DNA of 64,000 nucleotides. Source: Planctomycetota bacterium. Its GTDB lineage: Bacteria > Planctomycetota > UBA1135 > UBA2386. Shown piece by piece: positions 1 through 64,000 of the stretch. Each line of letters begins with the position of its first letter. Position 1 is the first letter of the stretch. Location of the stretch: positions 4,704,001-4,768,000 of the forward strand of contig OZ245838.1 of NCBI GenBank assembly GCA_965228735.1. Reading direction: 5' to 3'. Both the position numbers and the translations under genes were made by a program. The notes under the pieces were generated by a model. The model was given only the letters and a program-made list of their open reading frames with translations, was not told where the DNA came from and searched no databases.

Positions 1-2436
1 GTCGTGACACGAGGCACAGTGGTCCAGCAGGAGCGGCCAGATGTCCTTCCTGAACTCCGGGACTCTGAGTGAGTCGTCCGAGTAGACGTTGAACGCCATC
101 GCGCCGCTCGACGTCCGCTCCCACTTGCCGGTCTGGGTGACGGTGTCGAACGCCGAGCTCAGGGACGCGGCCGGGCCCGGCGTCGGGCTGACGTGTTGGT
201 GACAGCCAGTGCAACGCTGCTCGATCTGGCCGGGGGCAAAGCTGTGGTGGTTGCGGTGCGCGGCCAGCACCGTGCCGTCGTTCGCGAGCAGCATGAACTT
301 GACCGGGACATTGGCAGGCAGCAGGAAGTTGACCTTGCCCTCGTCGTCGGCCTTGACGTCCGAGAGATGGCGGTAGCGCTCGAAATGGTAGGGCGCTCCC
401 CACTCCTGGCCGCCGACCCCGTCGTGATGGAGGTAGCCCCAGATCGGCGGGTTGTTCGCGGTCAGCGGCATCAGCGGGTCGTAGTCGTGCTGCGGATTCA
501 TCAGCCGGCGCACCTTGGCGTCGGTGATGTAGATGCGAACACCCCAGACGTCGTCGTGAGTGACGCTGGCGAGGTCCTTGGTCAGGCTGGCGACGCGGGA
601 GAACTCGTGGTGTGTGCCCGCCGTCGCGTTGTTCCGGTTCTCGGTGGTCGGGTCGTAGAAGTCGGCGGATGGCTGCTCGACGCGCCGACGGGCCAGCGAC
701 CTGATGTCGGTGTCGTAGATGGGGCCGGCGATGACCTTTGCGACCGGCATGCCGTCGAGCTGTGGCGCGCCGGCAAACTCGGCGCGGGGGTGGAGCGGCT
801 TGGCCTCGCGCAGGGAGTAGCCGAAGCGTTCACTGTCGGACAGGACGGGGCGCATCGCAAAGCAGTGCTTGCTGGGGTGCTCGAGTACGAGCTGGACCGG
901 GTAGTTGGGAGGTGGCGACGCCGGCAGATAGCTGTTGGAGACTGCCGCGATGGGGGCGCTCATGTCGGTGACGACCACGAGCTTGGCATCGTAGGTCCCG
1001 GCGCCGTGCGAGCTCATCGGCGAGTAGGTGAGGAACAGCTGCACGTCGCTGCGCGAGGTCCCACAGCGGCCGCCTGCCGGATGAGCGAACTTGCCGATCG
1101 AGCCATCGGTGGGCAGCGGTGGGATGCTGCGTGGATGGGCACCGAGGTCTTCGAACTCGTCGACGTCGGTGAACATGTTGGCGACGGTCCCGCTGCCGGT
1201 CGAAAAGGCACCGACCTGATGAATGTCCGTTTGCCCATCGTCTTCGTTGAGCCCGGCGTCGCCGTAGCGGATGACGACGATGGTGCCGAACGACTCGTTG
1301 TTGCCGACGTAGTAGCGACTGATGGCGATCAGGCTCTCATCGGGATCGTCACCCCATGCCACGGTGGTGGCATTGTGGTCGGCGAAGTTGATCGGATCGG
1401 CGTAGCCGCTGATCGTCTGCCACTCGGCCTCGTCGGAGCGGAACTCGAAGATGCCCCACTGGTTGACACTCTCGGTGCTCGAGCGGTACGAGCCGCCGGC
1501 GCCGCGCGGCGTGGCGAACATCGAAGTCATGCTCGTGGTGCCGAAGTGTTGGATCTCGCGCTTGTCGAGCAACGAGAGCAGACCGTTCTCGTAGTGCAGG
1601 TCGGCCGCCAGCATGCCCTGGCCGTCGGTGCGGCGCTGGTTGGAGGCGTAGTAGAGCACCGGCCCGTGTTCCTCATCGACGACACAGGCGCCGGAGTTGG
1701 TCTCGTAGTGCAGGTTGATGCCGCCGACGCCCTGCCAGGCGACGCCGTTCAGGTAGGAGAACTGCGGCGCGAGCTCGCTGTTGAACGCGCGGTCGTAGAT
1801 GTCCTGGGCTACCGCCGATTGCTGCGTCATGGTGCCCACCGAATCGGTGAGACGGACGAGCGGCAGGGTGGGAACGCTGCTTGCATTGAAGGTCGTCGGC
1901 GAGTTGATCGCGTCGCTGATGTCCATGGCGAACAGGTCGCACGGCAGGCGGATGTCCCGCGTGGTCAGGTCGAGCGCGAAAGAGAAGATGACCCAGTAGC
2001 GGTCCTCATTACCGGCCGAGGCGTTCTCGTCTCGGAAGTGGTAGATCGCCGGCTCGTGCACCGAGCCCTTGCTCAGGTCTGACGAGGCCGGCAGATGGAG
2101 TCCGCTGGCGTAGGTGTTGCTCGTGAGCGGGAAGAGCAACACGGGCTGGCTGCGGTGCTGATCCATGAACCACAACTCACGACCGGGCGAGCCGAGGTCG
2201 AGTTCACCGCCGAGTGAGTCGTCCTGAGCGGCATCGGTGCCGAACCCCGAGAGGCTGTCGGACATGGTCACGAAAACGAACGGCGGGCAGTTCGGGTCTG
2301 CGAGGTAGGGACCGGGGACGAAGCCTTGCGCGAACGCGGTGCCGCCAGTCGCGAAGAGCGAGCAGGCGAGCGCGAGCGGCACGGCTACGGAGGGCGTCCT
2401 CCGGCGCGGGCGGGAGAACGAATGGCGAGACGTCAT
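1..2436 (-). CDS. Secreted c-type heme protein with HzsA (hydrazine synthase alpha) middle-domain-like region; runs off the left edge
   Basis: Translated by hand (absent from the ORF track because it has no stop in the window). ATG at 2436 after an AGGAG RBS; signal-peptide-like N-terminus; FLLPANVPVKFMLLANDG...PGQIEQRCTGCH (CxxCH at 199-213) and a second CASCH at 4-18. Confidence 0.75.
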   Translation of the reverse strand, partial: MTSRHSFSRPRRRTPSVAVPLALACSLFATGGTAFAQGFVPGPYLADPNCPPFVFVTMSDSLSGFGTDAAQDDSLGGELDLGSPGRELWFMDQHRSQPVLLFPLTSNTYASGLHLPASSDLSKGSVHEPAIYHFRDENASAGNEDRYWVIFSFALDLTTRDIRLPCDLFAMDISDAINSPTTFNASSVPTLPLVRLTDSVGTMTQQSAVAQDIYDRAFNSELAPQFSYLNGVAWQGVGGINLHYETNSGACVVDEEHGPVLYYASNQRRTDGQGMLAADLHYENGLLSLLDKREIQHFGTTSMTSMFATPRGAGGSYRSSTESVNQWGIFEFRSDEAEWQTISGYADPINFADHNATTVAWGDDPDESLIAISRYYVGNNESFGTIVVIRYGDAGLNEDDGQTDIHQVGAFSTGSGTVANMFTDVDEFEDLGAHPRSIPPLPTDGSIGKFAHPAGGRCGTSRSDVQLFLTYSPMSSHGAGTYDAKLVVVTDMSAPIAAVSNSYLPASPPPNYPVQLVLEHPSKHCFAMRPVLSDSERFGYSLREAKPLHPRAEFAGAPQLDGMPVAKVIAGPIYDTDIRSLARRRVEQPSADFYDPTTENRNNATAGTHHEFSRVASLTKDLASVTHDDVWGVRIYITDAKVRRLMNPQHDYDPLMPLTANNPPIWGYLHHDGVGGQEWGAPYHFERYRHLSDVKADDEGKVNFLLPANVPVKFMLLANDGTVLAAHRNHHSFAPGQIEQRCTGCHQHVSPTPGPAASLSSAFDTVTQTGKWERTSSGAMAFNVYSDDSLRVPEFRKDIWPLLLDHCASCHD

Positions 2437-2830
2437 GACTGCTCCTTTTTCGATAGGGAAACCACATGGCAAGGCTCTGCCTCGAGGCGTCCTCGAGGTC
2501 AGTGCAGTCACTCCTGCCGTCGGCCCGCTCATGCGGTCTCTTTCCCCCGGCGGTCGCACCGTATCGCCGGAATCGATGTCAGCAACTCCCTCGTCCGGGG
2601 GGCGCCTCGCTCCGCCGATGTAAGTGCTGTCTTTCCATCGCGCACGTCGTGGCGCCCGATTGTCGTAGCTCGTGTTGCGCGAGAGGCGTGCGTCTTGGCA
2701 AGACTCCGGCATTAAGAAAGACACAAGAATCTGCTCAGGAGCGTGCGGACGCGCGGGGTAGGCATCTGCACCCGATCTCGGCGCGAGGGATGCCGCGCAA
2801 GGATTGGGCGACGAAGTCCTGCCGGCGGCC

Positions 2831-4373
2831 CGAGAGCGTCGTCGCCGTTCTTCGTGAACTGGCCTGCGAGTCGAGCGCCGACGCGCCGATGACCGACAGT
2901 GGCTATGCGGTCCCGATGGCGGTCGTCGAGGCGCCCGCGGCTGACTTGGCGAACATCTTCGGCACCGGAAACGTCCCCGGCACCTCCCGGAACAGATCGT
3001 CCTCGCCCAGCTCCCCGTAGAGGTCCATGGTCAGCCGGATGTCCGAGTGCCGCAGGATCTGCTGGATGATCTTCGGGTGGACGTTGAGCTCGATCAGGAT
3101 TCGCGCGCAGCTCTTGCGCAGCGCGTGGAAGTCGACGCGGCGGGTCGTCGCACTGCGCTGGGGCGTGAGGCCGGCGTAGGCCGCGTCCTTGCGCACGATC
3201 TCGGCGATCTTCGAGGGCACCCGGAACACCGGGTCCGTTTCGCGCGCCGGGCCAGCTAGACGCTCCATCTGTAGCTTGCTGCGGCGAGTCCGCATGTCGC
3301 GCAGGGCCGCCGCGACGAAGTCCTGCAAGGGCACGAGAGCGTCGTCGCCGTTCTTCGTGAACTGGCCTGCGAGTCGAGCGCCGACGCGCCGATGACCGAC
3401 AGTGGCTATGCGGTCCCGATGGCGGTCGTCGAGGCGCCCGCGGCTGACTTGGCGAACATCTTCGGCACCGGAAACGTCCCCGGCACCTCCCGGAACAGAT
3501 CGTCCTCGCCCAGCTCCCCGTAGAGGTCCATGGTCAGCCGGATGTCCGAGTGCCGCAGGATCTGCTGGATGATCTTCGGGTGGACGTTGAGCTCGATCAG
3601 GATTCGCGCGCAGCTCTTGCGCAGCGCGTGGAAGTCGACGCGGCGGGTCGTCGCACTGCGCTGGGGCGTGAGGCCGGCGTAGGCCGCGTCCTTGCGCACG
3701 ATCTCGGCGATCTTCGAGGGCACCCGGAACACCGGGTCCGTTTCGCGCGCCGGGCCAGCTAGACGCTCCATCTGTAGCTTGCTGCGGCGAGTCCGCATGT
3801 CGCGCAGGGCCGCCGCGACGAAGTCCTGCAAGGGCACGAGAGCGTCGTCGCCGTTCTTCGTGAACTGGCCTGCGAGTCGAGCGCCGACGCGCCGATGACC
3901 GACAGTGGCTATGCGGTCCCGATGGCGGTCGTCGAGGCGCCCGCGGCTGACTTGGCGAACATCTTCGGCACCGGAAACGTCCCCGGCACCTCCCGGAACA
4001 GATCGTCCTCGCCCAGCTCCCCGTAGAGGTCCATGGTCAGCCGGATGTCCGAGTGCCGCAGGATCTGCTGGATGATCTTCGGGTGGACGTTGAGCTCGAT
4101 CAGGATTCGCGCGCAGCTCTTGCGCAGCGCGTGGAAGTCGACGCGGCGGGTCGTCGCACTGCGCTGGGGCGTGAGGCCGGCGTAGGCCGCGTCCTTGCGC
4201 ACGATCTCGGCGATCTTCGAGGGCACCCGGAACACCGGGTCCGTTTCGCGCGCCGGGCCAGCTAGACGCTCCATCTGTAGCTTGCTGCGGCGAGTCCGCA
4301 TGTCGCGCAGGGCCGCCGCGACGAAGTCCTGCAAGGGCACGAGAGCGTCGTCGCCGTTCTTCGTGAACTGGCC
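2831..4373. repeat. Tandem repeat, three apparently identical 503-bp units plus 34 bp, containing the integrase 3' half
   Basis: CGAGAGCGTCGTCGCC starts at 2831, 3334, 3837 and 4340; identical ORF ends at 2903, 3406 and 3909. Confidence 0.95.
2903..3870 (-). pseudogene. Two duplicated C-terminal integrase fragments lacking the first catalytic Arg
   Basis: Each repeats RLAGQFTK...HALRK...RHSD...LYG but not the GFRANE motif. Confidence 0.85.
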
Positions 4374-5162
4374 AGCCAGGCGCACGCAAGGCTTGTTGCC
4401 GGTGAGTGTCAGGTCCTCCCAGTGGATCGACGCGCACTCGTTGGCGCGGAAGCCGGTCGTCAGCGTGAACCAGTAGAGCACTTGCCGGTCACGGACCGCC
4501 TCGCCGCCGTCGTGCGTGGGCGTTCCGCCGAGCACGCGTTCTTCCTCGAACCGCGCCCAGGCCGCCTCGACCAGGTTCTCGGCTTCTTCGAAGCGAAAGC
4601 CGACGCGCCGGAAGACGCGGTGCTTGTCGCGCTTCGGCGTGCGCACGCGCAGGCGGTGGAAGGGGTCGCGGTCCCAGCGTCCCGTGCGCTCGAGCCACCG
4701 GCCGAAAGCGCGGAGTGCCCCGGCGTGATGGTCGCGCGTCTTCACGCTGCGCTTGCGGCGGATGGCCGCGAGGAAGCGCTCGACGTCAGGCAGCGCGATC
4801 GACGGGATCGTGGCCACCTTCGCGAACGACACGAACGCTCGGATCTGTCGAATCGACTCACGCACGTAGCGCGGGTGGCGGTCCTCGGCCTCGAGGTTCG
4901 CCTTGTAGTCGTCGACGAGCTTGCTGATCGGCATCGTGCGGAACTCGGCGTAGCGGTCGACCTCGCCGAGCTTGGCCTTCTCGACCTCGCGGAGCTTCTG
5001 CGCCAGAGCGTCGCGAGCGATGCGAAGGTCCTTCGTGCGGGCCGACTTGCGTCGCGTGACGCCGGATGCGTCCTTGTAGACGTAGCTCCAGTAGGGCGAA
5101 CCGGGGCGCTTGTAGGGATTCCCGCGCCAGGCGTTCTCGGGGCTCTTCTTCACCCGGGTCAC
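3909..5162 (-). CDS. Phage-type tyrosine integrase (element A)
   Basis: Catalytic set GFRANE (R), FTK (K), HALR, LRH, DLY; N-terminal arm-binding-like region; GTGA overlap with the upstream gene. Confidence 0.93.
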   Translation of the reverse strand: MTRVKKSPENAWRGNPYKRPGSPYWSYVYKDASGVTRRKSARTKDLRIARDALAQKLREVEKAKLGEVDRYAEFRTMPISKLVDDYKANLEAEDRHPRYVRESIRQIRAFVSFAKVATIPSIALPDVERFLAAIRRKRSVKTRDHHAGALRAFGRWLERTGRWDRDPFHRLRVRTPKRDKHRVFRRVGFRFEEAENLVEAAWARFEEERVLGGTPTHDGGEAVRDRQVLYWFTLTTGFRANECASIHWEDLTLTGNKPCVRLAGQFTKNGDDALVPLQDFVAAALRDMRTRRSKLQMERLAGPARETDPVFRVPSKIAEIVRKDAAYAGLTPQRSATTRRVDFHALRKSCARILIELNVHPKIIQQILRHSDIRLTMDLYGELGEDDLFREVPGTFPVPKMFAKSAAGASTTAIGTA

Positions 5163-5404
5163 CGCGCGGCTCCTCCCTCGATGAACGCGATCACCTCGGC
5201 ACCGACGAGCAGTGTTCGGCCGCGGATGCGGCGACGCTTCGGGAAGCCAGAATCGGGGTCGGCCATCAACCTCCACACAGTTCGCATCGAAACGCCGAGG
5301 ACGGAAGCGGCTTCTGCGATGGTCCAGAGCAGTTTCGCGGGTGCGCCCGGAATGCTCGGGAACGCGGTTGATGCCGGGGGCGGAACATGGATGTCGTCGC
5401 TCAC
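5159..5404 (-). CDS. Excisionase / AlpA-like HTH
   Basis: LWTIAEAASVLGVSMRTVWRL...FPK; coupled to the integrase; paralog at 49132. Confidence 0.85.
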   Translation of the reverse strand: MSDDIHVPPPASTAFPSIPGAPAKLLWTIAEAASVLGVSMRTVWRLMADPDSGFPKRRRIRGRTLLVGAEVIAFIEGGAAR

Positions 5405-5802
5405 AGCCCAGCCTCCTCGTTGACGCCGAGTGCGGCGAAGACTGCGTTCTCGATGGCTCGGCGGGCTGTGGCGTCGAGCGGGCGAATCAGCGGGTGCCGG
5501 CGACCGGACGAGTCCTTGCGGCAGGGGAAGCTCAACGACAATTTGCCGTGCTCGGTCCGGCGCAGTGTGACGCCGTCGACCAGCCACATCCCCCCGATCC
5601 CGAGTGTGATGAAGCCGAGCAGCCCACTCCTCACGTCGTCGTCGTTCCCTTTCGTGAAGCCGACCGAGTCTAGGTTGGCGACCGCTTTCGGTCGGGCTGT
5701 CCCCAACTGTCGTTTGGGATGAGTTCCTGTTCTTGTCGCTCGTCGGGTTTGCACCGTGGTCACCTCCGCAGTTGCGCTTGGATGGTCTGCAGAATGGCTC
5801 AT
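5401..5802 (-). CDS. SpoVG-like nucleic-acid-binding protein (start uncertain)
   Basis: GLLGFITL...VDGVTLR...LSLSFP...HPLIRP pattern; paralog at 49410. Confidence 0.65.
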   Translation of the reverse strand: MSHSADHPSATAEVTTVQTRRATRTGTHPKRQLGTARPKAVANLDSVGFTKGNDDDVRSGLLGFITLGIGGMWLVDGVTLRRTEHGKLSLSFPCRKDSSGRRHPLIRPLDATARRAIENAVFAALGVNEEAGL

Positions 5803-6071
5803 GGGGTGTGGCGCCGCAGTGGGGTTAGCGCCTTGATCAAACCGCAGGGACGGCCAGTCGGTGGGATTGCGAAATCCTATGAGGCGACCCGATCTCGGGG
5901 AGGAACACCGCTAACCCCACCCTTCGGGGCGGCGTGCCTGACAGGGGTGACAGGACAGCGGTTTCGCGGAGAAGCCGGGACACTAGGTGACGCCGGGGGG
6001 ATTGCCCGGACTCGGTTTCCTAGCCGCTAACCCCAAGGCGCGTGGCCGCCCAAAGCGGGACGGTCGGGCTC

Positions 6072-6404
6072 ATGAACAAGCCCAGCACGAAGGGTTCGGC
6101 GAGTCGGCTCCTGGCCGACGGCAGTCAGTTGGAGCGGATCGTCGAGCTCGCCAAGAAGGCCGGGTTGCGGATCTGCAACAAGACGGCAGTTCGGTGGGCG
6201 ACCCAAGGACGCCACGGCATCAGGTTGCACTCGATCAAGATGCGAGGCTGCCGAATGTCGACGTGGCCTGCGTTCCTTGCTTGGCTCGATGCTGTGGAAG
6301 CGGCCGAGTGCGCTCGGGGGGGCAACGTGTCGGAAAGCCGGGCGAGCAACACAGTCATCCCCTTCGAAGGCGTTACACATCACGATGGGGGAGAGGAGCA
6401 GTGA
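6072..6404 (+). CDS. DUF1580-like HTH protein
   Basis: VRWATQGRHGIRLHSIKMRG..MST...FLAWL; similar to 52707-53012. Confidence 0.65.
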   Translation: MNKPSTKGSASRLLADGSQLERIVELAKKAGLRICNKTAVRWATQGRHGIRLHSIKMRGCRMSTWPAFLAWLDAVEAAECARGGNVSESRASNTVIPFEGVTHHDGGEEQ

Positions 6405-8734
6405 CAGCGCCCCCAATGGGCGATCGGGGCTCGACCGAGGAGCCCGAGGGATCGTCCAGTGACGCTTGCGCCTTGTCACTCCGCTACGCCGATCGTTGCG
6501 GGTGGCCTTTGATCCCCGTAGGCGACGGCAAGAGGCCCCTCGGCGGGCTTGGACTCTCGCATGCAACCCGGGACCCGGAGGTGATTCGGTCTTGGTTCAC
6601 GCGGTGGCCGAATGCGGGTGTCGCTCTTGCCTGCAAAGGGGCAGGTGTCGTCGCGATCGACGTCGATGTCGGTCATGGCGATGGTCTTGACGGATTCGAG
6701 TCACTCAAGCAGGAGTTCGGTGACGAGCCGCACGGCTCAGTCCTTGTCGCTCGGACGCCCAATGGCGGAGAGCACCGGTTCTACCGAGCGCCCGAGGGAG
6801 TCGAGGTGAAGAGTGTTCCCGGGTGGCTCCCTGGGGTTGATGTGAAGGCAGGTGGTGGTGAGTTCGGCGGCTACGTCATCCTGCCAACCGGCAAGGACGG
6901 CCGAGAGTGGTCCGAGGGAGAGCCGTTCGAGGATGAACCGGACGAGTTGCCTGCGTGGCTGCTCAAGGCATTGCCGAAGGTCGGCGAACGACGCGATAGG
7001 GCGCTTGAAGTCCTGCCGGAGTGCGCGGCGGACGAGCGAACGCACCAAGAGGTGCGTTCAGCGCTCTTCGCAATTCCGCCGGAGATCAAGCGCGGCCCTT
7101 GGCTGCGAGTGATCTACGCTGTGCACGCAGCTCTCGACGCTAACCCGCGGGGCGCGGCCTACGTCGAGCAGTGGTCGAGCAACACGTCACGCGGGACGGT
7201 CGAGGGCGCTGGCGGCAAGCGGAAGCCGCACTACGTTCCGGGCGAGGCGAGGAAGATCTACGACAACGCGACGTCGCCTCACGACTTCGACGGCGATCCC
7301 GTTGACTCAGGCACGCTGTTCGCGACGGCGCGTCAGAACGGTTGGCGCGCGGCTGGTCACGATGAGGACGTGAAGTTTCTACCGGGAGGCAACCTCAAGC
7401 CTGCGCCGACAGGCTCGCCCGACGACGACGACGATGCACAGCTTTCCGCAATCGGTGTCGAGCCGTTCCCAATTCACCTGATTGAAGGTGACGACCTTGT
7501 GTCTCGCACAGTACGCGAAATCGTCGACTCTGCGCTGCTCCCGCAGCCGGCGCTGGCGCTCGGGAACGTCATCGCGGCGCTTGGCGCCGTGGTCGGCCGT
7601 AGGGTCGAGACCGACACTCGGCTGCGTACGAACTTCTACATCCTCGGAATCGCCGACAGCGGCGCGGGCAAGAACCACAGTCGCACCTTCACTGAGCAAC
7701 TACTGACGCTCGGCGTCCTCGACCACTACATGGGCCCCGGCCGGTGGAGTAGCGAGTCGGGCCTCCGGGCCGCGCTGCTCGAGCAGCCTTCGCACGTGTC
7801 GCAGCTCGACGAGTTCGGTGACCGCATGCTTGCAACGACTGGAAGGAACGCGGCGCCGCACATGGTTGGGATCAACGGGTTCCTGAAGGAAGTCTTCACG
7901 TCCGCGAACTCGATTCTGCGCGGTGCCGCCTACGCCGACAGGGTTAAGAACCCGCCGTTGCCGATCCACGAACCGAACCTCTGCATCTACTGCACGGCGA
8001 CGCCCGAATCGCTGTTCGCCGGCCTGAGCAGTGACCACGTGAAGGATGGCCTGCTCAACCGGTTCCTACTGTTCTTCGGTGAGCCCGAGCGAGAGCCAAA
8101 GTTCGAGGGGGTCAACGTACCGCCGAGTCCGGCGCTCATCTCGGACTGGAGCGCTGTCGAGGAGCAGACGAGGCCGACGAGGGACGCGCTCGGCGACCTG
8201 CACAACGAGGCGACGGGTCAGAGCTTCGCAAGAGCCGTCATCCTCGACAGCGCCGCGGCTGCGCTGAGGCGAGAAGTCCACGCGACGAGCCTGCGGCGTC
8301 GTCGGGCCCTCAAAGAGCAAGGCAGCCAGTTAGCGCCGCTCTGGCAGCGGTTCCCGGAACACGTCGAGAAGCTGGCGCTCATCAGGGCCATCTCGCGCGA
8401 CCCCGAGACTTCGACCGTGACGGAGGACGACATGCGATGGGCCATGGCTCTGGCCGAGTGGTCGATTGGCAACCTGGTGGCGATGGGCGAAGCCCACTTG
8501 GCTGACAGCGACTTCGAGCGCCAGGTCAAGAAGGCGTTCGCGATCATCGACAAGGGCGGCGAGGACGGCGTCAGCCAGACCAAGTTGTCGCGCCAGATGA
8601 AACTCAAGAAGCGCGACCTGCAGGACGTCGTCAGTCACCTCAACGAGTGCGACCGAATTGTCTGCGAGGCGATTGAGACCAGAGGCCGGCCACGAACCAC
8701 CTTCTGGACGAAGGCGAATGCCCCGCGACGGTGA
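6401..8734 (+). CDS. Bifunctional primase-polymerase + PriCT-2 + DUF3987-like helicase fusion
   Basis: WPLIP..GKRP, IDVD, TPNGGEHRFY, GVDVK..GYV (Prim-Pol); WLRVIYAVH..EQWS (PriCT-2); Walker A ADSGAGKN, LDEFG, DGLLNRF; GTGA overlap with the upstream gene. Confidence 0.88.
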   Translation: MTAPPMGDRGSTEEPEGSSSDACALSLRYADRCGWPLIPVGDGKRPLGGLGLSHATRDPEVIRSWFTRWPNAGVALACKGAGVVAIDVDVGHGDGLDGFESLKQEFGDEPHGSVLVARTPNGGEHRFYRAPEGVEVKSVPGWLPGVDVKAGGGEFGGYVILPTGKDGREWSEGEPFEDEPDELPAWLLKALPKVGERRDRALEVLPECAADERTHQEVRSALFAIPPEIKRGPWLRVIYAVHAALDANPRGAAYVEQWSSNTSRGTVEGAGGKRKPHYVPGEARKIYDNATSPHDFDGDPVDSGTLFATARQNGWRAAGHDEDVKFLPGGNLKPAPTGSPDDDDDAQLSAIGVEPFPIHLIEGDDLVSRTVREIVDSALLPQPALALGNVIAALGAVVGRRVETDTRLRTNFYILGIADSGAGKNHSRTFTEQLLTLGVLDHYMGPGRWSSESGLRAALLEQPSHVSQLDEFGDRMLATTGRNAAPHMVGINGFLKEVFTSANSILRGAAYADRVKNPPLPIHEPNLCIYCTATPESLFAGLSSDHVKDGLLNRFLLFFGEPEREPKFEGVNVPPSPALISDWSAVEEQTRPTRDALGDLHNEATGQSFARAVILDSAAAALRREVHATSLRRRRALKEQGSQLAPLWQRFPEHVEKLALIRAISRDPETSTVTEDDMRWAMALAEWSIGNLVAMGEAHLADSDFERQVKKAFAIIDKGGEDGVSQTKLSRQMKLKKRDLQDVVSHLNECDRIVCEAIETRGRPRTTFWTKANAPRR

Positions 8735-8990
8735 GCCCGACCCTTCTTGTTCTTTCACCCGGGGCTGTCTGTCGGGCACGTGGAGAGGGTGAGAGAGGGG
8801 GAGAAACAGTAGGAGAGAGAAGAAGAGCAATAAGTACTTATCTATCTAGCATGCATCGCCTTACGCCCGATCACACTGCGCGAAAAATGGGTGTCCGGAA
8901 GGGGTGAAGAAGCCCCCAGTGGCGCAGGCCGCCGCGCCAGCGCGAGACTTATTGAGCGGCCGGCTGGTGAAGAAACACACAGCACGGCAT
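8735..8990. other. Putative replication origin of element A
   Basis: Purine-skewed GA tract, perfect palindrome ATAAGTACTTAT (8830-8841) and AAGAA repeats directly after the primase gene. Confidence 0.4.
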
Positions 8991-9175
8991 CCGCGCCTTT
9001 CCCGAACTTCCCATCCGCCCCAGCGCTCGTACAGCTCGGTCGAATCACGCCGCCCTGGACCACGCGTCGCCGGGTCGAGCCGCGGCTTCGAGGGCGCGCC
9101 CTTCTCGCCCGCGAAAGTCGAGTGCCGAGGTGCGGGCGTGCGCGAGGCACCTGACCCGCCGCTACTGGATTCGGC

Positions 9176-9203
9176 CGGTCGCATTTCGGCAGGCATGTGA
9201 CCC
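9176..9203 (-). other. dif-like recombination site 1
   Basis: Reverse complement reads GGGTCACATGC-CTGCCG-AAATGCGACCG. Confidence 0.6.
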
Positions 9204-9311
9204 CCTTCAGGTCGCGGACAGCCCGTCCGTGCGCCGACTCGCGCGTGCCGCCTAACCGGCAAGAGATGCGCATTCATGTTCTCGCCACGAGCCGGTGGCA
9301 GAATCGGACAC

Positions 9312-10217
9312 ATGAAGACCGTGATCTGCATTCTCGTGGCCGCGATGCTGGCTCTCGGAGTCGTGACTGGCTTGCTCGTTGGGTTGAGCGCAAGCCCAGT
9401 CGTCGGGGTCGTGTTGCCGCTCCTGTTCTCACTCCTTGGCGGTGCGGGTGGTTTCTTTGTTCTGAAAACCGATTTCTCGTCTGGCGGCCCTCGGCAGTCG
9501 CTTGTTGCCTACTCAGCCTGCGTGCTCAGCATCGCTACCGGAACGGGCCTTGGGGTCTACATTGGTATTGCTGAGCGAGGAGGGGCGCCGGCGTGGAGTG
9601 CCGTGGCCGGTGGCGAGAATCCGCTATTCCCTCCTGCGCTGAAGAACGACGGGGCGATTGGATGGATGCTGTTGGATGCGCGTCTGCACATGCTCGGCCT
9701 CGATCGCGACGAACGACGCGTAGTTCTGCAGCGAGTGAGCCACGAACAGGGCAGTGACCTGACGCAGTACCGCTCGGAGCTACGGCAAGCAGCGGAATCG
9801 CTAGAGAAGGCGGCTCCCGGTGAGGGAGTCCTTTCGAACGTCGGCGAATGGCAGGACCTCGCCCGTGAGGCTACACAGATCACTGAACTCATCGAGCTAG
9901 CGCCAACCGGCGACGAGTCAATCGGCTCCGCGCTCGAAGCCATGCACGGCAGGCTGGGTTACTTGAATGACGACGAGGACGATCGGTCGTTCATCAAGAG
10001 CAATGCAGCGGCGGCCGCGGCTGTCGAAGAGTTCAAGCGTGCGGCATTGCGGTTGCTGATCACCTACCGGGGTGCCCGCTCACCCTTGGAGAGCGCTAAC
10101 GCTCAAATGGCTGAGTTCTTGGAGAAGCACTCCCAGGCGGCCAGGGCCGCACTCGATGTCAAGCCAGGAAGGTTCCTCGCAAGCACTGGCTTCGACTCAG
10201 GGACAGCAGATTCGTGA
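9312..10217 (+). CDS. Hypothetical membrane protein (about 3 N-terminal TM segments)
   Basis: Hydrophobic N-terminus followed by a helical soluble domain. Confidence 0.7.
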   Translation: MKTVICILVAAMLALGVVTGLLVGLSASPVVGVVLPLLFSLLGGAGGFFVLKTDFSSGGPRQSLVAYSACVLSIATGTGLGVYIGIAERGGAPAWSAVAGGENPLFPPALKNDGAIGWMLLDARLHMLGLDRDERRVVLQRVSHEQGSDLTQYRSELRQAAESLEKAAPGEGVLSNVGEWQDLAREATQITELIELAPTGDESIGSALEAMHGRLGYLNDDEDDRSFIKSNAAAAAAVEEFKRAALRLLITYRGARSPLESANAQMAEFLEKHSQAARAALDVKPGRFLASTGFDSGTADS

Positions 10218-10393
10218 AATGGGCGCGTTGCTTGTTGCTTGGTGGATTGCAGCCTTCGTTGAAGCCGCGACCGCCAGCCGAATACCTTCCCGCAGCCGCT
10301 CGGCCTCTTGTCCGCCCTCAGCAGGGAGTCCGGGTTCCTGCTTGCACGTAGGCGGCCGTTGCCGGCGCCATTGCTGCCCGGACTGGCCTGCAG

Positions 10394-10927
10394 TCAGCGG
10401 CTGAGGATCTTCATCACGATGAGCGCGCCATCGTTCTCGTAGCCAGCTTCCGCCGCCGCAGCGAGTTGCTCACGGACCCATTGATCATCGAACAGACGCC
10501 ACCCACGCTCGCGAAAGTGGACCTCAAGCCCTGTCCGATCCGTTGAACGGGCGATCTTGCCTGTCGCGAGGCACAGAGTGACCGTCGGATCACGGCTGCA
10601 CATCCCGATCGAAGTGAGCTGGCTAGCTAGATTCGATAGCACGACGTCGCGGAGCTTCGAGTCAGTGAACAGCTTGAAGCGGTTCGGGTCGCGGAACTCA
10701 CCGTCGTTGAACCGCACGCCGTGCGAGTCGAAGTACGACTTGCACTCGACGACCAGCAGCTCGTTCGTCGCGCCGCGGTACGCAACGACGTCGATCTCCC
10801 ACCGTGGGGATGACGGACGACCGATCGCGACCTTCTGTGCCTTCGACAGCTCGACCTTCACGCTGGTGTCGGTCCAGTAGCCCTCGCGGCGGAGAAGCAG
10901 AGCGATCAGAGACTCGAAGGCGTCCAT
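10394..10927 (-). CDS. PD-(D/E)XK restriction-endonuclease-like protein
   Basis: AFESLI...EIDVVAY...VECKSY motif. Confidence 0.8.
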   Translation of the reverse strand: MDAFESLIALLLRREGYWTDTSVKVELSKAQKVAIGRPSSPRWEIDVVAYRGATNELLVVECKSYFDSHGVRFNDGEFRDPNRFKLFTDSKLRDVVLSNLASQLTSIGMCSRDPTVTLCLATGKIARSTDRTGLEVHFRERGWRLFDDQWVREQLAAAAEAGYENDGALIVMKILSR

Positions 10928-10946
10928 GTCAGGGCGTCCGATGCTC

Positions 10947-11576
10947 TCACGCGGGGCCAATGAGTGTGATCGGCTCCTCGTAGTGCCCCTTGACCTCCTC
11001 TGCGCTTGTCGCGTCACCCGTGTTCGCCGCGAGCAGGATTAGTGGTCTCCCGGGGTTGGCGTTGCAGACTTCTTGGACTGCATCTCGCAGATCGGCGTAG
11101 GTTTCGAACTCCGCGTGGGTTCCGAAGTAGGCCGCAAGAACGCGTAGTTGGGTCTCGACGACGAGGAGCTTCCACGCGGCGTACTTAACCCAGTCCTTCC
11201 CTTTCTTGCTCTCGGTCTCGGCGACCATCAACGGCGGGCCCCACGGTTCGTCTTGGTCCCAGACCATGACATCGATGGTCAAGTACTCGGAGTAGTCTTC
11301 GCTGTCCCGGTTCTTGATGTGCGCGACCTCGAGGTTCTTGTGCGAGAACACCTGCTTTCCGACCTCGGCCAACGCGCTAGTGACAACTGGCGTCCACGCC
11401 CTGTTGCCGAGCCACTTCTTCGGTAGCTCTTCCTCGGTTGCCAGGTGCTTGAAGAACATGGCCCCGACCTCTTCGGCGTTCGCTTGGCGCGTTTCCTTCA
11501 CGGGAAAGACGATAGCGCGCGTCGCGAATTGCGTCACGCCATGCGTGGCCACAGCGCGGCGTGAGCGCGCCGCCAC
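10947..11576 (-). CDS. Hypothetical protein, possible PD-(D/E)XK fold (start uncertain)
   Basis: EYLTIDVMVW...VAETES...WKLL pattern. Confidence 0.55.
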   Translation of the reverse strand: MAARSRRAVATHGVTQFATRAIVFPVKETRQANAEEVGAMFFKHLATEEELPKKWLGNRAWTPVVTSALAEVGKQVFSHKNLEVAHIKNRDSEDYSEYLTIDVMVWDQDEPWGPPLMVAETESKKGKDWVKYAAWKLLVVETQLRVLAAYFGTHAEFETYADLRDAVQEVCNANPGRPLILLAANTGDATSAEEVKGHYEEPITLIGPA

Positions 11577-11627
11577 CTGGTGCTAGCGACAAGGCACGGC
11601 CTCGCGGGCTTCGGCTAACCTCTTCTC

Positions 11628-11849
11628 TCAAGCCATTCGCGCACGCGCTTCTGCCTCGGCGTCGCCGCGATCGGCGAACAACGTCAGGTTCCGGCCGCAC
11701 GACAGCCCGCCGCGAAACTGCAGCTCGAGGTCGCGGAGCGAGGTCTCGAACAGGATATCGATGAGCTCGCTGTGATGCGTCGGGTCGACGACGGCCCAAA
11801 TCCGGTCGGAAGGGCCGAGCCGCATCGATCTCGCGTCGTTCCCGCTCAC
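11628..11849 (-). CDS. Small hypothetical protein
   Basis: GTGA-coupled to the upstream ORF. Confidence 0.6.
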   Translation of the reverse strand: MSGNDARSMRLGPSDRIWAVVDPTHHSELIDILFETSLRDLELQFRGGLSCGRNLTLFADRGDAEAEARARMA

Positions 11850-12322
11850 CGCGAGCCCTCGACTGCCGCCTGCAGCACTGCAATCGCCTCCCGCATCGCC
11901 GCCCGCAGCCGGTCGGCCTCGGCACGACTCTCAGCTTGGACTTGGTCGGCGAACTGGCGAACTAAGCCTTCGACGTCCATTGAGGGGGCTGCGGCCCTTG
12001 GGCGGCGCGTGCCGCGCTTTCTCGCCGGGTGCGCTGCTTGTTCCGTGCTCGCTGTAGCGGCGCCCTGTTGCTGCGACAGGAGGCGTCGCGCCGCTTTGAC
12101 GCTCGCCGCCGTGATCCGGGTGCCGTGCAGGGCGGCCTGCGCCTTCGCGTCATCGAGGGAGATCGCGGGGTTTTGGGTGAGGATGTGGAGCGCGACTAGG
12201 ATCGGCTCACGGACTTTCGGGTAGCGCGACTTCAGTTCGGTGAACTGTGCGGTCCAGGTGTTGGCGGGGGATGCGGGGGGCGTTTCGGTCGCGGATTCAA
12301 CCGCAGCTTCTGTCGTCGTCAT
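11846..12322 (-). CDS. Hypothetical protein, basic and coiled-coil, possibly DNA-binding
   Basis: ORF from ATG at 12322 with coding-like composition. Confidence 0.6.
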   Translation of the reverse strand: MTTTEAAVESATETPPASPANTWTAQFTELKSRYPKVREPILVALHILTQNPAISLDDAKAQAALHGTRITAASVKAARRLLSQQQGAATASTEQAAHPARKRGTRRPRAAAPSMDVEGLVRQFADQVQAESRAEADRLRAAMREAIAVLQAAVEGSR

Positions 12323-12501
12323 TCGAGTCTTGCGGGGTAGAGCGGGTTTGGCGGAAGCCTGCGGAGTGCATGCTCCGGCTGGCGAATGAGGTTCCGCCGA
12401 GCCATTGCATGAACGCTCAGCGTCCGCCCCATCATCAAGTCGTTCCTGCGGGATTGTGCGGGAACCCCCAAGTGTCAAGGACCGCCTGATCGGAGCCACC
12501 C

Positions 12502-12624
12502 CAGTTCGGCCAAACGGAGCCACCTCGCGAGGCCGGTTTCGGGTTGGCACAGAGCGTGGTCACCGTTCGGCACGAACGCCCGATCGCGTCCGGCACGAAT
12601 CGCGCTCAGTTCGGCCAAACGGAG
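12502..12624. repeat. 18-bp direct repeat CAGTTCGGCCAAACGGAG, two copies
   Basis: At 12502-12519 and 12607-12624, with two CGGCACGAA copies between them. Confidence 0.8.
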
Positions 12625-12754
12625 TCGCGAAAGCCCCTGCCCGGTTATCCGCGGCGGCGATTCCAGTTTGGCCCGGGAAACCGCGCGGTTCGACGGTCGC
12701 GGACTTCCGGCGCTCGGCGCCCACCGTGCGCGCCTCAGCCTAACGACAGTTAGG

Positions 12755-14035
12755 TTATTCGAACTCGGAGTGCGGCGACCTGCCCGGCAAGCTCGGACAT
12801 CGACTCGCGACTCGGCACCAAGGGTAGCTAGCGGTTGCGGGATCGAAGTCGCGAACGACGTAGACTTCATCGAGTTGCCGCAGCGATTCGAACCCTGTGC
12901 TCCGAGCTCTATCGATGAACTCATCCCAATCGACAAACGGCTCGGACGTGTGGACAACGAGCCATCTTTCAGCATAGGGCTCACGATCAATCGTGAACGG
13001 TTTGCTGTCCTTCACCTGGATGAGACGCTCCACTTCGTGATGTAGGTCAGCAGCGCTCCAAACCCTCACCTGTTCCGAGTGGGTGGTGAGCGCATCGAGG
13101 CGTTCGGCAGCAGTTTGGGCGGCCTGCATCGCCTGATAGCGCTCCCGCGAGCGCGGGATGTTGCGCTCGATCAGCTTCTGGTCGGTCAGTTCGACGACTT
13201 CGAACCCAATCAAGCCACCGCATTCGTCACGCCCAAGAACATCAGGAGGCGTCTGCGGCTTGGTCTCGACACGGGCCTGGACAGATCGCACTTTCCGCAC
13301 ACCCGCAGAGTTGAGTGAGTCTGTCAGGTCGCGGACGACTCCCAACTCGACGAGCTTCTTGTCGGGCCACGCACGGCCGCCGCCTGGCACCAGCATTCTG
13401 GGGCAGCGCCGGGCGCTAGCGCAGATTTCGCTGTGATCCTGAATGAGGCGGTGGACCCTCGACCCCAGGCCAAAACCCAGTCGGCTTGACAGATTCGCAG
13501 CGCGGACTGCTACCTGGCTAGCAGATGGGAGCGGCTCTAGGTTCACTTCGATCACGCGCTCCGACAACGCTGCGACAAAGCCAGCTTCGAAGACGGCGCT
13601 TGTGCCGCCGAGCTCGACCGCGACAGCTTCGATGTTCAGCGACGTCGTTCGCGGCAGGTTTGGGAAAATGGGACCTCGAACTAGTTGTCGGCGAAAGGCC
13701 CATGTGTCGCGCAGCGGCCACAGATCGAACGCCACGCCATCCGCGATGGCCCGGACACCACCAAATGCCGTGTGAGAAACTGCCTGAAGACCGCAAGCAC
13801 GAACCAGCGAATCGAGCTCGGTAGGACTTTCTACGTCCACCGCGATATCGATATCGCGCGGCTTGGCGTGAGCCCCCGAAAGGACGGCGTCTCGGACTAG
13901 CCCCCCAAGCACGAAGCCTCTCGTGCCGGATTGGTTCAACTCGTTCGCCACGACGTGAACGAGGCGCGCCGCTGGGGTTTCCTGCTCCAACCACAGGTCG
14001 AAACACCTACGAATCCATGCAGGATCAACCACCAC
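12755..14035 (-). CDS. CCA/poly(A)-polymerase-head nucleotidyltransferase fused to a PD-(D/E)XK-like C-terminal domain
   Basis: FVLGGLVRD...PRDIDIAV at the N-terminus; PPDV...GFEVVEL at the C-terminus; probable GTG start overlaps the dGTPase stop. Confidence 0.72.
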   Translation of the reverse strand: MVVDPAWIRRCFDLWLEQETPAARLVHVVANELNQSGTRGFVLGGLVRDAVLSGAHAKPRDIDIAVDVESPTELDSLVRACGLQAVSHTAFGGVRAIADGVAFDLWPLRDTWAFRRQLVRGPIFPNLPRTTSLNIEAVAVELGGTSAVFEAGFVAALSERVIEVNLEPLPSASQVAVRAANLSSRLGFGLGSRVHRLIQDHSEICASARRCPRMLVPGGGRAWPDKKLVELGVVRDLTDSLNSAGVRKVRSVQARVETKPQTPPDVLGRDECGGLIGFEVVELTDQKLIERNIPRSRERYQAMQAAQTAAERLDALTTHSEQVRVWSAADLHHEVERLIQVKDSKPFTIDREPYAERWLVVHTSEPFVDWDEFIDRARSTGFESLRQLDEVYVVRDFDPATASYPWCRVASRCPSLPGRSPHSEFE

Positions 14036-15401
14036 GGATCTCCTGGTGTAGACGACAAGCGTAGCCATCCGTCATTCCACACACATGATCCGTGACGAGC
14101 TGAAGCCGTAGATACTCCTCGGGCAGGCCGCCTCCCCAGTTCTTCTCAAAGACTCGCCGGTAGTTCTCGGAGATCAGGCCGTAAGCGCGGGTTGCAATCC
14201 CTTCCCGAATCTTCCGGTCTGGAGCCCCAGGACCGGCGTGCGCTGCCCCCATCCAGAAGAAGTCCATGAGGTTGCTGATGACGCGCCGACCGAGCAGTTC
14301 CAGCTTGACCGTTTCTGCACTCGGGTAGACGTGCGTTCTGGCGAACTTCTTGCACTTGTCGATCAACTCACCCTCTTCCGTGCCGTCCAGCAACTCGCCA
14401 TGGAATCTGCCCTCGACGATCTCTGACCGAATCTCTTGGAATCTTCGACACGCCGCCTCAGCCGCCTTCGCGATGAACTTCACGCGAAAGAACTGGGAGA
14501 GGGCCTCCTCTAGAGCTTGGCCGGAGAGGTTGCTTGCATGCTTCTCGATGTATTGACGCGACTCGCTGGCGAGCTTCTCCCCGATCGCGGACGTGGAGAT
14601 TGCCGCTTCGACCGCTGCCCATGACGTGACGGCCTTCTTGACGCCGTCTTCGATATCAACCACTGAGAAGCAAATGTCGTCAGCCGCTTCCATGAGCAGC
14701 GTGAGCGGATTCCTGGCACCGTCAGGAACATCCGTGTGCTCTCGCACTTTCGCCACGAGTTCCGCCTCGGACTGAAAGAACCCGGGCTTCTTGACAGCAT
14801 GCAGCTCGCCAAGCCCGTCCGACGACGCAGCATACTTTTGCAGCGCCGACATGGTGGCACAGGTCAGGTTGAGCCCGTCATCTCGAGCGAGAATCTGCAG
14901 GCGAGACACCAACCGGATCGTCTGAGCATTCCCTTCGAAGTTCTCGAAGTCAGTGCGATGGGGGCCCGAGAGATTCTTGATCTGGTCATCTCCAGCGTGC
15001 CGAATGAACCAATCGCGAATCGCTCCTTCGCCAGCGTGTCCGAAGGGCGGGTTCCCCAGGTCGTGCAGAAGGGCGACTGTCGCGACAATGGTCTCGATCG
15101 ATCTAGCGGCCTGTGCGTCAACCCGTCCCTCGCCTTCCTCCGACGAAGCGACGCAGCGAGCCAAGCCACGGGCAACCGACGAAACCTCCATCGAATGGGT
15201 CAGGCGTGTCCTGACCGCATCCGTGGGGTCCAAGGGAAAGACCTGAGCCTTGTCCTGGAGCCGCCTCACCGGTGAGCAGAAAACAGCCCGCCCGTAGTCT
15301 CGATCGAACGGAGTCCGTCCAACGTCGTCGGTCTGGTCGGGATCGCCGTCGGGGAGATCGGCGATGCGAACGGCTGACAGCAGCTTGTCCCAAGTCATCA
15401 T
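14025..15401 (-). CDS. dgt: dGTP triphosphohydrolase (HD domain)
   Basis: RRLQDKAQVF, RTRLTHSMEV, HDLGNPPFGHAGE, FEGNAQ, EAADDI and GMTD motifs. Confidence 0.93.
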   Translation of the reverse strand: MMTWDKLLSAVRIADLPDGDPDQTDDVGRTPFDRDYGRAVFCSPVRRLQDKAQVFPLDPTDAVRTRLTHSMEVSSVARGLARCVASSEEGEGRVDAQAARSIETIVATVALLHDLGNPPFGHAGEGAIRDWFIRHAGDDQIKNLSGPHRTDFENFEGNAQTIRLVSRLQILARDDGLNLTCATMSALQKYAASSDGLGELHAVKKPGFFQSEAELVAKVREHTDVPDGARNPLTLLMEAADDICFSVVDIEDGVKKAVTSWAAVEAAISTSAIGEKLASESRQYIEKHASNLSGQALEEALSQFFRVKFIAKAAEAACRRFQEIRSEIVEGRFHGELLDGTEEGELIDKCKKFARTHVYPSAETVKLELLGRRVISNLMDFFWMGAAHAGPGAPDRKIREGIATRAYGLISENYRRVFEKNWGGGLPEEYLRLQLVTDHVCGMTDGYACRLHQEIRGG

Positions 15402-15499
15402 CGAGAAGCGGCGCTCCACTCCGCTCGACGTCACATCGGCGACGCTCACTCTGTGGCGTGGCCCTTCGTCGTTCTATCGGGAACGGCCAAGAACCCGCC

Positions 15500-15945
15500 A
15501 ACGACAGCCGAGAATGTCCGTTGGCTCGCACCGGAAGAACACCCGCAGCCTCAGCCACCCCGGACGGGATGGGCGACCCTCGGTCGGAGGGTTATGTGAA
15601 CGCTAACCTCGTGGTGCAACTGAAGCAAACGGCGTGCGTTCTGATGCGTCCACCACCCTCGAAATCGGTTTCAGATTCTGGGCGTCCAGAGTCTCTCAGC
15701 CCCGGTGACCAGGCGAACGCTTGCTGTGCGCCAGTGGTTGTGACCGACGCAGGCCGAAGGCAGCGAGCGCTCGGACCAAGATCGCCCTGGAGGTAGGTCC
15801 TGCGGCCACCCGCGCCCAAGTCAGCCTCTCGTCGGCTCGGCCCTGGCTTGCTCCCGTGAACGAAGGTAGGAACGGAGTTGCTTCCCCGGGAAAGGCACGT
15901 CGGCAGAACTCCGAGGTCCTTTCGATGCCCTTTCGGGGTAGTTGT
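15500..15945 (+). ncRNA. Candidate structured RNA upstream of the RT
   Basis: About 560-bp intergenic gap with stems at 15576-15592, 15673-15694, 15873-15913 and 15926-15940; expression not demonstrated. Confidence 0.3.
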
Positions 15946-15962
15946 CCGGATCAGCATCCACC

Positions 15963-17873
15963 ATGGCCCAGAAGGACAACCAGCTCTGGAACGAACTGCT
16001 CGACATCAGGGAGCTGAAGAAGGGGTGGCATCAGGCTCACCACGAGTATCGGCGCGACTTCGCCGAAGATCCGTTGCATGTCGATGCATACGCCGCTGCG
16101 CTCGACAGGCACCTCGCCGACATCCGCCATCGGCTGAGTCGTGGCCGCTATCGACCTCGGCCAGCCCTTCGGTGTGAGGTCCCGAAGGGGCCTCTGGGGT
16201 ATCGCCCCGGGACGGTGATCGACATCGAGGATCGCGTCGTTCTGTATTCCGCGATCCGGCAGATCGCACCCGCGATCGACGAGCAACTCTCGGATTCCGT
16301 GTTCAGTTGGCGTCTCAAGAACCCGCTCCCGCGGAGCGACTGGATGTTCAAGGACACCACCATCGAGGACATGCCGTATCTCAAGAGCCGAACGGTGTCG
16401 AACCACATCGACCAGTTCGAATACTGGCTCTCGGCGTGGCCGGAGTTTGATAACGCCGGGCGAGCGGCGTTCACCGAGAAGGGGCATCGTTTCATGGCGA
16501 CTTGCGACATCGCCGCCTACTTCGAGAACATCCACCTCGGGATACTCCGTGACAAGCTGATGCAGTGGGTCCCGATCGAGCCGCGCATCATCAACCTCAT
16601 CGTGACGTGCCTGTCCTACTGGTGTCCAAGAACACCAAGCGGCGGGAACGAAGCACGCGGGATTCCGCAAGGGACCGGCGTTTCAAGTTTCCTCGGCAAC
16701 GTCTTCCTGAAGGGCCTGGATGACCGGCTCGAAGAACTCGCCAAGCAGTGCGAAGCGGACTACCAGAGATACATGGATGACGTTCGCTTCTTCGCCAAGC
16801 GACGCGAGGATGCTCGGCGTGCGATCCTGATCATGGAACGGACGTTGCGTGAACTGCATCTAAACGTGCAGTCCGCGAAGACCAAGATCCTCGACGAAGA
16901 CTCGGGAGAGATTAGCGAGGCGCTTGTGGATCAGCGTCTGGACGACATCGACGAGATGGAAGACGAGATTCGGGCGCGAGACGAAGACGACGAGGCTGCG
17001 AAGCGTGGCTTCCTAGCGAACCTCAAGCGCCTGGAAGGACGACAGTCGCGGAGCGACAGGCAGGCCATCAAGGCGGCGAGGAAGCCTCTGACTGGCCTCA
17101 CGTTGAGGCTGTTCAAGCGGTGGGTATCGTGCCACAGGTTGCTTGGCTCGCACGACTACGTGAAGCGGCTTCAGAAAGAGGTGGAGCGTACCTCGGACGC
17201 CAAGCTGACGAGCATCATCATACGCACGGCTCGTGACTTCCCCTCCCTACGGTCGATCGCGGGGTGGAGCATGAAGTTCATCCACAGCGAGCTGAACGTG
17301 TTCGCTCACCAGGAAGCGGAGTTACTTCGGGCGATTCGGAATCTCGCGCGGGTCCCCGAGGACGCCGCTGACCACGCTTGGAAAGTCCTGTTGGACACGG
17401 ATGCAGACCCATACCTCAGGATGCAGGCGGGGTTCCTGCTGTCGAGGACGGAGTTGACGAAGCAGCGCCTTAGCACGGTCGCGAACCGCTACGACCAGGA
17501 AACGGACTCGTTCGTGTCGCCCGTCTGGTGTCTCTTGCTGATCCAGCGACGGAGGCAGAGCGAAGTGCTGTTGGCAGACATGATGTCCGATCCCGTTGAC
17601 CGCGTCAGAAGGCTGGGGTGGATGTTCTACCGAGCTGCCAAGGACGAGGCGTGGTGTCGGAAACAGCTCGACTACGTGTTCGGCCCGGTGCGCGCAGCGC
17701 GCCTGTCCGGCTACATGCCGATTGTCTGGGCTGCGGCAAACTGTGGGACACAGGCGGTCCAGCGTGCCCTATTGGAAAAGGTCAACGTCGCGAAGGCGGC
17801 TTGCCTGCACGTTGATCTGCGTCCAACGCTCGAGGCGATCCAGGCACGATTGGAACGGGCTGCGACCGCGTAG
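15963..17873 (+). CDS. Reverse transcriptase, UG/Abi (DRT-like) type, with helical-repeat C-terminus
   Basis: VPK...RP, DIAAYFENI, GIPQG, YMDD and NVQSAKT motifs; no retron NAxxH/VTG motif and no maturase domain seen. Confidence 0.9.
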   Translation: MAQKDNQLWNELLDIRELKKGWHQAHHEYRRDFAEDPLHVDAYAAALDRHLADIRHRLSRGRYRPRPALRCEVPKGPLGYRPGTVIDIEDRVVLYSAIRQIAPAIDEQLSDSVFSWRLKNPLPRSDWMFKDTTIEDMPYLKSRTVSNHIDQFEYWLSAWPEFDNAGRAAFTEKGHRFMATCDIAAYFENIHLGILRDKLMQWVPIEPRIINLIVTCLSYWCPRTPSGGNEARGIPQGTGVSSFLGNVFLKGLDDRLEELAKQCEADYQRYMDDVRFFAKRREDARRAILIMERTLRELHLNVQSAKTKILDEDSGEISEALVDQRLDDIDEMEDEIRARDEDDEAAKRGFLANLKRLEGRQSRSDRQAIKAARKPLTGLTLRLFKRWVSCHRLLGSHDYVKRLQKEVERTSDAKLTSIIIRTARDFPSLRSIAGWSMKFIHSELNVFAHQEAELLRAIRNLARVPEDAADHAWKVLLDTDADPYLRMQAGFLLSRTELTKQRLSTVANRYDQETDSFVSPVWCLLLIQRRRQSEVLLADMMSDPVDRVRRLGWMFYRAAKDEAWCRKQLDYVFGPVRAARLSGYMPIVWAAANCGTQAVQRALLEKVNVAKAACLHVDLRPTLEAIQARLERAATA

Positions 17874-17946
17874 TTGCCGCGGATCTCTGCTTTCGTCTCC
17901 GCGATGCGTCGCTCGGATGGTGCAGCTTTCGGGGCCGCCTCGCGAC

Positions 17947-18819
17947 CTACGCCCCAACCGCCGCCCGCAGCCGCCCCCTGTCCACCCGCGCGTAGATCGC
18001 CGTCGACACGACCGATGCGTGGCTCAGCGCATCCTGAACTAACCGCAGGTCGCCGGTCTTCGCGAGCAGCCCGCAGGCGAACGTGTGCCGCAAGCTGTGC
18101 GCGCTCTTGCCGCGGATCTCTGCCTTCGTGAACCAGTCCGAGATGCGTCGCTGCGCGTGCCGCGTGGACACTCGCCTCCTATCCGCGAGGAATACCGGTC
18201 CCGATGCTCGATCGCCGACGAATCCGCGCAGTTTGCTGGCTAGCGCCTTCGGCACGAGCACCGTTGACGGCCGGTCGTTCTTCGCACGTCGAACCGTGAT
18301 CTCGCCGTGCTCGAGGTCGAGGTCCTCGATGTTGAGCGCAAGCGCGCTGCCTATCCGCATGCCAGTGCCGAGCAGCAGCTCGATGAGCATCCGGTCTCGC
18401 TCCGCATGCTCGCCCGTGGCCGCGGCGAGCACTGCGAGCAGCCGCTCATGCTCGTCGGCGTGCAGTGATTTCGGAGGGGGCGGGGAGCATCGAGCTCGAC
18501 GCAGAAGCCGTGCGGGGTTCGCGGCGACCAGTCCGGCGTCGTGAAGATGGGCGCAGAAGCAGCGGACGCTCGTACGCATCGCGTTGAGCGACGTGTTCTT
18601 CTTCGAGCCGCCGTGGCTGCTGACGCGCGCGGCGTCGTCAGCGAAGAACTGGGCGAGCAACTCGCGGCTCAGGCACGCGACCTTGCGTTCTGCGTCGCGG
18701 TCGTGAAGCCAGGCGATCAGCGCGGTCACGTGACGGCGGTACTGGTTGATCGTGTGCGGCGAGCGGCCGTCGGCGCGGAGCTGCACCAGGAAGGCTTGGA
18801 GGGCGTCTTGGAGGTCCAT
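17947..18819 (-). CDS. XerC/D-like tyrosine recombinase (element A)
   Basis: GMRIGS, AKND, HSLRH, LSH, IYA; same 873-bp length as the paralog at 53607. Confidence 0.92.
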   Translation of the reverse strand: MDLQDALQAFLVQLRADGRSPHTINQYRRHVTALIAWLHDRDAERKVACLSRELLAQFFADDAARVSSHGGSKKNTSLNAMRTSVRCFCAHLHDAGLVAANPARLLRRARCSPPPPKSLHADEHERLLAVLAAATGEHAERDRMLIELLLGTGMRIGSALALNIEDLDLEHGEITVRRAKNDRPSTVLVPKALASKLRGFVGDRASGPVFLADRRRVSTRHAQRRISDWFTKAEIRGKSAHSLRHTFACGLLAKTGDLRLVQDALSHASVVSTAIYARVDRGRLRAAVGA

Positions 18820-19183
18820 GGCTACATGCAGCCATGGGCGGGCCGGGGTCATCAAGTCACATTCCTGGGTCGACTGGCTCAGCAACAAGCAGTCCGTTTG
18901 TGTCCCAATTATCCCGACTCCATCAGCGTCCCTTGAACGGCCTGCCCAGTTCCTCACCATGTCTGATGGCCGACCGTCGCTTACAGCTCTCCGGTTGGTC
19001 AAGCTCGGCCCACCGACTCGCCAAAGGGCGGTGGGCTGGGCGTTCACTCGTGGCCGGGCATCGGAAAAATGGCCCAGGCTCGGGCATGGCAAGCCTGGGG
19101 CCGGGCAGCCGAGCTTCCATGCTTTGGCCCGGCTGCCGGAGTTCAGGCTAGCATTACGCCCCGATCTGACACAGTGGCAGATT

Positions 19184-19210
19184 CACCGTTGAAACACCGT
19201 TGACCAACGG
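19184..19210 (+). promoter_or_regulatory. Palindromic accessory motif CACCGTT-N4-AACGG, copy 1
   Basis: TGAAACACCGTTGACCAACGG; matches 28282-28302 at 20 of 21 positions. Confidence 0.55.
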
Positions 19211-19227
19211 CAAATCCGGCGCCTTCC

Positions 19228-19255
19228 GCGTCACATTCGGGGGGAAATGCGACGC
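19228..19255 (+). other. dif-like recombination site 2
   Basis: GCGTCACATTC-GGGGGG-AAATGCGACGC, about 400 bp upstream of the XerC-like gene. Confidence 0.62.
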
Positions 19256-19355
19256 GCTCGGTTGGGGTTCACCTTGGTCAAGTTCCCGCGAGCTTTGTGC
19301 GTCCCGAAGATCCGTCGAGCGGACAGCAGTGGTCCAGAGGTACAGCTCGTGATCG

Positions 19356-20684
19356 CTAGCGATCGCGGCTCAGCTCGAAGGTTTCCGGCCCGAGGATGCG
19401 TGGCACGCAGATGTTGACCAGAAGCGTTCGATGCCGCTGGAAGAACTTCTTGCGGGCGGAGTTGTCGAGGGTGATCCGCGGCAGCTTCGAGTAGCCGACG
19501 CCTTTTTTCCCGCGTTGGAGCGGCTGGGCTTCGACTTCGAGGTGGAGGTCCTTGTCCAGGTGGGGCTCGAGAGTCGTCACGTCGAGATAGAAGCTCCGTT
19601 GGGCCGCGTTCCCGCTGAAGTTGTGCACGTCCTGGATGATGTCGCGCTGGAAGAGGGTGCCGATGTTGAACAGGTTGAACCCGCGCGACCGGCCTTGGTG
19701 AAACTCGACCATGTAGTCCTCGACGGGATTGCCGACGCTGTCGTTCAGCCTGACGACGGTGTTCTGGTAGCCGTGGAAGTAGCTGTGCTCGGCTTCTTTC
19801 GCGAGGAGGGCGTCGTTCGACTCGTCGAGCTCTATGATGAACCGGCCCCAATCGGCCGATCGGATCGTCAACGCCTGCAACAGCCACTGGGCCATCTGTG
19901 GACCGGACGGAGCGTACTGGCCGCTGGAGTTCTTCGACTGGAAGGTGATGCTGGAGTGGTTATCGCCATCGCTGATACCGAACGCGAGTGCGCACTTCGG
20001 TGGCGGGTTGCGGAACTTCGGCACGATCTCGCCGTCGACCGAAAAGTCGACGTCGAGCCGCGACGCGCGCAGGTTGGCCGTGGAGACCCGCACGGTCCCG
20101 TCGCCGCCAACCTCGTCGGTGATCGCTGCCGCGCCGCCGTAGCCCGTGTTGCCTACGAACACTGCCGCCTGCACGAGGTCCGTGCCGTAGTAGCGCGTTG
20201 ACCCTAGGAGATCGCGTTCGGCGAGGTCCCAGACGTAGGCCGAGGCGAGTTCGAGCCCCTTGAGCAGGTGGGTGCCGGTCTCGAATCCCGTGCGCCAACC
20301 CTTGAACGCCCGCCCGTACCAAGACCGGCCCTTGTGCGCTAGCTGAGAGCCAAAGTTGGCCGGGGCGAGCATCAGGTGCCGGCGGATCGGGACCTCGCTT
20401 GGCTTGTAGAAGTGAGACATCCAGTCGCGGACGACTAGCGCGCCGGTGCTATGGGAGATCACGTCGACGTTCTTCTTGCCTGCGATGCCCGGGTGTGAAG
20501 TCCACACCCGCTGCATGGCGGTTCGGAGGTCGCGATAGGTGATCTCGTCGTCGAGGGACACCCAGTCCGCAAGGTCGATGGTCGTCACCTGCGTGCGCAG
20601 CTGGCTGCCCAGAAACTCGGCGAGCCGCCGGAACGACTTGCTGCTGTCGCTCCAGCCGTGGACGATGACGATGGGATTCGGCAT
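19356..20684 (-). CDS. Alpha/beta hydrolase (lipase/esterase-like)
   Basis: IVIVHGW, SHSTG nucleophile elbow, LAPANFGS, DGTV and NHS. Confidence 0.85.
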   Translation of the reverse strand: MPNPIVIVHGWSDSSKSFRRLAEFLGSQLRTQVTTIDLADWVSLDDEITYRDLRTAMQRVWTSHPGIAGKKNVDVISHSTGALVVRDWMSHFYKPSEVPIRRHLMLAPANFGSQLAHKGRSWYGRAFKGWRTGFETGTHLLKGLELASAYVWDLAERDLLGSTRYYGTDLVQAAVFVGNTGYGGAAAITDEVGGDGTVRVSTANLRASRLDVDFSVDGEIVPKFRNPPPKCALAFGISDGDNHSSITFQSKNSSGQYAPSGPQMAQWLLQALTIRSADWGRFIIELDESNDALLAKEAEHSYFHGYQNTVVRLNDSVGNPVEDYMVEFHQGRSRGFNLFNIGTLFQRDIIQDVHNFSGNAAQRSFYLDVTTLEPHLDKDLHLEVEAQPLQRGKKGVGYSKLPRITLDNSARKKFFQRHRTLLVNICVPRILGPETFELSRDR

Positions 20685-20819
20685 GGATGTTCCCCCACTT
20701 CGATCGGGGTTGGGGCCTCTCCTTTGGACTGAGTGTATGTGATGCTATAGACGGAGCCAATGGGGCGGTGCTGGGAATATGCAACGGCTACTTCTGCGGT
20801 GGCGGCCGAAGGAACCTCT

Positions 20820-21055
20820 AGGATCGCCACGGCAAACGGATCCTCTGCATCATCCCCATCGACCTCGACGGCTACCTGTTCAGCCGCCACTGCAAGTTCA
20901 AGTTCACGAGCGACCTTCGCGAGCGCCGCGCCGCCAAGTTCGAGGGTTGGCAGGACGACAAGGGCATCTTCGACACGCAGCTTGAGCGCGTCGTGAAGGC
21001 GCTTCGGTCGGACGATGGGGTGCGGCCGCCGCCGCCTACGCCGAAGCTGTCGTAG
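20820..21055 (+). pseudogene. 3' remnant of the pentapeptide-TIR gene
   Basis: Translates as HGKRILCIIPIDLDGYLF...PPPPTPKLS*, closely matching the end of 46449-47768. Confidence 0.88.
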
Positions 21056-21060
21056 GGGCG

Positions 21061-21987
21061 TTAGCGGACGCGAATGATCCAGTGGACCGCGTAGTTCACG
21101 GGCACGGTCTCGGTTTCGTCGGGGTGGAATATGTTCAGCTCGGTCCCGCGCGGTGCCTCTCCGATCTTCTTAAACGAATAGCGATCTCCTCTTAGAGTCC
21201 CGATCGGTTGCGCTCGTCGCCTTTGTTGTGGCCGGTGCTGGTTCTCCGGGTACAGTTCCTGGGGCACCGAGACCTCCCCAGTTCCGCGAAGGAAGCAGCC
21301 GCGGAAGTCCGGAAGCTTGAACTTGCCTCCCTCCTTTCCGTAGGGAGTTGCATCTCCGCCGAGCACACTGAGTAATCTACAATAGTGGTTGGGATCCATG
21401 AGTGCGCCGTTGCATTTGCGCCAGTTGCTGTCTTCCCAAGCCCGGCCATCGGGCGCTCTGTCAGTTGGCCACGCGATGATCGTTCCGATGGGGGGCGCGA
21501 TGGTCGCGATAGTGTTCGCTAAGCCGTTCTTCCACGGACCGTCTTCGAGAAGAAGATCTTTGATGTTCTCCGCTAGTTCATTCGGGTTCTTGCGGATCTT
21601 TCCTGACCAGTCGCTGAGTTCCTTGAGGTCCGCTTGGGCGGCTTCGGTCTGAGCCTTGGTTGTTTGAGCGGATGCTCTCGCCTCGCCGACGATCAATAGC
21701 GCGTCGGCAGCTCTTTGGCTGAGGTGCGAAGCGTCGCTGTCTATTCGTTCCTCGCGTCTTTGCCGCCATGTGTCGTGCTCATCTTGTTGCCTCTTGCGCC
21801 AAAGGGCCTGCTCGTTCTCTTGCATTTCGCGCCAAGTGTTGAACTTGCTCTCCCATTCCTCGGATGCCTGGGCTTCGGCCTTCTCGGTCACGAACTGGTA
21901 GAACCAGGTGCCTAGGAAGCCGAGCGCGGTGCCGAGTAAACCGACAAGAACCGGATGGCTTTCCATCCACGTCGTGGCCTTCTTCAT
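21061..21987 (-). CDS. Membrane-anchored coiled-coil protein with a phage tail-collar domain
   Basis: N-terminal TM segment; PPIGTIIAW...WRKCNG...FKLPDFRGCFLRG...PVNYAVHWIIR. Confidence 0.8.
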   Translation of the reverse strand: MKKATTWMESHPVLVGLLGTALGFLGTWFYQFVTEKAEAQASEEWESKFNTWREMQENEQALWRKRQQDEHDTWRQRREERIDSDASHLSQRAADALLIVGEARASAQTTKAQTEAAQADLKELSDWSGKIRKNPNELAENIKDLLLEDGPWKNGLANTIATIAPPIGTIIAWPTDRAPDGRAWEDSNWRKCNGALMDPNHYCRLLSVLGGDATPYGKEGGKFKLPDFRGCFLRGTGEVSVPQELYPENQHRPQQRRRAQPIGTLRGDRYSFKKIGEAPRGTELNIFHPDETETVPVNYAVHWIIRVR

Positions 21988-22317
21988 GGGGTTAGATACG
22001 GGAATCGCGTGCGGGGCTGCTCCGGTTACTTGAGGACGCTCCCAGTGGAGAGAAGCTGTGTTAGTCTGCAGCCATCCCGAGTAGGTCGGGCTGAGTATTG
22101 CCCGAGCATTAGGGGCTGCCGCGAGCTGTTCGCGTCGCACGCAGTGATGGTGAACGAGTGCTCTGCTAGCGATAGGTCCTAGTCTGAACGAGTTCCGCTG
22201 AGGTCTTTCGCGGCATCTTGCCGGTTGAAGCGTTGAAACAGCGGGGCTTCGGCTCGACGAGCTTCGAATGCGTGCGAGAAAAAGGGGCCGATCTGTTCAG
22301 AGCCTCCCCTACTTGGA

Positions 22318-22893
22318 GTGTGCTTGGCCCAGCGGGGCGAGTTGGCACTGAACGACGAAGAAATAGTCCTACGGCTGCAGCGAGGGGACGTGTCCGGCTT
22401 GGACGCGTTGCTGCGCGAGCATGGACCGTTTGTCAAGGCCGCGTTGCGGCAGTCGTTCCAGTTCGTCAACGACGAGCACGACTTGGAGAGTGCGCTCCTC
22501 GACGGAGCACTGATCATGTGGAAGCGGGATGTGTCGAATCGGCTGGATCCCAGCAAGGGGATCCGGGCTTACTTCTATGTCACGTGTCGGCGGGAGCTGA
22601 TGCGTGCGTGGAAGAACAAGCCGGCGGAACAACTTCTGGATCCAACGGTTGTCGACGCGACGTTCGCGTCGCAAGGGGCGATGGAGAGAGCTGGCGGCGG
22701 TCCGTCGCTCGAAGACATCATGGCCGGGCTCTCGTCTCTAGAGCGAGGGATTCTGATGGCAGACATGGCTGCGAACTTCACAGCATCGAGCGCAGAGCTC
22801 GCGGCGCTGTTGGAGACGACGTCAGCGTCCGTCGATTCGTTAAAGTACAGAATTCGCAAGAAGCTGCGCAGGTGGCTCGGAGGGAGCCAATGA
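22318..22893 (+). CDS. ECF-type sigma-70 factor
   Basis: DEEIVLRLQRGD..GLDALL region 2; LSSLER...AELAALL...SVDSLKYRIRKKL region 4. Confidence 0.75.
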   Translation: MCLAQRGELALNDEEIVLRLQRGDVSGLDALLREHGPFVKAALRQSFQFVNDEHDLESALLDGALIMWKRDVSNRLDPSKGIRAYFYVTCRRELMRAWKNKPAEQLLDPTVVDATFASQGAMERAGGGPSLEDIMAGLSSLERGILMADMAANFTASSAELAALLETTSASVDSLKYRIRKKLRRWLGGSQ

Positions 22894-23522
22894 CATCTAA
22901 TCGCCGCGGCGACGACGACTACACGGCGGCGGAGAAGCGCCTGCTCCTGTCGGCGCTCCGGTCCGAGTCGCTCGATTCGGCGCGCGTGCGTGCGTCGATA
23001 GAGTTGGCGCGACGTGAGCTCACTTGGTGGCGCCGCTACCCCGGTTTCGTTAGGGCGGCGGGGGCTGCGTCGTTGCTGCTTCTCGTCGGGGCTGTTGTTT
23101 GGATCTGGGATGGGGAGGACACTGACGACATTCGCTACGGCCAAGCGATCGCTGTGCTGCGATCGCCTGGAGCCTACTCGGATGAGAACCTGCTGGCAGG
23201 CATCGGCAAGGTGCGGCGTGAGCTCGCTGGATTGGTGAGGGACATGCGGGCTCACGGCCAGCTACCGAAGGCGTTTCTCGATGACGTGAGACTGGCCTTG
23301 TCGAGTGCTTCGGTGCCGTCCGTGCCTTACTTGGGAGACTTTGAGGCATTGAGGCAAGCTGCCAGCGAGCGACCTCTCCGCGGACAAGAGCTAGCTGAAG
23401 CGCTCGAGGCGATCGTCGCAGGGGTTGGTGCTGCCCAGTCGCTCGAGCTGCGTGGCGGAGTCTTCCCGGCCTACTCCCGAAGTGTGATCACTGCTCTCCA
23501 CGAGGCTCTCGAAGGTGGCTAG
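22890..23522 (+). CDS. Single-TM protein, putative anti-sigma factor
   Basis: ATGA overlap with the sigma gene; one TM segment. Confidence 0.6.
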   Translation: MTSNRRGDDDYTAAEKRLLLSALRSESLDSARVRASIELARRELTWWRRYPGFVRAAGAASLLLLVGAVVWIWDGEDTDDIRYGQAIAVLRSPGAYSDENLLAGIGKVRRELAGLVRDMRAHGQLPKAFLDDVRLALSSASVPSVPYLGDFEALRQAASERPLRGQELAEALEAIVAGVGAAQSLELRGGVFPAYSRSVITALHEALEGG

Positions 23523-23761
23523 GCCGAGGCGGCTGCCCCGTCTTGGATCAAGCGGAACACCTCGTCATGGCCTGGCGAGGTGAAGCGCGCCTCGGTCCAC
23601 CCAGTGGGGGGGTCCCACGCCACACTGTCTCCCGGAGGAACAGTGATCGTCTCGGAATCGCCGTTGTCGTTCTTGATGGTGATCGTGATGGCGGTCGTGC
23701 CGTCATGGCTGATTTGAGCGGAGCCGCCGGGGCTGATGATGCTGGGGTCAACTTGGATCAT
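23519..23761 (-). CDS. Small beta-rich hypothetical protein
   Basis: MIQVDPSIISPGG..., 80 aa. Confidence 0.55.
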   Translation of the reverse strand: MIQVDPSIISPGGSAQISHDGTTAITITIKNDNGDSETITVPPGDSVAWDPPTGWTEARFTSPGHDEVFRLIQDGAAASA

Positions 23762-23945
23762 GGGAGTTGCCTTCTTGGAAAGGGTCGTGGAGGGTAGGGG
23801 TCGCTCTGAACAACTTCCTTGTCTGATGAGCCTATTTTTTGGCGAGTTTCGAGATGGGCGAACCTTGTTTAGACCCGGGCCTAACACTGCCGACCTGCGA
23901 TAGCGAATGGCGCGTGCGCTAGGAGCGAACAGAGGTTGCGAGTGC

Positions 23946-23967
23946 GGGAAGAAGGAGAGTCGAGTTT
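23946..23967 (+). repeat. 22-bp intergenic repeat GGGAAGAAGGAGAGTCGAGTTT, copy 1
   Basis: Identical to 33671-33692. Confidence 0.85.
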
Positions 23968-24082
23968 CAAAAATCCTAAAAGCGGATGATCTCCGGGTCG
24001 TTTTGGCCATTGATCGGCCACTGCCGCCCCGTTGTGTGCAGGCTTCTGCCAGCCTAGGGTCAGTCCTTCTCCGCAAGACCTC

Positions 24083-24805
24083 ATGCTCGTCTCTATTCTA
24101 CTACCGTTTCTGTCGCTGCTGGTCGGTTTGCTTGGGGTTTGGTCAAGCAAGAACAGAGGGCCTGACGGTCGATTGAATAAGGCGGGCGTCTCTGTGATTT
24201 TCGCTCTCTTCGGGATCGCTGCGATTACGGTTGGCAAGGCCGTCGTCGACGACGTCAACGCTCGCACGCTTCGCAGTCTGGCCTCAATGGCGATCGAGCG
24301 CGATGTGTGCCAACTGCTCGAACCCCTTGTCGTGCTATTCCCGGGCGGTGAGGGCGATCCGCGTTCGATCAGCGCTGTTCGGATGGCGGTCTCCCTTCCA
24401 CCTCCTGCGGCAGCAGAAGACTTGCCTGCTCGTGTGAGTTCGCGTGCCATACTGGTGAAGTGGATGAAAGGGCCGGTGGCTACAGACTTCGCGAAAACCG
24501 CGCAGGGGCATGAAGTCCGCCTTTTCGGCCAACTCGGTGAGGCGGGGGTCTTGCTCGATGCGGAGTTCCGGTTCGCGCAGGAGCGACTTCGGCAAACGAC
24601 AGCGACTTTCGCACCGCACCTGCCTAGCGGGTTGTTCATGAAATTGGAGGGAGTGCGGAACCACCCGTTCCTTCGAATGGTCGAGCGGAGAACTCGTCGA
24701 CCTCGAACGCCGAAGTCGCCACATGCGTACCTAGGTGGCGAGCGCTCTAGAGTTCAATTCCGGTCGTTCCTGGAAGCGCTCGAGGAGCTGAACGCGGCCC
24801 TCTAG
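24083..24805 (+). CDS. Hypothetical 2-TM membrane protein
   Basis: Two hydrophobic N-terminal segments. Confidence 0.6.
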   Translation: MLVSILLPFLSLLVGLLGVWSSKNRGPDGRLNKAGVSVIFALFGIAAITVGKAVVDDVNARTLRSLASMAIERDVCQLLEPLVVLFPGGEGDPRSISAVRMAVSLPPPAAAEDLPARVSSRAILVKWMKGPVATDFAKTAQGHEVRLFGQLGEAGVLLDAEFRFAQERLRQTTATFAPHLPSGLFMKLEGVRNHPFLRMVERRTRRPRTPKSPHAYLGGERSRVQFRSFLEALEELNAAL

Positions 24806-25505
24806 TCTCGCTCTTTGCTCTGTCTGTGTTCGGGCGGTCGCTAACAGCGCGCCGTTGCAGCACGCTGTCGATGCTTCGGAGCACGAGCACTGCTTCCCGC
24901 AGCCGCTCGTCTTCCGGCTCCTCGCCGTCCACGTGGAACCGTTCGAGCGCTCTCCGGAGATCTCGGCTCCACTTCCGGTCGTTCTCCGGGATCGTCGCGC
25001 GCGACGCATCGAGGCGTCTGACGAGCTCTGCACCCTCTTCGCCCTCTTGTTCAAGCATTCGGTGCGGGAACTCTAAGATCGCGGCTCCGACTGGACCGAA
25101 CTCAGGCATGTGAAACTGGTCTGAGAGATCGACGGAGTCCGGCGACGTCACGTCGATACCGAGCCTCACCAACATATTCAGTGCCACTCTTGCCAGCAGG
25201 GACACTGGCTCGATCGCGACAACGGCCTCACGGTAGAGTGCGCACAGCACTGGATCGAGCGTTCGATCTCGCTGGTCGACTGCGAGGGCGGTGAGTTCTC
25301 CCCAGCCCGCGTCCCGATCGAGAAGCTCTCGCATCGCTGGGCTGTGCTGGGCATAGACGGTCACGGAGTGCGCGAGCCGAGGTGCTGTCGGGAGTTCGCC
25401 GGTTGCCTTGAACACGTCGAACGCTTCACGCGTCGCGGTGCGCGAAATCGGGTAGTGCTGAATGCGATCACTGGCCCGTTCCAGCCTGCGTCGTAGTGCG
25501 CGCAT
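24747..25505 (-). CDS. Conserved element hypothetical protein (paralog of 61529-62224)
   Basis: Shared F..TG.LP, PEFG..G and GE.PE...LR.AV; GAGGAG RBS. Confidence 0.75.
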   Translation of the reverse strand: MRALRRRLERASDRIQHYPISRTATREAFDVFKATGELPTAPRLAHSVTVYAQHSPAMRELLDRDAGWGELTALAVDQRDRTLDPVLCALYREAVVAIEPVSLLARVALNMLVRLGIDVTSPDSVDLSDQFHMPEFGPVGAAILEFPHRMLEQEGEEGAELVRRLDASRATIPENDRKWSRDLRRALERFHVDGEEPEDERLREAVLVLRSIDSVLQRRAVSDRPNTDRAKSETRGPRSAPRALPGTTGIEL

Positions 25506-25506
25506 T

Positions 25507-25986
25507 CTAGTTACTCCTCGTGTCGGCCTGTTCGAGCGCTCGTTCGAGTTGCAGAAGGCGCTCCTCCATCTCGCCGGTCTCGATGGCACGAAGCCGGATC
25601 TGGATCGCCTTGACGAGCGTGTCTGCCTCCGTTTGTTCCATTCGGCCGTTGCAGACCGCGTCGATGATCCGTTCCAGCGCGACGTTGCAGTCGTTAGCAT
25701 CGCGCAGCCGAGGGAGATCGATTGCGATTGGCCGAGCTTCGTCGGGTGGTGGGGTCGCTTTGCCGCACAAGCGATCTAGAACCAGGCGCGCGGCCCCGAG
25801 GTCACCTTCGAGTGCCATGCGGGTCGCCCGCCGCATGATTGCCTCGATGTGCTCCTGCGAGATCGCCTCTTCCGCCGCTCGACGCAGATCGAGTGTCCGA
25901 CGCCGTGCGCCGCCCGGGCCGCCGGGGTTGCCGGCGGTGAAGCGACCGCGCTCGTCGCGTCCTGTGTTGTTCCCCGAACCGGTCAC
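25507..25986 (-). CDS. DUF5681 / terminase-small-subunit-like protein
   Basis: RDERGRFTAGNPGGPG...ALEGD..AARLVLDRLCGK; paralog at 58942. Confidence 0.75.
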   Translation of the reverse strand: MTGSGNNTGRDERGRFTAGNPGGPGGARRRTLDLRRAAEEAISQEHIEAIMRRATRMALEGDLGAARLVLDRLCGKATPPPDEARPIAIDLPRLRDANDCNVALERIIDAVCNGRMEQTEADTLVKAIQIRLRAIETGEMEERLLQLERALEQADTRSN

Positions 25987-25988
25987 GA

Positions 25989-27281
25989 TCAGTTCTCCGA
26001 CTCGTTTCGTGCGGGCTCTCGCTCGATGGCTACGTCCGTGAACGTTCGGCCGTCCCCTTGCAGCACCGCGTCTTCGCCCGTTGCCTTCTCCCAGCGACGA
26101 ATCGCAACGTCCACGAACGGCGGACTGATCTCGATTGCCCGGCACCGGCGTCCCGATTGCTCGGCGGCGATGAGTTGCGATCCGCTGCCGCTGAAGGGCT
26201 CAAAGATGACGTCGCCGGGTGACGTGTGCTTCTTGATCGGTCGGAGGAACAGCTCGACGGGCTTCGCGGTAGGGTGCTCTGCATCGGCAGAGCGCGCCTT
26301 GCCGTCGAAGTCGATCTCCCAAACGGAGTCGTGCTCGTGGACGCCATCGTGTTGGGGTTGGTCGCCCTTGCGCCATCCCATGACGCACGGCTCATGGCGG
26401 AAGTGCCAGTAGACGCGACCGAACACCGCGCTCGGCTTCACCCAGATGATCTGCTGGTGATCGAGGATGCCGAGCTCACGCCAGATGCGCTGCAGGTCGC
26501 CGCTCCGCTTGTGCGCGTGCCAGCAGTAGATCGCGGCCTTGTGCCCGAGCACCTCTAGGACGTTCTTGAACACCGCGCGGAAGAACGCGTCGGGGTCTTC
26601 GATCGACACCTCGTCGTAGCGGTCCGTCCAGTCTTTGCCGGAGTCGTTCGGGCGCTCACCGGTGTAGTCGACGAGGTAGGGCGGGTCGGTCGCGACAAGC
26701 GCAGCCTTCTCTCCGTCCATGACGCGGAGGACGTCGTTCATGTTCGTGGAGTCGCCGCACAAGAGACGGTGCTCGCCGAGCAACCAAAGGTCGCCGAGCT
26801 GAGCCACGGCCTCGACAGGGGGCTCCTCGGGGCCTTCGTCACTCAGCTCGTTGTCGACCTCTTCCTGCTCACGGAGTTCGGCGACGAGCGCGTCCAGGTC
26901 GTCCTCGGAGTAGCCGACGCCGTCGAGCGAGTCTTCTTGTCGGAGCTGCTCGAGCAGCGAGGCTAGCTCGGATTCGTCCCACTGCGCGAACTCGTGCGTT
27001 CGGTTGTCCGCGATCTGGAAAGCCGTCGCGTCGAGGTCAGTGCCCTCGAACCACCAGACAGGCACCTCGGTCATGCCGAGGCTCTGTGCGGCCTTCAGGC
27101 GTGTGTTGCCAGCGACGACTTCACCCGACCGTCGTGCGACGACGGGCTGTTGCCAGCCGAACCGACGCAAGCTCGCAGCGACGTGCGGAATGGCCGCGTC
27201 GTTGCGACGCGGGTTCGTGGGTGAGCAGAAGAGCCGATCGATCGCTACGGTTTCGATCGGCGGGGAAGCGGGCGTGTCCAA
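25989..27281 (-). CDS. ParB-like N-terminus + N6/N4 DNA methyltransferase
   Basis: NPR.N...FGW.QP...GNTR; HRLLCGDS, DPPY, HPT.KP and FSGSGS. Confidence 0.92.
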   Translation of the reverse strand: MDTPASPPIETVAIDRLFCSPTNPRRNDAAIPHVAASLRRFGWQQPVVARRSGEVVAGNTRLKAAQSLGMTEVPVWWFEGTDLDATAFQIADNRTHEFAQWDESELASLLEQLRQEDSLDGVGYSEDDLDALVAELREQEEVDNELSDEGPEEPPVEAVAQLGDLWLLGEHRLLCGDSTNMNDVLRVMDGEKAALVATDPPYLVDYTGERPNDSGKDWTDRYDEVSIEDPDAFFRAVFKNVLEVLGHKAAIYCWHAHKRSGDLQRIWRELGILDHQQIIWVKPSAVFGRVYWHFRHEPCVMGWRKGDQPQHDGVHEHDSVWEIDFDGKARSADAEHPTAKPVELFLRPIKKHTSPGDVIFEPFSGSGSQLIAAEQSGRRCRAIEISPPFVDVAIRRWEKATGEDAVLQGDGRTFTDVAIEREPARNESEN

Positions 27282-27416
27282 GATTGCACCTCATGCGGAT
27301 ACGTGGGGCCGCTTGGATGGGGTGCTTGGAAAAGGGGGCGGCCAGTGCGATTCTAGAACTCTGGCCCGCTATCGGACAGCGGTCATTCGATCAAAGTTGC
27401 AATACGAGAACGGTGG

Positions 27417-28211
27417 ATGCTATCACAGCCCTTTGCCGGTGAGCCGATACCGAGAGTACTCTACAAGTATCTGCCGGCAAGCCGGCACGCCTTCAGCGTC
27501 TTGGGGGATATGCGCGTCCGATTCACTCAGCCGTCTGCGCTAAACGACCCATACGAGGGCACCGTTGCCGTGCAGCCGTTCACTGACCCTCGATTCCCTG
27601 GGACAGCGAAGGAGGCTGCTGCGATTCTAGCTGCTGAGCTGAATTTGCCGGAATTCCGCGCACAGGTCGACGCTGACATCGGAGTGCTCTCGCTCTCGGA
27701 GGACGGTCTGAGCCCGAGGCTATGGGCGCACTACGCGGCGGACGCCCGGGGATTCTGTATCGGGTTTCGGACCGACGCGGCCATGTTCGCCGAGCAAGAA
27801 GATCCCAACTTTCAAACGACGCTGCGAGTCGTCTACTGTGACGGTCCTCTTCCGATGCCTGTGAGGCCGGGGGGCAGGCTCTCTCGGAGTGAGGCGATAC
27901 CTTACATGTTTGGGCGTAAGTTCGTCCAATGGTCCGACGAGCGAGAGGTGCGAGTCGTTAGGGCGCTGACGTGGGGCGACTTAGACGATGAACATAAGGA
28001 TGCCAACGGTATGGCGGTGCGCCGCTTACGTTTCCATCCTGACGATGTGGTCGAGATCGTGTTTGGCGCACGGGCGACCACCTGGACGTGTCAGAAGGTT
28101 GCGGCGCACTGCCAGGCAAATGGCATTCGACCCACGTATCGACGCGCGCGGATACTGCAAGGCCAGTTCAGGGTGATCTTGGAGCCGATCGATCCAAGCA
28201 CGCCGTTCTGA
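27417..28211 (+). CDS. DUF2971-family protein
   Basis: LYKY, LNDPYE, LWAHYA...GFCIGF and K...WSDEREVR. Confidence 0.85.
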   Translation: MLSQPFAGEPIPRVLYKYLPASRHAFSVLGDMRVRFTQPSALNDPYEGTVAVQPFTDPRFPGTAKEAAAILAAELNLPEFRAQVDADIGVLSLSEDGLSPRLWAHYAADARGFCIGFRTDAAMFAEQEDPNFQTTLRVVYCDGPLPMPVRPGGRLSRSEAIPYMFGRKFVQWSDEREVRVVRALTWGDLDDEHKDANGMAVRRLRFHPDDVVEIVFGARATTWTCQKVAAHCQANGIRPTYRRARILQGQFRVILEPIDPSTPF

Positions 28212-28281
28212 CCTTCGATCCAGGGAGTATTGCCCTTCGCGGATCAGTCAATGCCGGGTCCGCTACGCCAGCTTGACCCGC

Positions 28282-28304
28282 TGAAACACCGTTGACTAAC
28301 GGTG
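28282..28304 (+). promoter_or_regulatory. Palindromic accessory motif, copy 2
   Basis: CACCGTT-GACT-AACGGTG. Confidence 0.55.
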
Positions 28305-28328
28305 AGGTGGAACCTTCACGGCCGATCC

Positions 28329-28356
28329 GCGCCGCATTTCCCCGAGCATGTCGTCA
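28329..28356 (-). other. dif-like recombination site 3
   Basis: Reverse complement reads TGACGACATGC-TCGGGG-AAATGCGGCGC and contains the HNH stop codon. Confidence 0.58.
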
Positions 28357-28788
28357 TTCGGGACTGGCCTCGTCCTCGCCGCGGTCATCGGGATCGAATG
28401 CAGAACCCTCGAACGGATCTGATTCAAGATCAGCATAGTCTTCGACAGACAGCGTGTCCCCCGGGTCATCCGTCCGAGAGCGGACGGGAGGGCTTCGCAG
28501 CCCTTCGTGGTTCGGTTCTTTGCGATGGCAGTTCCGGCAGAGCCACCGTACGTCCTCGAGGTGTCTCAGCTCGTCGAAAATGTGGTCGTAGTTGACGTGG
28601 TGTACGTCGAAGGGCAGGAGGTCTTGATCCTCCTGCACTCTTGAACATTCGACACCTTCGCACCGTCCGTCTGCCCTGTGCATCACTGCGCGTCTAACGC
28701 GTTGCCATGCACTGCTTCGGCGGTATTCAAGGTAGCCGAGAGCGCGATTGGCGGCTGGGTCCCAGCCTTCGATTTCCCATTGCTCCAT
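28354..28788 (-). CDS. HNH endonuclease
   Basis: W..VR..V..RA.GRCE...DVHHVNY...LCRNCH. Confidence 0.85.
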   Translation of the reverse strand: MEQWEIEGWDPAANRALGYLEYRRSSAWQRVRRAVMHRADGRCEGVECSRVQEDQDLLPFDVHHVNYDHIFDELRHLEDVRWLCRNCHRKEPNHEGLRSPPVRSRTDDPGDTLSVEDYADLESDPFEGSAFDPDDRGEDEASPE

Positions 28789-28815
28789 CGTCGCATGCTA
28801 CAGGAAATGCGACGT
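28788..28815 (+). other. dif-like recombination site 4
   Basis: TCGTCGCATGC-TACAGG-AAATGCGACGT, abutting the HNH start codon. Confidence 0.62.
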
Positions 28816-28834
28816 CGCAGTCCCGGTCTCGTGG

Positions 28835-29182
28835 CTAGGAGCAGGCGTCCCACACTCCATTGCATGTTCCCACGGCTTCGTCGGTGCAGCAGTACTCTAC
28901 GCCGCCCAGACATCGACTTCGACCGTCTGCGCAGTGTTGGCTGGCCTGGCGAGGTGTGCCGAGACTGAGTCCTTTAGGGATGCGGATCCCCAGCGCACGG
29001 GCTCCTCGCCTAACGTACACGAGCCGCGCACTCTCAAACTGCACGTCTGATGATCGCATCTCAATTGCCACACGGGGATGGTCCCGTGGGAAGAGCACGG
29101 TAGATGTTGCGTCGATTTGAGCTTTGCCTCGGAATCGAAGCCACTCGGGTTGCGTGGGGTGTTGGGGGCTATTCGATGACAT
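28835..29182 (-). CDS. Small protein with six-cysteine C-terminus
   Basis: Ends HCADGRSRCLGGVEYCCTDEAVGTCNGVWDACS. Confidence 0.55.
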   Translation of the reverse strand: MSSNSPQHPTQPEWLRFRGKAQIDATSTVLFPRDHPRVAIEMRSSDVQFESARLVYVRRGARALGIRIPKGLSLGTPRQASQHCADGRSRCLGGVEYCCTDEAVGTCNGVWDACS

Positions 29183-29199
29183 GGACAGCCTCGTAAGTT

Positions 29200-29814
29200 C
29201 TACGGTGCGGAGAAGATGCTGATCGTGCAGAGCGTCAATGCGACAATCATTGACAGGCCTGCCAGGGCGAGAATGCCTGCGCACGCAAGCTGCACGGGCT
29301 TGCGAACATGTTCTAAGGTCTCTCTCGCGTGGACCGCGAAGTCCTCCATCTTGAGATCTGTGAGATCGTCCAAGCTGGTCAGCAGCTGGCTGTAGTTCGC
29401 CTTGTCGGGGAGTTGTCCCAGGCCGCAGAGCTTGCGGAGATGTGCGAGAGTGTTCCTAAGATCGCGCTCACCGATGACATCTTTGTGAGCTCGGAGATCC
29501 TTCTTCCAGAGGTTCCAGAGTTCGCTCGTCCCCCCTTGGTTGGCGGACTCCTTGAGCGCGCGAGTCGCCTTAACGGTAGCTGGCGCAGCGATTGTCACCA
29601 ATGCCGCGTATGCGGCGAATGCTATCGAGGACGCAACAGCAAGTTGAGTCCTGAGCGGAAGGCTCTTGCCGAACAAGGCTAAGCCGTCAGCTAGCAGTGC
29701 GAGTGCGAAGAGTGTTGCGATCGACAACGGGCTAGACAGACGAAGCGCCAGCAGGTGCGACCAGTTGAGCCAAGAGCGAAGGCGGATGGCGAGTTTCGAT
29801 GGCAACTTGGGCAT
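29200..29814 (-). CDS. Hypothetical membrane protein
   Basis: About three hydrophobic segments; abuts the upstream gene. Confidence 0.6.
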   Translation of the reverse strand: MPKLPSKLAIRLRSWLNWSHLLALRLSSPLSIATLFALALLADGLALFGKSLPLRTQLAVASSIAFAAYAALVTIAAPATVKATRALKESANQGGTSELWNLWKKDLRAHKDVIGERDLRNTLAHLRKLCGLGQLPDKANYSQLLTSLDDLTDLKMEDFAVHARETLEHVRKPVQLACAGILALAGLSMIVALTLCTISIFSAP

Positions 29815-30315
29815 TCAGAAGAGCCTGAGGATTCCGTGGCCGGCAACCCCGACCCATAGCACTAGAAACAGCCAGGGCGTCAATCGACCCCAGTTCTTCG
29901 TGGACAGCCCGTCTCGTAGGAAGCTCCGGCGTGGTCGAAAGTAGTCTTCGGTGTCCGGCCGCGCCGTCAGCATCCGCCTCCCTTCGGGAACGACGGAGAG
30001 CTCCAGTCTGCGGATCAGCTCCTCCTTGTTTCTAAGGTGGTAGAGGAGCCGTGCTGCAGACGTGGCCCAGGCGAAGGCGAGGAGCGTCCCAGCACATCCA
30101 ACAGCGAGAACGATGCTCGCAGGAAGTGCATCGAAGAGTCTGCTTTCCTTGCCGCCGCTCAAGAGCGCCGCCATCAAGGCCGCGAACGCGACTAGCCCAG
30201 AGTGAAGGGTTGCGAAGACCCGGAAGACGTTCCAGAAGTGCTGGCTTGCCGAGGACCGAGTCGCGAAAAGAAGCTTGAGCTGCTCAGCAGCACTGATTGT
30301 TTCTTCGGGGTGCAT
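29815..30315 (-). CDS. Small 3-TM membrane protein (defence-effector-like architecture)
   Basis: FW...F..L.SGL, G.LL...W......Y....IRRLE and a C-terminal TM segment. Confidence 0.6.
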   Translation of the reverse strand: MHPEETISAAEQLKLLFATRSSASQHFWNVFRVFATLHSGLVAFAALMAALLSGGKESRLFDALPASIVLAVGCAGTLLAFAWATSAARLLYHLRNKEELIRRLELSVVPEGRRMLTARPDTEDYFRPRRSFLRDGLSTKNWGRLTPWLFLVLWVGVAGHGILRLF

Positions 30316-30702
30316 CGGCTGGGCTGAGTTGTTGTTGCGTTATTGGACGTAGGACACGCTGAGATTGCCGTTGGCGGTCAACACGATCGAGACATGGTCG
30401 TCGCCAGTTGGATCCGAATGCCCCTCTGGTCCAGACTCTTCGTGGTCCCACTCATCGTCGCCCTCGTGATCGCCCCGATCTGTTCGGAAGATGTTGGCTG
30501 CAGCTCTCGGAAGGCGCGGTTCTCTTCAAGCAGGTAAGCGATCAGTCGCGATTGATTCACGGTTGACGAAGCCTGCGAACGTGATCAGAAGCAGCTTTAG
30601 GGGGAGGTCAGCGGCCATCTGGCCGGATCATCGGCATCTGGGTGACCGATGTAACTCTCACTGGCCCAACGCGATCGAGTTTCCGAGTACCACGCGCTCG
30701 CC

Positions 30703-32733
30703 TCAGTTGGCCCGGCTCGCGAGCTCGTTGAACGTCTTGATGAGGTCGAGTCCGACGAAGTAGTACTCGCGGTTGCGGTCGACGCTGAGGTTCCAGCCGT
30801 AGCCGGCCGTCACGAAGCCGTTGAACATCGAGACGTTGAACCCGAGCCCGAGCTCGACGCTGTCGTCGCCTTGATCGAGCCCGGCAACGTGGCCGCCTAC
30901 ACCGAGACCGAGCCCGTTCCAGAACTCGCCGGCAGGCGTCGGATCGCGCAAGTAGTACTGCCAGTTCGCGACGGCCGCGACGTTCGGCTTCCAGCTCTTG
31001 GCATCCGCGGTGCCGGTCTCAGCGCGCGCGAAGATCAGCTCGCCGCTGATCGTGCGATGGAAGCCCGTGAGCTTCGTCGTGGACTTGAAGTTCTCTTCGT
31101 GCAGGGTGCGGGCGCGATCGATCGGCACGTTCTCTTCCGTCTCGAGGAACCGCACGCGCGTCGTGATCTCGTCACCGAGCACGAGACTGGCGGTCGTCAG
31201 GTCGATGATGCCAACTGGCAGGTCGCTGAGTGGCCGTGGGATCGTGGTGGCCTTGTTGTCTTCGAGGATCTGTTCGACGGACTTGCGGTTCTTGGAGTCT
31301 TTTACTCGCTCCAGAAAGGTCGCGACGAACCCCGCAGTCGCAGGGAGCTGCGCGTTGAGCTCCTTGCGGAACTCGGCGAGATCGTCAGGGCTCACGATGC
31401 CCGCTAGCAGCGTCTCGAGACGCTCTTTCAGCTCCTCCGTCAGGCCATCACTGATGGCCGCGCTGAGCTTCTCCTTCGCCGTCTTCAGCGCCGCCAGATT
31501 GGCCTGCCAACTATCGACGACGTCCACAACGGCGGTTCGGATCTTGGCGGTCGCGCCCGACAGCGCGGTCACGACGCCAACGAGATCGGCGCCATCCGCC
31601 TTCTCGAGCTGTTTGATCAACAACTCGACGGCCCCGACCTGGGCTGCCAGCGTATCGATGCTCGTGACGGTGCCGTCGAGCGCCTTCTTGAGCTCGGCTA
31701 TGGCACGCTTGACCTCTTCCTTGCCCTCGAGCTCTTTGAGCTGTTCGAGCTCTTCTAGCCTGGCGATCAGCGTCATCGCCACGGACTTCCACGAGTCGGA
31801 CCCGACAACGAGCTTGGTCTCAATGCCGGTCTTTATCTCGGTCTTGATCTTCTCTGCGGCTTCCTTCAGCCGGACCTTCAGCTGCTCGAACTCACCGCGA
31901 AGAAAAGTCTCGATGCGATCGCGGTTCTCGACGATCTCCTTGATCGAGTCCTTGGCCTTCGTCGCCTGGTCGATCTCCATGCGGAGCTGCTTCTCCTCCG
32001 CGGCGGTCATCTTGAGCCCGTAGCGATCTATCGGCTTACGCTCGCCGGCAGGCAGCGTGTCGTAGTTCTTCACGTGAAGCGCGCGGGCATCGCCCCTCCC
32101 CGGGCTCACACCCGCCTGCACCGTCACGCGGACCTTCTCCGTCTTCTCGGCGCGCGCAGCGGCCTCCGCCGTCAAGCGCTCGAGCTGTTGGCGCAGGAAG
32201 CGAGCTCTGGCCTGTTGCGGATCGTCGCCAGGCACGAAGCCCGGGTAGGTATTGAAGTCGATCTTGTCGATGTCAACGCCCGCGATTCCTAGCGCCTTTA
32301 TCAGTGCTTCCAGCTGATCGTCGAGCTGGACGGCGTTGCTCACGGTCGCTGCCATGCGCTTCTCGATCGCTTTCAACGCGACCGGGTCCGTGAGGTCAAC
32401 CTCGGCGAGATCGACGGCTTGCCGCTGCTTCTCCTGGTCCGCCCAGCTTTGCAGATAGGCGTTGATGGCCTGCCACTCGGGCGTCGCATCGGCCGCTGTC
32501 ACCTCCTCCACCTTGAACGACACGATGACATCCGAGTTCGCGTCGATGACGTTCTTGCCATTGTTGACTGTCTTCAGCCAGTGCGAGCCATCGTGAGCGA
32601 CCTCCTTGACTGAATACGAGACCCCTTCCACCGGCCGCAGGATGGTCTTGTCGCGCACGTTGGAACACGAGGTCCCCAGAACCACGATCGGCAGGACGCC
32701 CATCGCGCCGAGCCCCGATGCGAAGCGTGTCAT
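30703..32733 (-). CDS. Lipoprotein with long coiled-coil and beta-rich C-terminus
   Basis: Lipobox-like VLGTSC; helical middle; C-terminal alternating strands ending YYFVGLDL. Confidence 0.72.
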   Translation of the reverse strand: MTRFASGLGAMGVLPIVVLGTSCSNVRDKTILRPVEGVSYSVKEVAHDGSHWLKTVNNGKNVIDANSDVIVSFKVEEVTAADATPEWQAINAYLQSWADQEKQRQAVDLAEVDLTDPVALKAIEKRMAATVSNAVQLDDQLEALIKALGIAGVDIDKIDFNTYPGFVPGDDPQQARARFLRQQLERLTAEAAARAEKTEKVRVTVQAGVSPGRGDARALHVKNYDTLPAGERKPIDRYGLKMTAAEEKQLRMEIDQATKAKDSIKEIVENRDRIETFLRGEFEQLKVRLKEAAEKIKTEIKTGIETKLVVGSDSWKSVAMTLIARLEELEQLKELEGKEEVKRAIAELKKALDGTVTSIDTLAAQVGAVELLIKQLEKADGADLVGVVTALSGATAKIRTAVVDVVDSWQANLAALKTAKEKLSAAISDGLTEELKERLETLLAGIVSPDDLAEFRKELNAQLPATAGFVATFLERVKDSKNRKSVEQILEDNKATTIPRPLSDLPVGIIDLTTASLVLGDEITTRVRFLETEENVPIDRARTLHEENFKSTTKLTGFHRTISGELIFARAETGTADAKSWKPNVAAVANWQYYLRDPTPAGEFWNGLGLGVGGHVAGLDQGDDSVELGLGFNVSMFNGFVTAGYGWNLSVDRNREYYFVGLDLIKTFNELASRAN

Positions 32734-33077
32734 GGTGCCTCGTTCTGCAGGAGTTCCGCGAAGATGCGGCGCATGGCTCTGGGGCTCTCGGCTTCCGAGA
32801 GCTCGACGAGGCGGGTCGGCGTCCCGCCCAGCCCGAAAGCGACACCGACGGCAGCTCCGCTGACCCAACGGTCCAGCTTGGACACGTCGTTCGCGCGGTA
32901 GATCCACAGCCGCGGCACGCCACCGCCCGTCCCGATCAGCACCTGCGCCGCTTGCCACGCCGTGCTCGACTCTTCTGCCGCGACGACGTAGCCGACATGA
33001 GAGGGATCACCTTCGAGCTTTTCTTGAACGTCGTCCGCCGTAACTGGCGGCAGATCTCCGACGTGTTCGGAAGCCAC
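32730..33077 (-). CDS. Hypothetical protein
   Basis: ATGA overlap with the lipoprotein gene. Confidence 0.55.
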   Translation of the reverse strand: MASEHVGDLPPVTADDVQEKLEGDPSHVGYVVAAEESSTAWQAAQVLIGTGGGVPRLWIYRANDVSKLDRWVSGAAVGVAFGLGGTPTRLVELSEAESPRAMRRIFAELLQNEAP

Positions 33078-33670
33078 TGCAACTCTCCTATCGTAACAGC
33101 GGGAGAATGCCCGCCATCGCTATCATAACCCCCGCACGACCGCCGCGTCAACGCGGCGGCTTCGTCATCAGCTCGTCGAGAACAGCGTCACGGTTGGCTC
33201 CGCGGAACGATGTCGCCGACTACGACTTCGTCACGATGGCAGACTTCATCGAGGAGTGCGACGTCGTAGGGTCGAATTGCGCAGAAACGGGCCCACCGGC
33301 CCGCAGCGAATGGCGTGCGACGCTCATGACTCTCCTAGGTTGTGACGACTCCGCGACGAACGCGGGCACCTCCCACGGTCGGAGAGGCTACACCGACCGG
33401 GGTCGCTGGGGGAACCCCCTCGCCAGGAAGAGGTCGCCTACGTGCCGACGAGCCGCTGAGCTGAGATCCACCCCGAGCCCACGATTGCCGCGGCAGCCCA
33501 GAATCCGAGTCCGTAGAGAAGCCCGTCGATCAGGCTGAGGCGGACTCTGTAGCCCACAGGTTGCTTCGTGTGTTGCATCGTTGCTCCCAGCATCCAGTGC
33601 TGTGGGAGGGGGATGCGCTGGCAGGGCTGCGGGGGCAGTTAAGTGTGCCGAGGGGAACTAGGGAAAAAAG

Positions 33671-33692
33671 GGGAAGAAGGAGAGTCGAGTTT
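33671..33692 (+). repeat. 22-bp intergenic repeat, copy 2
   Basis: Identical to 23946-23967. Confidence 0.85.
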
Positions 33693-33791
33693 TACGTCCC
33701 TCGAGAGGACAACCCCGGCACGTGTGTGCCCTTCAGCTAGGGCAGGCCTTCTCGGCGCGCAAGCCCCCGCCGCGCGTCGGAGCGCCGAGGC

Positions 33792-34142
33792 TCAGGCGAG
33801 CGCGTCCGCCACGATCGCATGCACGCGTTCCAGTGTCTTGCGCATCCGTTCCCGGTCGCGTTCGACCTGCTGCACTGCAACAAGCACGTTTGCCGTAGAG
33901 GTCGGTGACGTGACCTTCGAGCGTCGTGCCTTCGATCCCTTCGCTGCCTTCTTGCGCTTGCCGGCGCCGCGCACTTGGTAGACCAGCGGCAGCGAGCAGC
34001 CGACCTTCTTCGCGATGTCGACCGGCGCCACTCCGGTTTTCAGCAGCGCGCGGATCTGATCCGACTTCGAGTTCGGGTTTTTTGCCGCCGTCTTGCGTTG
34101 AGAGGTCTGCTTCTTCGCGGCCGTCTTCTTTCGTGTCGCCAT
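33792..34142 (-). CDS. Small basic HTH / histone-like DNA-binding protein
   Basis: Lys-rich N-terminus; KSDQIRALLKTG....DIAKKVGCS..LVY. Confidence 0.75.
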   Translation of the reverse strand: MATRKKTAAKKQTSQRKTAAKNPNSKSDQIRALLKTGVAPVDIAKKVGCSLPLVYQVRGAGKRKKAAKGSKARRSKVTSPTSTANVLVAVQQVERDRERMRKTLERVHAIVADALA

Positions 34143-34379
34143 CGTAGTTGGATTCTTCGCGCGGGCTTGTGGCGGCGCGACAGTTCTGTTCGGAAATCGG
34201 TGACCGAAATCCGGAGAGTAGGTGCCTGCGATTCCGCTAACGCGGTCGCGAGGAGGCGCGGAGGCGGTGGGTTTTTCTGTGACCGTTTATGTCGGGGATG
34301 GAACGCCACTTCGGCCGCACGAGAAGTGGTTCTCGACGAGTGACTGTGAAACGCGCTTATGGAGCTGACGTAGTGGCTC

Positions 34380-34955
34380 GTGAACCCCTTCGAAGGAGCA
34401 GGCCCCCCAAGGATGAATCGAGGCGCAAACGTGCGTGCCCCTGGCACGTGCCCCCCGAGATCTGATGTCGGTGAGTCGTGGAATCGGCTTCACCGTCGAC
34501 TGCTGGCGGCACAACTACGGCGAACGTCTGATCCTAGGGTCGACGTGGAGAACGAAGTCGCCGAGACCGTTGCGGCGGCCTGGGGCCGTTTCGGTGACGA
34601 GCCGTGCGCCAGTGACGTGACCAGATGGTCGCGCAAGGTCTTATCGCGGCGCGTGCTGGCGGCGGACCGGGCACTCCGCGTTCGGGCCGTCACGGATCAC
34701 CGCGTCGAGCGCTGTCTGGGCATGGGGCCAACAGCTGAGCAGTTGGCCGAAGCTCGGGAGTGGATCGAGTCGGCACGAGCGATCCTCGCGGAGGGCGAGC
34801 GACACACCTTCGATCTGATGAGGCAGGGGGTTACCGCGAACTCCGAGCTCGCCCAGATCCAGCGGACGTCAGTGAGATGCGTGGAGAAGTCGAGGCTCAC
34901 GGTCCGGCGGTGCGTGGAGCAGTTGTCGGGCAGTTTTCCTGACTTGTGCGGGTGA
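34380..34955 (+). CDS. Divergent ECF sigma-factor-like protein
   Basis: DVENEVAET..AAW region-2-like; L...ER..F.L...G....ELA region-4-like; directly upstream of the RHS gene. Confidence 0.5.
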   Translation: MNPFEGAGPPRMNRGANVRAPGTCPPRSDVGESWNRLHRRLLAAQLRRTSDPRVDVENEVAETVAAAWGRFGDEPCASDVTRWSRKVLSRRVLAADRALRVRAVTDHRVERCLGMGPTAEQLAEAREWIESARAILAEGERHTFDLMRQGVTANSELAQIQRTSVRCVEKSRLTVRRCVEQLSGSFPDLCG

Positions 34956-34982
34956 AGGGCGTCTCGGCCCTTTACCTAGTTG

Positions 34983-37900
34983 ATGACCACGAACCTGATC
35001 GCAGTTCGCTCGCCGTCGGCTCGCGTCGATTCCTGCTCAAGCAACGGGTCTGCCAGTCGCCGGGAATCTGCCCCGCTCTCAGGCTGGGCCCGACGCGCCG
35101 CGCTCTTCACGCTTGGGTGCATCCTGTTGGCGATCAGCGCCCCCGCTCAAGGCTTCTACATGGGTCAGGGCAATCGATGGGACCAAGGCACGTCCGCCTC
35201 GCAAGAGGCCCCCGACGAGACCGGCGCGGACGATCCCTGCCCGCCGAGCGGTGGCTCCACAGTCGACGTGAATGGCGATCCGGAGATCAATGATGGCCGA
35301 GAAGGCCGGACCATATTCGCGGGATCCGAACCGCAGTACGAACTCTACTTTCCGCGAATCCTCCCTGATGGGCCGGTCCATTTGGACGTGGTCGATCCGT
35401 GCCCTGGAGGTGGGGATGAGTGCCCCGGTGGTTGCGGAGCCTGTATCGAGGCGCCCGTTGGGGAAGCCGAGGGTGGCGCGCCTACGCCGACTTGGAGCCT
35501 CATGGTTCATGCGCCGGGAACCTCGAACCCCGCGAGCTCGCCGCACACGACCATCGGATACAAAGCGGCCGAAGGCGTATTCTATCATTTCCCGCATGAC
35601 GCAGGCGTGGCGCCGACCTCGTTTGAGCGGCGGTATGTGGATGGAACGGTCGAGAAGTTCGAACATGTTCACACATTCGGCAACGGCGACCGTCGCTTTC
35701 GACCGACCGAGCGTATCGACCCGTACGACAACCGCACCGTGTGGGAGTACAACGGCCCCGACGGCCGCGTGTCGCGTGTCTTCTTCCCGGACGGTGTCGA
35801 CCAGGTATGGGATTACTCGCCTAGCTGGATCGACGACCCCAACACGCAAGACGTCGAAGGCTGGTCGTCGGTGTATTACGCTGGCATCGAAGTGCGCTAC
35901 GTCGACCGGCTGAACGGCGACCAGGACCTCGGCCGAACAGAGTATCGCTTGTTCAAGAAGCGCACCGACGCGCAGGGCAACCTCGTTGGCAACACCCGCC
36001 CTTACGACGGGGATCCGTTGTATCGAATCTACCGACCGTCGGCAGAATCGCTCGACAGCCTTAGCGCCACTCAGCTGCTAGACGGCACCCTCTACGACGT
36101 TGCAACAGACGATGCTCGATACCCGGTCGTCGAGTTCGAGCACCTTTCGGGTGAAAGCTATATCACGAAGATCAGCCGCTTTACGGCCGATGGCGTGTTG
36201 CCGACCTCCAGCACGACTACGCCGCAGGAGATCGTGTCGTACACCTACGTCACGGTCGGTGCGCGCATGCGGGTGCTCAAGGAAACGCAGGCTCTCACAG
36301 GGCGCCAGTACGACTTTGTCTACGAGGTTGATGTCGACAGCAACAACCGGGTTCAGCGGGTGATACGAACCGACCACGATGGCGTTGAGGTGGATTGGAC
36401 GCTCGACGACTACAACCGTGTGCTGACGATCAAGACCACGCCCCCAAGCAGCAAGCTACCGCGCGCCTCGGACCCGGACAGTGGTGGATTCGATGCGCCG
36501 GCGAATATGACGCGGACGTTCACCTACTCGGGTTGTAGTCAGTGCAGCGGCAAACCATCGACCATCGAAGACCAGCCGAGCGGCCGACGTTGGGAATACG
36601 ACTATGACTTAGTGACCGGCCTGCTCGAGGAGAGTCGAGTCCCGGATCCTAGTGACGGAGTCGGTTTCGCAGTCACGAAGTTCACGTGGGTCCCCTCCAC
36701 TTCGGGCGACTTCTACGGCCAGTATCGACTGAGCAGCGTCGAGAGCGCCGACAACAAGATCACCACGTATGCCTACGTCGACACGGCACGCGTGGATGCG
36801 AGCTGGGGCGTCAAGGCGTCAGAGATGACTGTGAGCTCGCCGCCGACGACGATCGGTGGCACCACGGGCACTGTCGTGATCGAGCGTGAGACCAAGTTCA
36901 ACACCAGCTCTCCCCCGCTTGATCAAACGAATCAGCAGGAGGGACTCGTTGGCCAGGTGTCCGAGGAGACAGATGCGGACGGTGTTACGACTGCATTCAC
37001 CTATGATGCCCGCGGTCGACTGACGACCATCCAACGGCAGGGCGCGACGGAGACGGTTACTGCGACCACAGCCTTCAGTCTGCTCGGCGAGCTCTTGGAG
37101 ATGCGCCGTCGCGTTGGCTCGACGCTGCAGCTCGTGGAGAACTACACCTACGACGCCGCCGGGCAGCTGAAGACCAAGACATATACCGTCAACGGCCAAC
37201 CGCACGAGGAGCGTTTCTTCTACGACAGCTTCGGTAATCTCGTCGTGCACCAGACGAAGAACCGCACGCACGCCGGCCTCGCCCCGAACGACTTCGGGCC
37301 GTCGCCTCGGACCGACGCCGCGCGCGACTGGCTCCGCAACGAGTGGCACTACGAAGGCAACCGGCTGCGCGTGGCGTTCCTCGATCGGCGCGCGTTGGAT
37401 CGTGATGCGGATACACAGGATCCGGTCGCCGATGACCCCGACGCGAGGTTCGCGCGGGTGGACTACACCTGGAGCGCCGACGGTTGGCTGCTTCAGGTTG
37501 CGCACGCGAACGGGTCGGTGACGGCTCACGAATATGACGGTTATGGTGCGCTCTACCGGACCGATCGGCGTGACGGCGCAAGCTCCGTTAGTATGTTGGT
37601 GGGCAAGTTCTTCGTGAACGATGACCTGGAGGTCGTCAAGGAGTATCGGAGCACGGGCAGTGAAGACCTTGCGACGCTCCTGACTCGCAATGCGGCCGGC
37701 TTCGTCGAGGAGGTGCTCGAGCCCGAAGTCACGGCCCCAATCACGGGGATGGCCGTGCCCGCGTTCGCGAAGCGCGAGTTCGACTGGGACGTCATGGGCC
37801 GCCTGGTCGAAGAGCGAGTTCGTGATGGAGCGTCGCCGCATGCGCTGCGTGCAACCCGCTCGACGACCTATGACGAGATCGGTCGCCCTTACATCCGGAC

Positions 37901-40900
37901 GATTGTCGACCCCGGTGGAGCAACGCAGACGTTCACCACGCAGTGGACGGGTGGCGGCCAGCCGACGCTCACCACGGGGCCGGGCGGCCGAGCCGTGGAG
38001 CGGACGTTCGACGATCTTGGCCGGCTAAAGCGTATCTACCGCGGCGGTTCGGGAGCGAATCGCGACTTCGTGGAGTTCTTCTACGCGGCCGGGACGGACC
38101 TCGTCGACCGCACGGAACACAACGACTGGGACGACCTGAAGTCGGGCGGCGCCGGCCACGTTACGCGGCAGAAGGTCTACGAGCGCGACGCGCTCGGGCG
38201 CGTGTTGACCCTGCGAGATGGTCCGACTGGCAACTCGCTCGACCATGAGTTCGAGTATTACTCTACAGGCTTCACGGAGAGCTACACTGACCCCGCGGGC
38301 AAGGTCCATAAGTACCTCCCCGACGCCATGGGCCGCATTCGCGAGCATTCCCTCCCCGCGACGGTCGCCGCGCCGATTTGGAACGAGGTGCGCTATCTTG
38401 ACTGGACGGGCGGCTCGGACAGCTCCGAGGTCGTGCGCACCGATGGCCGCGGCCGCGTGACTCGCATCATCCGGGACTTTGCTGGTCGCGTCACTGTGGT
38501 GATGAATCCCGGGGCGTCCACCGAGCCAACTGCGGCGAGTCCGTCGCAGCCGTTCTCGCAGTTCTTCGAGTATGACGGCGCGTCGCGCGTGGTCGGTGTT
38601 CACCAGGGCGACGACGCGCACCTGCAGCTCGACCGCGACGGGATGGGGCGTCTGATCGTTCGCACGGTGACTGCCGGCGATTCGGATTACGTGTCGGCCT
38701 TCTACGGCCGGGACATCCTGGGGCGCGACGCGCTTGGGCAGGTCGTCCATAGCTACTCGCGCTTCGGCCTGAACGGCGTCGCCGGCCAGTATCTGGAGCA
38801 AGACTACGAGCGCGACGCTCTCGGGCGCACACACCGCGAATCGTTCCGCTACGAGGCGCCGCCCTGGGGCCCGAGCAACTGGGTCGACATCGAGAGCACG
38901 TTCTCGGGCGGCGACTGGTTCCGGACGGGCGTCGCCTACCGCAATAACCTCGGCAGCGGCACGGATGACCTCGAGCTCTACACCGCTCCAGACTCCGTCG
39001 GGCGACTCGCTACGTTGCAGTGGAGCTCGGACGGCGGCACCACAGTGAGGTCGCTCGCTGCCTACGTGCACCACGGCTGGCGGATCCGCCAGCGCACGAC
39101 GCACTGGGACGCCGGGACGAACGACAACTTCGACACGACCTACAGTTACGACGACTACGGTCGCATGGACGAGATCGAGCAATCGTTTAGCACAGGGGCG
39201 AACGACGCGGACGTCGCCTTCAGCTACGATGTCGCAAGCAACCTGATCAGCGAGGTCTACCAGAAGCAGGATGGCAGCGATGGCGACCGCTTTGAATACG
39301 ACGAGCACCACCGTCTCGTGGATGCGTGGCTCGGAGCTGACAGCACGGAGCTTGCCAATCCTGGGACTGGGACGTTCGTTCGTCGCCTGACCTACGGGTT
39401 GGACGCCGCGAACAACCGTTCGCAGGTCGACGACTACCTGAGCTCGCCCGGGACCACGACGACCACGACCTACGCCGTGGACGCGGACCCGCCGACGGTT
39501 TCGAACCCAGACAACCGCTACAACGCGGTCGGTGGCGTCACGTTCACCTACGACGAGCGTGGCAACACCACGTTCGACGGAAACCTCTACTACGTCTACG
39601 ACGCGCTGAATCGTCTGTCGGAGGTCTACCTCCTGGTCAGCGATGACACGACGGAGAGTTCGTCGGCAATGTCCGGAGGCTCGACGTCCCTGACCACCAT
39701 GTCGTCGTTGCGGCGACTGGAAGTGGCGTCGGGTCCATTCGTGATTCAGAACCAGCAGGTCCTGGCGGATGCTCGCGAGCGGATGCTGAGCGGTGTGCCT
39801 GGCGGTGCCGGCGGAATTCTGTGGCGGAGCCGTGAGCCGCTGTTCCGTGAGTATCTGAAGGAGTCGATTCCGTCGCAGGGCGCATGGCGCACGAGCGGGG
39901 GCTCGTCAACGACGTCGACCTCCAGCCTTGGCGGAGCCGAGTCCGCGACGCTCCATTTGGTCGCGGTCTACCAGTACGATCCCTCCAACCGCCGGGTTGC
40001 GCGGCTGCTGATGCCTTCACCGGATGGGGAGCCGGGTCAGTACTTCTTCTATGCCTGGGATGGCTGGCATGAAGCCGAGGAGCTGACGTCAAACCTGCAG
40101 AGCACGCAGGTCGTGCCCGAGCGCCAGTTCGCATGGGGCGAGCAGCTCGACGAACTGGTTGCGTATCGAATCCGGCAGTCGGGTTCGGGGTTTGCGGAGT
40201 ACTTTGTCGCGGAGGGTGGTGCGCACTGTCCTTCGCGGCTGCTCGATGACTCGGGGAGCGTCGTCGAAATCCAGGAGTATGGGCCTTACGGCGCGGTGTG
40301 GCACTTCTCGGGAGCGGGAGTGCCGAGGTCCGGATCAGATGCTACAGTCGGCAACGTCTTCGGATGGAAGATGATGCGGATCGATGGCGAGACAGGTCTC
40401 GGTTACAGGCGAAACAGATTCTACTCCACGAGTACGGGCCGATTCATGTCCGTCGACCCTTCCGGTATTTGGTGGGATGCTCACGGATTAGGTAATGGTT
40501 ATGTGTACGCGGGTAGCCGGCCGTTGACACATAACGATAGGATGGGATTGCAGGCGGATCCCGGTGCGCAACCGGACTTTCGATCCTTGCTCCTCGATCC
40601 ACTGCGAGACTCACTATCTGATGCCGCAAAACGGGAAGCGAAGGACAGTCTCTTGAAGCCAATCGGCGACCGCGACTACGGAGATGTGCGTTGGCCTGAC
40701 CTGGGGCGGATCCAGACGGACTTCAGCAGAAACTTGCGCCGTGCTCTGGAGGAGGCTGGCAGTGACTATAGGTGTCCCCCCTTTGGCAGTGATATCGGCG
40801 GGTATGATGACGATCCCTACGACCCCTGGGGGTCAAAGATCATTAGTGGAACGCTCGCGAAATGGCTTAGTGACTATCGCGGAGACTCTTGGAGGTTGAG

Positions 40901-41270
40901 AGGTTCATTGTATGGAGACCTAGTTCCCGGCGACGATTACCTCAGCGGTTTTGAGATGGGACTTGGCGCGGGGGTCATCATGGGGGGGAGGGCTGCTTTC
41001 GGGTATGGCGAAGCCGATGCGAGTTGGCTCGAGGGCGGTTCGTGGGCTGCCCTGGGCGCAGGTCTCGGCGCAGCCGCTGGTGGGATGCTCGGAGGCAGTG
41101 GAGCGCTAAGCGGCGCCGAACTGGAACTCTCAGTGACTCTAGGCGGCGGGAGTTTCGACCCTCTAAACCGCGGGAGTTTCAACCTTGAGGTCGAAGTTGG
41201 TTCAGACATCGGCTCCTTCCGTCCGGGATCTGCCGAGCAATACATTTGGGTAGGGTTCAGTATGAGATGA
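34983..41270 (+). CDS. Large RHS/YD-repeat protein with signal peptide and C-terminal variable domain
   Basis: Many YD dipeptides (YDARGRL, YDAAGQL); RHS core D.ETGL.Y.RNRFY...GRF.S.DP; PLTHNDRMGL in place of PxxxxDPxGL. Confidence 0.93.
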   Translation: MTTNLIAVRSPSARVDSCSSNGSASRRESAPLSGWARRAALFTLGCILLAISAPAQGFYMGQGNRWDQGTSASQEAPDETGADDPCPPSGGSTVDVNGDPEINDGREGRTIFAGSEPQYELYFPRILPDGPVHLDVVDPCPGGGDECPGGCGACIEAPVGEAEGGAPTPTWSLMVHAPGTSNPASSPHTTIGYKAAEGVFYHFPHDAGVAPTSFERRYVDGTVEKFEHVHTFGNGDRRFRPTERIDPYDNRTVWEYNGPDGRVSRVFFPDGVDQVWDYSPSWIDDPNTQDVEGWSSVYYAGIEVRYVDRLNGDQDLGRTEYRLFKKRTDAQGNLVGNTRPYDGDPLYRIYRPSAESLDSLSATQLLDGTLYDVATDDARYPVVEFEHLSGESYITKISRFTADGVLPTSSTTTPQEIVSYTYVTVGARMRVLKETQALTGRQYDFVYEVDVDSNNRVQRVIRTDHDGVEVDWTLDDYNRVLTIKTTPPSSKLPRASDPDSGGFDAPANMTRTFTYSGCSQCSGKPSTIEDQPSGRRWEYDYDLVTGLLEESRVPDPSDGVGFAVTKFTWVPSTSGDFYGQYRLSSVESADNKITTYAYVDTARVDASWGVKASEMTVSSPPTTIGGTTGTVVIERETKFNTSSPPLDQTNQQEGLVGQVSEETDADGVTTAFTYDARGRLTTIQRQGATETVTATTAFSLLGELLEMRRRVGSTLQLVENYTYDAAGQLKTKTYTVNGQPHEERFFYDSFGNLVVHQTKNRTHAGLAPNDFGPSPRTDAARDWLRNEWHYEGNRLRVAFLDRRALDRDADTQDPVADDPDARFARVDYTWSADGWLLQVAHANGSVTAHEYDGYGALYRTDRRDGASSVSMLVGKFFVNDDLEVVKEYRSTGSEDLATLLTRNAAGFVEEVLEPEVTAPITGMAVPAFAKREFDWDVMGRLVEERVRDGASPHALRATRSTTYDEIGRPYIRTIVDPGGATQTFTTQWTGGGQPTLTTGPGGRAVERTFDDLGRLKRIYRGGSGANRDFVEFFYAAGTDLVDRTEHNDWDDLKSGGAGHVTRQKVYERDALGRVLTLRDGPTGNSLDHEFEYYSTGFTESYTDPAGKVHKYLPDAMGRIREHSLPATVAAPIWNEVRYLDWTGGSDSSEVVRTDGRGRVTRIIRDFAGRVTVVMNPGASTEPTAASPSQPFSQFFEYDGASRVVGVHQGDDAHLQLDRDGMGRLIVRTVTAGDSDYVSAFYGRDILGRDALGQVVHSYSRFGLNGVAGQYLEQDYERDALGRTHRESFRYEAPPWGPSNWVDIESTFSGGDWFRTGVAYRNNLGSGTDDLELYTAPDSVGRLATLQWSSDGGTTVRSLAAYVHHGWRIRQRTTHWDAGTNDNFDTTYSYDDYGRMDEIEQSFSTGANDADVAFSYDVASNLISEVYQKQDGSDGDRFEYDEHHRLVDAWLGADSTELANPGTGTFVRRLTYGLDAANNRSQVDDYLSSPGTTTTTTYAVDADPPTVSNPDNRYNAVGGVTFTYDERGNTTFDGNLYYVYDALNRLSEVYLLVSDDTTESSSAMSGGSTSLTTMSSLRRLEVASGPFVIQNQQVLADARERMLSGVPGGAGGILWRSREPLFREYLKESIPSQGAWRTSGGSSTTSTSSLGGAESATLHLVAVYQYDPSNRRVARLLMPSPDGEPGQYFFYAWDGWHEAEELTSNLQSTQVVPERQFAWGEQLDELVAYRIRQSGSGFAEYFVAEGGAHCPSRLLDDSGSVVEIQEYGPYGAVWHFSGAGVPRSGSDATVGNVFGWKMMRIDGETGLGYRRNRFYSTSTGRFMSVDPSGIWWDAHGLGNGYVYAGSRPLTHNDRMGLQADPGAQPDFRSLLLDPLRDSLSDAAKREAKDSLLKPIGDRDYGDVRWPDLGRIQTDFSRNLRRALEEAGSDYRCPPFGSDIGGYDDDPYDPWGSKIISGTLAKWLSDYRGDSWRLRGSLYGDLVPGDDYLSGFEMGLGAGVIMGGRAAFGYGEADASWLEGGSWAALGAGLGAAAGGMLGGSGALSGAELELSVTLGGGSFDPLNRGSFNLEVEVGSDIGSFRPGSAEQYIWVGFSMR

Positions 41271-41313
41271 GTTTTCGTTTGCGTTCCGATAGAGAAGTTC
41301 CGAGGATTACAAT

Positions 41314-42108
41314 ATGCGCATGGTTTCCCTGGCAGCGGCCACCTCATTGGGGTTTGGTCTTGGTTTCGTCCCGTGGCAGCAAGGTAGTGAGTCGGAGGTC
41401 TACCGGGACTCCGACGGGAGGGTTCGTTGTCGTGTCGGGGCGCTAGAGTCGGGCGCAGGAGCTTTTGGCGTTGAAGTGCTTTCTGAGTCAGGAGACGTCG
41501 TAGTTGTCCTTAGTGCGGATTCAGCTGGTGCCCGAGTTTGTGCTGGTAGTCCGGGGGATGAGGGCAGCGTAGAGTTCACGTGCACAGATCGGGGTAGCGC
41601 TGTTAGACTTAGGTCGAACTCCGGCGACGCGATTGCACTGACATATGACCCAGGGGGAGGAGTGTCTCTCACGGGGGCTTCCAAGGATGGGAGCGCGTTC
41701 GAGCTCTCGAGCAATGCCACCGACGGGGCCCGCCTTACTGTCGAATCCCGTGAGGCGAGGTCCACGCTTCGGTCTTCAGATGGCAACGGTGTCTTCGAAA
41801 TGGCGTTGCGGGGAGAGAGGAGCGTTCGCGTGGCTTGCAGCTCAGACGGGTCTGCCGAAGTGGCCCTGGGAGCAAAGGGTGGAGCGGGTGTTAGACTTGA
41901 GAATCGGGTCGATGGTATCGATTCTGTTATCATTGGCGACCAAGCTCATGGCCCTGCGATTGTGATGCAATCGCGGGGTGACGAAGGCGCGGGCATCACA
42001 TTCTTTAACGACAAGCTGGTTCCAGTTCACCAGATTGGCTTGAAGGCCTCCGGCGAAGTATTCGACACATGGCCCGCAGTTAAGTCGCGCCGAGAGGCTG
42101 GCCGATGA
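41314..42108 (+). CDS. Exported beta-repeat protein, possible RHS immunity or partner
   Basis: Directly downstream of RHS, hydrophobic N-terminus, altered base composition. Confidence 0.55.
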   Translation: MRMVSLAAATSLGFGLGFVPWQQGSESEVYRDSDGRVRCRVGALESGAGAFGVEVLSESGDVVVVLSADSAGARVCAGSPGDEGSVEFTCTDRGSAVRLRSNSGDAIALTYDPGGGVSLTGASKDGSAFELSSNATDGARLTVESREARSTLRSSDGNGVFEMALRGERSVRVACSSDGSAEVALGAKGGAGVRLENRVDGIDSVIIGDQAHGPAIVMQSRGDEGAGITFFNDKLVPVHQIGLKASGEVFDTWPAVKSRREAGR

Positions 42109-42830
42109 TGAGTCGTCTTGGGAGCTACTTTCCCTGGTTGGTTCTCTTAGTTGTCGTGGCTTGTGTTGCTCAGTCAGGCGGGTCGGTCGGGCGTGGACAT
42201 GCCTTTCACGCCTTCGGAGATGGGTCCGTTGAGTTTCGCATCAATGGTCCAGGTGGGGCTCGTGTCGCTCTCACATCCGGACTCGGGCGGGCGAGAGTAG
42301 AAGCCGCAGCGTCGCGGATGGCTGGGTCAGCGGCGATTCGGCTTGAAGCGGCGGGGGGCGCCGCGATTTCGAGCCGTGATTCGCTCGCGCTAGAGGTTGG
42401 TCCCGACCGGGAATCGCGAGTGGCGATTCGTCTTGGCGATGTTGCCATCGAGGCGGGCCAAGCTGATGGCGGTCGGGTGATCCTGGAGCGGGGTCAACGA
42501 GGCAACCGAGGAACGGACTTGTTGCCGCGCTCGATGGCAGTAGGTGGGCGGCTGCAATTGGTCGCAACCAGAGACGGTGGGGTTCTCGTATTGTATTCAA
42601 AAACCCGTTCGGGGGGCGGATTGCGTGCGTCGTTGGGGGCGCATCCTGGAGCAGATGACGATGGCGCTGTGGCGTTCAAACTGGGGAACTGCCTGGTCCA
42701 AGTTGCTGCCAGGATCGCGCGAACCCTACTGGGCGATGGTGGGAACGGTGGAGAGGGCTTGGAGTGGTCGGCAAAGGGGGGGTTCGTGTGGTTTGTACGT
42801 GCACGAGACGGTGGGCTCCAATTGAAGTGA
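42105..42830 (+). CDS. Exported hypothetical protein, second RHS-downstream gene
   Basis: ATGA overlap; signal-peptide-like N-terminus. Confidence 0.5.
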   Translation: MMSRLGSYFPWLVLLVVVACVAQSGGSVGRGHAFHAFGDGSVEFRINGPGGARVALTSGLGRARVEAAASRMAGSAAIRLEAAGGAAISSRDSLALEVGPDRESRVAIRLGDVAIEAGQADGGRVILERGQRGNRGTDLLPRSMAVGGRLQLVATRDGGVLVLYSKTRSGGGLRASLGAHPGADDDGAVAFKLGNCLVQVAARIARTLLGDGGNGGEGLEWSAKGGFVWFVRARDGGLQLK

Positions 42831-42911
42831 TCCTTTCGTGGTGTTCGCAGTCAGCCAGTCAGTGTGACCATTCGGCTCAGTTTTCGGCCGTGCGGACCGC
42901 GCTTCCGCGTG

Positions 42912-43240
42912 AGTGTGCAACACAGTGTGCAACAGAATGTGCAGTGCCCTCGTTCACACCCTGACACGATTTGGCACAATGTGGCACAACCGCGCGACGC
43001 CCTGATCGCCACATCGCCCGACACGTGGCGCAGATAGGCACGATCTGGCACTGCCTGTCACACCCTGGCACAACCCCGCGCTCCGTCTTCGAGTCCTGCA
43101 GGGCCTATCACTCGCACTCCTCGAATGTGGCCGTTGACGGCCGATTCGAGGGGGTTCGGGGTCTGGGCGAGGGGCAGTGTGCAACAGAGTGTGCAACGGT
43201 CTTGTTCACAGCCTGGCACGACGTGGCACGATCTGGCACG
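42912..43240. repeat. Arm-type and Xis-type repeat arrays flanking the att core
   Basis: AGTGTGCAAC(A) pairs at 42912/42924 and 43176/43188; TGGCAC repeats at about 10-bp spacing on both sides. Confidence 0.75.
43088..43107 (+). other. att core: tRNA 3'-end fragment (isotype not assignable)
   Basis: TTCGAGTCCTGCAGGGCCTA reads as T-loop, 3' T-stem, acceptor strand and discriminator, with no 5' tRNA half upstream. Confidence 0.62.
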
Positions 43241-43432
43241 GGGTGGCGTCGGCGCTGCAGGGTGTGTCCTGCAGCGGAGCGCGTTTCGCCGGGTGCTGGT
43301 GCTCGGGGGCGTGTGCGGGCCGACGTTGCCCCGTGTGGGCGGCTTCTGGGCTGCGCAGAGATCCTGCGCCATCAGTGTTGCTGTCCTGGTGGGCAGCGCT
43401 CGCGGCCTCACTCGGTCGCGAGTAGCTTGGCA

Positions 43433-43942
43433 CTATCGTGAACGGAGAGCGGCCCCGAGCGCACCTAGCATGCCTGGGGCTATCTCACGGGCCAGTTCGG
43501 TTGTCGCCATGCTTGAGATCAACACAGCACGAAGAAGGTGAGTCTTCGTTGGAATCTGGTTGAGGATTCGATCGAAGAGTTCGCGGACACCGCTCTCCTC
43601 CAACGACAGCCATCGATCGGCGCTCCAGCCAGAGAATTGAATCGACCAGCATCGTCTGTCCGCTTCGCGCGTCTCAATCGTCGCGCTCAAGTTGGGAGCG
43701 ACTTCGCCCAACGGCACCATGTTCAGTGGGCCAGCTGTCTCGGCCTCACCCGTGGGCATCGAGTTGTACTCGAACCGAAAGATCACTGAATCAGGCGAGG
43801 CAGTGTCGTACTGCAAGGTGGCTGCAGACGGCATGTCTCGTGCCATCGCGTAGTAGCGATCGTTTCCGACGCGATGGGGACCCAGCTTTCTAAGCCGTTG
43901 GCCTGGCGAGATCGTGACTGATGCAGAATCGGTCATCGGCAT
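43433..43942 (-). CDS. Hypothetical protein
   Basis: Overlaps the upstream gene, operon-like. Confidence 0.5.
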   Translation of the reverse strand: MPMTDSASVTISPGQRLRKLGPHRVGNDRYYAMARDMPSAATLQYDTASPDSVIFRFEYNSMPTGEAETAGPLNMVPLGEVAPNLSATIETREADRRCWSIQFSGWSADRWLSLEESGVRELFDRILNQIPTKTHLLRAVLISSMATTELAREIAPGMLGALGAALRSR

Positions 43943-44862
43943 GCCTCCACTAGCTTGCGAAGAACACGGCGTGCGAAGTAGTCAATAGCGATGAACACGC
44001 TTGCCTCCATCTGCTGCAGGCGAGCTTTGAGTTCCACTTCGTTGTTGCTTGGTCGGGTCGTTTTCTCGAGATCCTCTAGCCGCTCACTACTGCCAAGGAC
44101 ATTCGCAGCTACGCGGGCATCGACACAAACTACTCCGATCTTGCCGCTGTGGTGCTCGGATTCGTGCCGCAGAGTCCCGGCGAGGACGTAGCTGGCTGGG
44201 CGCGACTCCATGCTGCTACTTAAGACGCCCATGGCATCGCGGTATTCCCTCGAACTCGAGTCTACGCTCCCATCCGCGCTTCGTGGTGCTGATTTCGCCA
44301 TGTTGGTTGAGTCACGCCACGCCATGCCGGCGACGCCGTCGTAACTTCCCTTGTTCGTGTCGATCTCCAACCAGCGCGACTGCGCAACGTCCGATCCCGG
44401 CGCGTTTCGAAGCAGCGGGCGAAGATACGTCTTGCCGTTCTTGGGGTCCTTATAGGTCATCAGAAGAGTGACCCGGAAGTCGCTGTTGTCGTTCAGCAAG
44501 TAGAAGATCCCCTCGAGAAACCGCTGCGCGCGCGTGAGCGCTTCATCCAGCAACTCATCACGTCGGGCGGCCTTGGCGGCCACCGGTATCAGTTCGGCGA
44601 ACGTTAGTGCGCCAAGCAGCCAGGCGGCATGAACCTTGGTGACCGAGAACCAACTGAGAACCGCCGCAGTGGCGAGCCCGATCCTCACGACGGATAGAAG
44701 CCAAAACCAGACCCAGCCGCCTTCGATCTTGAGAGCGATGCGGCCGAGGAAGCGAAGCACTGATCGGAGCCACTCGGTCCCCTTAGGCCAGCTACGACGC
44801 TGACTCTCGGCCCTTTCGAAGATCCGGTTGCAGTAGTCGGCATCATCCCGGACGACCCTCAT
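43933..44862 (-). CDS. Membrane protein with possible GAF-like C-terminal domain
   Basis: Two TM segments, then FRVTLL...GVAGMAW...IGVVCVD. Confidence 0.6.
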   Translation of the reverse strand: MRVVRDDADYCNRIFERAESQRRSWPKGTEWLRSVLRFLGRIALKIEGGWVWFWLLSVVRIGLATAAVLSWFSVTKVHAAWLLGALTFAELIPVAAKAARRDELLDEALTRAQRFLEGIFYLLNDNSDFRVTLLMTYKDPKNGKTYLRPLLRNAPGSDVAQSRWLEIDTNKGSYDGVAGMAWRDSTNMAKSAPRSADGSVDSSSREYRDAMGVLSSSMESRPASYVLAGTLRHESEHHSGKIGVVCVDARVAANVLGSSERLEDLEKTTRPSNNEVELKARLQQMEASVFIAIDYFARRVLRKLVEACR

Positions 44863-44945
44863 TCTTCTGCAAGATCCCGCGCACGACCAATTCAGTCAAG
44901 AATCCGTCGCCCCGAAAGGTGGTTGTGGGGATCTGCCCTCTCCGA

Positions 44946-45410
44946 TTACGCGCCTGAGAACATTTTCGGCACCGGAAACGTCCCCGGCACCTCCCGGAAC
45001 AGGTCGTCCTCTCCAAGTTCGCCGTAGAGGTCCATCGTCAGCCGGATGTCCGAGTGCCGTAGGACCTGCTGTATGATCTTCGGGTGGACGTTGAGCTCGA
45101 TGAGGATCCGGGCGCAGCTCTTGCGTAGCGCGTGGAAGTCAACGCGTCGGGTCGTAGCACTGCGCTGCGGCGTCAGGCCGGCGTAGGCCGCGTCCTTGCG
45201 CACGATCTCGGCGATCTTCGAGGGCACCCGGAAGACGGGGTCCGTCTCGCGCACCGGGCCAGCGAGGCGCTCCATCTGTAGCTTGCTCCGGCGAGTCCGC
45301 ATGTTGCGCAGGGCTTGGGCGACGAAGTCCTGCAAGGGCACGAGAGCGTCGTCGCCGTTCTTCGTGAACTGGCCGGCCAGGCGCACGCACGGCTTGTCAC
45401 CCGAGCGCAT
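44946..45410 (-). pseudogene. C-terminal integrase fragment
   Basis: Begins at G.KPCVRLAGQF, lacks GFRANE; near-identical to 47950-48380. Confidence 0.88.
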
Positions 45411-45444
45411 CTTGCCGCCCTCTGCAAGTCCTGAGAACAAGCTG

Positions 45445-46188
45445 CTACTGCTCCTTGCTTTGGTCCTCTGGTGCAAGTGCCTTCTGCAGATGGTCCAGGA
45501 ATACGCCTTCGAGCTGCCCCGTCGTGACGGGCTCGGGATTCGTGGGTGTTGGTTGCACGTGCGCTTGAAGAAGTGAGATCAGGCGATCGGTGCTTTGGAT
45601 CGGTGCGCCCTCGAGGAAGTCGTGCCAGACCCAGCCGTTCCACAGCTTCAAGCTGTCGGCTGTCGACACGTTCACGTTAATCGTGACCTTTAGCTTCTCC
45701 TCCGCGAAGCGCGCGACGAAGACGTTGAAGCTCACGGCAGATCGACACGCTGCCGGCTCGCTAGTGACGATCGGATCCGGTTGCCGTTCCTCTTTCGTGA
45801 CTCTCCCTGTGGCGCGGACAACTGCGGCGTTCGCCGAGCCCTCGAAACGAACCGGTTCGAGCCATTGCTTCAGGATGTAGCGAGTGCTCGTGACGTTGCC
45901 GAGCTTGACGATCCCATCACCGTCCGAGCCGCTTGTCAGCATCTTCTTTGCGACGACGATGCCCGAGTCCTTCTCAAGAGTCTCGATCGAGATCTGCTGC
46001 TCCGCGAAGAACTGAATGATCGCTTCCCACGCCTTGTCGAACGACACGTTCTCGAACGTCCGTGAGTTTGCAACGGAAGGCACTGCGGGTGGAGTGTAGG
46101 CCTGCGCGAGCTGATGCGCCGTCCGAGTGGCTGTGCAGGCGGTGCATGCGAATGCAGCGAGAAGGGCGATCGTCGTCTTCTTCAGCAT
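45445..46188 (-). CDS. Lipoprotein (BamC-like fold possible)
   Basis: MLKKTTIALLAAFACTAC; SRTF...FDKAWEAII...DSGIV. Confidence 0.7.
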   Translation of the reverse strand: MLKKTTIALLAAFACTACTATRTAHQLAQAYTPPAVPSVANSRTFENVSFDKAWEAIIQFFAEQQISIETLEKDSGIVVAKKMLTSGSDGDGIVKLGNVTSTRYILKQWLEPVRFEGSANAAVVRATGRVTKEERQPDPIVTSEPAACRSAVSFNVFVARFAEEKLKVTINVNVSTADSLKLWNGWVWHDFLEGAPIQSTDRLISLLQAHVQPTPTNPEPVTTGQLEGVFLDHLQKALAPEDQSKEQ

Positions 46189-46448
46189 GAGGGAGGCTCT
46201 CCTGGTCATTCTCCTCCCTCCAGCATGATCACGTGTGGAAGTTTGCGCAACTCGATTCCCTTGCCTGAGCGGTGTGGCTCCCTCACAACGCTTGGCAGTG
46301 AACTCGACGGCATGATCAAGGCACTGGCCGCCGTGGCGGTCGTCTTCGCGTTGAACCGGACCGCCAAGCCATGCGAGTCTTGGCTGTGCAGCGAGTTGAC
46401 CGTAAGTGTGAGCACGAAGTAACGACTGCGTTCGCGTAGGATGAAGGC

Positions 46449-47768
46449 ATGATCAAGAAGAAGGGGTCGCGATGGAATCCCGAGCATCTGGAAGTCGTCA
46501 GAGAGGGGGCTGAAGCGATTCGGCAGTGGCGCAAGAGACACCCGGGTGGGCAGCTTGAACTAGTAGGCGTCAAAGACCTTGCCGGTGCGAAACTAGCGCG
46601 TGCCGATCTGAGTGGTTCGAACCTCGCCGAGGCGAACCTCGTGCGGGCCGATCTGGCTGGAGCAGACCTCAGGAATGCCACACTCGATCGGGCTGATCTC
46701 AGTGACGCTGATTTGACCGCGGCGTTCCTCTCTGGGTCATCTCTCTGCGGCGCTCGTCTTCGGGGCGCCGACATCAGGGGCGCGAACCTTCGGGACGCGG
46801 AGATTAGCCACGCGGACCTGTCCAGCGCTTCGCTTGTCGACGCCGACCTCACAGGCGTGAACCTGGCGAGCTCTGATCTTTCGAACGCGACCCTCAAGCG
46901 GGCAAACCTAAAGAAATCCAATCTGTGCGAAGCGAACTTGTCCGATGCCTCCCTTGAATTCGCATATCTCGGGAGGGCGAACCTCGCGAGTGCAAATCTC
47001 TCTCGGGCGGAGCTGGGGTGGGCGGTACTGACGAACTGCAACTGGGAAGGGGCCGTCGTGGCTCGCCCGCAGATGCGGAATACCATCATCGGCTCAGATC
47101 TGACAGCCGCGGCCGTGCTTGATGTGTTCCATGGTGCGCGTTCCAAGATCACCTCCGATTGTCTGCTCCGGGCCACCCGGCGTCCCTGGCCCATCGAGTT
47201 CCTCCGCGGCGTCGGCCTCTCCAACGCCGAGATCGACTTTGCTCGATCGATGTCCTCTAACGCACTGGACTTCTACTCCGCCTTCATCAGCTACAGCGCC
47301 AAGGGCGAGGACGACCGCTTCGCCGTCAAGCTGCACGATGCGCTGCAGGTCACGGGCGTGCGCTGCTGGCTTGACAAGCACGAGGTTGATCCCGGCGATG
47401 ACGTACTCGAGCGCATCAACGAGGGTGTGCGTCTCTGGGACAAGGTACTGCTGGTTTGTTCTAGACAGTCACTCAAGAGCCACTGGGTCCGGCGCGAAGT
47501 AGAGCGTGCATTTCAGAAAGAGAAGGAGCTCGAGGATCGCCATGGCAAGCGGATTCTCTGCATCATGCCCATCGACCTCGACGGCTACCTCTTCAGCCGT
47601 CACTGCACCTTCAAGTTCACGAGCGACCTTCGCGAGCGCCACGCTGCCAAGTTCCGGGGTTGGCAGGACGACGAGAGCATCTTCGACACGCAACTGGAGC
47701 GGGTCGTCAAGGCACTCCGGTCGGGCGACATGGTGCGGCCGCCGCCGCCTACGTCAAAGCTAGGCTAG
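46449..47768 (+). CDS. Pentapeptide-repeat + C-terminal TIR protein
   Basis: A(D/N)Lxx repeats; FISYS...WLD...SHWVRREV with the conserved Glu. Confidence 0.92.
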   Translation: MIKKKGSRWNPEHLEVVREGAEAIRQWRKRHPGGQLELVGVKDLAGAKLARADLSGSNLAEANLVRADLAGADLRNATLDRADLSDADLTAAFLSGSSLCGARLRGADIRGANLRDAEISHADLSSASLVDADLTGVNLASSDLSNATLKRANLKKSNLCEANLSDASLEFAYLGRANLASANLSRAELGWAVLTNCNWEGAVVARPQMRNTIIGSDLTAAAVLDVFHGARSKITSDCLLRATRRPWPIEFLRGVGLSNAEIDFARSMSSNALDFYSAFISYSAKGEDDRFAVKLHDALQVTGVRCWLDKHEVDPGDDVLERINEGVRLWDKVLLVCSRQSLKSHWVRREVERAFQKEKELEDRHGKRILCIMPIDLDGYLFSRHCTFKFTSDLRERHAAKFRGWQDDESIFDTQLERVVKALRSGDMVRPPPPTSKLG

Positions 47769-47790
47769 TTGGTGCCACAGTCGCCGCCGC

Positions 47791-47920
47791 TTACTTCACT
47801 CGGAGGACTCGGTGGGCGACGTCGTTCACGGGGACGGTCTCGGCTGCGTCGGGGTGGGAGATGTTCAGCTCGTTCCCACGCGCAGCCGAACTTGTCTTCT
47901 TAGGCGAACAGCGATCTCCC
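47791..47920 (-). pseudogene. 3' remnant of the tail-collar gene
   Basis: Colinear with 21061-21190 (ELNISHPDAAETVPVN vs ELNIFHPDETETVPVN). Confidence 0.82.
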
Positions 47921-49135
47921 AGGCGTCTCGGTCTCGTTGAACATTCTCGGCACCGGGAACGTCCCCGGCACCTCTCGGAACAGGTCGTCCTCGCCGAGCT
48001 CGCCGTAGAGGTCCATCGTGAGCCGGATGTCCGAGTGCCGCAGGACCTGCTGGATGATCTTCGGGTGGACGTTGAGCTCGATAAGGATCCGCGCGCAGCT
48101 CTTGCGCAGGCCGTGGAAGTCGACACGCCGAGTCGTCGCGCTGCGCTGCGGCGTCAAGCCGGCGTGGGCCGCGTCCTTGCGCACGATTTCGGCGATCTTG
48201 GACGGCACTCGGAACACCGGGTCCGTTTCGCGCACGGGGCCAGCGAGGCGCTCCATCTGTAGCTTGCTCCGGCGAGTCCGCATGTTGCGCAGGGCTTGGG
48301 CGACGAAGTCCTGCAAGGGCACGAGAGCGTCGTCGCCGTTCTTCGTGAACTGGCCGGCCAGGCGCACGCATGGCTTGTTGCCAGTCAGCGTCAGGTCCTC
48401 CCAGTAGATCGACGCGCACTCGTTGGCGCGGAAGCCCGTCGTCAGCGTGAACCAGTAGAGCACTTGCCGGTCGCGGACAGCCTCACCGCCATCGTGGGTT
48501 GGCGTTCCGCCGAGCACGCGCTCTTCCTCGAACCGCGCCCAGGCCGCTTCGACGAGTTGCTCGGCTTCCTCGAAGCGGAAGCCAACGCGCCGGTAGACGC
48601 GGTGCTTGTCGCGTTTCGGAGTGCGCACGCGTAGTTGATGGAACGGGTCGCGGTCCCAGCGTCCCGTGCGTTCAAGCCACCGGCCGAAAGCGCGGAGTGC
48701 CCCGGCGTGGTGGTCGCGCGTCTTGACGCTGCGCTTGGTGCGAATGCGCGCGAGGAAGCGCTCGACGTCCGGCAGCGCGATCGACGGAATCGTTGCGACC
48801 TTTGCGAACGATGCGAACGCCCGGATCTGTCGAATCGACTCGCGCACGTAGCGCGGGTTGCGGTCCTCGGACTCCAGGTTCGCCTTGTAGTCGTCGACCA
48901 GCTTGCCGATCGGCATTGTGCGGAACTCGGCGTAGCGGTCGACCTCGCCGAACTTGGCCTTCTCTACGTCGCGGACCTTTCGTGCCAGGGCGTCACGGGC
49001 GACGCGCAGGTCCTTCGTCTTGGCCGAGCGACGCCGCACGACCCCTGCTTCGTCGGTGTAGACAAAGTGCCAGTAGGGGCTCCCAGGTCGCTTGTACGGG
49101 TTGCCCCGCCAGGCGTTCTCCGGGCTTTTCTTCAC
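47900..49135 (-). CDS. Phage-type tyrosine integrase (element B)
   Basis: Same catalytic motifs and highly similar to 3909-5162. Confidence 0.93.
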   Translation of the reverse strand: MKKSPENAWRGNPYKRPGSPYWHFVYTDEAGVVRRRSAKTKDLRVARDALARKVRDVEKAKFGEVDRYAEFRTMPIGKLVDDYKANLESEDRNPRYVRESIRQIRAFASFAKVATIPSIALPDVERFLARIRTKRSVKTRDHHAGALRAFGRWLERTGRWDRDPFHQLRVRTPKRDKHRVYRRVGFRFEEAEQLVEAAWARFEEERVLGGTPTHDGGEAVRDRQVLYWFTLTTGFRANECASIYWEDLTLTGNKPCVRLAGQFTKNGDDALVPLQDFVAQALRNMRTRRSKLQMERLAGPVRETDPVFRVPSKIAEIVRKDAAHAGLTPQRSATTRRVDFHGLRKSCARILIELNVHPKIIQQVLRHSDIRLTMDLYGELGEDDLFREVPGTFPVPRMFNETETPGRSLFA

Positions 49136-49413
49136 GCGGCACCCTCGACGAACGCGAGCACTTCCGAGGCGACGAGCAGCGTGCGGCCGCGCAGGCGGCG
49201 TGGCTCGGGAAAGCCGGAATCGGGATCAGCCATCAACCGCCACACACTGCGCTTCGAGACGCCGACCATGAAGGCCGTTTCGGGGACAGACCAGAACCTC
49301 TTCTCCTCCAACTCGCATCGGTCGAAAGGTGCAGGTTTGTGGGTTGATGCCGTCGGCGGCGCATGGATGTCGCTCTCGCGGGCCGGTGGGGCGAGGTCGG
49401 GGTCGTGAGTCAT
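49132..49413 (-). CDS. Excisionase / AlpA-like HTH
   Basis: WSVPETAFMVGVSKRSVWRLM...FPEP. Confidence 0.85.
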   Translation of the reverse strand: MTHDPDLAPPARESDIHAPPTASTHKPAPFDRCELEEKRFWSVPETAFMVGVSKRSVWRLMADPDSGFPEPRRLRGRTLLVASEVLAFVEGAA

Positions 49414-49706
49414 CGATGGCCCTCCGTTTCGAGTTCGGGGAGCAGTTGGCCGAGGACCTCGCGATCGATTCCGCGGCGAGTGCTGTCGTCAGCCGGGCGT
49501 ACGACGCTGTGGCGTTCGCCGGATCTCGAGATGCGCTTTGGCCAGGACAGTCCAAGGGCGCCGTCCGATTTCCGCCGCAATGTGACGCCGTCTACGACGA
49601 GGTTGCCGTAGTAGAGCGACAGGTAGCCGAGTAGCCCCCCGCGGACATCGGCGTCCGAGGCACGAACCCAGGTCCTGACACGGATGGTGGGTGACGGAGA
49701 GCTCAT
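49410..49706 (-). CDS. SpoVG-like protein
   Basis: GLLGYLSL...VDGVTLR...LSWP...VRP. Confidence 0.68.
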   Translation of the reverse strand: MSSPSPTIRVRTWVRASDADVRGGLLGYLSLYYGNLVVDGVTLRRKSDGALGLSWPKRISRSGERHSVVRPADDSTRRGIDREVLGQLLPELETEGHR

Positions 49707-51538
49707 GCGACGCTCCTTTCGGGTGGTCGAACCGACCGGACTGCGACCGGACTCTGAACCGACTTCGAGTCCGGTCCGATCGCGTCCGTCAGAGTCAGGG
49801 CGTTTTTGGGGGCGCCTCCTTGGCGCCCCAACCGACCGGACTGGGTGTCCCCCTTTAGGGGGGAGAGTCTGCTCGTTGGATCGAGCCCTCCGGACGCAGC
49901 ATCGTTGTCCCCGTTGGGGGGCTCCTCAGTCGAACGACCGGACTCGGCGGACGGACCCGTCTGAGTCTGGTCGTCGGTTGGGTCCGGACTGAGAGGAATC
50001 GCGGCATCCGGGTCTCGGATCGCCTGGGGCCAGTCTTCGCCACACCAGCGGCCGACGATGACGGCGTTCTGCTCGGTGTCGATCAGGTCCGGGTAGGCCT
50101 TTGCCATTTCGGCGGCCCCGATGACGAAGGGTGACCCCCGCTTGGCCTGGGTCACGAGGGGGGATCGACCAGCTTGCGCTGCCAGTAGGGTCGAGAACGC
50201 CCGGTCGAACGTGGCCTTGCCGCGACCCACGATCCCGCGGAGTGTGTCCTTGTTCGTCGTCTTGGGGTTCAGCGCGAGCGCCACGGCAATCCGGCGCGTC
50301 GTGTCGACGTCCGCTTCGTCGCGCGCCCTGGCCTTTTCCTTCTCTCTTGCGACCGTCAGATCATCTTGCTCCTCGGTCGTGAGGGCCCGGAGGATGCCAT
50401 GCTCCTCCCGAGCAAGGATGACCCGGTCCTTGAACTCCATGCGCGGCCCGTGGTTGTTCTTGCGGATTCGGAACGCTACCTGGGCATTGGGGAGCGCCGC
50501 GAGATAGCCCTCGACCCGGACGGCGTCGAAGAGTCCTGACGTGCCGCGCGCATCGGGCTCGTCGTCTTCACGTGTGACGTTCGACCGCCGGCTGAGCTTG
50601 TTCGAATGGTGCGCAAACCAAACCGAGATCGGCTCATTTGCTTGCTGTACGAGCGATTCGAGCATTGCGACCCATGCGGTCCCGACCTCGCTCGACAGGT
50701 CGATATTGCCCGAGAGCAGTCGGGACAGAGGGTCGGCAACAACAAGTGCCGGCTGGACGTTCAGAACGCCGGTGGCCCACTCTCCAAAGCTAGAGCTCGT
50801 CATTGGGCTGCCGTTCAAGGTGTTGATGAGGAGCCGGTCTTGGCCGATGCCTGCCACAGAGGCGATGAAGAGCTTCGCCTCGATGTTGCGACGTTCGGCT
50901 GACGACACGTGCGCGAGCAGCTTTCGGGAGATCAGCTGCAAGCGACGGATGATCTGCTCTCGTCGATCCTCGCCGAAGACCAGGAACACTGGCCGACCCG
51001 CAGCGGCCTCGCCGACCGGGAACCTGCCCAGAAAGGGCATGTTGGCGGCAACTGCTACGGCAAGCTGCAGGAAGAACATCGACTTCCCCGCGGCCCCTTG
51101 CCCGACCAGCATTCCGACCTCGTTCATCGGAACGAGCGTGTCGCCATCGCATGGGTCGGCTACAGCCTGACCGCGGCGGGTCGGGTAGTGCAGCAGGGCT
51201 GGAGTTGGCGGAACGAGCTGGTCAAGCGTCCCGGGAGCGAGTGGTGCGCATGTCGTGCCCAAGCATGGAAACCCGACCGGGTGACTGTCGCTGGACTGCT
51301 TGGACTGAGCGTCATCGTTCTGACCACGCGAAGCCGCCTCGGTCAGGTCGTCGAAGACGTTGAGTTCTCGCCGGAGCACTTCCGACGTGTTCACCCCGCA
51401 CTCGGCGACCAACGTCGTGTCATGCTGTTCGGCGATGACTCGAAGGTGGCCTACAGGCACCACCAGCCGCGGTGCGCCGCACAGTTTTGCCATGCCGCTC
51501 AGGAACGCGCGCCCGATGTAGCTCCGGTCGTTGCTCAC
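49703..51538 (-). CDS. RepA / AAA_25-type helicase
   Basis: GQGAAGKS, FGED, VVADPL, HHSNK, RGTSGLFD and KNNHGP. Confidence 0.88.
   Translation of the reverse strand: MSNDRSYIGRAFLSGMAKLCGAPRLVVPVGHLRVIAEQHDTTLVAECGVNTSEVLRRELNVFDDLTEAASRGQNDDAQSKQSSDSHPVGFPCLGTTCAPLAPGTLDQLVPPTPALLHYPTRRGQAVADPCDGDTLVPMNEVGMLVGQGAAGKSMFFLQLAVAVAANMPFLGRFPVGEAAAGRPVFLVFGEDRREQIIRRLQLISRKLLAHVSSAERRNIEAKLFIASVAGIGQDRLLINTLNGSPMTSSSFGEWATGVLNVQPALVVADPLSRLLSGNIDLSSEVGTAWVAMLESLVQQANEPISVWFAHHSNKLSRRSNVTREDDEPDARGTSGLFDAVRVEGYLAALPNAQVAFRIRKNNHGPRMEFKDRVILAREEHGILRALTTEEQDDLTVAREKEKARARDEADVDTTRRIAVALALNPKTTNKDTLRGIVGRGKATFDRAFSTLLAAQAGRSPLVTQAKRGSPFVIGAAEMAKAYPDLIDTEQNAVIVGRWCGEDWPQAIRDPDAAIPLSPDPTDDQTQTGPSAESGRSTEEPPNGDNDAASGGLDPTSRLSPLKGDTQSGRLGRQGGAPKNALTLTDAIGPDSKSVQSPVAVRSVRPPERSVA
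49734..49944. repeat. Iteron-like GACCGGACT repeats (putative origin of element B)
   Basis: Direct copies at 49734, 49745, 49834 and 49936, inverted copy at 49768; CCCCCTTTAGGGGG palindrome near 49849. Confidence 0.6.
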
Positions 51539-52710
51539 GAGAGTAGCTCCGCGAGGTGACGATCGTCGGAGCGGTAGATACAGCGGGCTTGGTCGGGGTC
51601 TCGCCTTTCAGGAACGATCGACATGTTGCTCCACTCCGCGACCAGGTGTTCGCCGCACTTCGAGCCGTAGAGCAGATCCGAAACTCCCCACAGGACGTTT
51701 CGCCACGCTTCGTAGCTCACCTCCGGTGGGACCCAGGCGAGGAGTTCTGCGGCCTCGGCGAAGTTCGCGCAATCGCCGCAAGTGCAACGCGCCTTGAACT
51801 GATACGGGCGCCGACTTGCCGATGCCCGCGCGTCGACCTTGGCGCCGTGCTCGGACCCTGCTGCGTTGTTGCGCGTGCGCGCCGCCTTCGCTTGACGGTG
51901 ACGCTTCCGAAGTCCGCTTGAGGTCGGTTGCGTGGCTCGTGACTCGAGAAGCGCTTGCAGCAGGGTGTCTGGCGGCGGGCGGATCCCTTCGACGCGGCCG
52001 CCGACGAGCTTGGGCAAGCCGTCGACGCACGTCCCGTCCGTGTCGAAGCGAATCTCCGGATATGGTTCCAAGCCGACGATCTCGCCCTCTGGATGATCGT
52101 CGCTGATCTCGATTCGTGGTGCTCCGCGAACCCACTCTCGGTGAGGGCAGACGCCGTTCGTCTCAATCGTGACGCCGCCGCTTTTCGGGCCTGCTCCGCG
52201 AACGTCGACACCAAGAAGCCAGCCGTTGCGGTTGCCGATCTTCGCCGCGAGCTCTGACTCGACCGCGTAGTGGAAGTGGACGCCCCTCTTGCTGGTTGAG
52301 AGTAGGTCGGTGCCGAAGCTGCCACCCATGAAACCGCTGAAGCTCGCCAGGCCGTCCCGGAACACGCGCTTGCTGATGCGACTCCCGTCTGATTCCTCGA
52401 CGACGACGAACTTCCAGCTGCGGTCGCAGTCGACCGTGAGCAGTCGGCTCGGCTTGGTGTGAATGCAGACATCCGCTCCGCGCGGGTCAGAGTCTGGCCC
52501 GAGCCAGTAGTCGCGAACTTCGTCCGGGTCGGTCGTGGGGCCCACGATTCGGCCGGCCTGCACCTCCTCTTCTTTCCAGGCGACCGTAGGGTGCTTGCCG
52601 CACGCGACCCCCTGCTTGTCAGGGTCGATTCGGTGATGGGATGGGGTAACGGCCCAGCCGATCTTGGCGTAGTGGAGTGCAACGAGGTGGGCAATGTCGC
52701 GGTCCTTCAC
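51535..52710 (-). CDS. Primase-polymerase with PriCT-2 domain
   Basis: YAKIGWAVTP, GKHP, VDCD, GVHFHY, GVDVRG; YEAWRNV.WG...EWS. Confidence 0.82.
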   Translation of the reverse strand: MKDRDIAHLVALHYAKIGWAVTPSHHRIDPDKQGVACGKHPTVAWKEEEVQAGRIVGPTTDPDEVRDYWLGPDSDPRGADVCIHTKPSRLLTVDCDRSWKFVVVEESDGSRISKRVFRDGLASFSGFMGGSFGTDLLSTSKRGVHFHYAVESELAAKIGNRNGWLLGVDVRGAGPKSGGVTIETNGVCPHREWVRGAPRIEISDDHPEGEIVGLEPYPEIRFDTDGTCVDGLPKLVGGRVEGIRPPPDTLLQALLESRATQPTSSGLRKRHRQAKAARTRNNAAGSEHGAKVDARASASRRPYQFKARCTCGDCANFAEAAELLAWVPPEVSYEAWRNVLWGVSDLLYGSKCGEHLVAEWSNMSIVPERRDPDQARCIYRSDDRHLAELLS

Positions 52711-53012
52711 TGGGCCCCCTTCTCGTGCTTCGAGGTCAACGCGGCGAGCCAGCGGCGCACCTCCTCGACCGTGGTCGCCCAGGATCCTGCGCTGCGGAAC
52801 CGGCGAATGCGCAGCCCGTCAACGCCTCGAAGAGTCCATCGCCAGCACGTCGCGGGAGTGACTGGTTGACCGTCGGGGCGCGGAGCCACGAAGCGGGCGA
52901 TACGGGGGATGCGGATGATCGTCTCGCCGATCCACCATTCTCTGGTGTTACGCGATGCGACTTCCTGTGGCGTCGTCATGTGGCAGACGATGCCGTGTGA
53001 ATCGGACAGCAA
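52707..53012 (-). CDS. DUF1580-like HTH protein
   Basis: PATCWRWTLRGVDGLRI....G.W.TT.EEVRRWL. Confidence 0.75.
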   Translation of the reverse strand: MLSDSHGIVCHMTTPQEVASRNTREWWIGETIIRIPRIARFVAPRPDGQPVTPATCWRWTLRGVDGLRIRRFRSAGSWATTVEEVRRWLAALTSKHEKGAQ

Positions 53013-53030
53013 ATGCCCGACCCTTCTTTG

Positions 53031-53606
53031 TCACTTCTTCCGTCGCTCGCCGGTCGGAGTCCAGAACCAGTGCTTCCCGACGAGGTCGACGAGGTGCCTC
53101 TCCCGAAGCCGGGTTAGGACGCGGTATAGGGACCGGTCGTCGGGGTTGAGACCGCGCAACTTGAAGTCCTCGGCCTTGAGCCCGCGATCTCCGGCTTCCA
53201 CCAGGCGATCGAGCGCCCGCAAGTGCTTCTCTTCCAACGGCGCGACGTGGTTCTTCGGCAGCCTAGGGCGTCCTCGTTTCTTCGGTGCGTGCTTCGCTTC
53301 GGTCGTGGCCAGTTTGGCGATGGCCTCGCCGAGCTTCCCAGCAAGGGTGACCTTGCTTGCTTCGGCGGTGTTCTTCTCCAACCGCACATCGACGAGCGCG
53401 AGCAGCAGCGTCAGCTCCGACTCGGTGAACGCTCCGCCGCGGACCAACTCGATGGCTCGCGTAACGGCATCGCTGGGTTCGGGGGGCTTGGCCACTGGTC
53501 TTCGACTGGTGAGCAGCTCCGTTCGGGAGCGACTGCCGTCCGCCGGCTGTCGAGTCGCGGACGAAGTGAGTGTAGCGTCGACGTGAGCGATGCTCCGGGT
53601 AGGCAC
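53031..53606 (-). CDS. Winged-HTH regulator-like protein (start uncertain)
   Basis: KRGRPR hook; SLYRVLTRLRERHLV....W.W. Confidence 0.6.
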   Translation of the reverse strand: MPTRSIAHVDATLTSSATRQPADGSRSRTELLTSRRPVAKPPEPSDAVTRAIELVRGGAFTESELTLLLALVDVRLEKNTAEASKVTLAGKLGEAIAKLATTEAKHAPKKRGRPRLPKNHVAPLEEKHLRALDRLVEAGDRGLKAEDFKLRGLNPDDRSLYRVLTRLRERHLVDLVGKHWFWTPTGERRKK

Positions 53607-54479
53607 CTATCGGCCGACTGCGACACGCAACCTTCTGCTATCAACGGACGTGTAGACCGTCGTCGACATGATCGAGCGGTGGTTCAATGCCGCCTGGACG
53701 ACTCGCAAGTCGCTCGTGCGGCTCAGAATCCTCTCGGCAAAGCTGTGTCGGAACGCATGGGCGCTCCTGCCAGTGATCTGGGCCTCGGCAAGCCACCCGG
53801 CGATCCGGCGTTGTGCGTGACGCATCGATACGCGGCGGTCGCCAGCCAAGAACACCGGACCGTCCTGACGTCCACGTAGGAAGCGCTGGATCTTCCGGGC
53901 GACCGCCTTCGGCAGCAGCGCCGTCGCTGGCCGATTACCCTTCGCGGAGCGCAGCGTGACCTCGCCGTGGGCGAAGTCGATGTCGCCGACATCGAGCGCG
54001 ATTGCGCTGCCGATTCGGATCCCACTCGCAAGGAGAAGTCGGATGAGCATCGCATCACGCTCGGCCTGCGGGCCTGGTGCGTTGGCGAGGACTGCGAGCA
54101 GGCGATCCTGCTCGTCCTGGCGCAAGGCTCGTGGCGGTGGGGGAGAGCACCTTGCTCGCTTCAGGAGCCGTGCGGCGTTCATCGGTGCGAGGCCGGACTC
54201 GTGCGCCCACTTGAAGAAGCAGCGCAGCGAGGTGCGCTGCGCGTTCGCCGACGTCGCCTTCTTCGTTCCGCCGCGCGCGCTGAGCTGTGCGGTGTCCGAG
54301 GCGAAGAATTCAGCGACGACCGCGGGCGTCATGGCCTCGATGTCGGTTGGTCGGTCAGTCGACGTGAGCCAGGCGATCAGGCTCGCTACGTGTCGCTGAT
54401 ACTGCTTCCGGGTGTGCTCTGATCGGCCGTCGGCTTGGAGTTGAACTTGGAAGTGCCCGAGGGCGTCTTGGAGGTGCAT
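53607..54479 (-). CDS. XerC/D-like tyrosine recombinase (element B)
   Basis: GIRIGS, AKGN, HAFRH, LNH, VYT. Confidence 0.92.
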   Translation of the reverse strand: MHLQDALGHFQVQLQADGRSEHTRKQYQRHVASLIAWLTSTDRPTDIEAMTPAVVAEFFASDTAQLSARGGTKKATSANAQRTSLRCFFKWAHESGLAPMNAARLLKRARCSPPPPRALRQDEQDRLLAVLANAPGPQAERDAMLIRLLLASGIRIGSAIALDVGDIDFAHGEVTLRSAKGNRPATALLPKAVARKIQRFLRGRQDGPVFLAGDRRVSMRHAQRRIAGWLAEAQITGRSAHAFRHSFAERILSRTSDLRVVQAALNHRSIMSTTVYTSVDSRRLRVAVGR

Positions 54480-54561
54480 GCCGCCATGAGGCCATCGTCC
54501 GGAACCTGCGTTCAAGTCGCATTCCGCCGCCCCTGTCGCTGCAACATCCAGTCCAGGGCCG

Positions 54562-54589
54562 ACGTCACATTCGGGAGGAAATCGGGCTT
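54562..54589 (+). other. dif-like recombination site 5 (right arm degenerate)
   Basis: ACGTCACATTC-GGGAGG-AAATCGGGCTT; 19/20 identical to 19229-19248. Confidence 0.5.
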
Positions 54590-54611
54590 CTTCGGTAGCT
54601 GAAGGTCGCCG

Positions 54612-54950
54612 TCAGAAGTCGTGCCCTTGCTTGTCGAGAAGGTGGCCGAAACCGTGGTGCATCTCCAGAGCGCCGAGTGCCTGCAGGCACCAGACGATGT
54701 TTCTATCTCGTGGGTGACCTTGAAACCCTCCCTTGCCATCGAGTCCGTCGAAGTGGGCTTCGAGTGAGTCGAGCTTCTCGTGGATGTAACTCTTCAGCCC
54801 TGCCTCGACGCGAAGGTCGTGGATTCGTTCTTTCGCTTTCTCAACAAGAAAGCCGGTGTCGACGGCGTCGACTCCCGACAGATCGTCCACAATCCCCCGC
54901 AAGGCATCGAGTGCTTTCCTGATCCCCGCATTGTTTGGGCGGTCGCTCAT
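54612..54950 (-). CDS. Hypothetical protein
   Basis: 112-aa helical ORF ending next to site 5. Confidence 0.6.
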   Translation of the reverse strand: MSDRPNNAGIRKALDALRGIVDDLSGVDAVDTGFLVEKAKERIHDLRVEAGLKSYIHEKLDSLEAHFDGLDGKGGFQGHPRDRNIVWCLQALGALEMHHGFGHLLDKQGHDF

Positions 54951-55010
54951 TCCTAGATGCTATTCCATCTGGTTGTGCGCAGAAACGCTGATGGAAGGGT
55001 TGGACACTAG

Positions 55011-56363
55011 CTAGCCGCCGGTCCACGAGCAGTCGACGACGTGGTTCTCGCCGGCTTCGAGCTCCGACAGTTTCATCCTTGGCGGCAGCTGACACTCCGT
55101 GAAGCTGCAGCCGCGAAACCAGGACGGTGGGATATCGCCTCGAAAAACGCAGGTCTCGAACACCACGTTAGTGAAGCTGACCTCGGTGTTGGGAGACGTA
55201 AAGTCGAGCCGTTGGTCTGCGTCCGGCGGCGGTTCGTCGACGACCAAGCGCTCAATCACGCATCGGTCGAGCGCGGTGACTCGGCCGGCGCCGACAACAT
55301 GCGGGCTAGACTTCTCGGCAGAGCGGAAGCGCACCTGGGAGAATTCGCTGACGCCGAAGTACGTCCCGTAGAACATCGAGTTCTCGAAGTCGACTGCGAG
55401 CATCTTCGTGCCAGATACCTGTCCGCCCCAGAAGCGGCACTCTTCGAACCGACAAGAGGACACTGTGAGATTCTCGCCGGGGCCCCAAGCTACGCCGCTG
55501 AACGATACATCGTCGAACCGCACGTCGTGCAACCTGCCGCTTGCGAATGTTGTTTCGACGAGCGACCCGCCGGAGAAGTCCGAGGCTGCCCAAGTAAGGT
55601 CCTGCAGATACTGGCGCCCCGACGCATTGCGCGGTCCAAGGAGAGCATCAGCCGCAATGCTTGCGTTCAGTCGCTGCAACGGTGTGTGCTCGGAGTTCTC
55701 CCGGATCAACAGAAGCCGGGAAACCATCACTTCGTCCTCGCGGTGCTCGGATGCCAGATGGTTGATGACGTCGCGACGGACGATGGTCTCTGAGCGAAGG
55801 ATTCGATCCTTCGTCGCCTCACGGTCGTTCGCGACCGTCCACATGTTCACGCGTGCCACCACGTCGGACGCGAGCCAGGTCGCGAGGGCGATCAACGCGA
55901 CGACGATCCCGATACTCGCCGCGATCCGTTTTCGTCGTCGAGCCTTCGCGAACGATAACCGTTGCCGCACTTTGACCACCGCCAGGCGCAGCTCGTCCGG
56001 CTCGTTCACGGTCTCGTAGTTGAGCTCTCGCATTATCGAGTCGAGCGGTCGCGGCCAGACGACGGGCTCGGTTCCGAGGCGCACGGGCGTCATCGCCTTG
56101 CCGATGGCGTTGGCGTGGTAGATCTCCGCTTGGCACCATTCACTGCACACCGAGCGCGGCGACACCACGGGCACTACGGCATCGCAGTCCCGTAGCTCCG
56201 CGCGGATGCGGTTCGTGAAGTCTTCTCCGATCAGCGTCTCGTGCGTGTCGTGGTAGGCGTGGAAGCCGCTCGCTTTGAGCTCCTGGTAGAGGACGTCCAC
56301 GTCTTTGGCGTCTTCTCTTGCGTAGCTGATGAATACGGATGCCTTCCGAATCGGGTTGCGCAT
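55011..56363 (-). CDS. TIR + TM + pentapeptide-repeat protein
   Basis: VFISYARED...SEWCQAEI; TM segment; F/L-periodic pentapeptide region. Confidence 0.88.
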   Translation of the reverse strand: MRNPIRKASVFISYAREDAKDVDVLYQELKASGFHAYHDTHETLIGEDFTNRIRAELRDCDAVVPVVSPRSVCSEWCQAEIYHANAIGKAMTPVRLGTEPVVWPRPLDSIMRELNYETVNEPDELRLAVVKVRQRLSFAKARRRKRIAASIGIVVALIALATWLASDVVARVNMWTVANDREATKDRILRSETIVRRDVINHLASEHREDEVMVSRLLLIRENSEHTPLQRLNASIAADALLGPRNASGRQYLQDLTWAASDFSGGSLVETTFASGRLHDVRFDDVSFSGVAWGPGENLTVSSCRFEECRFWGGQVSGTKMLAVDFENSMFYGTYFGVSEFSQVRFRSAEKSSPHVVGAGRVTALDRCVIERLVVDEPPPDADQRLDFTSPNTEVSFTNVVFETCVFRGDIPPSWFRGCSFTECQLPPRMKLSELEAGENHVVDCSWTGG

Positions 56364-56674
56364 GTCGAACCGGCCTTGGTTGGGCGGAGGTGCTCTCCGG
56401 CCCCATTACACCCGGCGCGGGCTTGGAGGTCAGCGGAATCCCGCGCGCAAGTCTCGGCCGCAGAACGAAGCATGAGGGGTTGAGCACCTTGACGTTCCGC
56501 TGAGACCTCATCTTGCGCTATCGGGCGTGCAGGTCGCTTGATGATGGGGCCGCCTCGAAGAACTAGTTCTCACCGCGCGTGGCTCGTCGTCGGAAAGCCG
56601 GTTGCTCCAACGAGAGGCCGCGGCTCTCCTCTTGGCATTGACAAGCTGCGGCAAAAGGACCGACACTTCCCCCG

Positions 56675-57079
56675 ATGGCTGAGAGGAAAACAGAGCACTT
56701 GCAGATGATCCAGGGGGTCGTGAGCCGGCTGTCCACGAACTCATTCTTGCTCAAGGGCTGGTCTGTGGTCCTCGTCTCAGCGCTCTTCGGACTCTCCACG
56801 CAAGTCGAGAACCGCACGCCTTTCCTAGCACTCGCCTACTTCCCTGCACTCGCGTTTTGGATCCTCGATGCCTACTTCCTTTCACAAGAACGCCGTTTCC
56901 GCGCGCTTTTCGACCATGTGCGTATGCAGTTGGAGGACAAGATCGACTTCTCGATGAGCACCGTTGCGCACGTTAGTCCGCGTTGCTCGTGGCCTGCCGC
57001 CTTCTTGTCACGAACGGTGCTCATCTTCCACGGGGTGGTCGTCGCTTCCATCTTTCTCGTGATGTTGCTCTTGGGGTAG
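56675..57079 (+). CDS. Small multi-TM protein associated with a ThsB-like TIR
   Basis: HLQMIQGVVSRLSTNSFLLKGW...FWILDAYFLSQER; 7 bp upstream of the TIR gene. Confidence 0.78.
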   Translation: MAERKTEHLQMIQGVVSRLSTNSFLLKGWSVVLVSALFGLSTQVENRTPFLALAYFPALAFWILDAYFLSQERRFRALFDHVRMQLEDKIDFSMSTVAHVSPRCSWPAAFLSRTVLIFHGVVVASIFLVMLLLG

Positions 57080-57086
57080 TGCATCG

Positions 57087-57578
57087 ATGGCCCGCATCAT
57101 CTTTCCCAGTTTCCACTACGAACGGGATGCGTGGCGCGCTGGCGTCGTCCGCAATTCGTGGCGGACCCAGGGTTTCAAGGCTTCAGGCTTCCGTGACGGA
57201 GCTCGATGGGAGCAGGTAGAGCGCCACGGCAAGGAAGCGGTGGAGCGCTGGATTGAGGATCAGCTCAAAGGGGCTTCTGTGACCATCGTCCTCATCGGTG
57301 CGCAGACTGCAGAGCGCGAGTGGGTCATGCACGAGATCCGGCGCAGCTGCGCGCTCCGGATGGGGCTCGTTGGTATTCGCATCCACGGCATCAGAAACAA
57401 TCACCGGCTCGTCGACGTCGCTGGCGCCAACCCTTTCGATTCTCTCTGGTATGATTCGCCTGGCGGTGTTCGTCAGTACTTGTCAAGCATCTACAGCACC
57501 TACGACTACGTGGCGGACAACGGCTACCAGAATCTTGGTGCGTGGATCGAAGCAGCGGCGCGTGCGGCAGGTCGATAG
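57087..57578 (+). CDS. Thoeris ThsB-like TIR protein (DUF1863)
   Basis: FPSFHYERD.WR...VRNSW; WIEDQL...SVTIVLIG..T..REWV..EI. Confidence 0.88.
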   Translation: MARIIFPSFHYERDAWRAGVVRNSWRTQGFKASGFRDGARWEQVERHGKEAVERWIEDQLKGASVTIVLIGAQTAEREWVMHEIRRSCALRMGLVGIRIHGIRNNHRLVDVAGANPFDSLWYDSPGGVRQYLSSIYSTYDYVADNGYQNLGAWIEAAARAAGR

Positions 57579-57671
57579 CTGCTTAGCCCGCGTAGAGTTT
57601 GCGGTAGGCCCCAGCGCTGTTGGGCGATGCCTGCTCATTTCTCCACGGCTTCGCCGCAAGCACGATCTAGG

Positions 57672-58010
57672 CTAGCCCGATAGACACGCTAGTGAGGGCG
57701 GCCGAACTGCTTGGTCCGTAATTGCTTGCCAAGCATTACTAGCCTTCGCAGGTATCACGGTCTCGGGCACGCCTGCACGGATCGCCCAGGTCCGTTCCCG
57801 ATGGACCCAAGTAGATAGCCGAGAGTTCACGGAGTCGACTACGAGAACACGCGTCGCGTTTCGAATGGCTGAGAACACTTGTTTCTCGAGGCCCTGGGTC
57901 AGGTCGAGCGAAACGTAGTCGATCCAAGTGGGAAAGCCGTGACGGCGAAGAAAGCCCTCAAGGCTTCTAGCGAGAACGGCGTCACGCCATGAGTAGCTGA
58001 CGAAGATCAT
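57672..58010 (-). CDS. Stand-alone TIR domain protein
   Basis: IFVSYSWRD...WID...STWVHRE; ATGA overlap with the upstream gene. Confidence 0.82.
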   Translation of the reverse strand: MIFVSYSWRDAVLARSLEGFLRRHGFPTWIDYVSLDLTQGLEKQVFSAIRNATRVLVVDSVNSRLSTWVHRERTWAIRAGVPETVIPAKASNAWQAITDQAVRPPSLACLSG

Positions 58011-58582
58011 TCGGAGGGATCGTCTTGATGTGAATCCCGGGCAACGAGAACACGCCCCGCTCCATCGGCTTCCCCCTCGATGATCGCATTCGGAACGTAG
58101 CTTATGGCTTCGGCAACGTTCCAGTCGCCTCTCGGAGTCAGGAACTTGGTCGAGACCTGCACGACGCAGCCCCCTCCCCGCACTTGCATCGCCTTCGTGC
58201 TCCTTGCCCATGTTGGGCCAACTGCCTTGAAGAGCAACTGGAAATTGTCCGGGCGCCCTACTGTCTCGACGGGTCCCTCTACGTCGCTGGTTTCCCTAAC
58301 GGCTTTGAGGACTCCGCCCTTTAGCGCGTCGATGAACTGCCGCGGGTCGATTCCAGCGTATTCACTAGGTGCGTAGAAGACGAAGGGGCGGAAGAAGAGG
58401 CAGGTGAAGAAGCCACCGGCAACGAGCACTGGGAAGGCGGTCACGAATATGACGAGACTCAGTTGGACGTTGCCTTCAGACTGAGTAGCGGCGATTCCGA
58501 CAACGGTCTCAGTCAGCCCAACAAACGCCGCAATCACCCAAAGGGGAGTGAGTCTCTTTTCTATCGGCTTGTCGTCAGGCAT
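58007..58582 (-). CDS. 2-TM membrane protein with beta-rich C-terminus
   Basis: LTPLWVIAAFVGLTE...FYAPSEY. Confidence 0.72.
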   Translation of the reverse strand: MPDDKPIEKRLTPLWVIAAFVGLTETVVGIAATQSEGNVQLSLVIFVTAFPVLVAGGFFTCLFFRPFVFYAPSEYAGIDPRQFIDALKGGVLKAVRETSDVEGPVETVGRPDNFQLLFKAVGPTWARSTKAMQVRGGGCVVQVSTKFLTPRGDWNVAEAISYVPNAIIEGEADGAGRVLVARDSHQDDPSE

Positions 58583-58667
58583 CTCTAGTCTCCGTATCTG
58601 GGCGGGTGTTCCTCGGGGCTTCCCTTCCTCGGTTGCGCCGAAACCCGTCAACGAATGTATTTGAGTC

Positions 58668-58695
58668 ATGGCGCATGCCAAAGGAAATGCGCCCC
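58668..58695 (+). other. dif-like recombination site 6
   Basis: ATGGCGCATGC-CAAAGG-AAATGCGCCCC. Confidence 0.55.
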
Positions 58696-58735
58696 TCACG
58701 ACCCGGCCGGAACGCCCGCCGTCTCGGTGGGCCGT

Positions 58736-58763
58736 CACCGTTTCTAAACGGTGAAAAACGGTG
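58736..58763 (-). promoter_or_regulatory. Palindromic accessory motif, copy 3
   Basis: CACCGTTT-CT-AAACGGTG plus a second AAACGGTG. Confidence 0.5.
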
Positions 58764-58941
58764 GGTAGCGGTCAGCCACGCCGCTGGATTCTCGCGCAAC
58801 AGACCTACGCAGTGTCAGTTACGCCCGTCTCCGAGCCGGGCGGCTTGTGGGAAAACGGTGCCTGCCCTAAGCTCCCGTCGCCAGCGCCCTTCCGTCCAAG
58901 CAAACCTCCAAGCGGGCGATACCCCGATCGAGGTCTGCTCA

Positions 58942-59418
58942 GTGGCCAAGCCAGCGACAACGCGAGACAGTCAGGGCCGGTTCTCCCGCGGCAACGCCGG
59001 AGGACCAGGCCGGCCCAAGGGCGGCGGCACGCGCGAACTGCAGCAAGCGATCACCGAGGCCGTTGGCCCGGAGCACATGCAGGCGATCATGCGCAAGGCG
59101 CTGATCCTCGCGCTCAACGGCAACCTCTCGGCGATGAAGTTCGTCGCCGACCGGGCCTGCGGTAAGCCAACCGACGCGCCGGCAGCAGCCGATCCGATCG
59201 ACATCGAACTTCCACGCCTGCGGAATACAGCCGATTGCGACCGAGCGCTCGACGTCGTGGTCCAGGGAGTCTGCAGCGGCACCGTCGATCGGGACACGGC
59301 GCGCCTGTTCACAGACCTGATCCAGGCCCGCGTGAAGACGATCGAAGCCAAGGAGCTCGAGCAGCGGATCGCCGAGTTGGAGCAGACCCTGTCCGCTACC
59401 GGTCACCAACCGCGGTGA
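58942..59418 (+). CDS. DUF5681 / terminase-small-subunit-like protein
   Basis: RDSQGRFSRGNAGGPGRPKG; paralog of 25507-25986. Confidence 0.78.
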   Translation: MAKPATTRDSQGRFSRGNAGGPGRPKGGGTRELQQAITEAVGPEHMQAIMRKALILALNGNLSAMKFVADRACGKPTDAPAAADPIDIELPRLRNTADCDRALDVVVQGVCSGTVDRDTARLFTDLIQARVKTIEAKELEQRIAELEQTLSATGHQPR

Positions 59419-59962
59419 TGCGCCGGATCGCAGATAGCGTCAGGGCGCTCTGCCCGTCGTGTTCGCAGCCGACCGCGACGACCGTCGACAAGACGGTCCA
59501 TTCGTGCCCACGAGATGTCGTGACCGTGGTCGCCGACATAATGGCCACACCGCCGCGCGTGGGCTCGATTCGCAAGTTCCGTTCGCCGAGGGTGGCGAGC
59601 CCTTCTCCCGGCTCGACTGCGAGCCGAGCGTCTGTCAGTTGGCATTCGCACCGATAGCCACTACCGCGCCTGTGTGCGGCCACAGTGCCCACAATCGTGC
59701 CAACCTCTGCGCCGCCTTCGGTCAGAGCATCAGCGCGACACCGAGCCACCACGGGCTCGTCGTGGCCCACGACGAGCCCACGGCTCAGTGCCGCGAGGAA
59801 GTCGATGCCGACGAGGTGCGCGAACGTCGCATCGAACGCGAGCACGGGCTCCGTTGACGTTGGCGTGAACGCCACTGCATCGGGCCGCACTACACCGGAG
59901 CCCTCGGTTCGAACTGGATGTCCGCTCGTGCTGCCTGTGAGCACGTATTCGAACTTGGTCAC
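59396..59962 (-). CDS. Hypothetical beta-rich protein
   Basis: 188-aa ORF with no motif recognised. Confidence 0.4.
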   Translation of the reverse strand: MTKFEYVLTGSTSGHPVRTEGSGVVRPDAVAFTPTSTEPVLAFDATFAHLVGIDFLAALSRGLVVGHDEPVVARCRADALTEGGAEVGTIVGTVAAHRRGSGYRCECQLTDARLAVEPGEGLATLGERNLRIEPTRGGVAIMSATTVTTSRGHEWTVLSTVVAVGCEHDGQSALTLSAIRRITAVGDR

Positions 59963-59999
59963 ACCGGCATGCTTGCTCTGATGCGCCGGTCAGATCCAG

Positions 60000-60281
60000 T
60001 CACTTCTTGCTGCGTTCTGCGCTTCGCAGCAGCCCGGCGGGTGTCGTGCCCAGGGCCTGAGTCAGCCGGATCAGCGTCGCGACCGTGGGGTTGCGGATAC
60101 CGCGCTCGATGCCACTTACGTAGGTCCGGTCCAGTTCGACTTCGAAAGCGAACTGCTCCTGAGACAGCCCGAGTTTCTCCCGGTATCGCCTGACCGAACG
60201 CCCGAGGGCGGCAAGGTAGGCGTCGGATCCGGGGGTTTCGCGCACGCCGAAACGGTCTCGCCGTGCAGACTGGAGGACCAC
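60000..60281 (-). CDS. XRE-family HTH regulator
   Basis: R..LGLSQEQFA....DRTYVSGIERG.RNPT. Confidence 0.88.
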   Translation of the reverse strand: MVLQSARRDRFGVRETPGSDAYLAALGRSVRRYREKLGLSQEQFAFEVELDRTYVSGIERGIRNPTVATLIRLTQALGTTPAGLLRSAERSKK

Positions 60282-60341
60282 GGACTATAAGTCACACTCC
60301 GGACTTGCTCTGGTCGGGAACACAGAGGTAGGACTGGGCTT

Positions 60342-60656
60342 ATGAGTCGACGCCGGAGAGCGAAGCCAGCGCACTCGCCTGCCGGGGGCGTGATCAAGAT
60401 GCTCCTGATCTGCTGGACCATCTTCTGCGCCGTCTGGGTCCTGTTCTCGTTTTTCCTTGGCACCCTTCGTGGCAAGGAACCAGGCGAAGAGGCCGCCTAC
60501 GCGTGCATGTCGATCTTCGGTTCCGCGACCGGGCTGGTGGCCTGGTTCGTTGGCGTTGTGCCGCTCGGAATCCTGTTCGCGGTTTTCGGCCAGCCCCGCA
60601 GGCACGACTACGCCGAGGACGACCTGCCCCCGATTCGACGACGGAGAAGACGATGA
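60342..60656 (+). CDS. Small 2-TM membrane protein
   Basis: Two hydrophobic segments. Confidence 0.6.
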   Translation: MSRRRRAKPAHSPAGGVIKMLLICWTIFCAVWVLFSFFLGTLRGKEPGEEAAYACMSIFGSATGLVAWFVGVVPLGILFAVFGQPRRHDYAEDDLPPIRRRRRR

Positions 60657-61510
60657 AGAACACGCAGATGCTGATCGGCGCGGTGCTCTGGTGGATCAGT
60701 GCAAGCCCTGCCCTTGCCGCTCCCCAGACCGAGGTCAAGCCGGAGCGGCGCGCGACGTCCGAGGTCGAAGCAGCCTCACGGGCCCTTGCGACGCTCTCTG
60801 CACGGCTCGCAGAGCTGCAAGTGCAGGTTCGCGAGGCGATCGAGCAGGCTCGCGCTTCCGAGACAGCGGAGGAAGAGGCAGCGTTCTCGGAGCGGGTGCT
60901 CGCACTGAACGAGGAGCTTGCCTCGGTCGCTGCGGAGTTCGCGGAGCGGGCCGCAGCGCTTCGTGACGCTACGGATCCGACGAAGTCGCGGATCCTCGCT
61001 GCGCTCCGGCTTCCGGACCTGGATGAGGTCGAGAACGAGCTAGAAGCCATCGAGTCCGAGCTAGAGAAGCGGGAGAACGCGGACGTGTCGCGGCGCATGC
61101 TCGGGCTCGTGACCTACTACATCGCCGACACCATGCGGGAGCGGGCGGAACGGATGGCGCGGTCGAATCGGGACGACCGGAGGGCCGCCGGCATCTATTC
61201 GAGGGCGAGCAAGAAGTTCGGGAAGGTCCTGGATCACGTCGACGTCAGCGTTCCCGAGATCGGATCCTCCCTGCATGCAGCCGCACTGCACCGAATTGCG
61301 CACGCAGAAGCGATCCTGAGCGCCGGTTACACCGCGCTAGTCAAGCGGGGCCACAACGCCAGGTCGTCGCGGTCGAAGGCTCAGACGCACTGGAAGCGCG
61401 CGAGCCATGCGCTAGCCGAGCTGGAGCGCCTCCACGCCGACAAGCGGTATGCGAACCGGCGCAGCATCCTCGAAGCCGCCAAGTCGGATGTTCGCCGCCT
61501 CGTGCGGTGA
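60653..61510 (+). CDS. Secreted coiled-coil / TPR-like protein
   Basis: Signal peptide MKNTQMLIGAVLWWISASPALA; ATGA overlap. Confidence 0.68.
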   Translation: MKNTQMLIGAVLWWISASPALAAPQTEVKPERRATSEVEAASRALATLSARLAELQVQVREAIEQARASETAEEEAAFSERVLALNEELASVAAEFAERAAALRDATDPTKSRILAALRLPDLDEVENELEAIESELEKRENADVSRRMLGLVTYYIADTMRERAERMARSNRDDRRAAGIYSRASKKFGKVLDHVDVSVPEIGSSLHAAALHRIAHAEAILSAGYTALVKRGHNARSSRSKAQTHWKRASHALAELERLHADKRYANRRSILEAAKSDVRRLVR

Positions 61511-61528
61511 CGTTCAGCAGGCTGGCGC

Positions 61529-62224
61529 TTAACGAGATCGCTGCGCCATGAGGCTCTGCAGATGCTGCAGCGCTATAGCCTTCTCGTCATCGGTCGCCGC
61601 CGCCACCTGATCGAACGCCGCCAGAAGCTCGGCGTCCTCCTCGCCGCCGAGGATCGGATGAAGCGCCAGGAACTCGGCGAACGCGACGACAGCATCACGC
61701 AAGCTCTCGTGCTCTGGTAGTTCTCCGAGCCTGGAGAAGCGGGAACAGGCCTCTGCGAGCTTCCGAAACCGGAAGTCGTTTCGGCCGAAGGATGCGCACA
61801 GTGTCTTGTGCTTCTCGATCGCGCGCTTGGCCTGTGCCTCATACGGAGGCTGAATCAGGATCTCTGGCCAGCCGAGCAAGTGCAGCCCGATGCTGCCGAA
61901 CTCCGGCACCTCCATCCCCTCATCGACGAAGTTCCGGTTCGTGACGTCGAAGCCGGCTCGAATGGCGAGTCGTAGGGCCAGCCGCGCCACGTTCCTCGCG
62001 CCAGGTCGACTGCCAACGGCTTCACTGAGCAACGCCTGGCGAATCGATACGAGTTGTGACGCACGAAGCGCCTCTTCCGCTGTTCGCTGCGCGAGTTCCT
62101 TGTGGTCGGGAAGCTTGCCGGTTTCCTGAAAGCTTGCGAGTGCGGCTTCCACTGCCTGTGGCGTCGCAGGCATCGCTTGCACGCTGTCGTGGATCTTGCT
62201 GAGTCGTTTGTTCCGGTTGCGCAT
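61529..62224 (-). CDS. Conserved element hypothetical protein (paralog of 24747-25505)
   Basis: Shared motifs; GAGGAG RBS. Confidence 0.75.
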   Translation of the reverse strand: MRNRNKRLSKIHDSVQAMPATPQAVEAALASFQETGKLPDHKELAQRTAEEALRASQLVSIRQALLSEAVGSRPGARNVARLALRLAIRAGFDVTNRNFVDEGMEVPEFGSIGLHLLGWPEILIQPPYEAQAKRAIEKHKTLCASFGRNDFRFRKLAEACSRFSRLGELPEHESLRDAVVAFAEFLALHPILGGEEDAELLAAFDQVAAATDDEKAIALQHLQSLMAQRSR

Positions 62225-62239
62225 GTCTCCTCACGTAGT

Positions 62240-63526
62240 TCACTGCAGCATGTCGTTGACCGCGTCCCGCTCCGCCGCGATCTCGGTAAAGGTCCGGCCG
62301 TCGCCGTCTCGCATTGCTTCCTTGCCCGTGGCGGATTGCCAGCGGCGAATGGAAACGTCGACGAAGGGTGGACTGATCTCGATCGCGCGGCATCGACGGC
62401 CAGTCTTCTGCGCCGCGATGATTTGCGACCCGCTGCCCGAGAACGGTTCGAACACAACGTCGCCGGGCCTCGTGTGCTTCTTGAGCGGGCGAACGAACAG
62501 CTCGACCGGCTTCGATGTTGGGTGCTCTGCCCCCGTAGAGCGGGCCTTGCCGTCGAAGTCGATCTCCCACACGGAATCGTGATCGTGGACTCCGTCGTGC
62601 TCGGGTTGGTCGCCCTTTCGCCATCCCATCACGCATGGCTCATGGCGGAAGTGCCAATAGACGCGACCGAACACCGGGCTCGGCTTCACCCAGATAATCT
62701 GCTGGTGGTCGAGGATGCCGAGCTCGCGCCAGATGCGCTGCAGGTCGCCGCTCCGCTTGTGCGCGTGCCAGCAGTAGATTGCAGCCTTGTGCCCGAGCAC
62801 CTCCAGGACGTTCTTGAACACAGCGCGGAAGAACGCGTCGGGGTCTTTGATCGACACCTCGTCGTAGCGGTCCGTCCAGTCCTTACCCGCGTCGTTTGGT
62901 CGGTCGCCGGTGTAGTCGACAAGGTAGGGCGGGTCGGTTGCGACGAGCGCGGCCTTCTCGCCGTCCATGATGCGGAGGACGTCGTTCAGGTTCGTGGAGT
63001 CGCCGCAGAGCAGGCGGTGTTCGCCCAGGATCCAGAGTTCACCCGGCTTCGCGATCGCGACATCGGGCGGATCGTCAGCCCCGTCATCATCCGTATCGTC
63101 GTCATCGTCCTCGTCGCGCAGCCTCGCGAGCAGGTCGTCGACTTCGTCTTCGGTGTAGCCGACGCCGTCGAGTTCGTCCTCGGACTTGAGTTGCTCGAGC
63201 AGCTGGGCCAGCTCAGTCTCGTTCCACTCCGCGAACTCGTGGGTGCGGTTGTCCGCGATAGCGAACGCGGCCGCGTCGAGGTCGTTGCCGTCGAACCACC
63301 AGACCGGGACCTCGGTCATGCCGAGGCTCTCCGCTGCCTTCAAACGTGTATTGCCGGCGACGACTTCACCCGAGCGTCGTGCGACGATTGGCTGTTGCCA
63401 ACCGAACCGCCGCAAGCTCGCAGCGACGTGTGGAATGGCCGCGTCGTTGCGGCGTGGGTTCGTGGGTGAGCAGTGGAGCCGATCGATCGCGACGGTCTCG
63501 ATCGGCGGAGAGTTGGAATTGTCCAA
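62240..63526 (-). CDS. ParB-like N-terminus + N6/N4 DNA methyltransferase
   Basis: DPPY, FSGSGS; highly similar to 25989-27281. Confidence 0.92.
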   Translation of the reverse strand: MDNSNSPPIETVAIDRLHCSPTNPRRNDAAIPHVAASLRRFGWQQPIVARRSGEVVAGNTRLKAAESLGMTEVPVWWFDGNDLDAAAFAIADNRTHEFAEWNETELAQLLEQLKSEDELDGVGYTEDEVDDLLARLRDEDDDDDTDDDGADDPPDVAIAKPGELWILGEHRLLCGDSTNLNDVLRIMDGEKAALVATDPPYLVDYTGDRPNDAGKDWTDRYDEVSIKDPDAFFRAVFKNVLEVLGHKAAIYCWHAHKRSGDLQRIWRELGILDHQQIIWVKPSPVFGRVYWHFRHEPCVMGWRKGDQPEHDGVHDHDSVWEIDFDGKARSTGAEHPTSKPVELFVRPLKKHTRPGDVVFEPFSGSGSQIIAAQKTGRRCRAIEISPPFVDVSIRRWQSATGKEAMRDGDGRTFTEIAAERDAVNDMLQ

Positions 63527-63727
63527 GATCGCACCTCATGCGGGAGGGGAGCCGCTTGGAGGTGAGCTTGGACGGTGGCTCGGCCTGTGCAGTCTAGCGC
63601 AGAGATGCCGCCCACCGCGCGCATACTTGAGGGATAGCGGGAGCCTCTGCCGTAGTCTGGGGTGGTCGCCCAGGGGGCAGGTGCACGCGGAGAGCGTGCC
63701 GCGCTGCCCGCGAAAGCTCAGGTTCGC

Positions 63728-64000
63728 ATGCCAAAGTCGATCAAGTTCTTCCAGATGGATCACGAGGACGCCCCGCGTCGGGTGCTCGAAGCGAAATTCG
63801 AAGACTCTGAGTGGGCCGCGATCGAGCGGTTCGTCGAATGCGCGCAGCGCATTGTGGAGAACGGGATCACAACCGACGCCTATCCACTCGGATCGAAGCT
63901 GCACTGGGAAGCCGGCGAGCTGCGGACGGAAGTGACGCTGCCGCCCATCGAGGCGCAGGAGTCCTTTCTGCTTCGCATGCGGATGGTGCTCTTACAGAAA
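63728..64000 (+). CDS. Hypothetical protein, truncated at the right edge
   Basis: Open frame MPKSIKFFQMDHED... to the window end; occupies the position DUF2971 holds in element A. Confidence 0.5.
   Translation, partial: MPKSIKFFQMDHEDAPRRVLEAKFEDSEWAAIERFVECAQRIVENGITTDAYPLGSKLHWEAGELRTEVTLPPIEAQESFLLRMRMVLLQK

Follow-up and report, generated by a model that had tools for sequence, protein, structure and literature searches.

Dif-like palindromes, probably recombined by an island-encoded Xer-like enzyme, mark where tRNA-integrated islands of Planctomycetota differ in gene blocks

The genome of a Planctomycetota bacterium (GCA_965228735.1, contig OZ245838.1) contains, in the stretch of 64,000 nucleotides analysed here (positions 4,704,001-4,768,000 of the forward strand; hereafter the window), a set of short dif-like sites, which raises the question of what these sites are for and which enzyme acts on them. 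A first-pass annotation had described six intergenic 11-6-11 sites and proposed that an Xer-like recombinase encoded by the element itself captures, inverts or swaps defence cargo at them. We find that the sites mark points where tRNA-integrated islands differ in gene blocks, and that some of these blocks carry predicted anti-phage genes. Comparison of sequences makes it probable that the island's own recombinase, an Xer-like protein of 290 aa, recombines them, sites and enzyme together forming an exchange system resembling dif modules.

All six sequences are present at the positions and on the strands given in Table 1. They share a palindromic motif of 24 bp, GTCRCATKC-N4-GG-RAATGYGAC, of which the whole genome holds 12 copies, every one inside two island regions. 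High-scoring sites are lacking beyond these two regions, and a host regulator box was rejected on these grounds. The 6-bp spacer of the proposed layout stands, but the 11-bp arms do not, as the two outer bases of each arm hold almost no information and the conserved part is 9-6-9, limited to the 24 bp. A consensus search allowing up to three mismatches gave 7 matches in the window against 0.12 expected, at 5 places of which two match on both strands, and recovered four of the six sites, missing those at 28329 and 54562. Leave-one-out scores were 29.6 bits for 19228, 28.7 for 28788 and 25.6 for 9176; the sites at 28329, 58668 and 54562 reached only 16.6-18.8 bits, scores that 13-19 genome positions equal. 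With a matrix that includes relatives, five of the window sites score 27.6-37.7 bits and the weakest, 28329, scores 17.9 bits against 17.7 for the best background position. A seventh match, at 49561(-), was absent from the earlier list, and none of 32 genes homologous to the gene in which it lies has a positive-scoring match. Alternating orientation, claimed earlier for element A, is seen in island A (-,+,-,+) but not in island B, where 54562, 58668 and two sites to the right of the window form a row of four in + orientation. Likewise, the six spacers in the window all differ, but across the genome TACAGG occurs three times among the 12 sites. An Rfam search of the window returned zero matches.

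Table 1. Coordinates of sites, genes, repeats and blocks in the window (position 1 is its first nucleotide; site scores from the matrix including relatives).
Feature	Position	Strand	Remarks
Island A integrase	3909..5276	-	distinct from Xer-like gene
Island A Prim-Pol primase	5987..8734	+	
Site 1	9176..9203	-	spacer CTGCCG; 30.8 bits; separates island A primase core from cargo
10-kb block, sites 1-2	9204..19227		dGTPase 14025-15449; UG21 reverse transcriptase 15942-17873; recombinase A
Xer-like tyrosine recombinase A	17947..18819	-	290 aa
Half-site (single arm) A	18855..18864	-	abuts conserved TTG box, putative recombinase A promoter
Accessory triple repeat of CACCGTTG	19184..19210	+	two direct, one inverted; reads towards site 2
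Site 2	19228..19255	+	spacer GGGGGG; 35.9 bits; ~410 bp upstream of recombinase A start
9-kb block, sites 2-3	19256..28328		hydrolase; collar-domain gene; DUF5681; ParB-methyltransferase 25989-27281; PDC-S31 27417-28211
Second accessory triple repeat	28276..28303	+	reads towards site 3
Site 3	28329..28356	-	spacer TCGGGG; 17.9 bits; overlaps HNH gene stop codon
HNH endonuclease gene	28354..28788	-	fills 459-bp interval, sites 3-4
Site 4	28788..28815	+	spacer TACAGG; island A/B identity starts within site
Island A/B junction	43088..43108	+	copy of tRNA 3' end
Island B integrase	47900..49135	-	
Extra match	49561..49588	-	24 bits; inside small core gene 49410-49706; uncertain status
Island B AAA helicase, Prim-Pol, DUF1580 genes	49703..53012	-	
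Xer-like tyrosine recombinase B	53607..54479	-	290 aa; 57% identity to A
Half-site (single arm) B	54515..54524	-	equivalent position before recombinase B
Site 5	54562..54589	+	spacer GGGAGG; 27.6 bits; ~80 bp upstream of recombinase B start
4.1-kb block, sites 5-6	54590..58667		TIR 55011-56363, 57087-57578, 57672-58211; PDC-M50A 56675-57079
Site 6	58668..58695	+	spacer CAAAGG; right arm towards DUF5681 gene

Besides the copy of the tRNA 3' end at the island junction, further copies lie 1.4 kb to the left and 16.8 kb to the right of the window. This repeat differs in sequence from the sites, and a role for the latter as attachment sites of the island integrases was rejected on that account. The islands integrate at the tRNA through a separate integrase, distinct from the Xer-like enzyme. 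Sites 5 and 6 had been said to enclose the TIR cluster; three TIR genes and the PDC-M50 pair do lie between them, but a fourth TIR gene (46449-47768) falls outside every site pair. The second island region of the genome has three sites and zero recombinase genes. The notion of a system dedicated to defence cargo fared poorly, since only 11 of 106 cargo-side proteins of relatives match PADLOC. Four of the 21 window cargo proteins have homologues in the fetched loci, but no site-bounded block there matches, and no defence module of the window was seen to lie between sites elsewhere in these loci.

The Xer-like protein has the R-K-H-R-H-Y catalytic set and two-domain fold of the tyrosine recombinase superfamily; R155, K180, H241, R244, H267 and Y276 of recombinase A are invariant across 26 homologues, and the best structural matches of the fold are XerA and XerH. 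Recombinase A remains below the cut-off of each Xer family model, scoring 144 bits for XerC (cut-off 335), 125 for XerD (330), 69 for XerS (267) and 139 for XerA (220), and the two proteins score 82.9 and 82.2 bits on the integron integrase model TIGR02249 (cut-off 265). They are 27-32% identical to the host Xer pair, which falls outside the island clade in a tree of a quick version only. The half-sites reported before both genes were found, at about 18855 and 54515, and in 21 of 34 loci a single arm abuts the putative promoter of the recombinase gene. A sigma-70 scan did not find a consensus promoter at recombinase A.

We next turn to relatives, for which class-level and order-level genome searches returned an identical set of 339. 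A matrix built from the 12 sites of this genome gave 72 matches above 15 bits in 55 homologue loci (818 kb), 0-2 in each of five shuffles and a single match in 15 viral loci with distant recombinases. The viral collection contains distant recombinases only (these 15 loci), and the exact site is absent from it; a metagenome scan yielded 6 short loci. In 29 of 33 close loci the Xer-like gene has a site no more than 700 bp upstream of it, and when equal lengths are compared there are 59 sites upstream of the recombinase gene and 4 downstream. Among 18 genomes whose recombinase belongs to the closest clade, 17 show the site pattern, as do 19 of 48 with a more distant recombinase and 28 of 273 without any recombinase match, seven genomes of the last group holding two or more sites; the genome pattern and the later matrices were partly trained on the loci that they score, and kin are not independent. 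In the distant clade the adjacent site is mostly absent (present in 3 of 19), a de novo palindrome search around these recombinases found only variants of the known site, and one genome with a distant recombinase (G040) has sites in nine of nine islands, mostly with a variant left arm. The earlier claim of private sites is supported, with a tie to the island's Xer-like gene across relatives.

Sites are intergenic in 93 of 97 cases and often abut stop codons. Islands carry up to six of them, almost exclusively on the cargo side, and the blocks that they delimit range from less than 0.1 to more than 10 kb, in either orientation; single-gene and empty blocks occur, the recombinase is sometimes included, and the placing of site 6, with its right arm facing a DUF5681 gene, recurs. 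Strict alternation does not extend to relatives, as 25 of 76 neighbouring pairs are direct and 51 inverted; overlooked degenerate sites could account for some direct pairs. Two sister recombinases (L031 and L036) have adjacent sites of opposite polarity, with no clean inversion traceable.

The arrangement with one site beside the recombinase gene is also what would be expected if the two formed a multimer-resolution unit of an excised island replicated by its primase, comparable to cer or to a resolvase beside res, the additional sites and swaps being by-products of cointegrates rather than selected exchange. The island core encodes a primase and an integrase, the triple repeat 44-224 bp from sites looks like accessory sequences, and a lone recombinase with an adjacent site is the layout of XerS/difSL as given in the part of that account available (PMC5357621). 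We nevertheless regard this as unlikely: inverted neighbours, the majority, are of no use for dimer resolution, and the explanation sits badly with the number of cargo-side sites, often at stop codons, and with the single-gene and empty blocks.

Synteny breaks between islands fall inside the sites, as the reading of the first-pass annotation would require. Identity of 98% over 1.7 kb between islands A and B begins within site 4, the island B partner of which is a copy just right of the window. Among 35 alignments that reach the centre of a site, 27 stop within 20 bp and 6 extend beyond 40 bp, a stop rate at the site of 0.77 compared with 0.10-0.31 in the preceding 20-bp bins. After 1722 ambiguous pairs had been left out, 35 site pairs had one flank in common and 7 had both, and one DUF5681 block occurs together with both its spacers in differing surroundings (L008, L011, L014 and L138). 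It is very improbable that the palindrome is an operator of an island or host regulator, nearby synteny breaks merely reflecting its intergenic position. The arm at the putative recombinase promoter and the 29 of 84 sites between divergent genes would suit an operator, but 15 of the 84 are flanked by convergent genes and host genes outside the islands lack preceding sites; moreover, an operator would not yield alignments that end within the 28 bp of a site or spacer sharing that depends on the flank.

That dependence is seen in the pairs with one common flank. Spacer base 1 agrees in 14 of the 15 pairs with a common left flank and in 18 of the 20 with a common right flank (background 0.34). 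Rather than all being different, as the window had suggested, spacers tend to be common to putative recombination partners. They are at most one base apart in 17 of 20 right-flank and 7 of 15 left-flank pairs; of the latter, 8 differ at 2-4 spacer bases and 4 are identical. The spacer shows a bias towards the right flank (p=0.036 by cluster; p=0.068 for bases 2-4), a signal that faded with more data, from clean to p=0.017 to p=0.036; an early reading in which it invariably travels with the right arm was softened by the larger flank-pair data. In the L124/L125 pair one flank is joined to opposite arms. These comparisons lend modest support (p ~0.04) to the view that, in contrast to pdif, partners keep the first base of the spacer and mismatches in the centre are tolerated.

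Could the host enzymes act on the sites instead? Host dif lies near the skew maximum at 1.26 Mb, with inner ATAA/TTAT, about 3.4 Mb from the islands at 4.70-4.78 Mb. The site register equals that of dif, the left arm in its usual variants shares 6 of 9 bases with the XerC arm of host dif, and sites are present in regions and genomes without a recombinase match, all of which would fit host XerC/XerD working here as on pdif while the island recombinase has another role. We consider this quite unlikely, as TTAT is found in the right arm of 0 of 194 sites, host dif scores -12 bits on the site matrix, the two arms are of one type, and the sites track the island recombinase gene, with an arm at its putative promoter. 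The sites are thus distinct from host dif. Rearranged joints at sites were not found in 8 public runs over 9050-29049, where contigs, which drop rare variants, were searched for the inversion or excision junctions that active sites might leave. The contigs confirmed the assembled order, sites 1 and 2 being spanned in X1, X2 and X7, and sites 3 and 4 in X1 and X2. A loose end at 28792 was rejected as a rearranged junction and is the island B copy.

If the sites are indeed those of the island recombinase, this enzyme would swap, invert or delete the blocks lying between them. By analogy with Xer-family chemistry, each 9-bp arm would take one monomer, with strand exchange taking place across the 6-bp spacer. 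The pairs with one common flank suggest that exchange likely requires a match at base 1 (classes T, G and C) together with the common GG at bases 5-6, that mismatches at bases 2-4 would be tolerated, and that the spacer would tend to go with the right arm. Islands stacked at one tRNA or coexisting in a cell might form cointegrates and, on resolution, trade blocks, a route likened to that of dif modules; the separate integrase would take care of tRNA entry, and the single arm beside the putative recombinase promoter would provide autoregulation. More tentatively, the islands could represent a self-contained platform that is neither integron nor dif module, in which one-sided exchange at private sites needs only a base 1 match and the T, G and C classes let defence and other blocks assort among stacked Planctomycetota islands, giving chimeric islands.

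To our knowledge, two means of reshuffling accessory genes at dedicated sites have been described, namely integrons and dif modules driven by the host. If borne out, an island that supplies both an Xer-like enzyme and the sites for it would be a third and portable form, and would explain cargo renewal of defence-rich islands in a little-studied phylum. Should the relaxed spacer rule hold, it would be relevant to the way in which tyrosine recombinases deal with mismatches in the overlap region and would offer an orthogonal recombinase-site pair (290-aa protein, 28-bp site).

A literature search found no description of such a system; supplements of the papers cited may list further site types. 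In the shufflon (Rci/sfx), sites lie within a gene and coding ends are swapped, unlike the predominantly intergenic island sites. Integrons comprise IntI, attI and attC, with long folded attC sites and cassettes in one orientation, and single-strand exchange is resolved by replication. The island sites are instead single 24-bp palindromes with blocks in both orientations, the blocks may include the recombinase itself, and the island protein scores 83 against the cut-off of 265 on the integron integrase model. As in integrons (cf. PMC4792948), the recombinase gene adjoins a primary site, variable cargo lies on the upstream side of this gene, and defence genes are among the cargo. The term integron-like is therefore a loose fit only, and the Acinetobacter dif-module system is the closer analogue.

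Among Xer-based systems, as they appear in the accessible portions of the sources, IMEX elements (VGJ-phi, CTX-phi) offer a precedent for exchange at central regions that match on one side only; they use host XerC/XerD at chromosomal dif (PMC5357621; PMC3442271), whereas the islands are bounded by tRNA 3' repeats, lie far from dif and have their own enzyme. XerS/difSL, XerH/difH and XerA, which resolve chromosome dimers at one site (PMC5357621), share with the islands a single recombinase, an imperfect palindrome and a gene beside the site; the island sites, by contrast, are numerous and restricted to islands, and the protein does not reach the cut-offs of the XerS and XerA models. In Acinetobacter GR13 plasmids a tyrosine recombinase, the core gene tyr13, is likewise encoded by the element that carries dif modules, but the modules there are attributed to XerC/XerD at pdif, and the account, in its available part, gives tyr13 no private site (PMC9455709). 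Dif modules bounded by pdif are known from Acinetobacter Rep_3/OrfX plasmids and from chromosomal dif-module islands (PMC13141974; PMC12907356). As far as these sources extend, the likeness comprises a 6-bp spacer flanked by two arms, polar sites at the limits of accessory blocks, two kinds of block defined by the inward-facing arm, exchange between related elements at the sites and a spacer better conserved on one side. The island arms differ from pdif in having no XerD sequence and in both being similar to one arm; the recombinase gene adjoins the first site, the islands that carry the sites are integrated at a tRNA, and one third of neighbouring sites are direct rather than alternating. Finally, pdif events require spacers that are identical or have a single mismatch adjoining the XerC arm, by the available part of that report (PMC13141974), whereas more than half of the left-flank island partners (8/15) differ at 2-4 spacer bases and keep base 1.

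All six dif-like site sequences proposed in the first-pass annotation, named here by their starts (9176, 19228, 28329, 28788, 54562 and 58668), were found at their positions in the window. The information in the motif is confined to 24 bp, made up of 9-bp arms on either side of a 6-bp spacer that mostly ends in GG. With up to three mismatches allowed, the consensus originally put forward gave seven window matches against a chance expectation of 0.12, and these take in four of the six sites and one additional place, 49561. A genome-wide scan had been called for, and when a matrix built from the six sites was run over the 7.19-Mb genome, six more places outscored all background: 49561, two just past the right edge of the window and three in a second region, close to a tRNA-Asn gene. 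Leave-one-out tests scored three of the six sites as weak, 28329 being the weakest. None of 32 genes homologous to that at 49561 carries a match.

Coordinates of features in the window and in the rest of the genome (G000, the genome under study)
Feature	Position	Remarks
Second site region (L002, L003)	G000 7162521-7190687	beside tRNA-Asn; three sites, many insertion sequences, without recombinase gene
Match in conserved core gene	49561-49588	24 bits
Triple repeats of CACCGTTG	19184-19210; 28276-28303; G000 7186206	all three genomic copies; distance to a site 44-54 bp
dGTPase and UG21-type reverse transcriptase genes	14025-17873	back to back, immediately downstream of recombinase A
Direct repeats of TGTGCAAC	42912-43276	both sides of tRNA-end junctions
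Two further copies of same tRNA 3' end	G000 about 4807010 and 4809828	39-42 kb right of window
Island A integrase 3' part	2827-4256	three repeats with identity near 100% and a period of 503 bp
Another partial copy of this part	44946-45476	
End of TIR gene (46449-47768) and DNA beside integrase end	47529-47919	77-88% duplicate inside island A, 20816-21189
Rhs protein, 2096 aa	34980-41270	93% stretch in common with island B copy, divergence towards end

The window holds two islands, A and B, stacked at one tRNA(CAT) gene that lies 1.4 kb beyond its left edge and bounded by copies of the tRNA 3' end, one at 43088 and one 16.8 kb past its right edge. Both carry an integrase, a primase, an Xer-like gene, a ParB-methyltransferase, DUF5681 and an Rhs gene. 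The island region is close to the replication origin and canonical dif lies at 1.26 Mb, adjoining the skew maximum; the likely host xerC and xerD genes sit elsewhere. Given the two further tRNA-end copies to the right, the stack may extend to more islands; that stretch yielded no sites. The TGTGCAAC repeats may serve the island integrase as arm sites, and the 503-bp repeat could be either a genuine amplification or an assembly artefact.

The Xer-like proteins of the two islands (290 aa, 57% alike) resemble XerA and XerH in fold and score under the cut-offs of the XerC, XerD, XerS, XerA and IntI models. All six catalytic residues are kept across 26 homologues. The family is large, with 1040 matches among 8000 scored, and Planctomycetota is named in the titles of most of its 55 genome loci. 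In 21 of 34 loci a lone arm adjoins a conserved TTG box ahead of the recombinase gene, a conservation that suggests a promoter; a sigma-70 scan made no call at this position. In a distant clade (L039, L044, L045, L049, L053) a short gene, not a site, precedes the recombinase, and it clusters with the recombinase family only in part.

The clean test of the link between site and recombinase used a matrix built from the 12 own-genome sites only, which matched 72 times across the 55 loci; five shuffles yielded 0-2 matches and 15 viral loci a single one. A refined matrix, whose training drew in part on the loci that it scores, placed a site no more than 700 bp upstream of the recombinase gene in 29 of the 33 loci whose identity is 57% or higher and in 3 of the 19 more distant loci; 59 sites were upstream versus 4 downstream. 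Across 339 genomes, from which the site pattern was itself partly derived and in which kin are not independent, the pattern occurred in 36/66 with the recombinase, 28/273 without, and 17/18 with the closest recombinase clade. All nine islands of genome G040, whose recombinase is distant, have sites, 6-12 kb upstream and mostly with a variant left arm. Seven genomes without a recombinase match hold at least two sites each, which, together with the second site region, counts against an exclusive link. The triple repeat of CACCGTTG recurs in further loci, 12 of 13 having it no more than 224 bp from a site and reading towards that site; L006, L007, L019, L021, L033, L035, L036 and L040 have another conserved motif, GAGCGGTTCCTGC, between the recombinase start and the site nearest to it.

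Synteny was expected to break at the sites, and does: among 35 alignments reaching a site centre (a count that covers both directions and includes some duplicated stretches), 27 stop within 20 bp and six run past 40 bp. Islands A and B share 98% identity over 1.7 kb beginning inside site 28788 and are unrelated to its left. Intergenic sites number 93 of 97, whereas chance would put 74% inside genes; convergent genes flank 15 of 84, and many sites directly adjoin a stop codon. Set beside these breaks, the reading of the site as an operator, to which the arm at the putative promoter would be germane, is highly improbable.

After 1722 ambiguous pairs were set aside, 209 distinct sites gave 35 pairs with one flank only in common and seven with both. 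Blocks between neighbouring sites range from 38 bp to 15 kb. Inverted sites just 38-112 bp apart (L136, L149, L152, L162, L041; L182-L188) look like empty blocks. One DUF5681 block, together with both its spacers, has different neighbours in four loci, and the methyltransferase gene is on the recombinase strand in eight loci and on the opposite strand in six. No rearranged joints, which had been sought as a sign of inversion or excision, appeared in eight public runs compared with 9050-29049 as contigs, which drop rare forms; long contigs kept the assembled order, crossing sites 9176 and 19228 in three runs and sites 28329 and 28788 in two. We regard a resolution unit with only incidental shuffling as unlikely.

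Spacer base 1 is common to the partners in 14/15 pairs sharing only the left flank and 18/20 sharing only the right, against 0.34 for unrelated sites. At most one spacer difference was seen in 17/20 right-flank versus 7/15 left-flank pairs (cluster means 0.82 versus 1.64, p=0.036; bases 2-4 alone, p=0.068), a contrast that was cleaner in a first, smaller set, where unrelated pairs averaged 3.1 differences. We read this pattern as exchange inside the spacer that would need a match beside the left arm and tolerate mismatches in the middle. In one site pair the flank is attached to opposite arms. One-sided exchange of the VGJ-phi kind, for which PMC5357621 provides the precedent, is possible.

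The proposal that the cargo is defensive stands in part. Site-bounded blocks in the window hold a dGTPase, a UG21 reverse transcriptase, PDC-S31, an HNH gene, three TIR genes and a PDC-M50 pair, but only 11 of the relatives' 106 cargo-side proteins match PADLOC (1e-8), and most have no family. Homologues of the window cargo proteins were present in the fetched loci for only 4 of 21, none as a matching block. Defence is part of the cargo and not its defining trait.

We conclude that the feature is real and, judging from the sequence comparisons, that it most probably represents dif-module shuffling on tRNA islands in a variant form that encodes its own recombinase. In the literature searched, most subscription papers falling outside its scope, we found no account of a recombinase that is encoded by an island and paired with module sites of its own. 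The system is neither an integron nor an IMEX. In its manner of working it resembles the Acinetobacter dif-module system (PMC13141974, PMC12907356). Dif modules have a XerD arm, whereas none of 194 sites here does and host dif scores -12 bits, and action of host XerC/XerD on the sites, as in those modules, is improbable. Dif modules also alternate in orientation; the alternation first reported here is not strict, neighbouring sites being inverted in 51/76 cases and direct in 25/76. Since the XerD arm and strict alternation are lacking and, unlike in Acinetobacter, the recombinase gene stands beside the first site, the system is not itself a member of the dif modules.

Follow-up and report, generated by a model that had tools for sequence, protein, structure and literature searches.

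An HNH gene enclosed by two inverted sites

The window, by which we mean the whole stretch of 64,000 nucleotides of planctomycete DNA analysed here, carries at 28354..28788 on the minus strand a gene for an HNH-type nuclease, whose 144 codons run from an ATG at 28786-28788 to a TGA at 28354-28356. The gene is flanked by two inverted copies of a 24-bp polar motif. Site 3 (28331..28354, minus strand) is composed of a degenerate A arm, ACGACATGC, the spacer TCGGGG and the B arm AAATGCGGC, and its A arm faces the stop of the gene. Site 4 (28790..28813, plus strand) is composed of the A arm GTCGCATGC, the spacer TACAGG and the B arm AAATGCGAC, and its A arm faces the start. An earlier sequence-only reading had described this open reading frame with its start and stop positions and its two inverted flanking sites, all of which we could confirm. 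It had also placed the start in contact with the arm of site 4 and the stop inside the arm of site 3, which is literally correct on a 28-bp frame. Among 139 sites, the outer two bases of the 11-bp arms are unconserved and the conserved unit is 9-6-9 (24 bp); measured on this unit, a gap of 1 bp separates the ATG from site 4, and of the TGA only the final base falls within site 3.

In the A arm of site 3, a G replaces the C that 200 of the 201 family sites described below have in this position. The score of the site, 16.7 bits, lies just below the threshold of 17 bits that we used for sites, and for this reason site 3 was added to the pair counts by hand. A chance origin of the sites is excluded, since six other sites in the window score above 16.7 bits, against a mean of 0.025 expected by chance in 40 resampled windows, and since a 4.69-Mb stretch outside the islands contains one match at 17 bits or more.

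The encoded protein of 144 residues comprises an HNH/zinc-finger core at approximately residues 11-95 and an acidic tail. Its fold is predicted with high confidence over most of residues 11-90, with the high-confidence elements E60-64, E80-84 and H85-90, and with low confidence in the tail. In an alignment of 40 sequences (the HNH protein and its 39 best matches), C43, C48, H63, H64, D79, C84, C87 and H88 are conserved in at least 90%. Together, the alignment and the predicted structure display the features of an HNH endonuclease, namely the HH motif, the zinc-finger cysteines and the beta-beta-alpha core. The protein matched ten HNH families among the PHROG profiles (best E 2.9e-8) and had no match in a Pfam search at 0.01. 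A fold search of the PDB gave nothing at E 0.001, and its top matches, at E 0.34 or worse, are HNH domains, the best of which (E 0.34, non-significant) is the HNH protein of phage GVE2. An identity as ZorE of Zorya II was rejected because the match reached 24.6 bits against a cut-off of 600 and covers the HNH domain only; likewise, the three scanned genes adjoining the HNH gene gave no Zorya match. The most likely reading of the protein is that of a small nuclease belonging to defence-type cargo, in keeping with the defence-like genes in its neighbourhood. We regard the HNH cassette as one ordinary passenger, the interest of which lies in the slot that it occupies.

Tandem elements at a tRNA gene

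The window lies within an island of lower GC content that starts at a tRNA-Met gene (G000:4702569, G000 being the source genome). In the island, copies of the tRNA 3' end stand between successive tandem elements, and the copy at 43088..43165 (plus strand) is the att junction between two tandem integrated elements. The first element carries genes for an integrase, a primase-polymerase, a ParB-methylase, a DUF5681 protein, an RHS protein and, at 17947-18852, an XerC-like recombinase. The ParB-methylase and DUF5681 genes lie 1-3 kb from the HNH gene. The 3' end of the integrase gene is present in three tandem copies at 2790-4382, spaced by about 503 bp and 98-99% alike, reflecting either a duplication or an assembly artefact, and a further integrase 3' fragment is found at 44946-45397.

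The neighbouring cargo includes a UG21-type reverse transcriptase, a dGTPase-like gene, a PDC-S31-like DUF2971 gene and TIR/ThsB-like genes. The reverse transcriptase (15963-17873, plus strand) has RT_UG21 as its best PADLOC match (E 5e-119); the dGTPase-like gene (14025-15401) adjoins it, and both are inside the module between sites 1 and 2. A cluster of TIR-domain genes at 55011-58669 and 46449-47768 comprises a ThsB-like gene, a PDC-M50A/B-like pair and two TIR-pentapeptide fusions. The RHS-repeat gene at 34980-41270, with about 2,050 codons, stands at the end of the element, and it has RHS relatives in the sister element as well as at 3.79 Mb and 5.22 Mb of G000. An 8xMP-family membrane protein (Pfam PF24838) is encoded at 29815-30315 on the minus strand, in a module that is duplicated in the sister element.

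A family of polar sites and its likely recombinase

We collected 201 distinct copies of the site family. The consensus reads GTCRCATKC for the A arm and RAATGCGAC for the B arm, separated by a 6-bp spacer that mostly ends in GG, and this polar two-arm layout holds in the logos of both 139 and 201 sites. The source genome contains 12 sites, nine in the island of the window and three in a second island at 7.16-7.19 Mb. In the window, site 1 (9178..9201, minus strand) has the spacer CTGCCG, and site 2 (19230..19253, plus strand), upstream of the recombinase gene, has GGGGGG. The second element carries a site at 49563..49586 (minus strand; CGGCGG), another upstream of its own recombinase gene at 54564..54587 (plus strand; GGGAGG) and a third at 58670..58693 (plus strand; CAAAGG). 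The second island (G000:C1:7155000-7193928; L003 and L004) has its three sites and shared cargo and no copy of the recombinase gene, and may be served in trans.

The XerC-like recombinase of the element (17947..18852, minus strand) has the make-up of a tyrosine recombinase, with a SAM-like domain, a catalytic domain and an intact R-K-H-R-H-Y set, and exceeds the cut-offs of Pfam PF00589 and PF02899. Residues R166, K191, H252, R255, H278 and Y287, which we take to form this set, are invariant in six sequences. The next tandem element encodes a second XerC-like recombinase at 53607..54515 (minus strand), 57% identical to the first. The first recombinase falls short of the family cut-offs for XerC and XerD (144 bits against 335 and 125 against 330) and for the integron integrase IntI (82.6 against 265), and is 30% identical to the nearest Xer protein of the host; in 72,556 plasmid records, nothing matched it at 1e-30. 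Among recombinase matches with at least 56% identity, 48 of 57 have a site within 700 bp upstream, as compared with 3 of 46 below 56%; these counts are not deduplicated and include the two genes of the window. Of the 18 genomes that have the close recombinase clade, 17 contain the site pattern, as do 14 of the 321 other genomes; a reversed-pattern control gave zero in every row. This association is partly circular, since G000 and a few of its relatives served to define the pattern. On these comparisons of sequence, the recombinase of the element is likely the cognate enzyme of the sites, rather than XerC and XerD of the host.

The genome G028 of another family has nine more distant copies of the recombinase (46-51% identity; L012-L020). 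Its sites have variant A arms ending in ATAA or ATAG and lie several kb from the recombinase gene instead of adjoining it. A further conserved motif, built from CCGTTG/CAACGG repeats, is found at 28278..28302 (plus strand) and beside sites in other elements. This three-unit motif recurs at 19186-19210 in the window and has 19 matches in all, within about 40-220 bp of a site and flanked as a rule by the site on one side and the recombinase or a backbone gene on the other, making it a candidate operator or binding site for an accessory protein.

The sites had been called dif-like, a term that describes their arm-spacer-arm layout well and their sequence poorly. The canonical dif of the host is located at G000:C1:1261983-1262010, 10 kb from the GC-skew maximum at the terminus, and each arm of sites 3 and 4 shares with it 3-4 of 11 bases. 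Sites 3 and 4 are, by this comparison, not the host dif. We nevertheless considered a model of true dif modules, in which host XerC and XerD, or host XerC together with the enzyme of the element, act on the sites. The host has two Xer genes, xerC- and xerD-like, scoring near 297 bits on the XerD model; the sites share the arm-6-arm layout and the alternating polarity of dif modules, and some A arms, for example those of G028, resemble the XerC-side arm of the host. The poor match of sites 3 and 4 to the host dif, the loss of the XerD-side arm and the finding that the sites track the recombinase clade of the element across genomes make this model improbable.

Sites as junctions between modules

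The module to the right of site 4 (28789..30498) is 98% identical to G000:4773004-4774713 in the sister element, which has a different gene to the left of the site. The identity starts at site 4: as compared with the site at G000:4773005, which has the same spacer, the right flank matches at 59 of 60 positions and the left flank at 5 of 40. Site 4 is thus a proven module junction. We also considered whether G000:4773005 represents an empty allele of the HNH cassette and rejected this, as the site there has an A arm on its left and another gene as its left flank. A hidden TC-type site was sought in the sister element between 4769387 and 4773005, where an insertion sequence is present, and none was detected at 6 bits or more.

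For the family as a whole, modules occur in differing company with junctions at the sites; the HNH gene itself is seen in one context. Among 147 sites, 22 pairs share the B flank only and 35 the A flank only. In a stricter comparison of 201 sites, 13 pairs with a kept B flank show no difference at spacer positions 1-3, and eight of them have identical spacers. The 16 pairs with a kept A flank differ at spacer positions 1-4 in 6, 6, 11 and 7 cases, respectively, and ten of them have two or more spacer mismatches; many of these A-kept pairs are related sites upstream of recombinase genes and are not independent. The constancy of positions 1-3 in the former and their variability in the latter suggest that the spacer travels with the B side. 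The mismatches in the A-kept pairs, six of which differ at position 1, imply that the matching rule is looser than we assumed or that these pairs are old.

Adjacent sites are arranged as 36 A-inward, 31 B-inward and 29 direct pairs (29 of 96, some of which may hide an undetected site). Near-empty modules, in which an inverted pair of sites is separated by 14-76 bp, occur in both polarities (L012:1447-1568, L016:1053-1175, L018:2692-2815, L107:4507-4600 and L119:76-169, as well as L208, L209, L213 and L224).

Spacer pairing and a recurrent one-gene slot

Neighbouring sites avoid spacers that begin alike. None of the 96 adjacent pairs has identical spacers, and a single pair shares the first two spacer bases, against 9.6 expected by resampling; among the 67 inverted adjacent pairs there is none. 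At the same time, particular combinations of spacer beginnings recur, namely TA/TC, GA/TG and GT/TT. In 9 of the 36 A-inward pairs, with 0.8 expected, one spacer starts with TA and the other with TC, a count that is inflated since five of the nine modules come from regions picked for TA spacers; the other four, that of the HNH gene included, were unselected. The genomes and loci are related among themselves, so that the p-values in this work are overstated.

The nine TA/TC modules, from six genomes, contain one gene each, encoding proteins of 144-353 residues that have no pairwise BLAST match. The margins between site and start range from 1 to 61 bp, eight of the nine genes read away from the TA site, and the HNH cassette is the tightest of all. 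Two such modules in G018 share a common outer flank at the TA site and carry different genes. The recurrence of the same spacer pair around unrelated single genes points to cassette exchange. The proposal of a minimal single-gene cassette is therefore well founded, since this spacer pair encloses unrelated genes in eight other one-gene modules and since the junction at site 4 exists with a second left neighbour. Searches with Pfam and PADLOC could name only a few of the cargo genes in other modules (DUF4145, DUF4238, FRG/PDC-S15 and a beta-propeller-like match), and seven genes gave no match in each of two further scans.

It had been suggested that the same HNH gene be sought between such sites elsewhere, and our searches returned no such case. 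The closest of its 673 distant relatives is 44% identical over 72 residues. Members of the HNH family are present in 12 of 339 genomes of the class, and none of their 23 loci outside G000 has a site at 14 bits or more. No copy of the gene was found in 247 loci, and the sister element and the fetched related elements lack such a gene. Because it was not found in a second place, the movement of the HNH gene itself is inferred from the class of modules to which it belongs.

We also weighed a cut-and-paste model, in which the inward A arms are the ends of a non-autonomous mini-element that leaves as a circle with a mismatched core and is reinserted between B arms. Excision as a circle with a mismatched core is the behaviour of Tn916-like elements. 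Such a model accommodates the two inner arms of one type pointing outward, as well as the A-side modules with different spacers (the ten of 16 pairs above). It also predicts empty sites of the B-B type, whereas all collected sites were scored as A-spacer-B, a form that the scan favours, and it predicts free combinations of spacers instead of the recurrent pairs. We consider this model quite unlikely.

A possible promoter within site 4

The sequence-only reading had concluded that the cassette leaves no room for its own promoter. A promoter scan found no sigma-70-type promoter with a -35 box. Site 4 provides a predicted -10 hexamer, TAGCAT (28795..28800, minus strand), made of two spacer bases and four A-arm bases and lying 6 nt before the ATG, which renders the conclusion doubtful. 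In 658 upstream regions of the host, defined from genes of a simple in-house caller, TAnnnT occurs 24, 16, 12 and 19 times at 6, 7, 8 and 9 nt before the ATG and about twice per position further out, with no clear -35 consensus. Thus, 6 nt is the commonest leaderless spacing of the hexamer in this host. In the discovery set, a start codon lies 1-4 nt from the arm at 4 of 8 sites with a TA spacer and at 1 of 135 others. This strict leaderless test did not replicate on held-out sites (1 of 13 against 1 of 40, p 0.43), and a looser test with a start within 100 nt gave 6 of 13 against 6 of 38 (p 0.053). We put the predicted promoter within site 4 at about an even chance. Alternatively, the gene could be expressed by read-through from the same-strand genes at 29200-30315. 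The main text of PMC9947245 holds no passage on promoters.

Fixed or invertible orientation

The tight fit between inverted sites had been read as a possible inversion switch. According to such a model, a recombinase would flip the gene, which would be on beside the hexamer of the TA spacer and off beside the TC spacer. The inverted orientation of the sites and the formation of the TAnnnT hexamer by site 4 only are compatible with it, as is the observation that the spacer tends to accompany the B flank, a behaviour required by such a switch. In one of the nine TA/TC modules (L218), the gene points toward the TA site, opposite to the other eight and as a flipped state would be; a rare past inversion is therefore possible. 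The spacers of sites 3 and 4, however, differ at three of six positions, and PMC13141974 reports inversion of pdif modules only between spacers that are identical or have one mismatch. Moreover, site 3 lacks the otherwise nearly invariant base of its A arm, and all 67 inverted adjacent pairs differ in their first two spacer bases. Eight of the 24 listed runs, which consist of contigs only and may drop rare variants, show no joint at the sites that changes strand. In six runs, contigs cross site 3 with the reference orientation, and one contig extends over both sites; the uncovered parts in X12, X14 and X16 were left out of the evidence. The eight runs comprise long pieces without differences, probably of one strain and one of them maybe the source, so that rare inversion is possible. 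Since the cores of the inverted sites differ, the cassette is likely no on/off flip switch, and we judge the inversion model very unlikely.

The model of a phage-type packaging leftover or selfish insertion that fits between the sites incidentally, with the GVE2 protein as best (non-significant) fold match and the nearby ParB-methylase and DUF5681 genes in its favour, is the least likely of all, given that the sister and fetched related elements lack such a gene and that margins of 1 and -1 bp together with the spacer pair of eight other one-gene modules are hardly an accident.

Proposed exchange of cassettes in register

The HNH gene is probably a one-gene cassette in a tRNA-integrated element, swapped for unrelated genes by the XerC-like recombinase of the element rather than flipped, similar to the way in which plasmids of Acinetobacter exchange resistance modules. 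Each end of the cassette would recombine only with a site whose spacer begins alike. If recombination indeed takes place only between spacers with the same beginning, as we infer, the two ends could not react together, and the unlike spacers of sites 3 and 4 would lock the orientation of the gene. Two successive exchanges with another element, either a tandem neighbour or a co-resident circle, would then replace the gene in register, and tandem elements at one tRNA gene could serve as a cointegrate-like intermediate. The TACAGG sites at G000:4732790 and 4773005 are identical direct repeats, 40.2 kb apart. The exchange would occur at the edge of the A arm and need a match over the first spacer bases, whereby the spacer would stay with the B side. 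One-strand exchange leaving a mismatched remainder is known from IMEX elements, as described in PMC5357621, and the exchange of an individual dif module through matching spacers on each side, via a cointegrate, is proposed in PMC13141974. Transcription of the gene would be leaderless and driven by the -10 hexamer within site 4; the decay in the A arm of site 3 may by now hold the present HNH copy in place.

A more far-reaching and rather doubtful idea is that of a natural cassette-exchange system, in which the enzyme reads the first spacer bases as a key, mobile elements have fixed slots whose single-gene content can be swapped and is neither flipped nor lost, and the TA/TC slot comes with a built-in promoter. 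If this were true, a gene landing in a TA/TC slot in the right direction would be expressed at once from a leaderless or short-leader mRNA. The natural site pairs are numerous and amount to a ready map of the spacers that exchange with each other, so that a single protein and sites of 24 bp would be enough to test how single modules are replaced. Should the system be confirmed, the enzyme could be used, together with its collection of non-cross-reacting sites, as a tool for cassette exchange.

Comparison with known systems

Our searches of openly accessible papers brought up no account of this family of sites, nor of dif-type modules that bring a recombinase of their own. The closest counterparts are the dif modules (pdif) on Rep_3/OrfX plasmids of Acinetobacter, which PMC13141974 describes as found uniquely in this genus and as run by host XerC/XerD. 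Both systems have polar arm-6 bp-arm sites that bound modules in two kinds of inverted pairs, variable spacers, one-gene and near-empty modules and, in the present element probably, single-module replacement between matching spacers (PMC13141974). In contrast, the sites described here are unlike the host dif, and the recombinase gene stands beside them inside the element. The carrier is a chromosomal element integrated in tandem at tRNA-Met instead of a plasmid. Neighbouring sites also avoid matching spacers here, and 29 of 96 adjacent pairs are direct. XerS/difSL and XerH/difH likewise combine one Xer-like gene with an adjoining asymmetric cognate site; according to PMC5357621, they resolve chromosome dimers at one terminus site, as opposed to 12 island sites here. 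Unlike in those systems, the host here still has xerC, xerD and dif of its own.

Like the HNH cassette, invertible switches (fimS/FimBE, shufflons and the invertons of Bacteroides, for example) consist of a short segment flanked by inverted sites, with a tyrosine recombinase close by. They need matching crossover cores and show both orientations, whereas the cores here are unmatched and both orientations were not seen in the eight contig runs. Integron gene cassettes hold single genes in tight succession, preceded by little DNA or none and in many cases defence-like; in their tightness, these cassettes resemble that of the HNH gene. Their attC hairpins form a direct array, in contrast to the short, inverted 24-mers of double-stranded type found here, and the enzyme of the element stays far below the IntI cut-off mentioned above. 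In the laboratory method of cassette exchange with heterospecific lox sites, unlike spacers block inversion and deletion, and a donor bearing an equal pair can still take part in an exchange. The counterpart here would be natural, and what has to match seems to be the first two or three bases of the spacer. Taken together, the element likely follows the logic of dif modules with a different site sequence and a single enzyme of its own, by which it would shuffle defence-like cargo.
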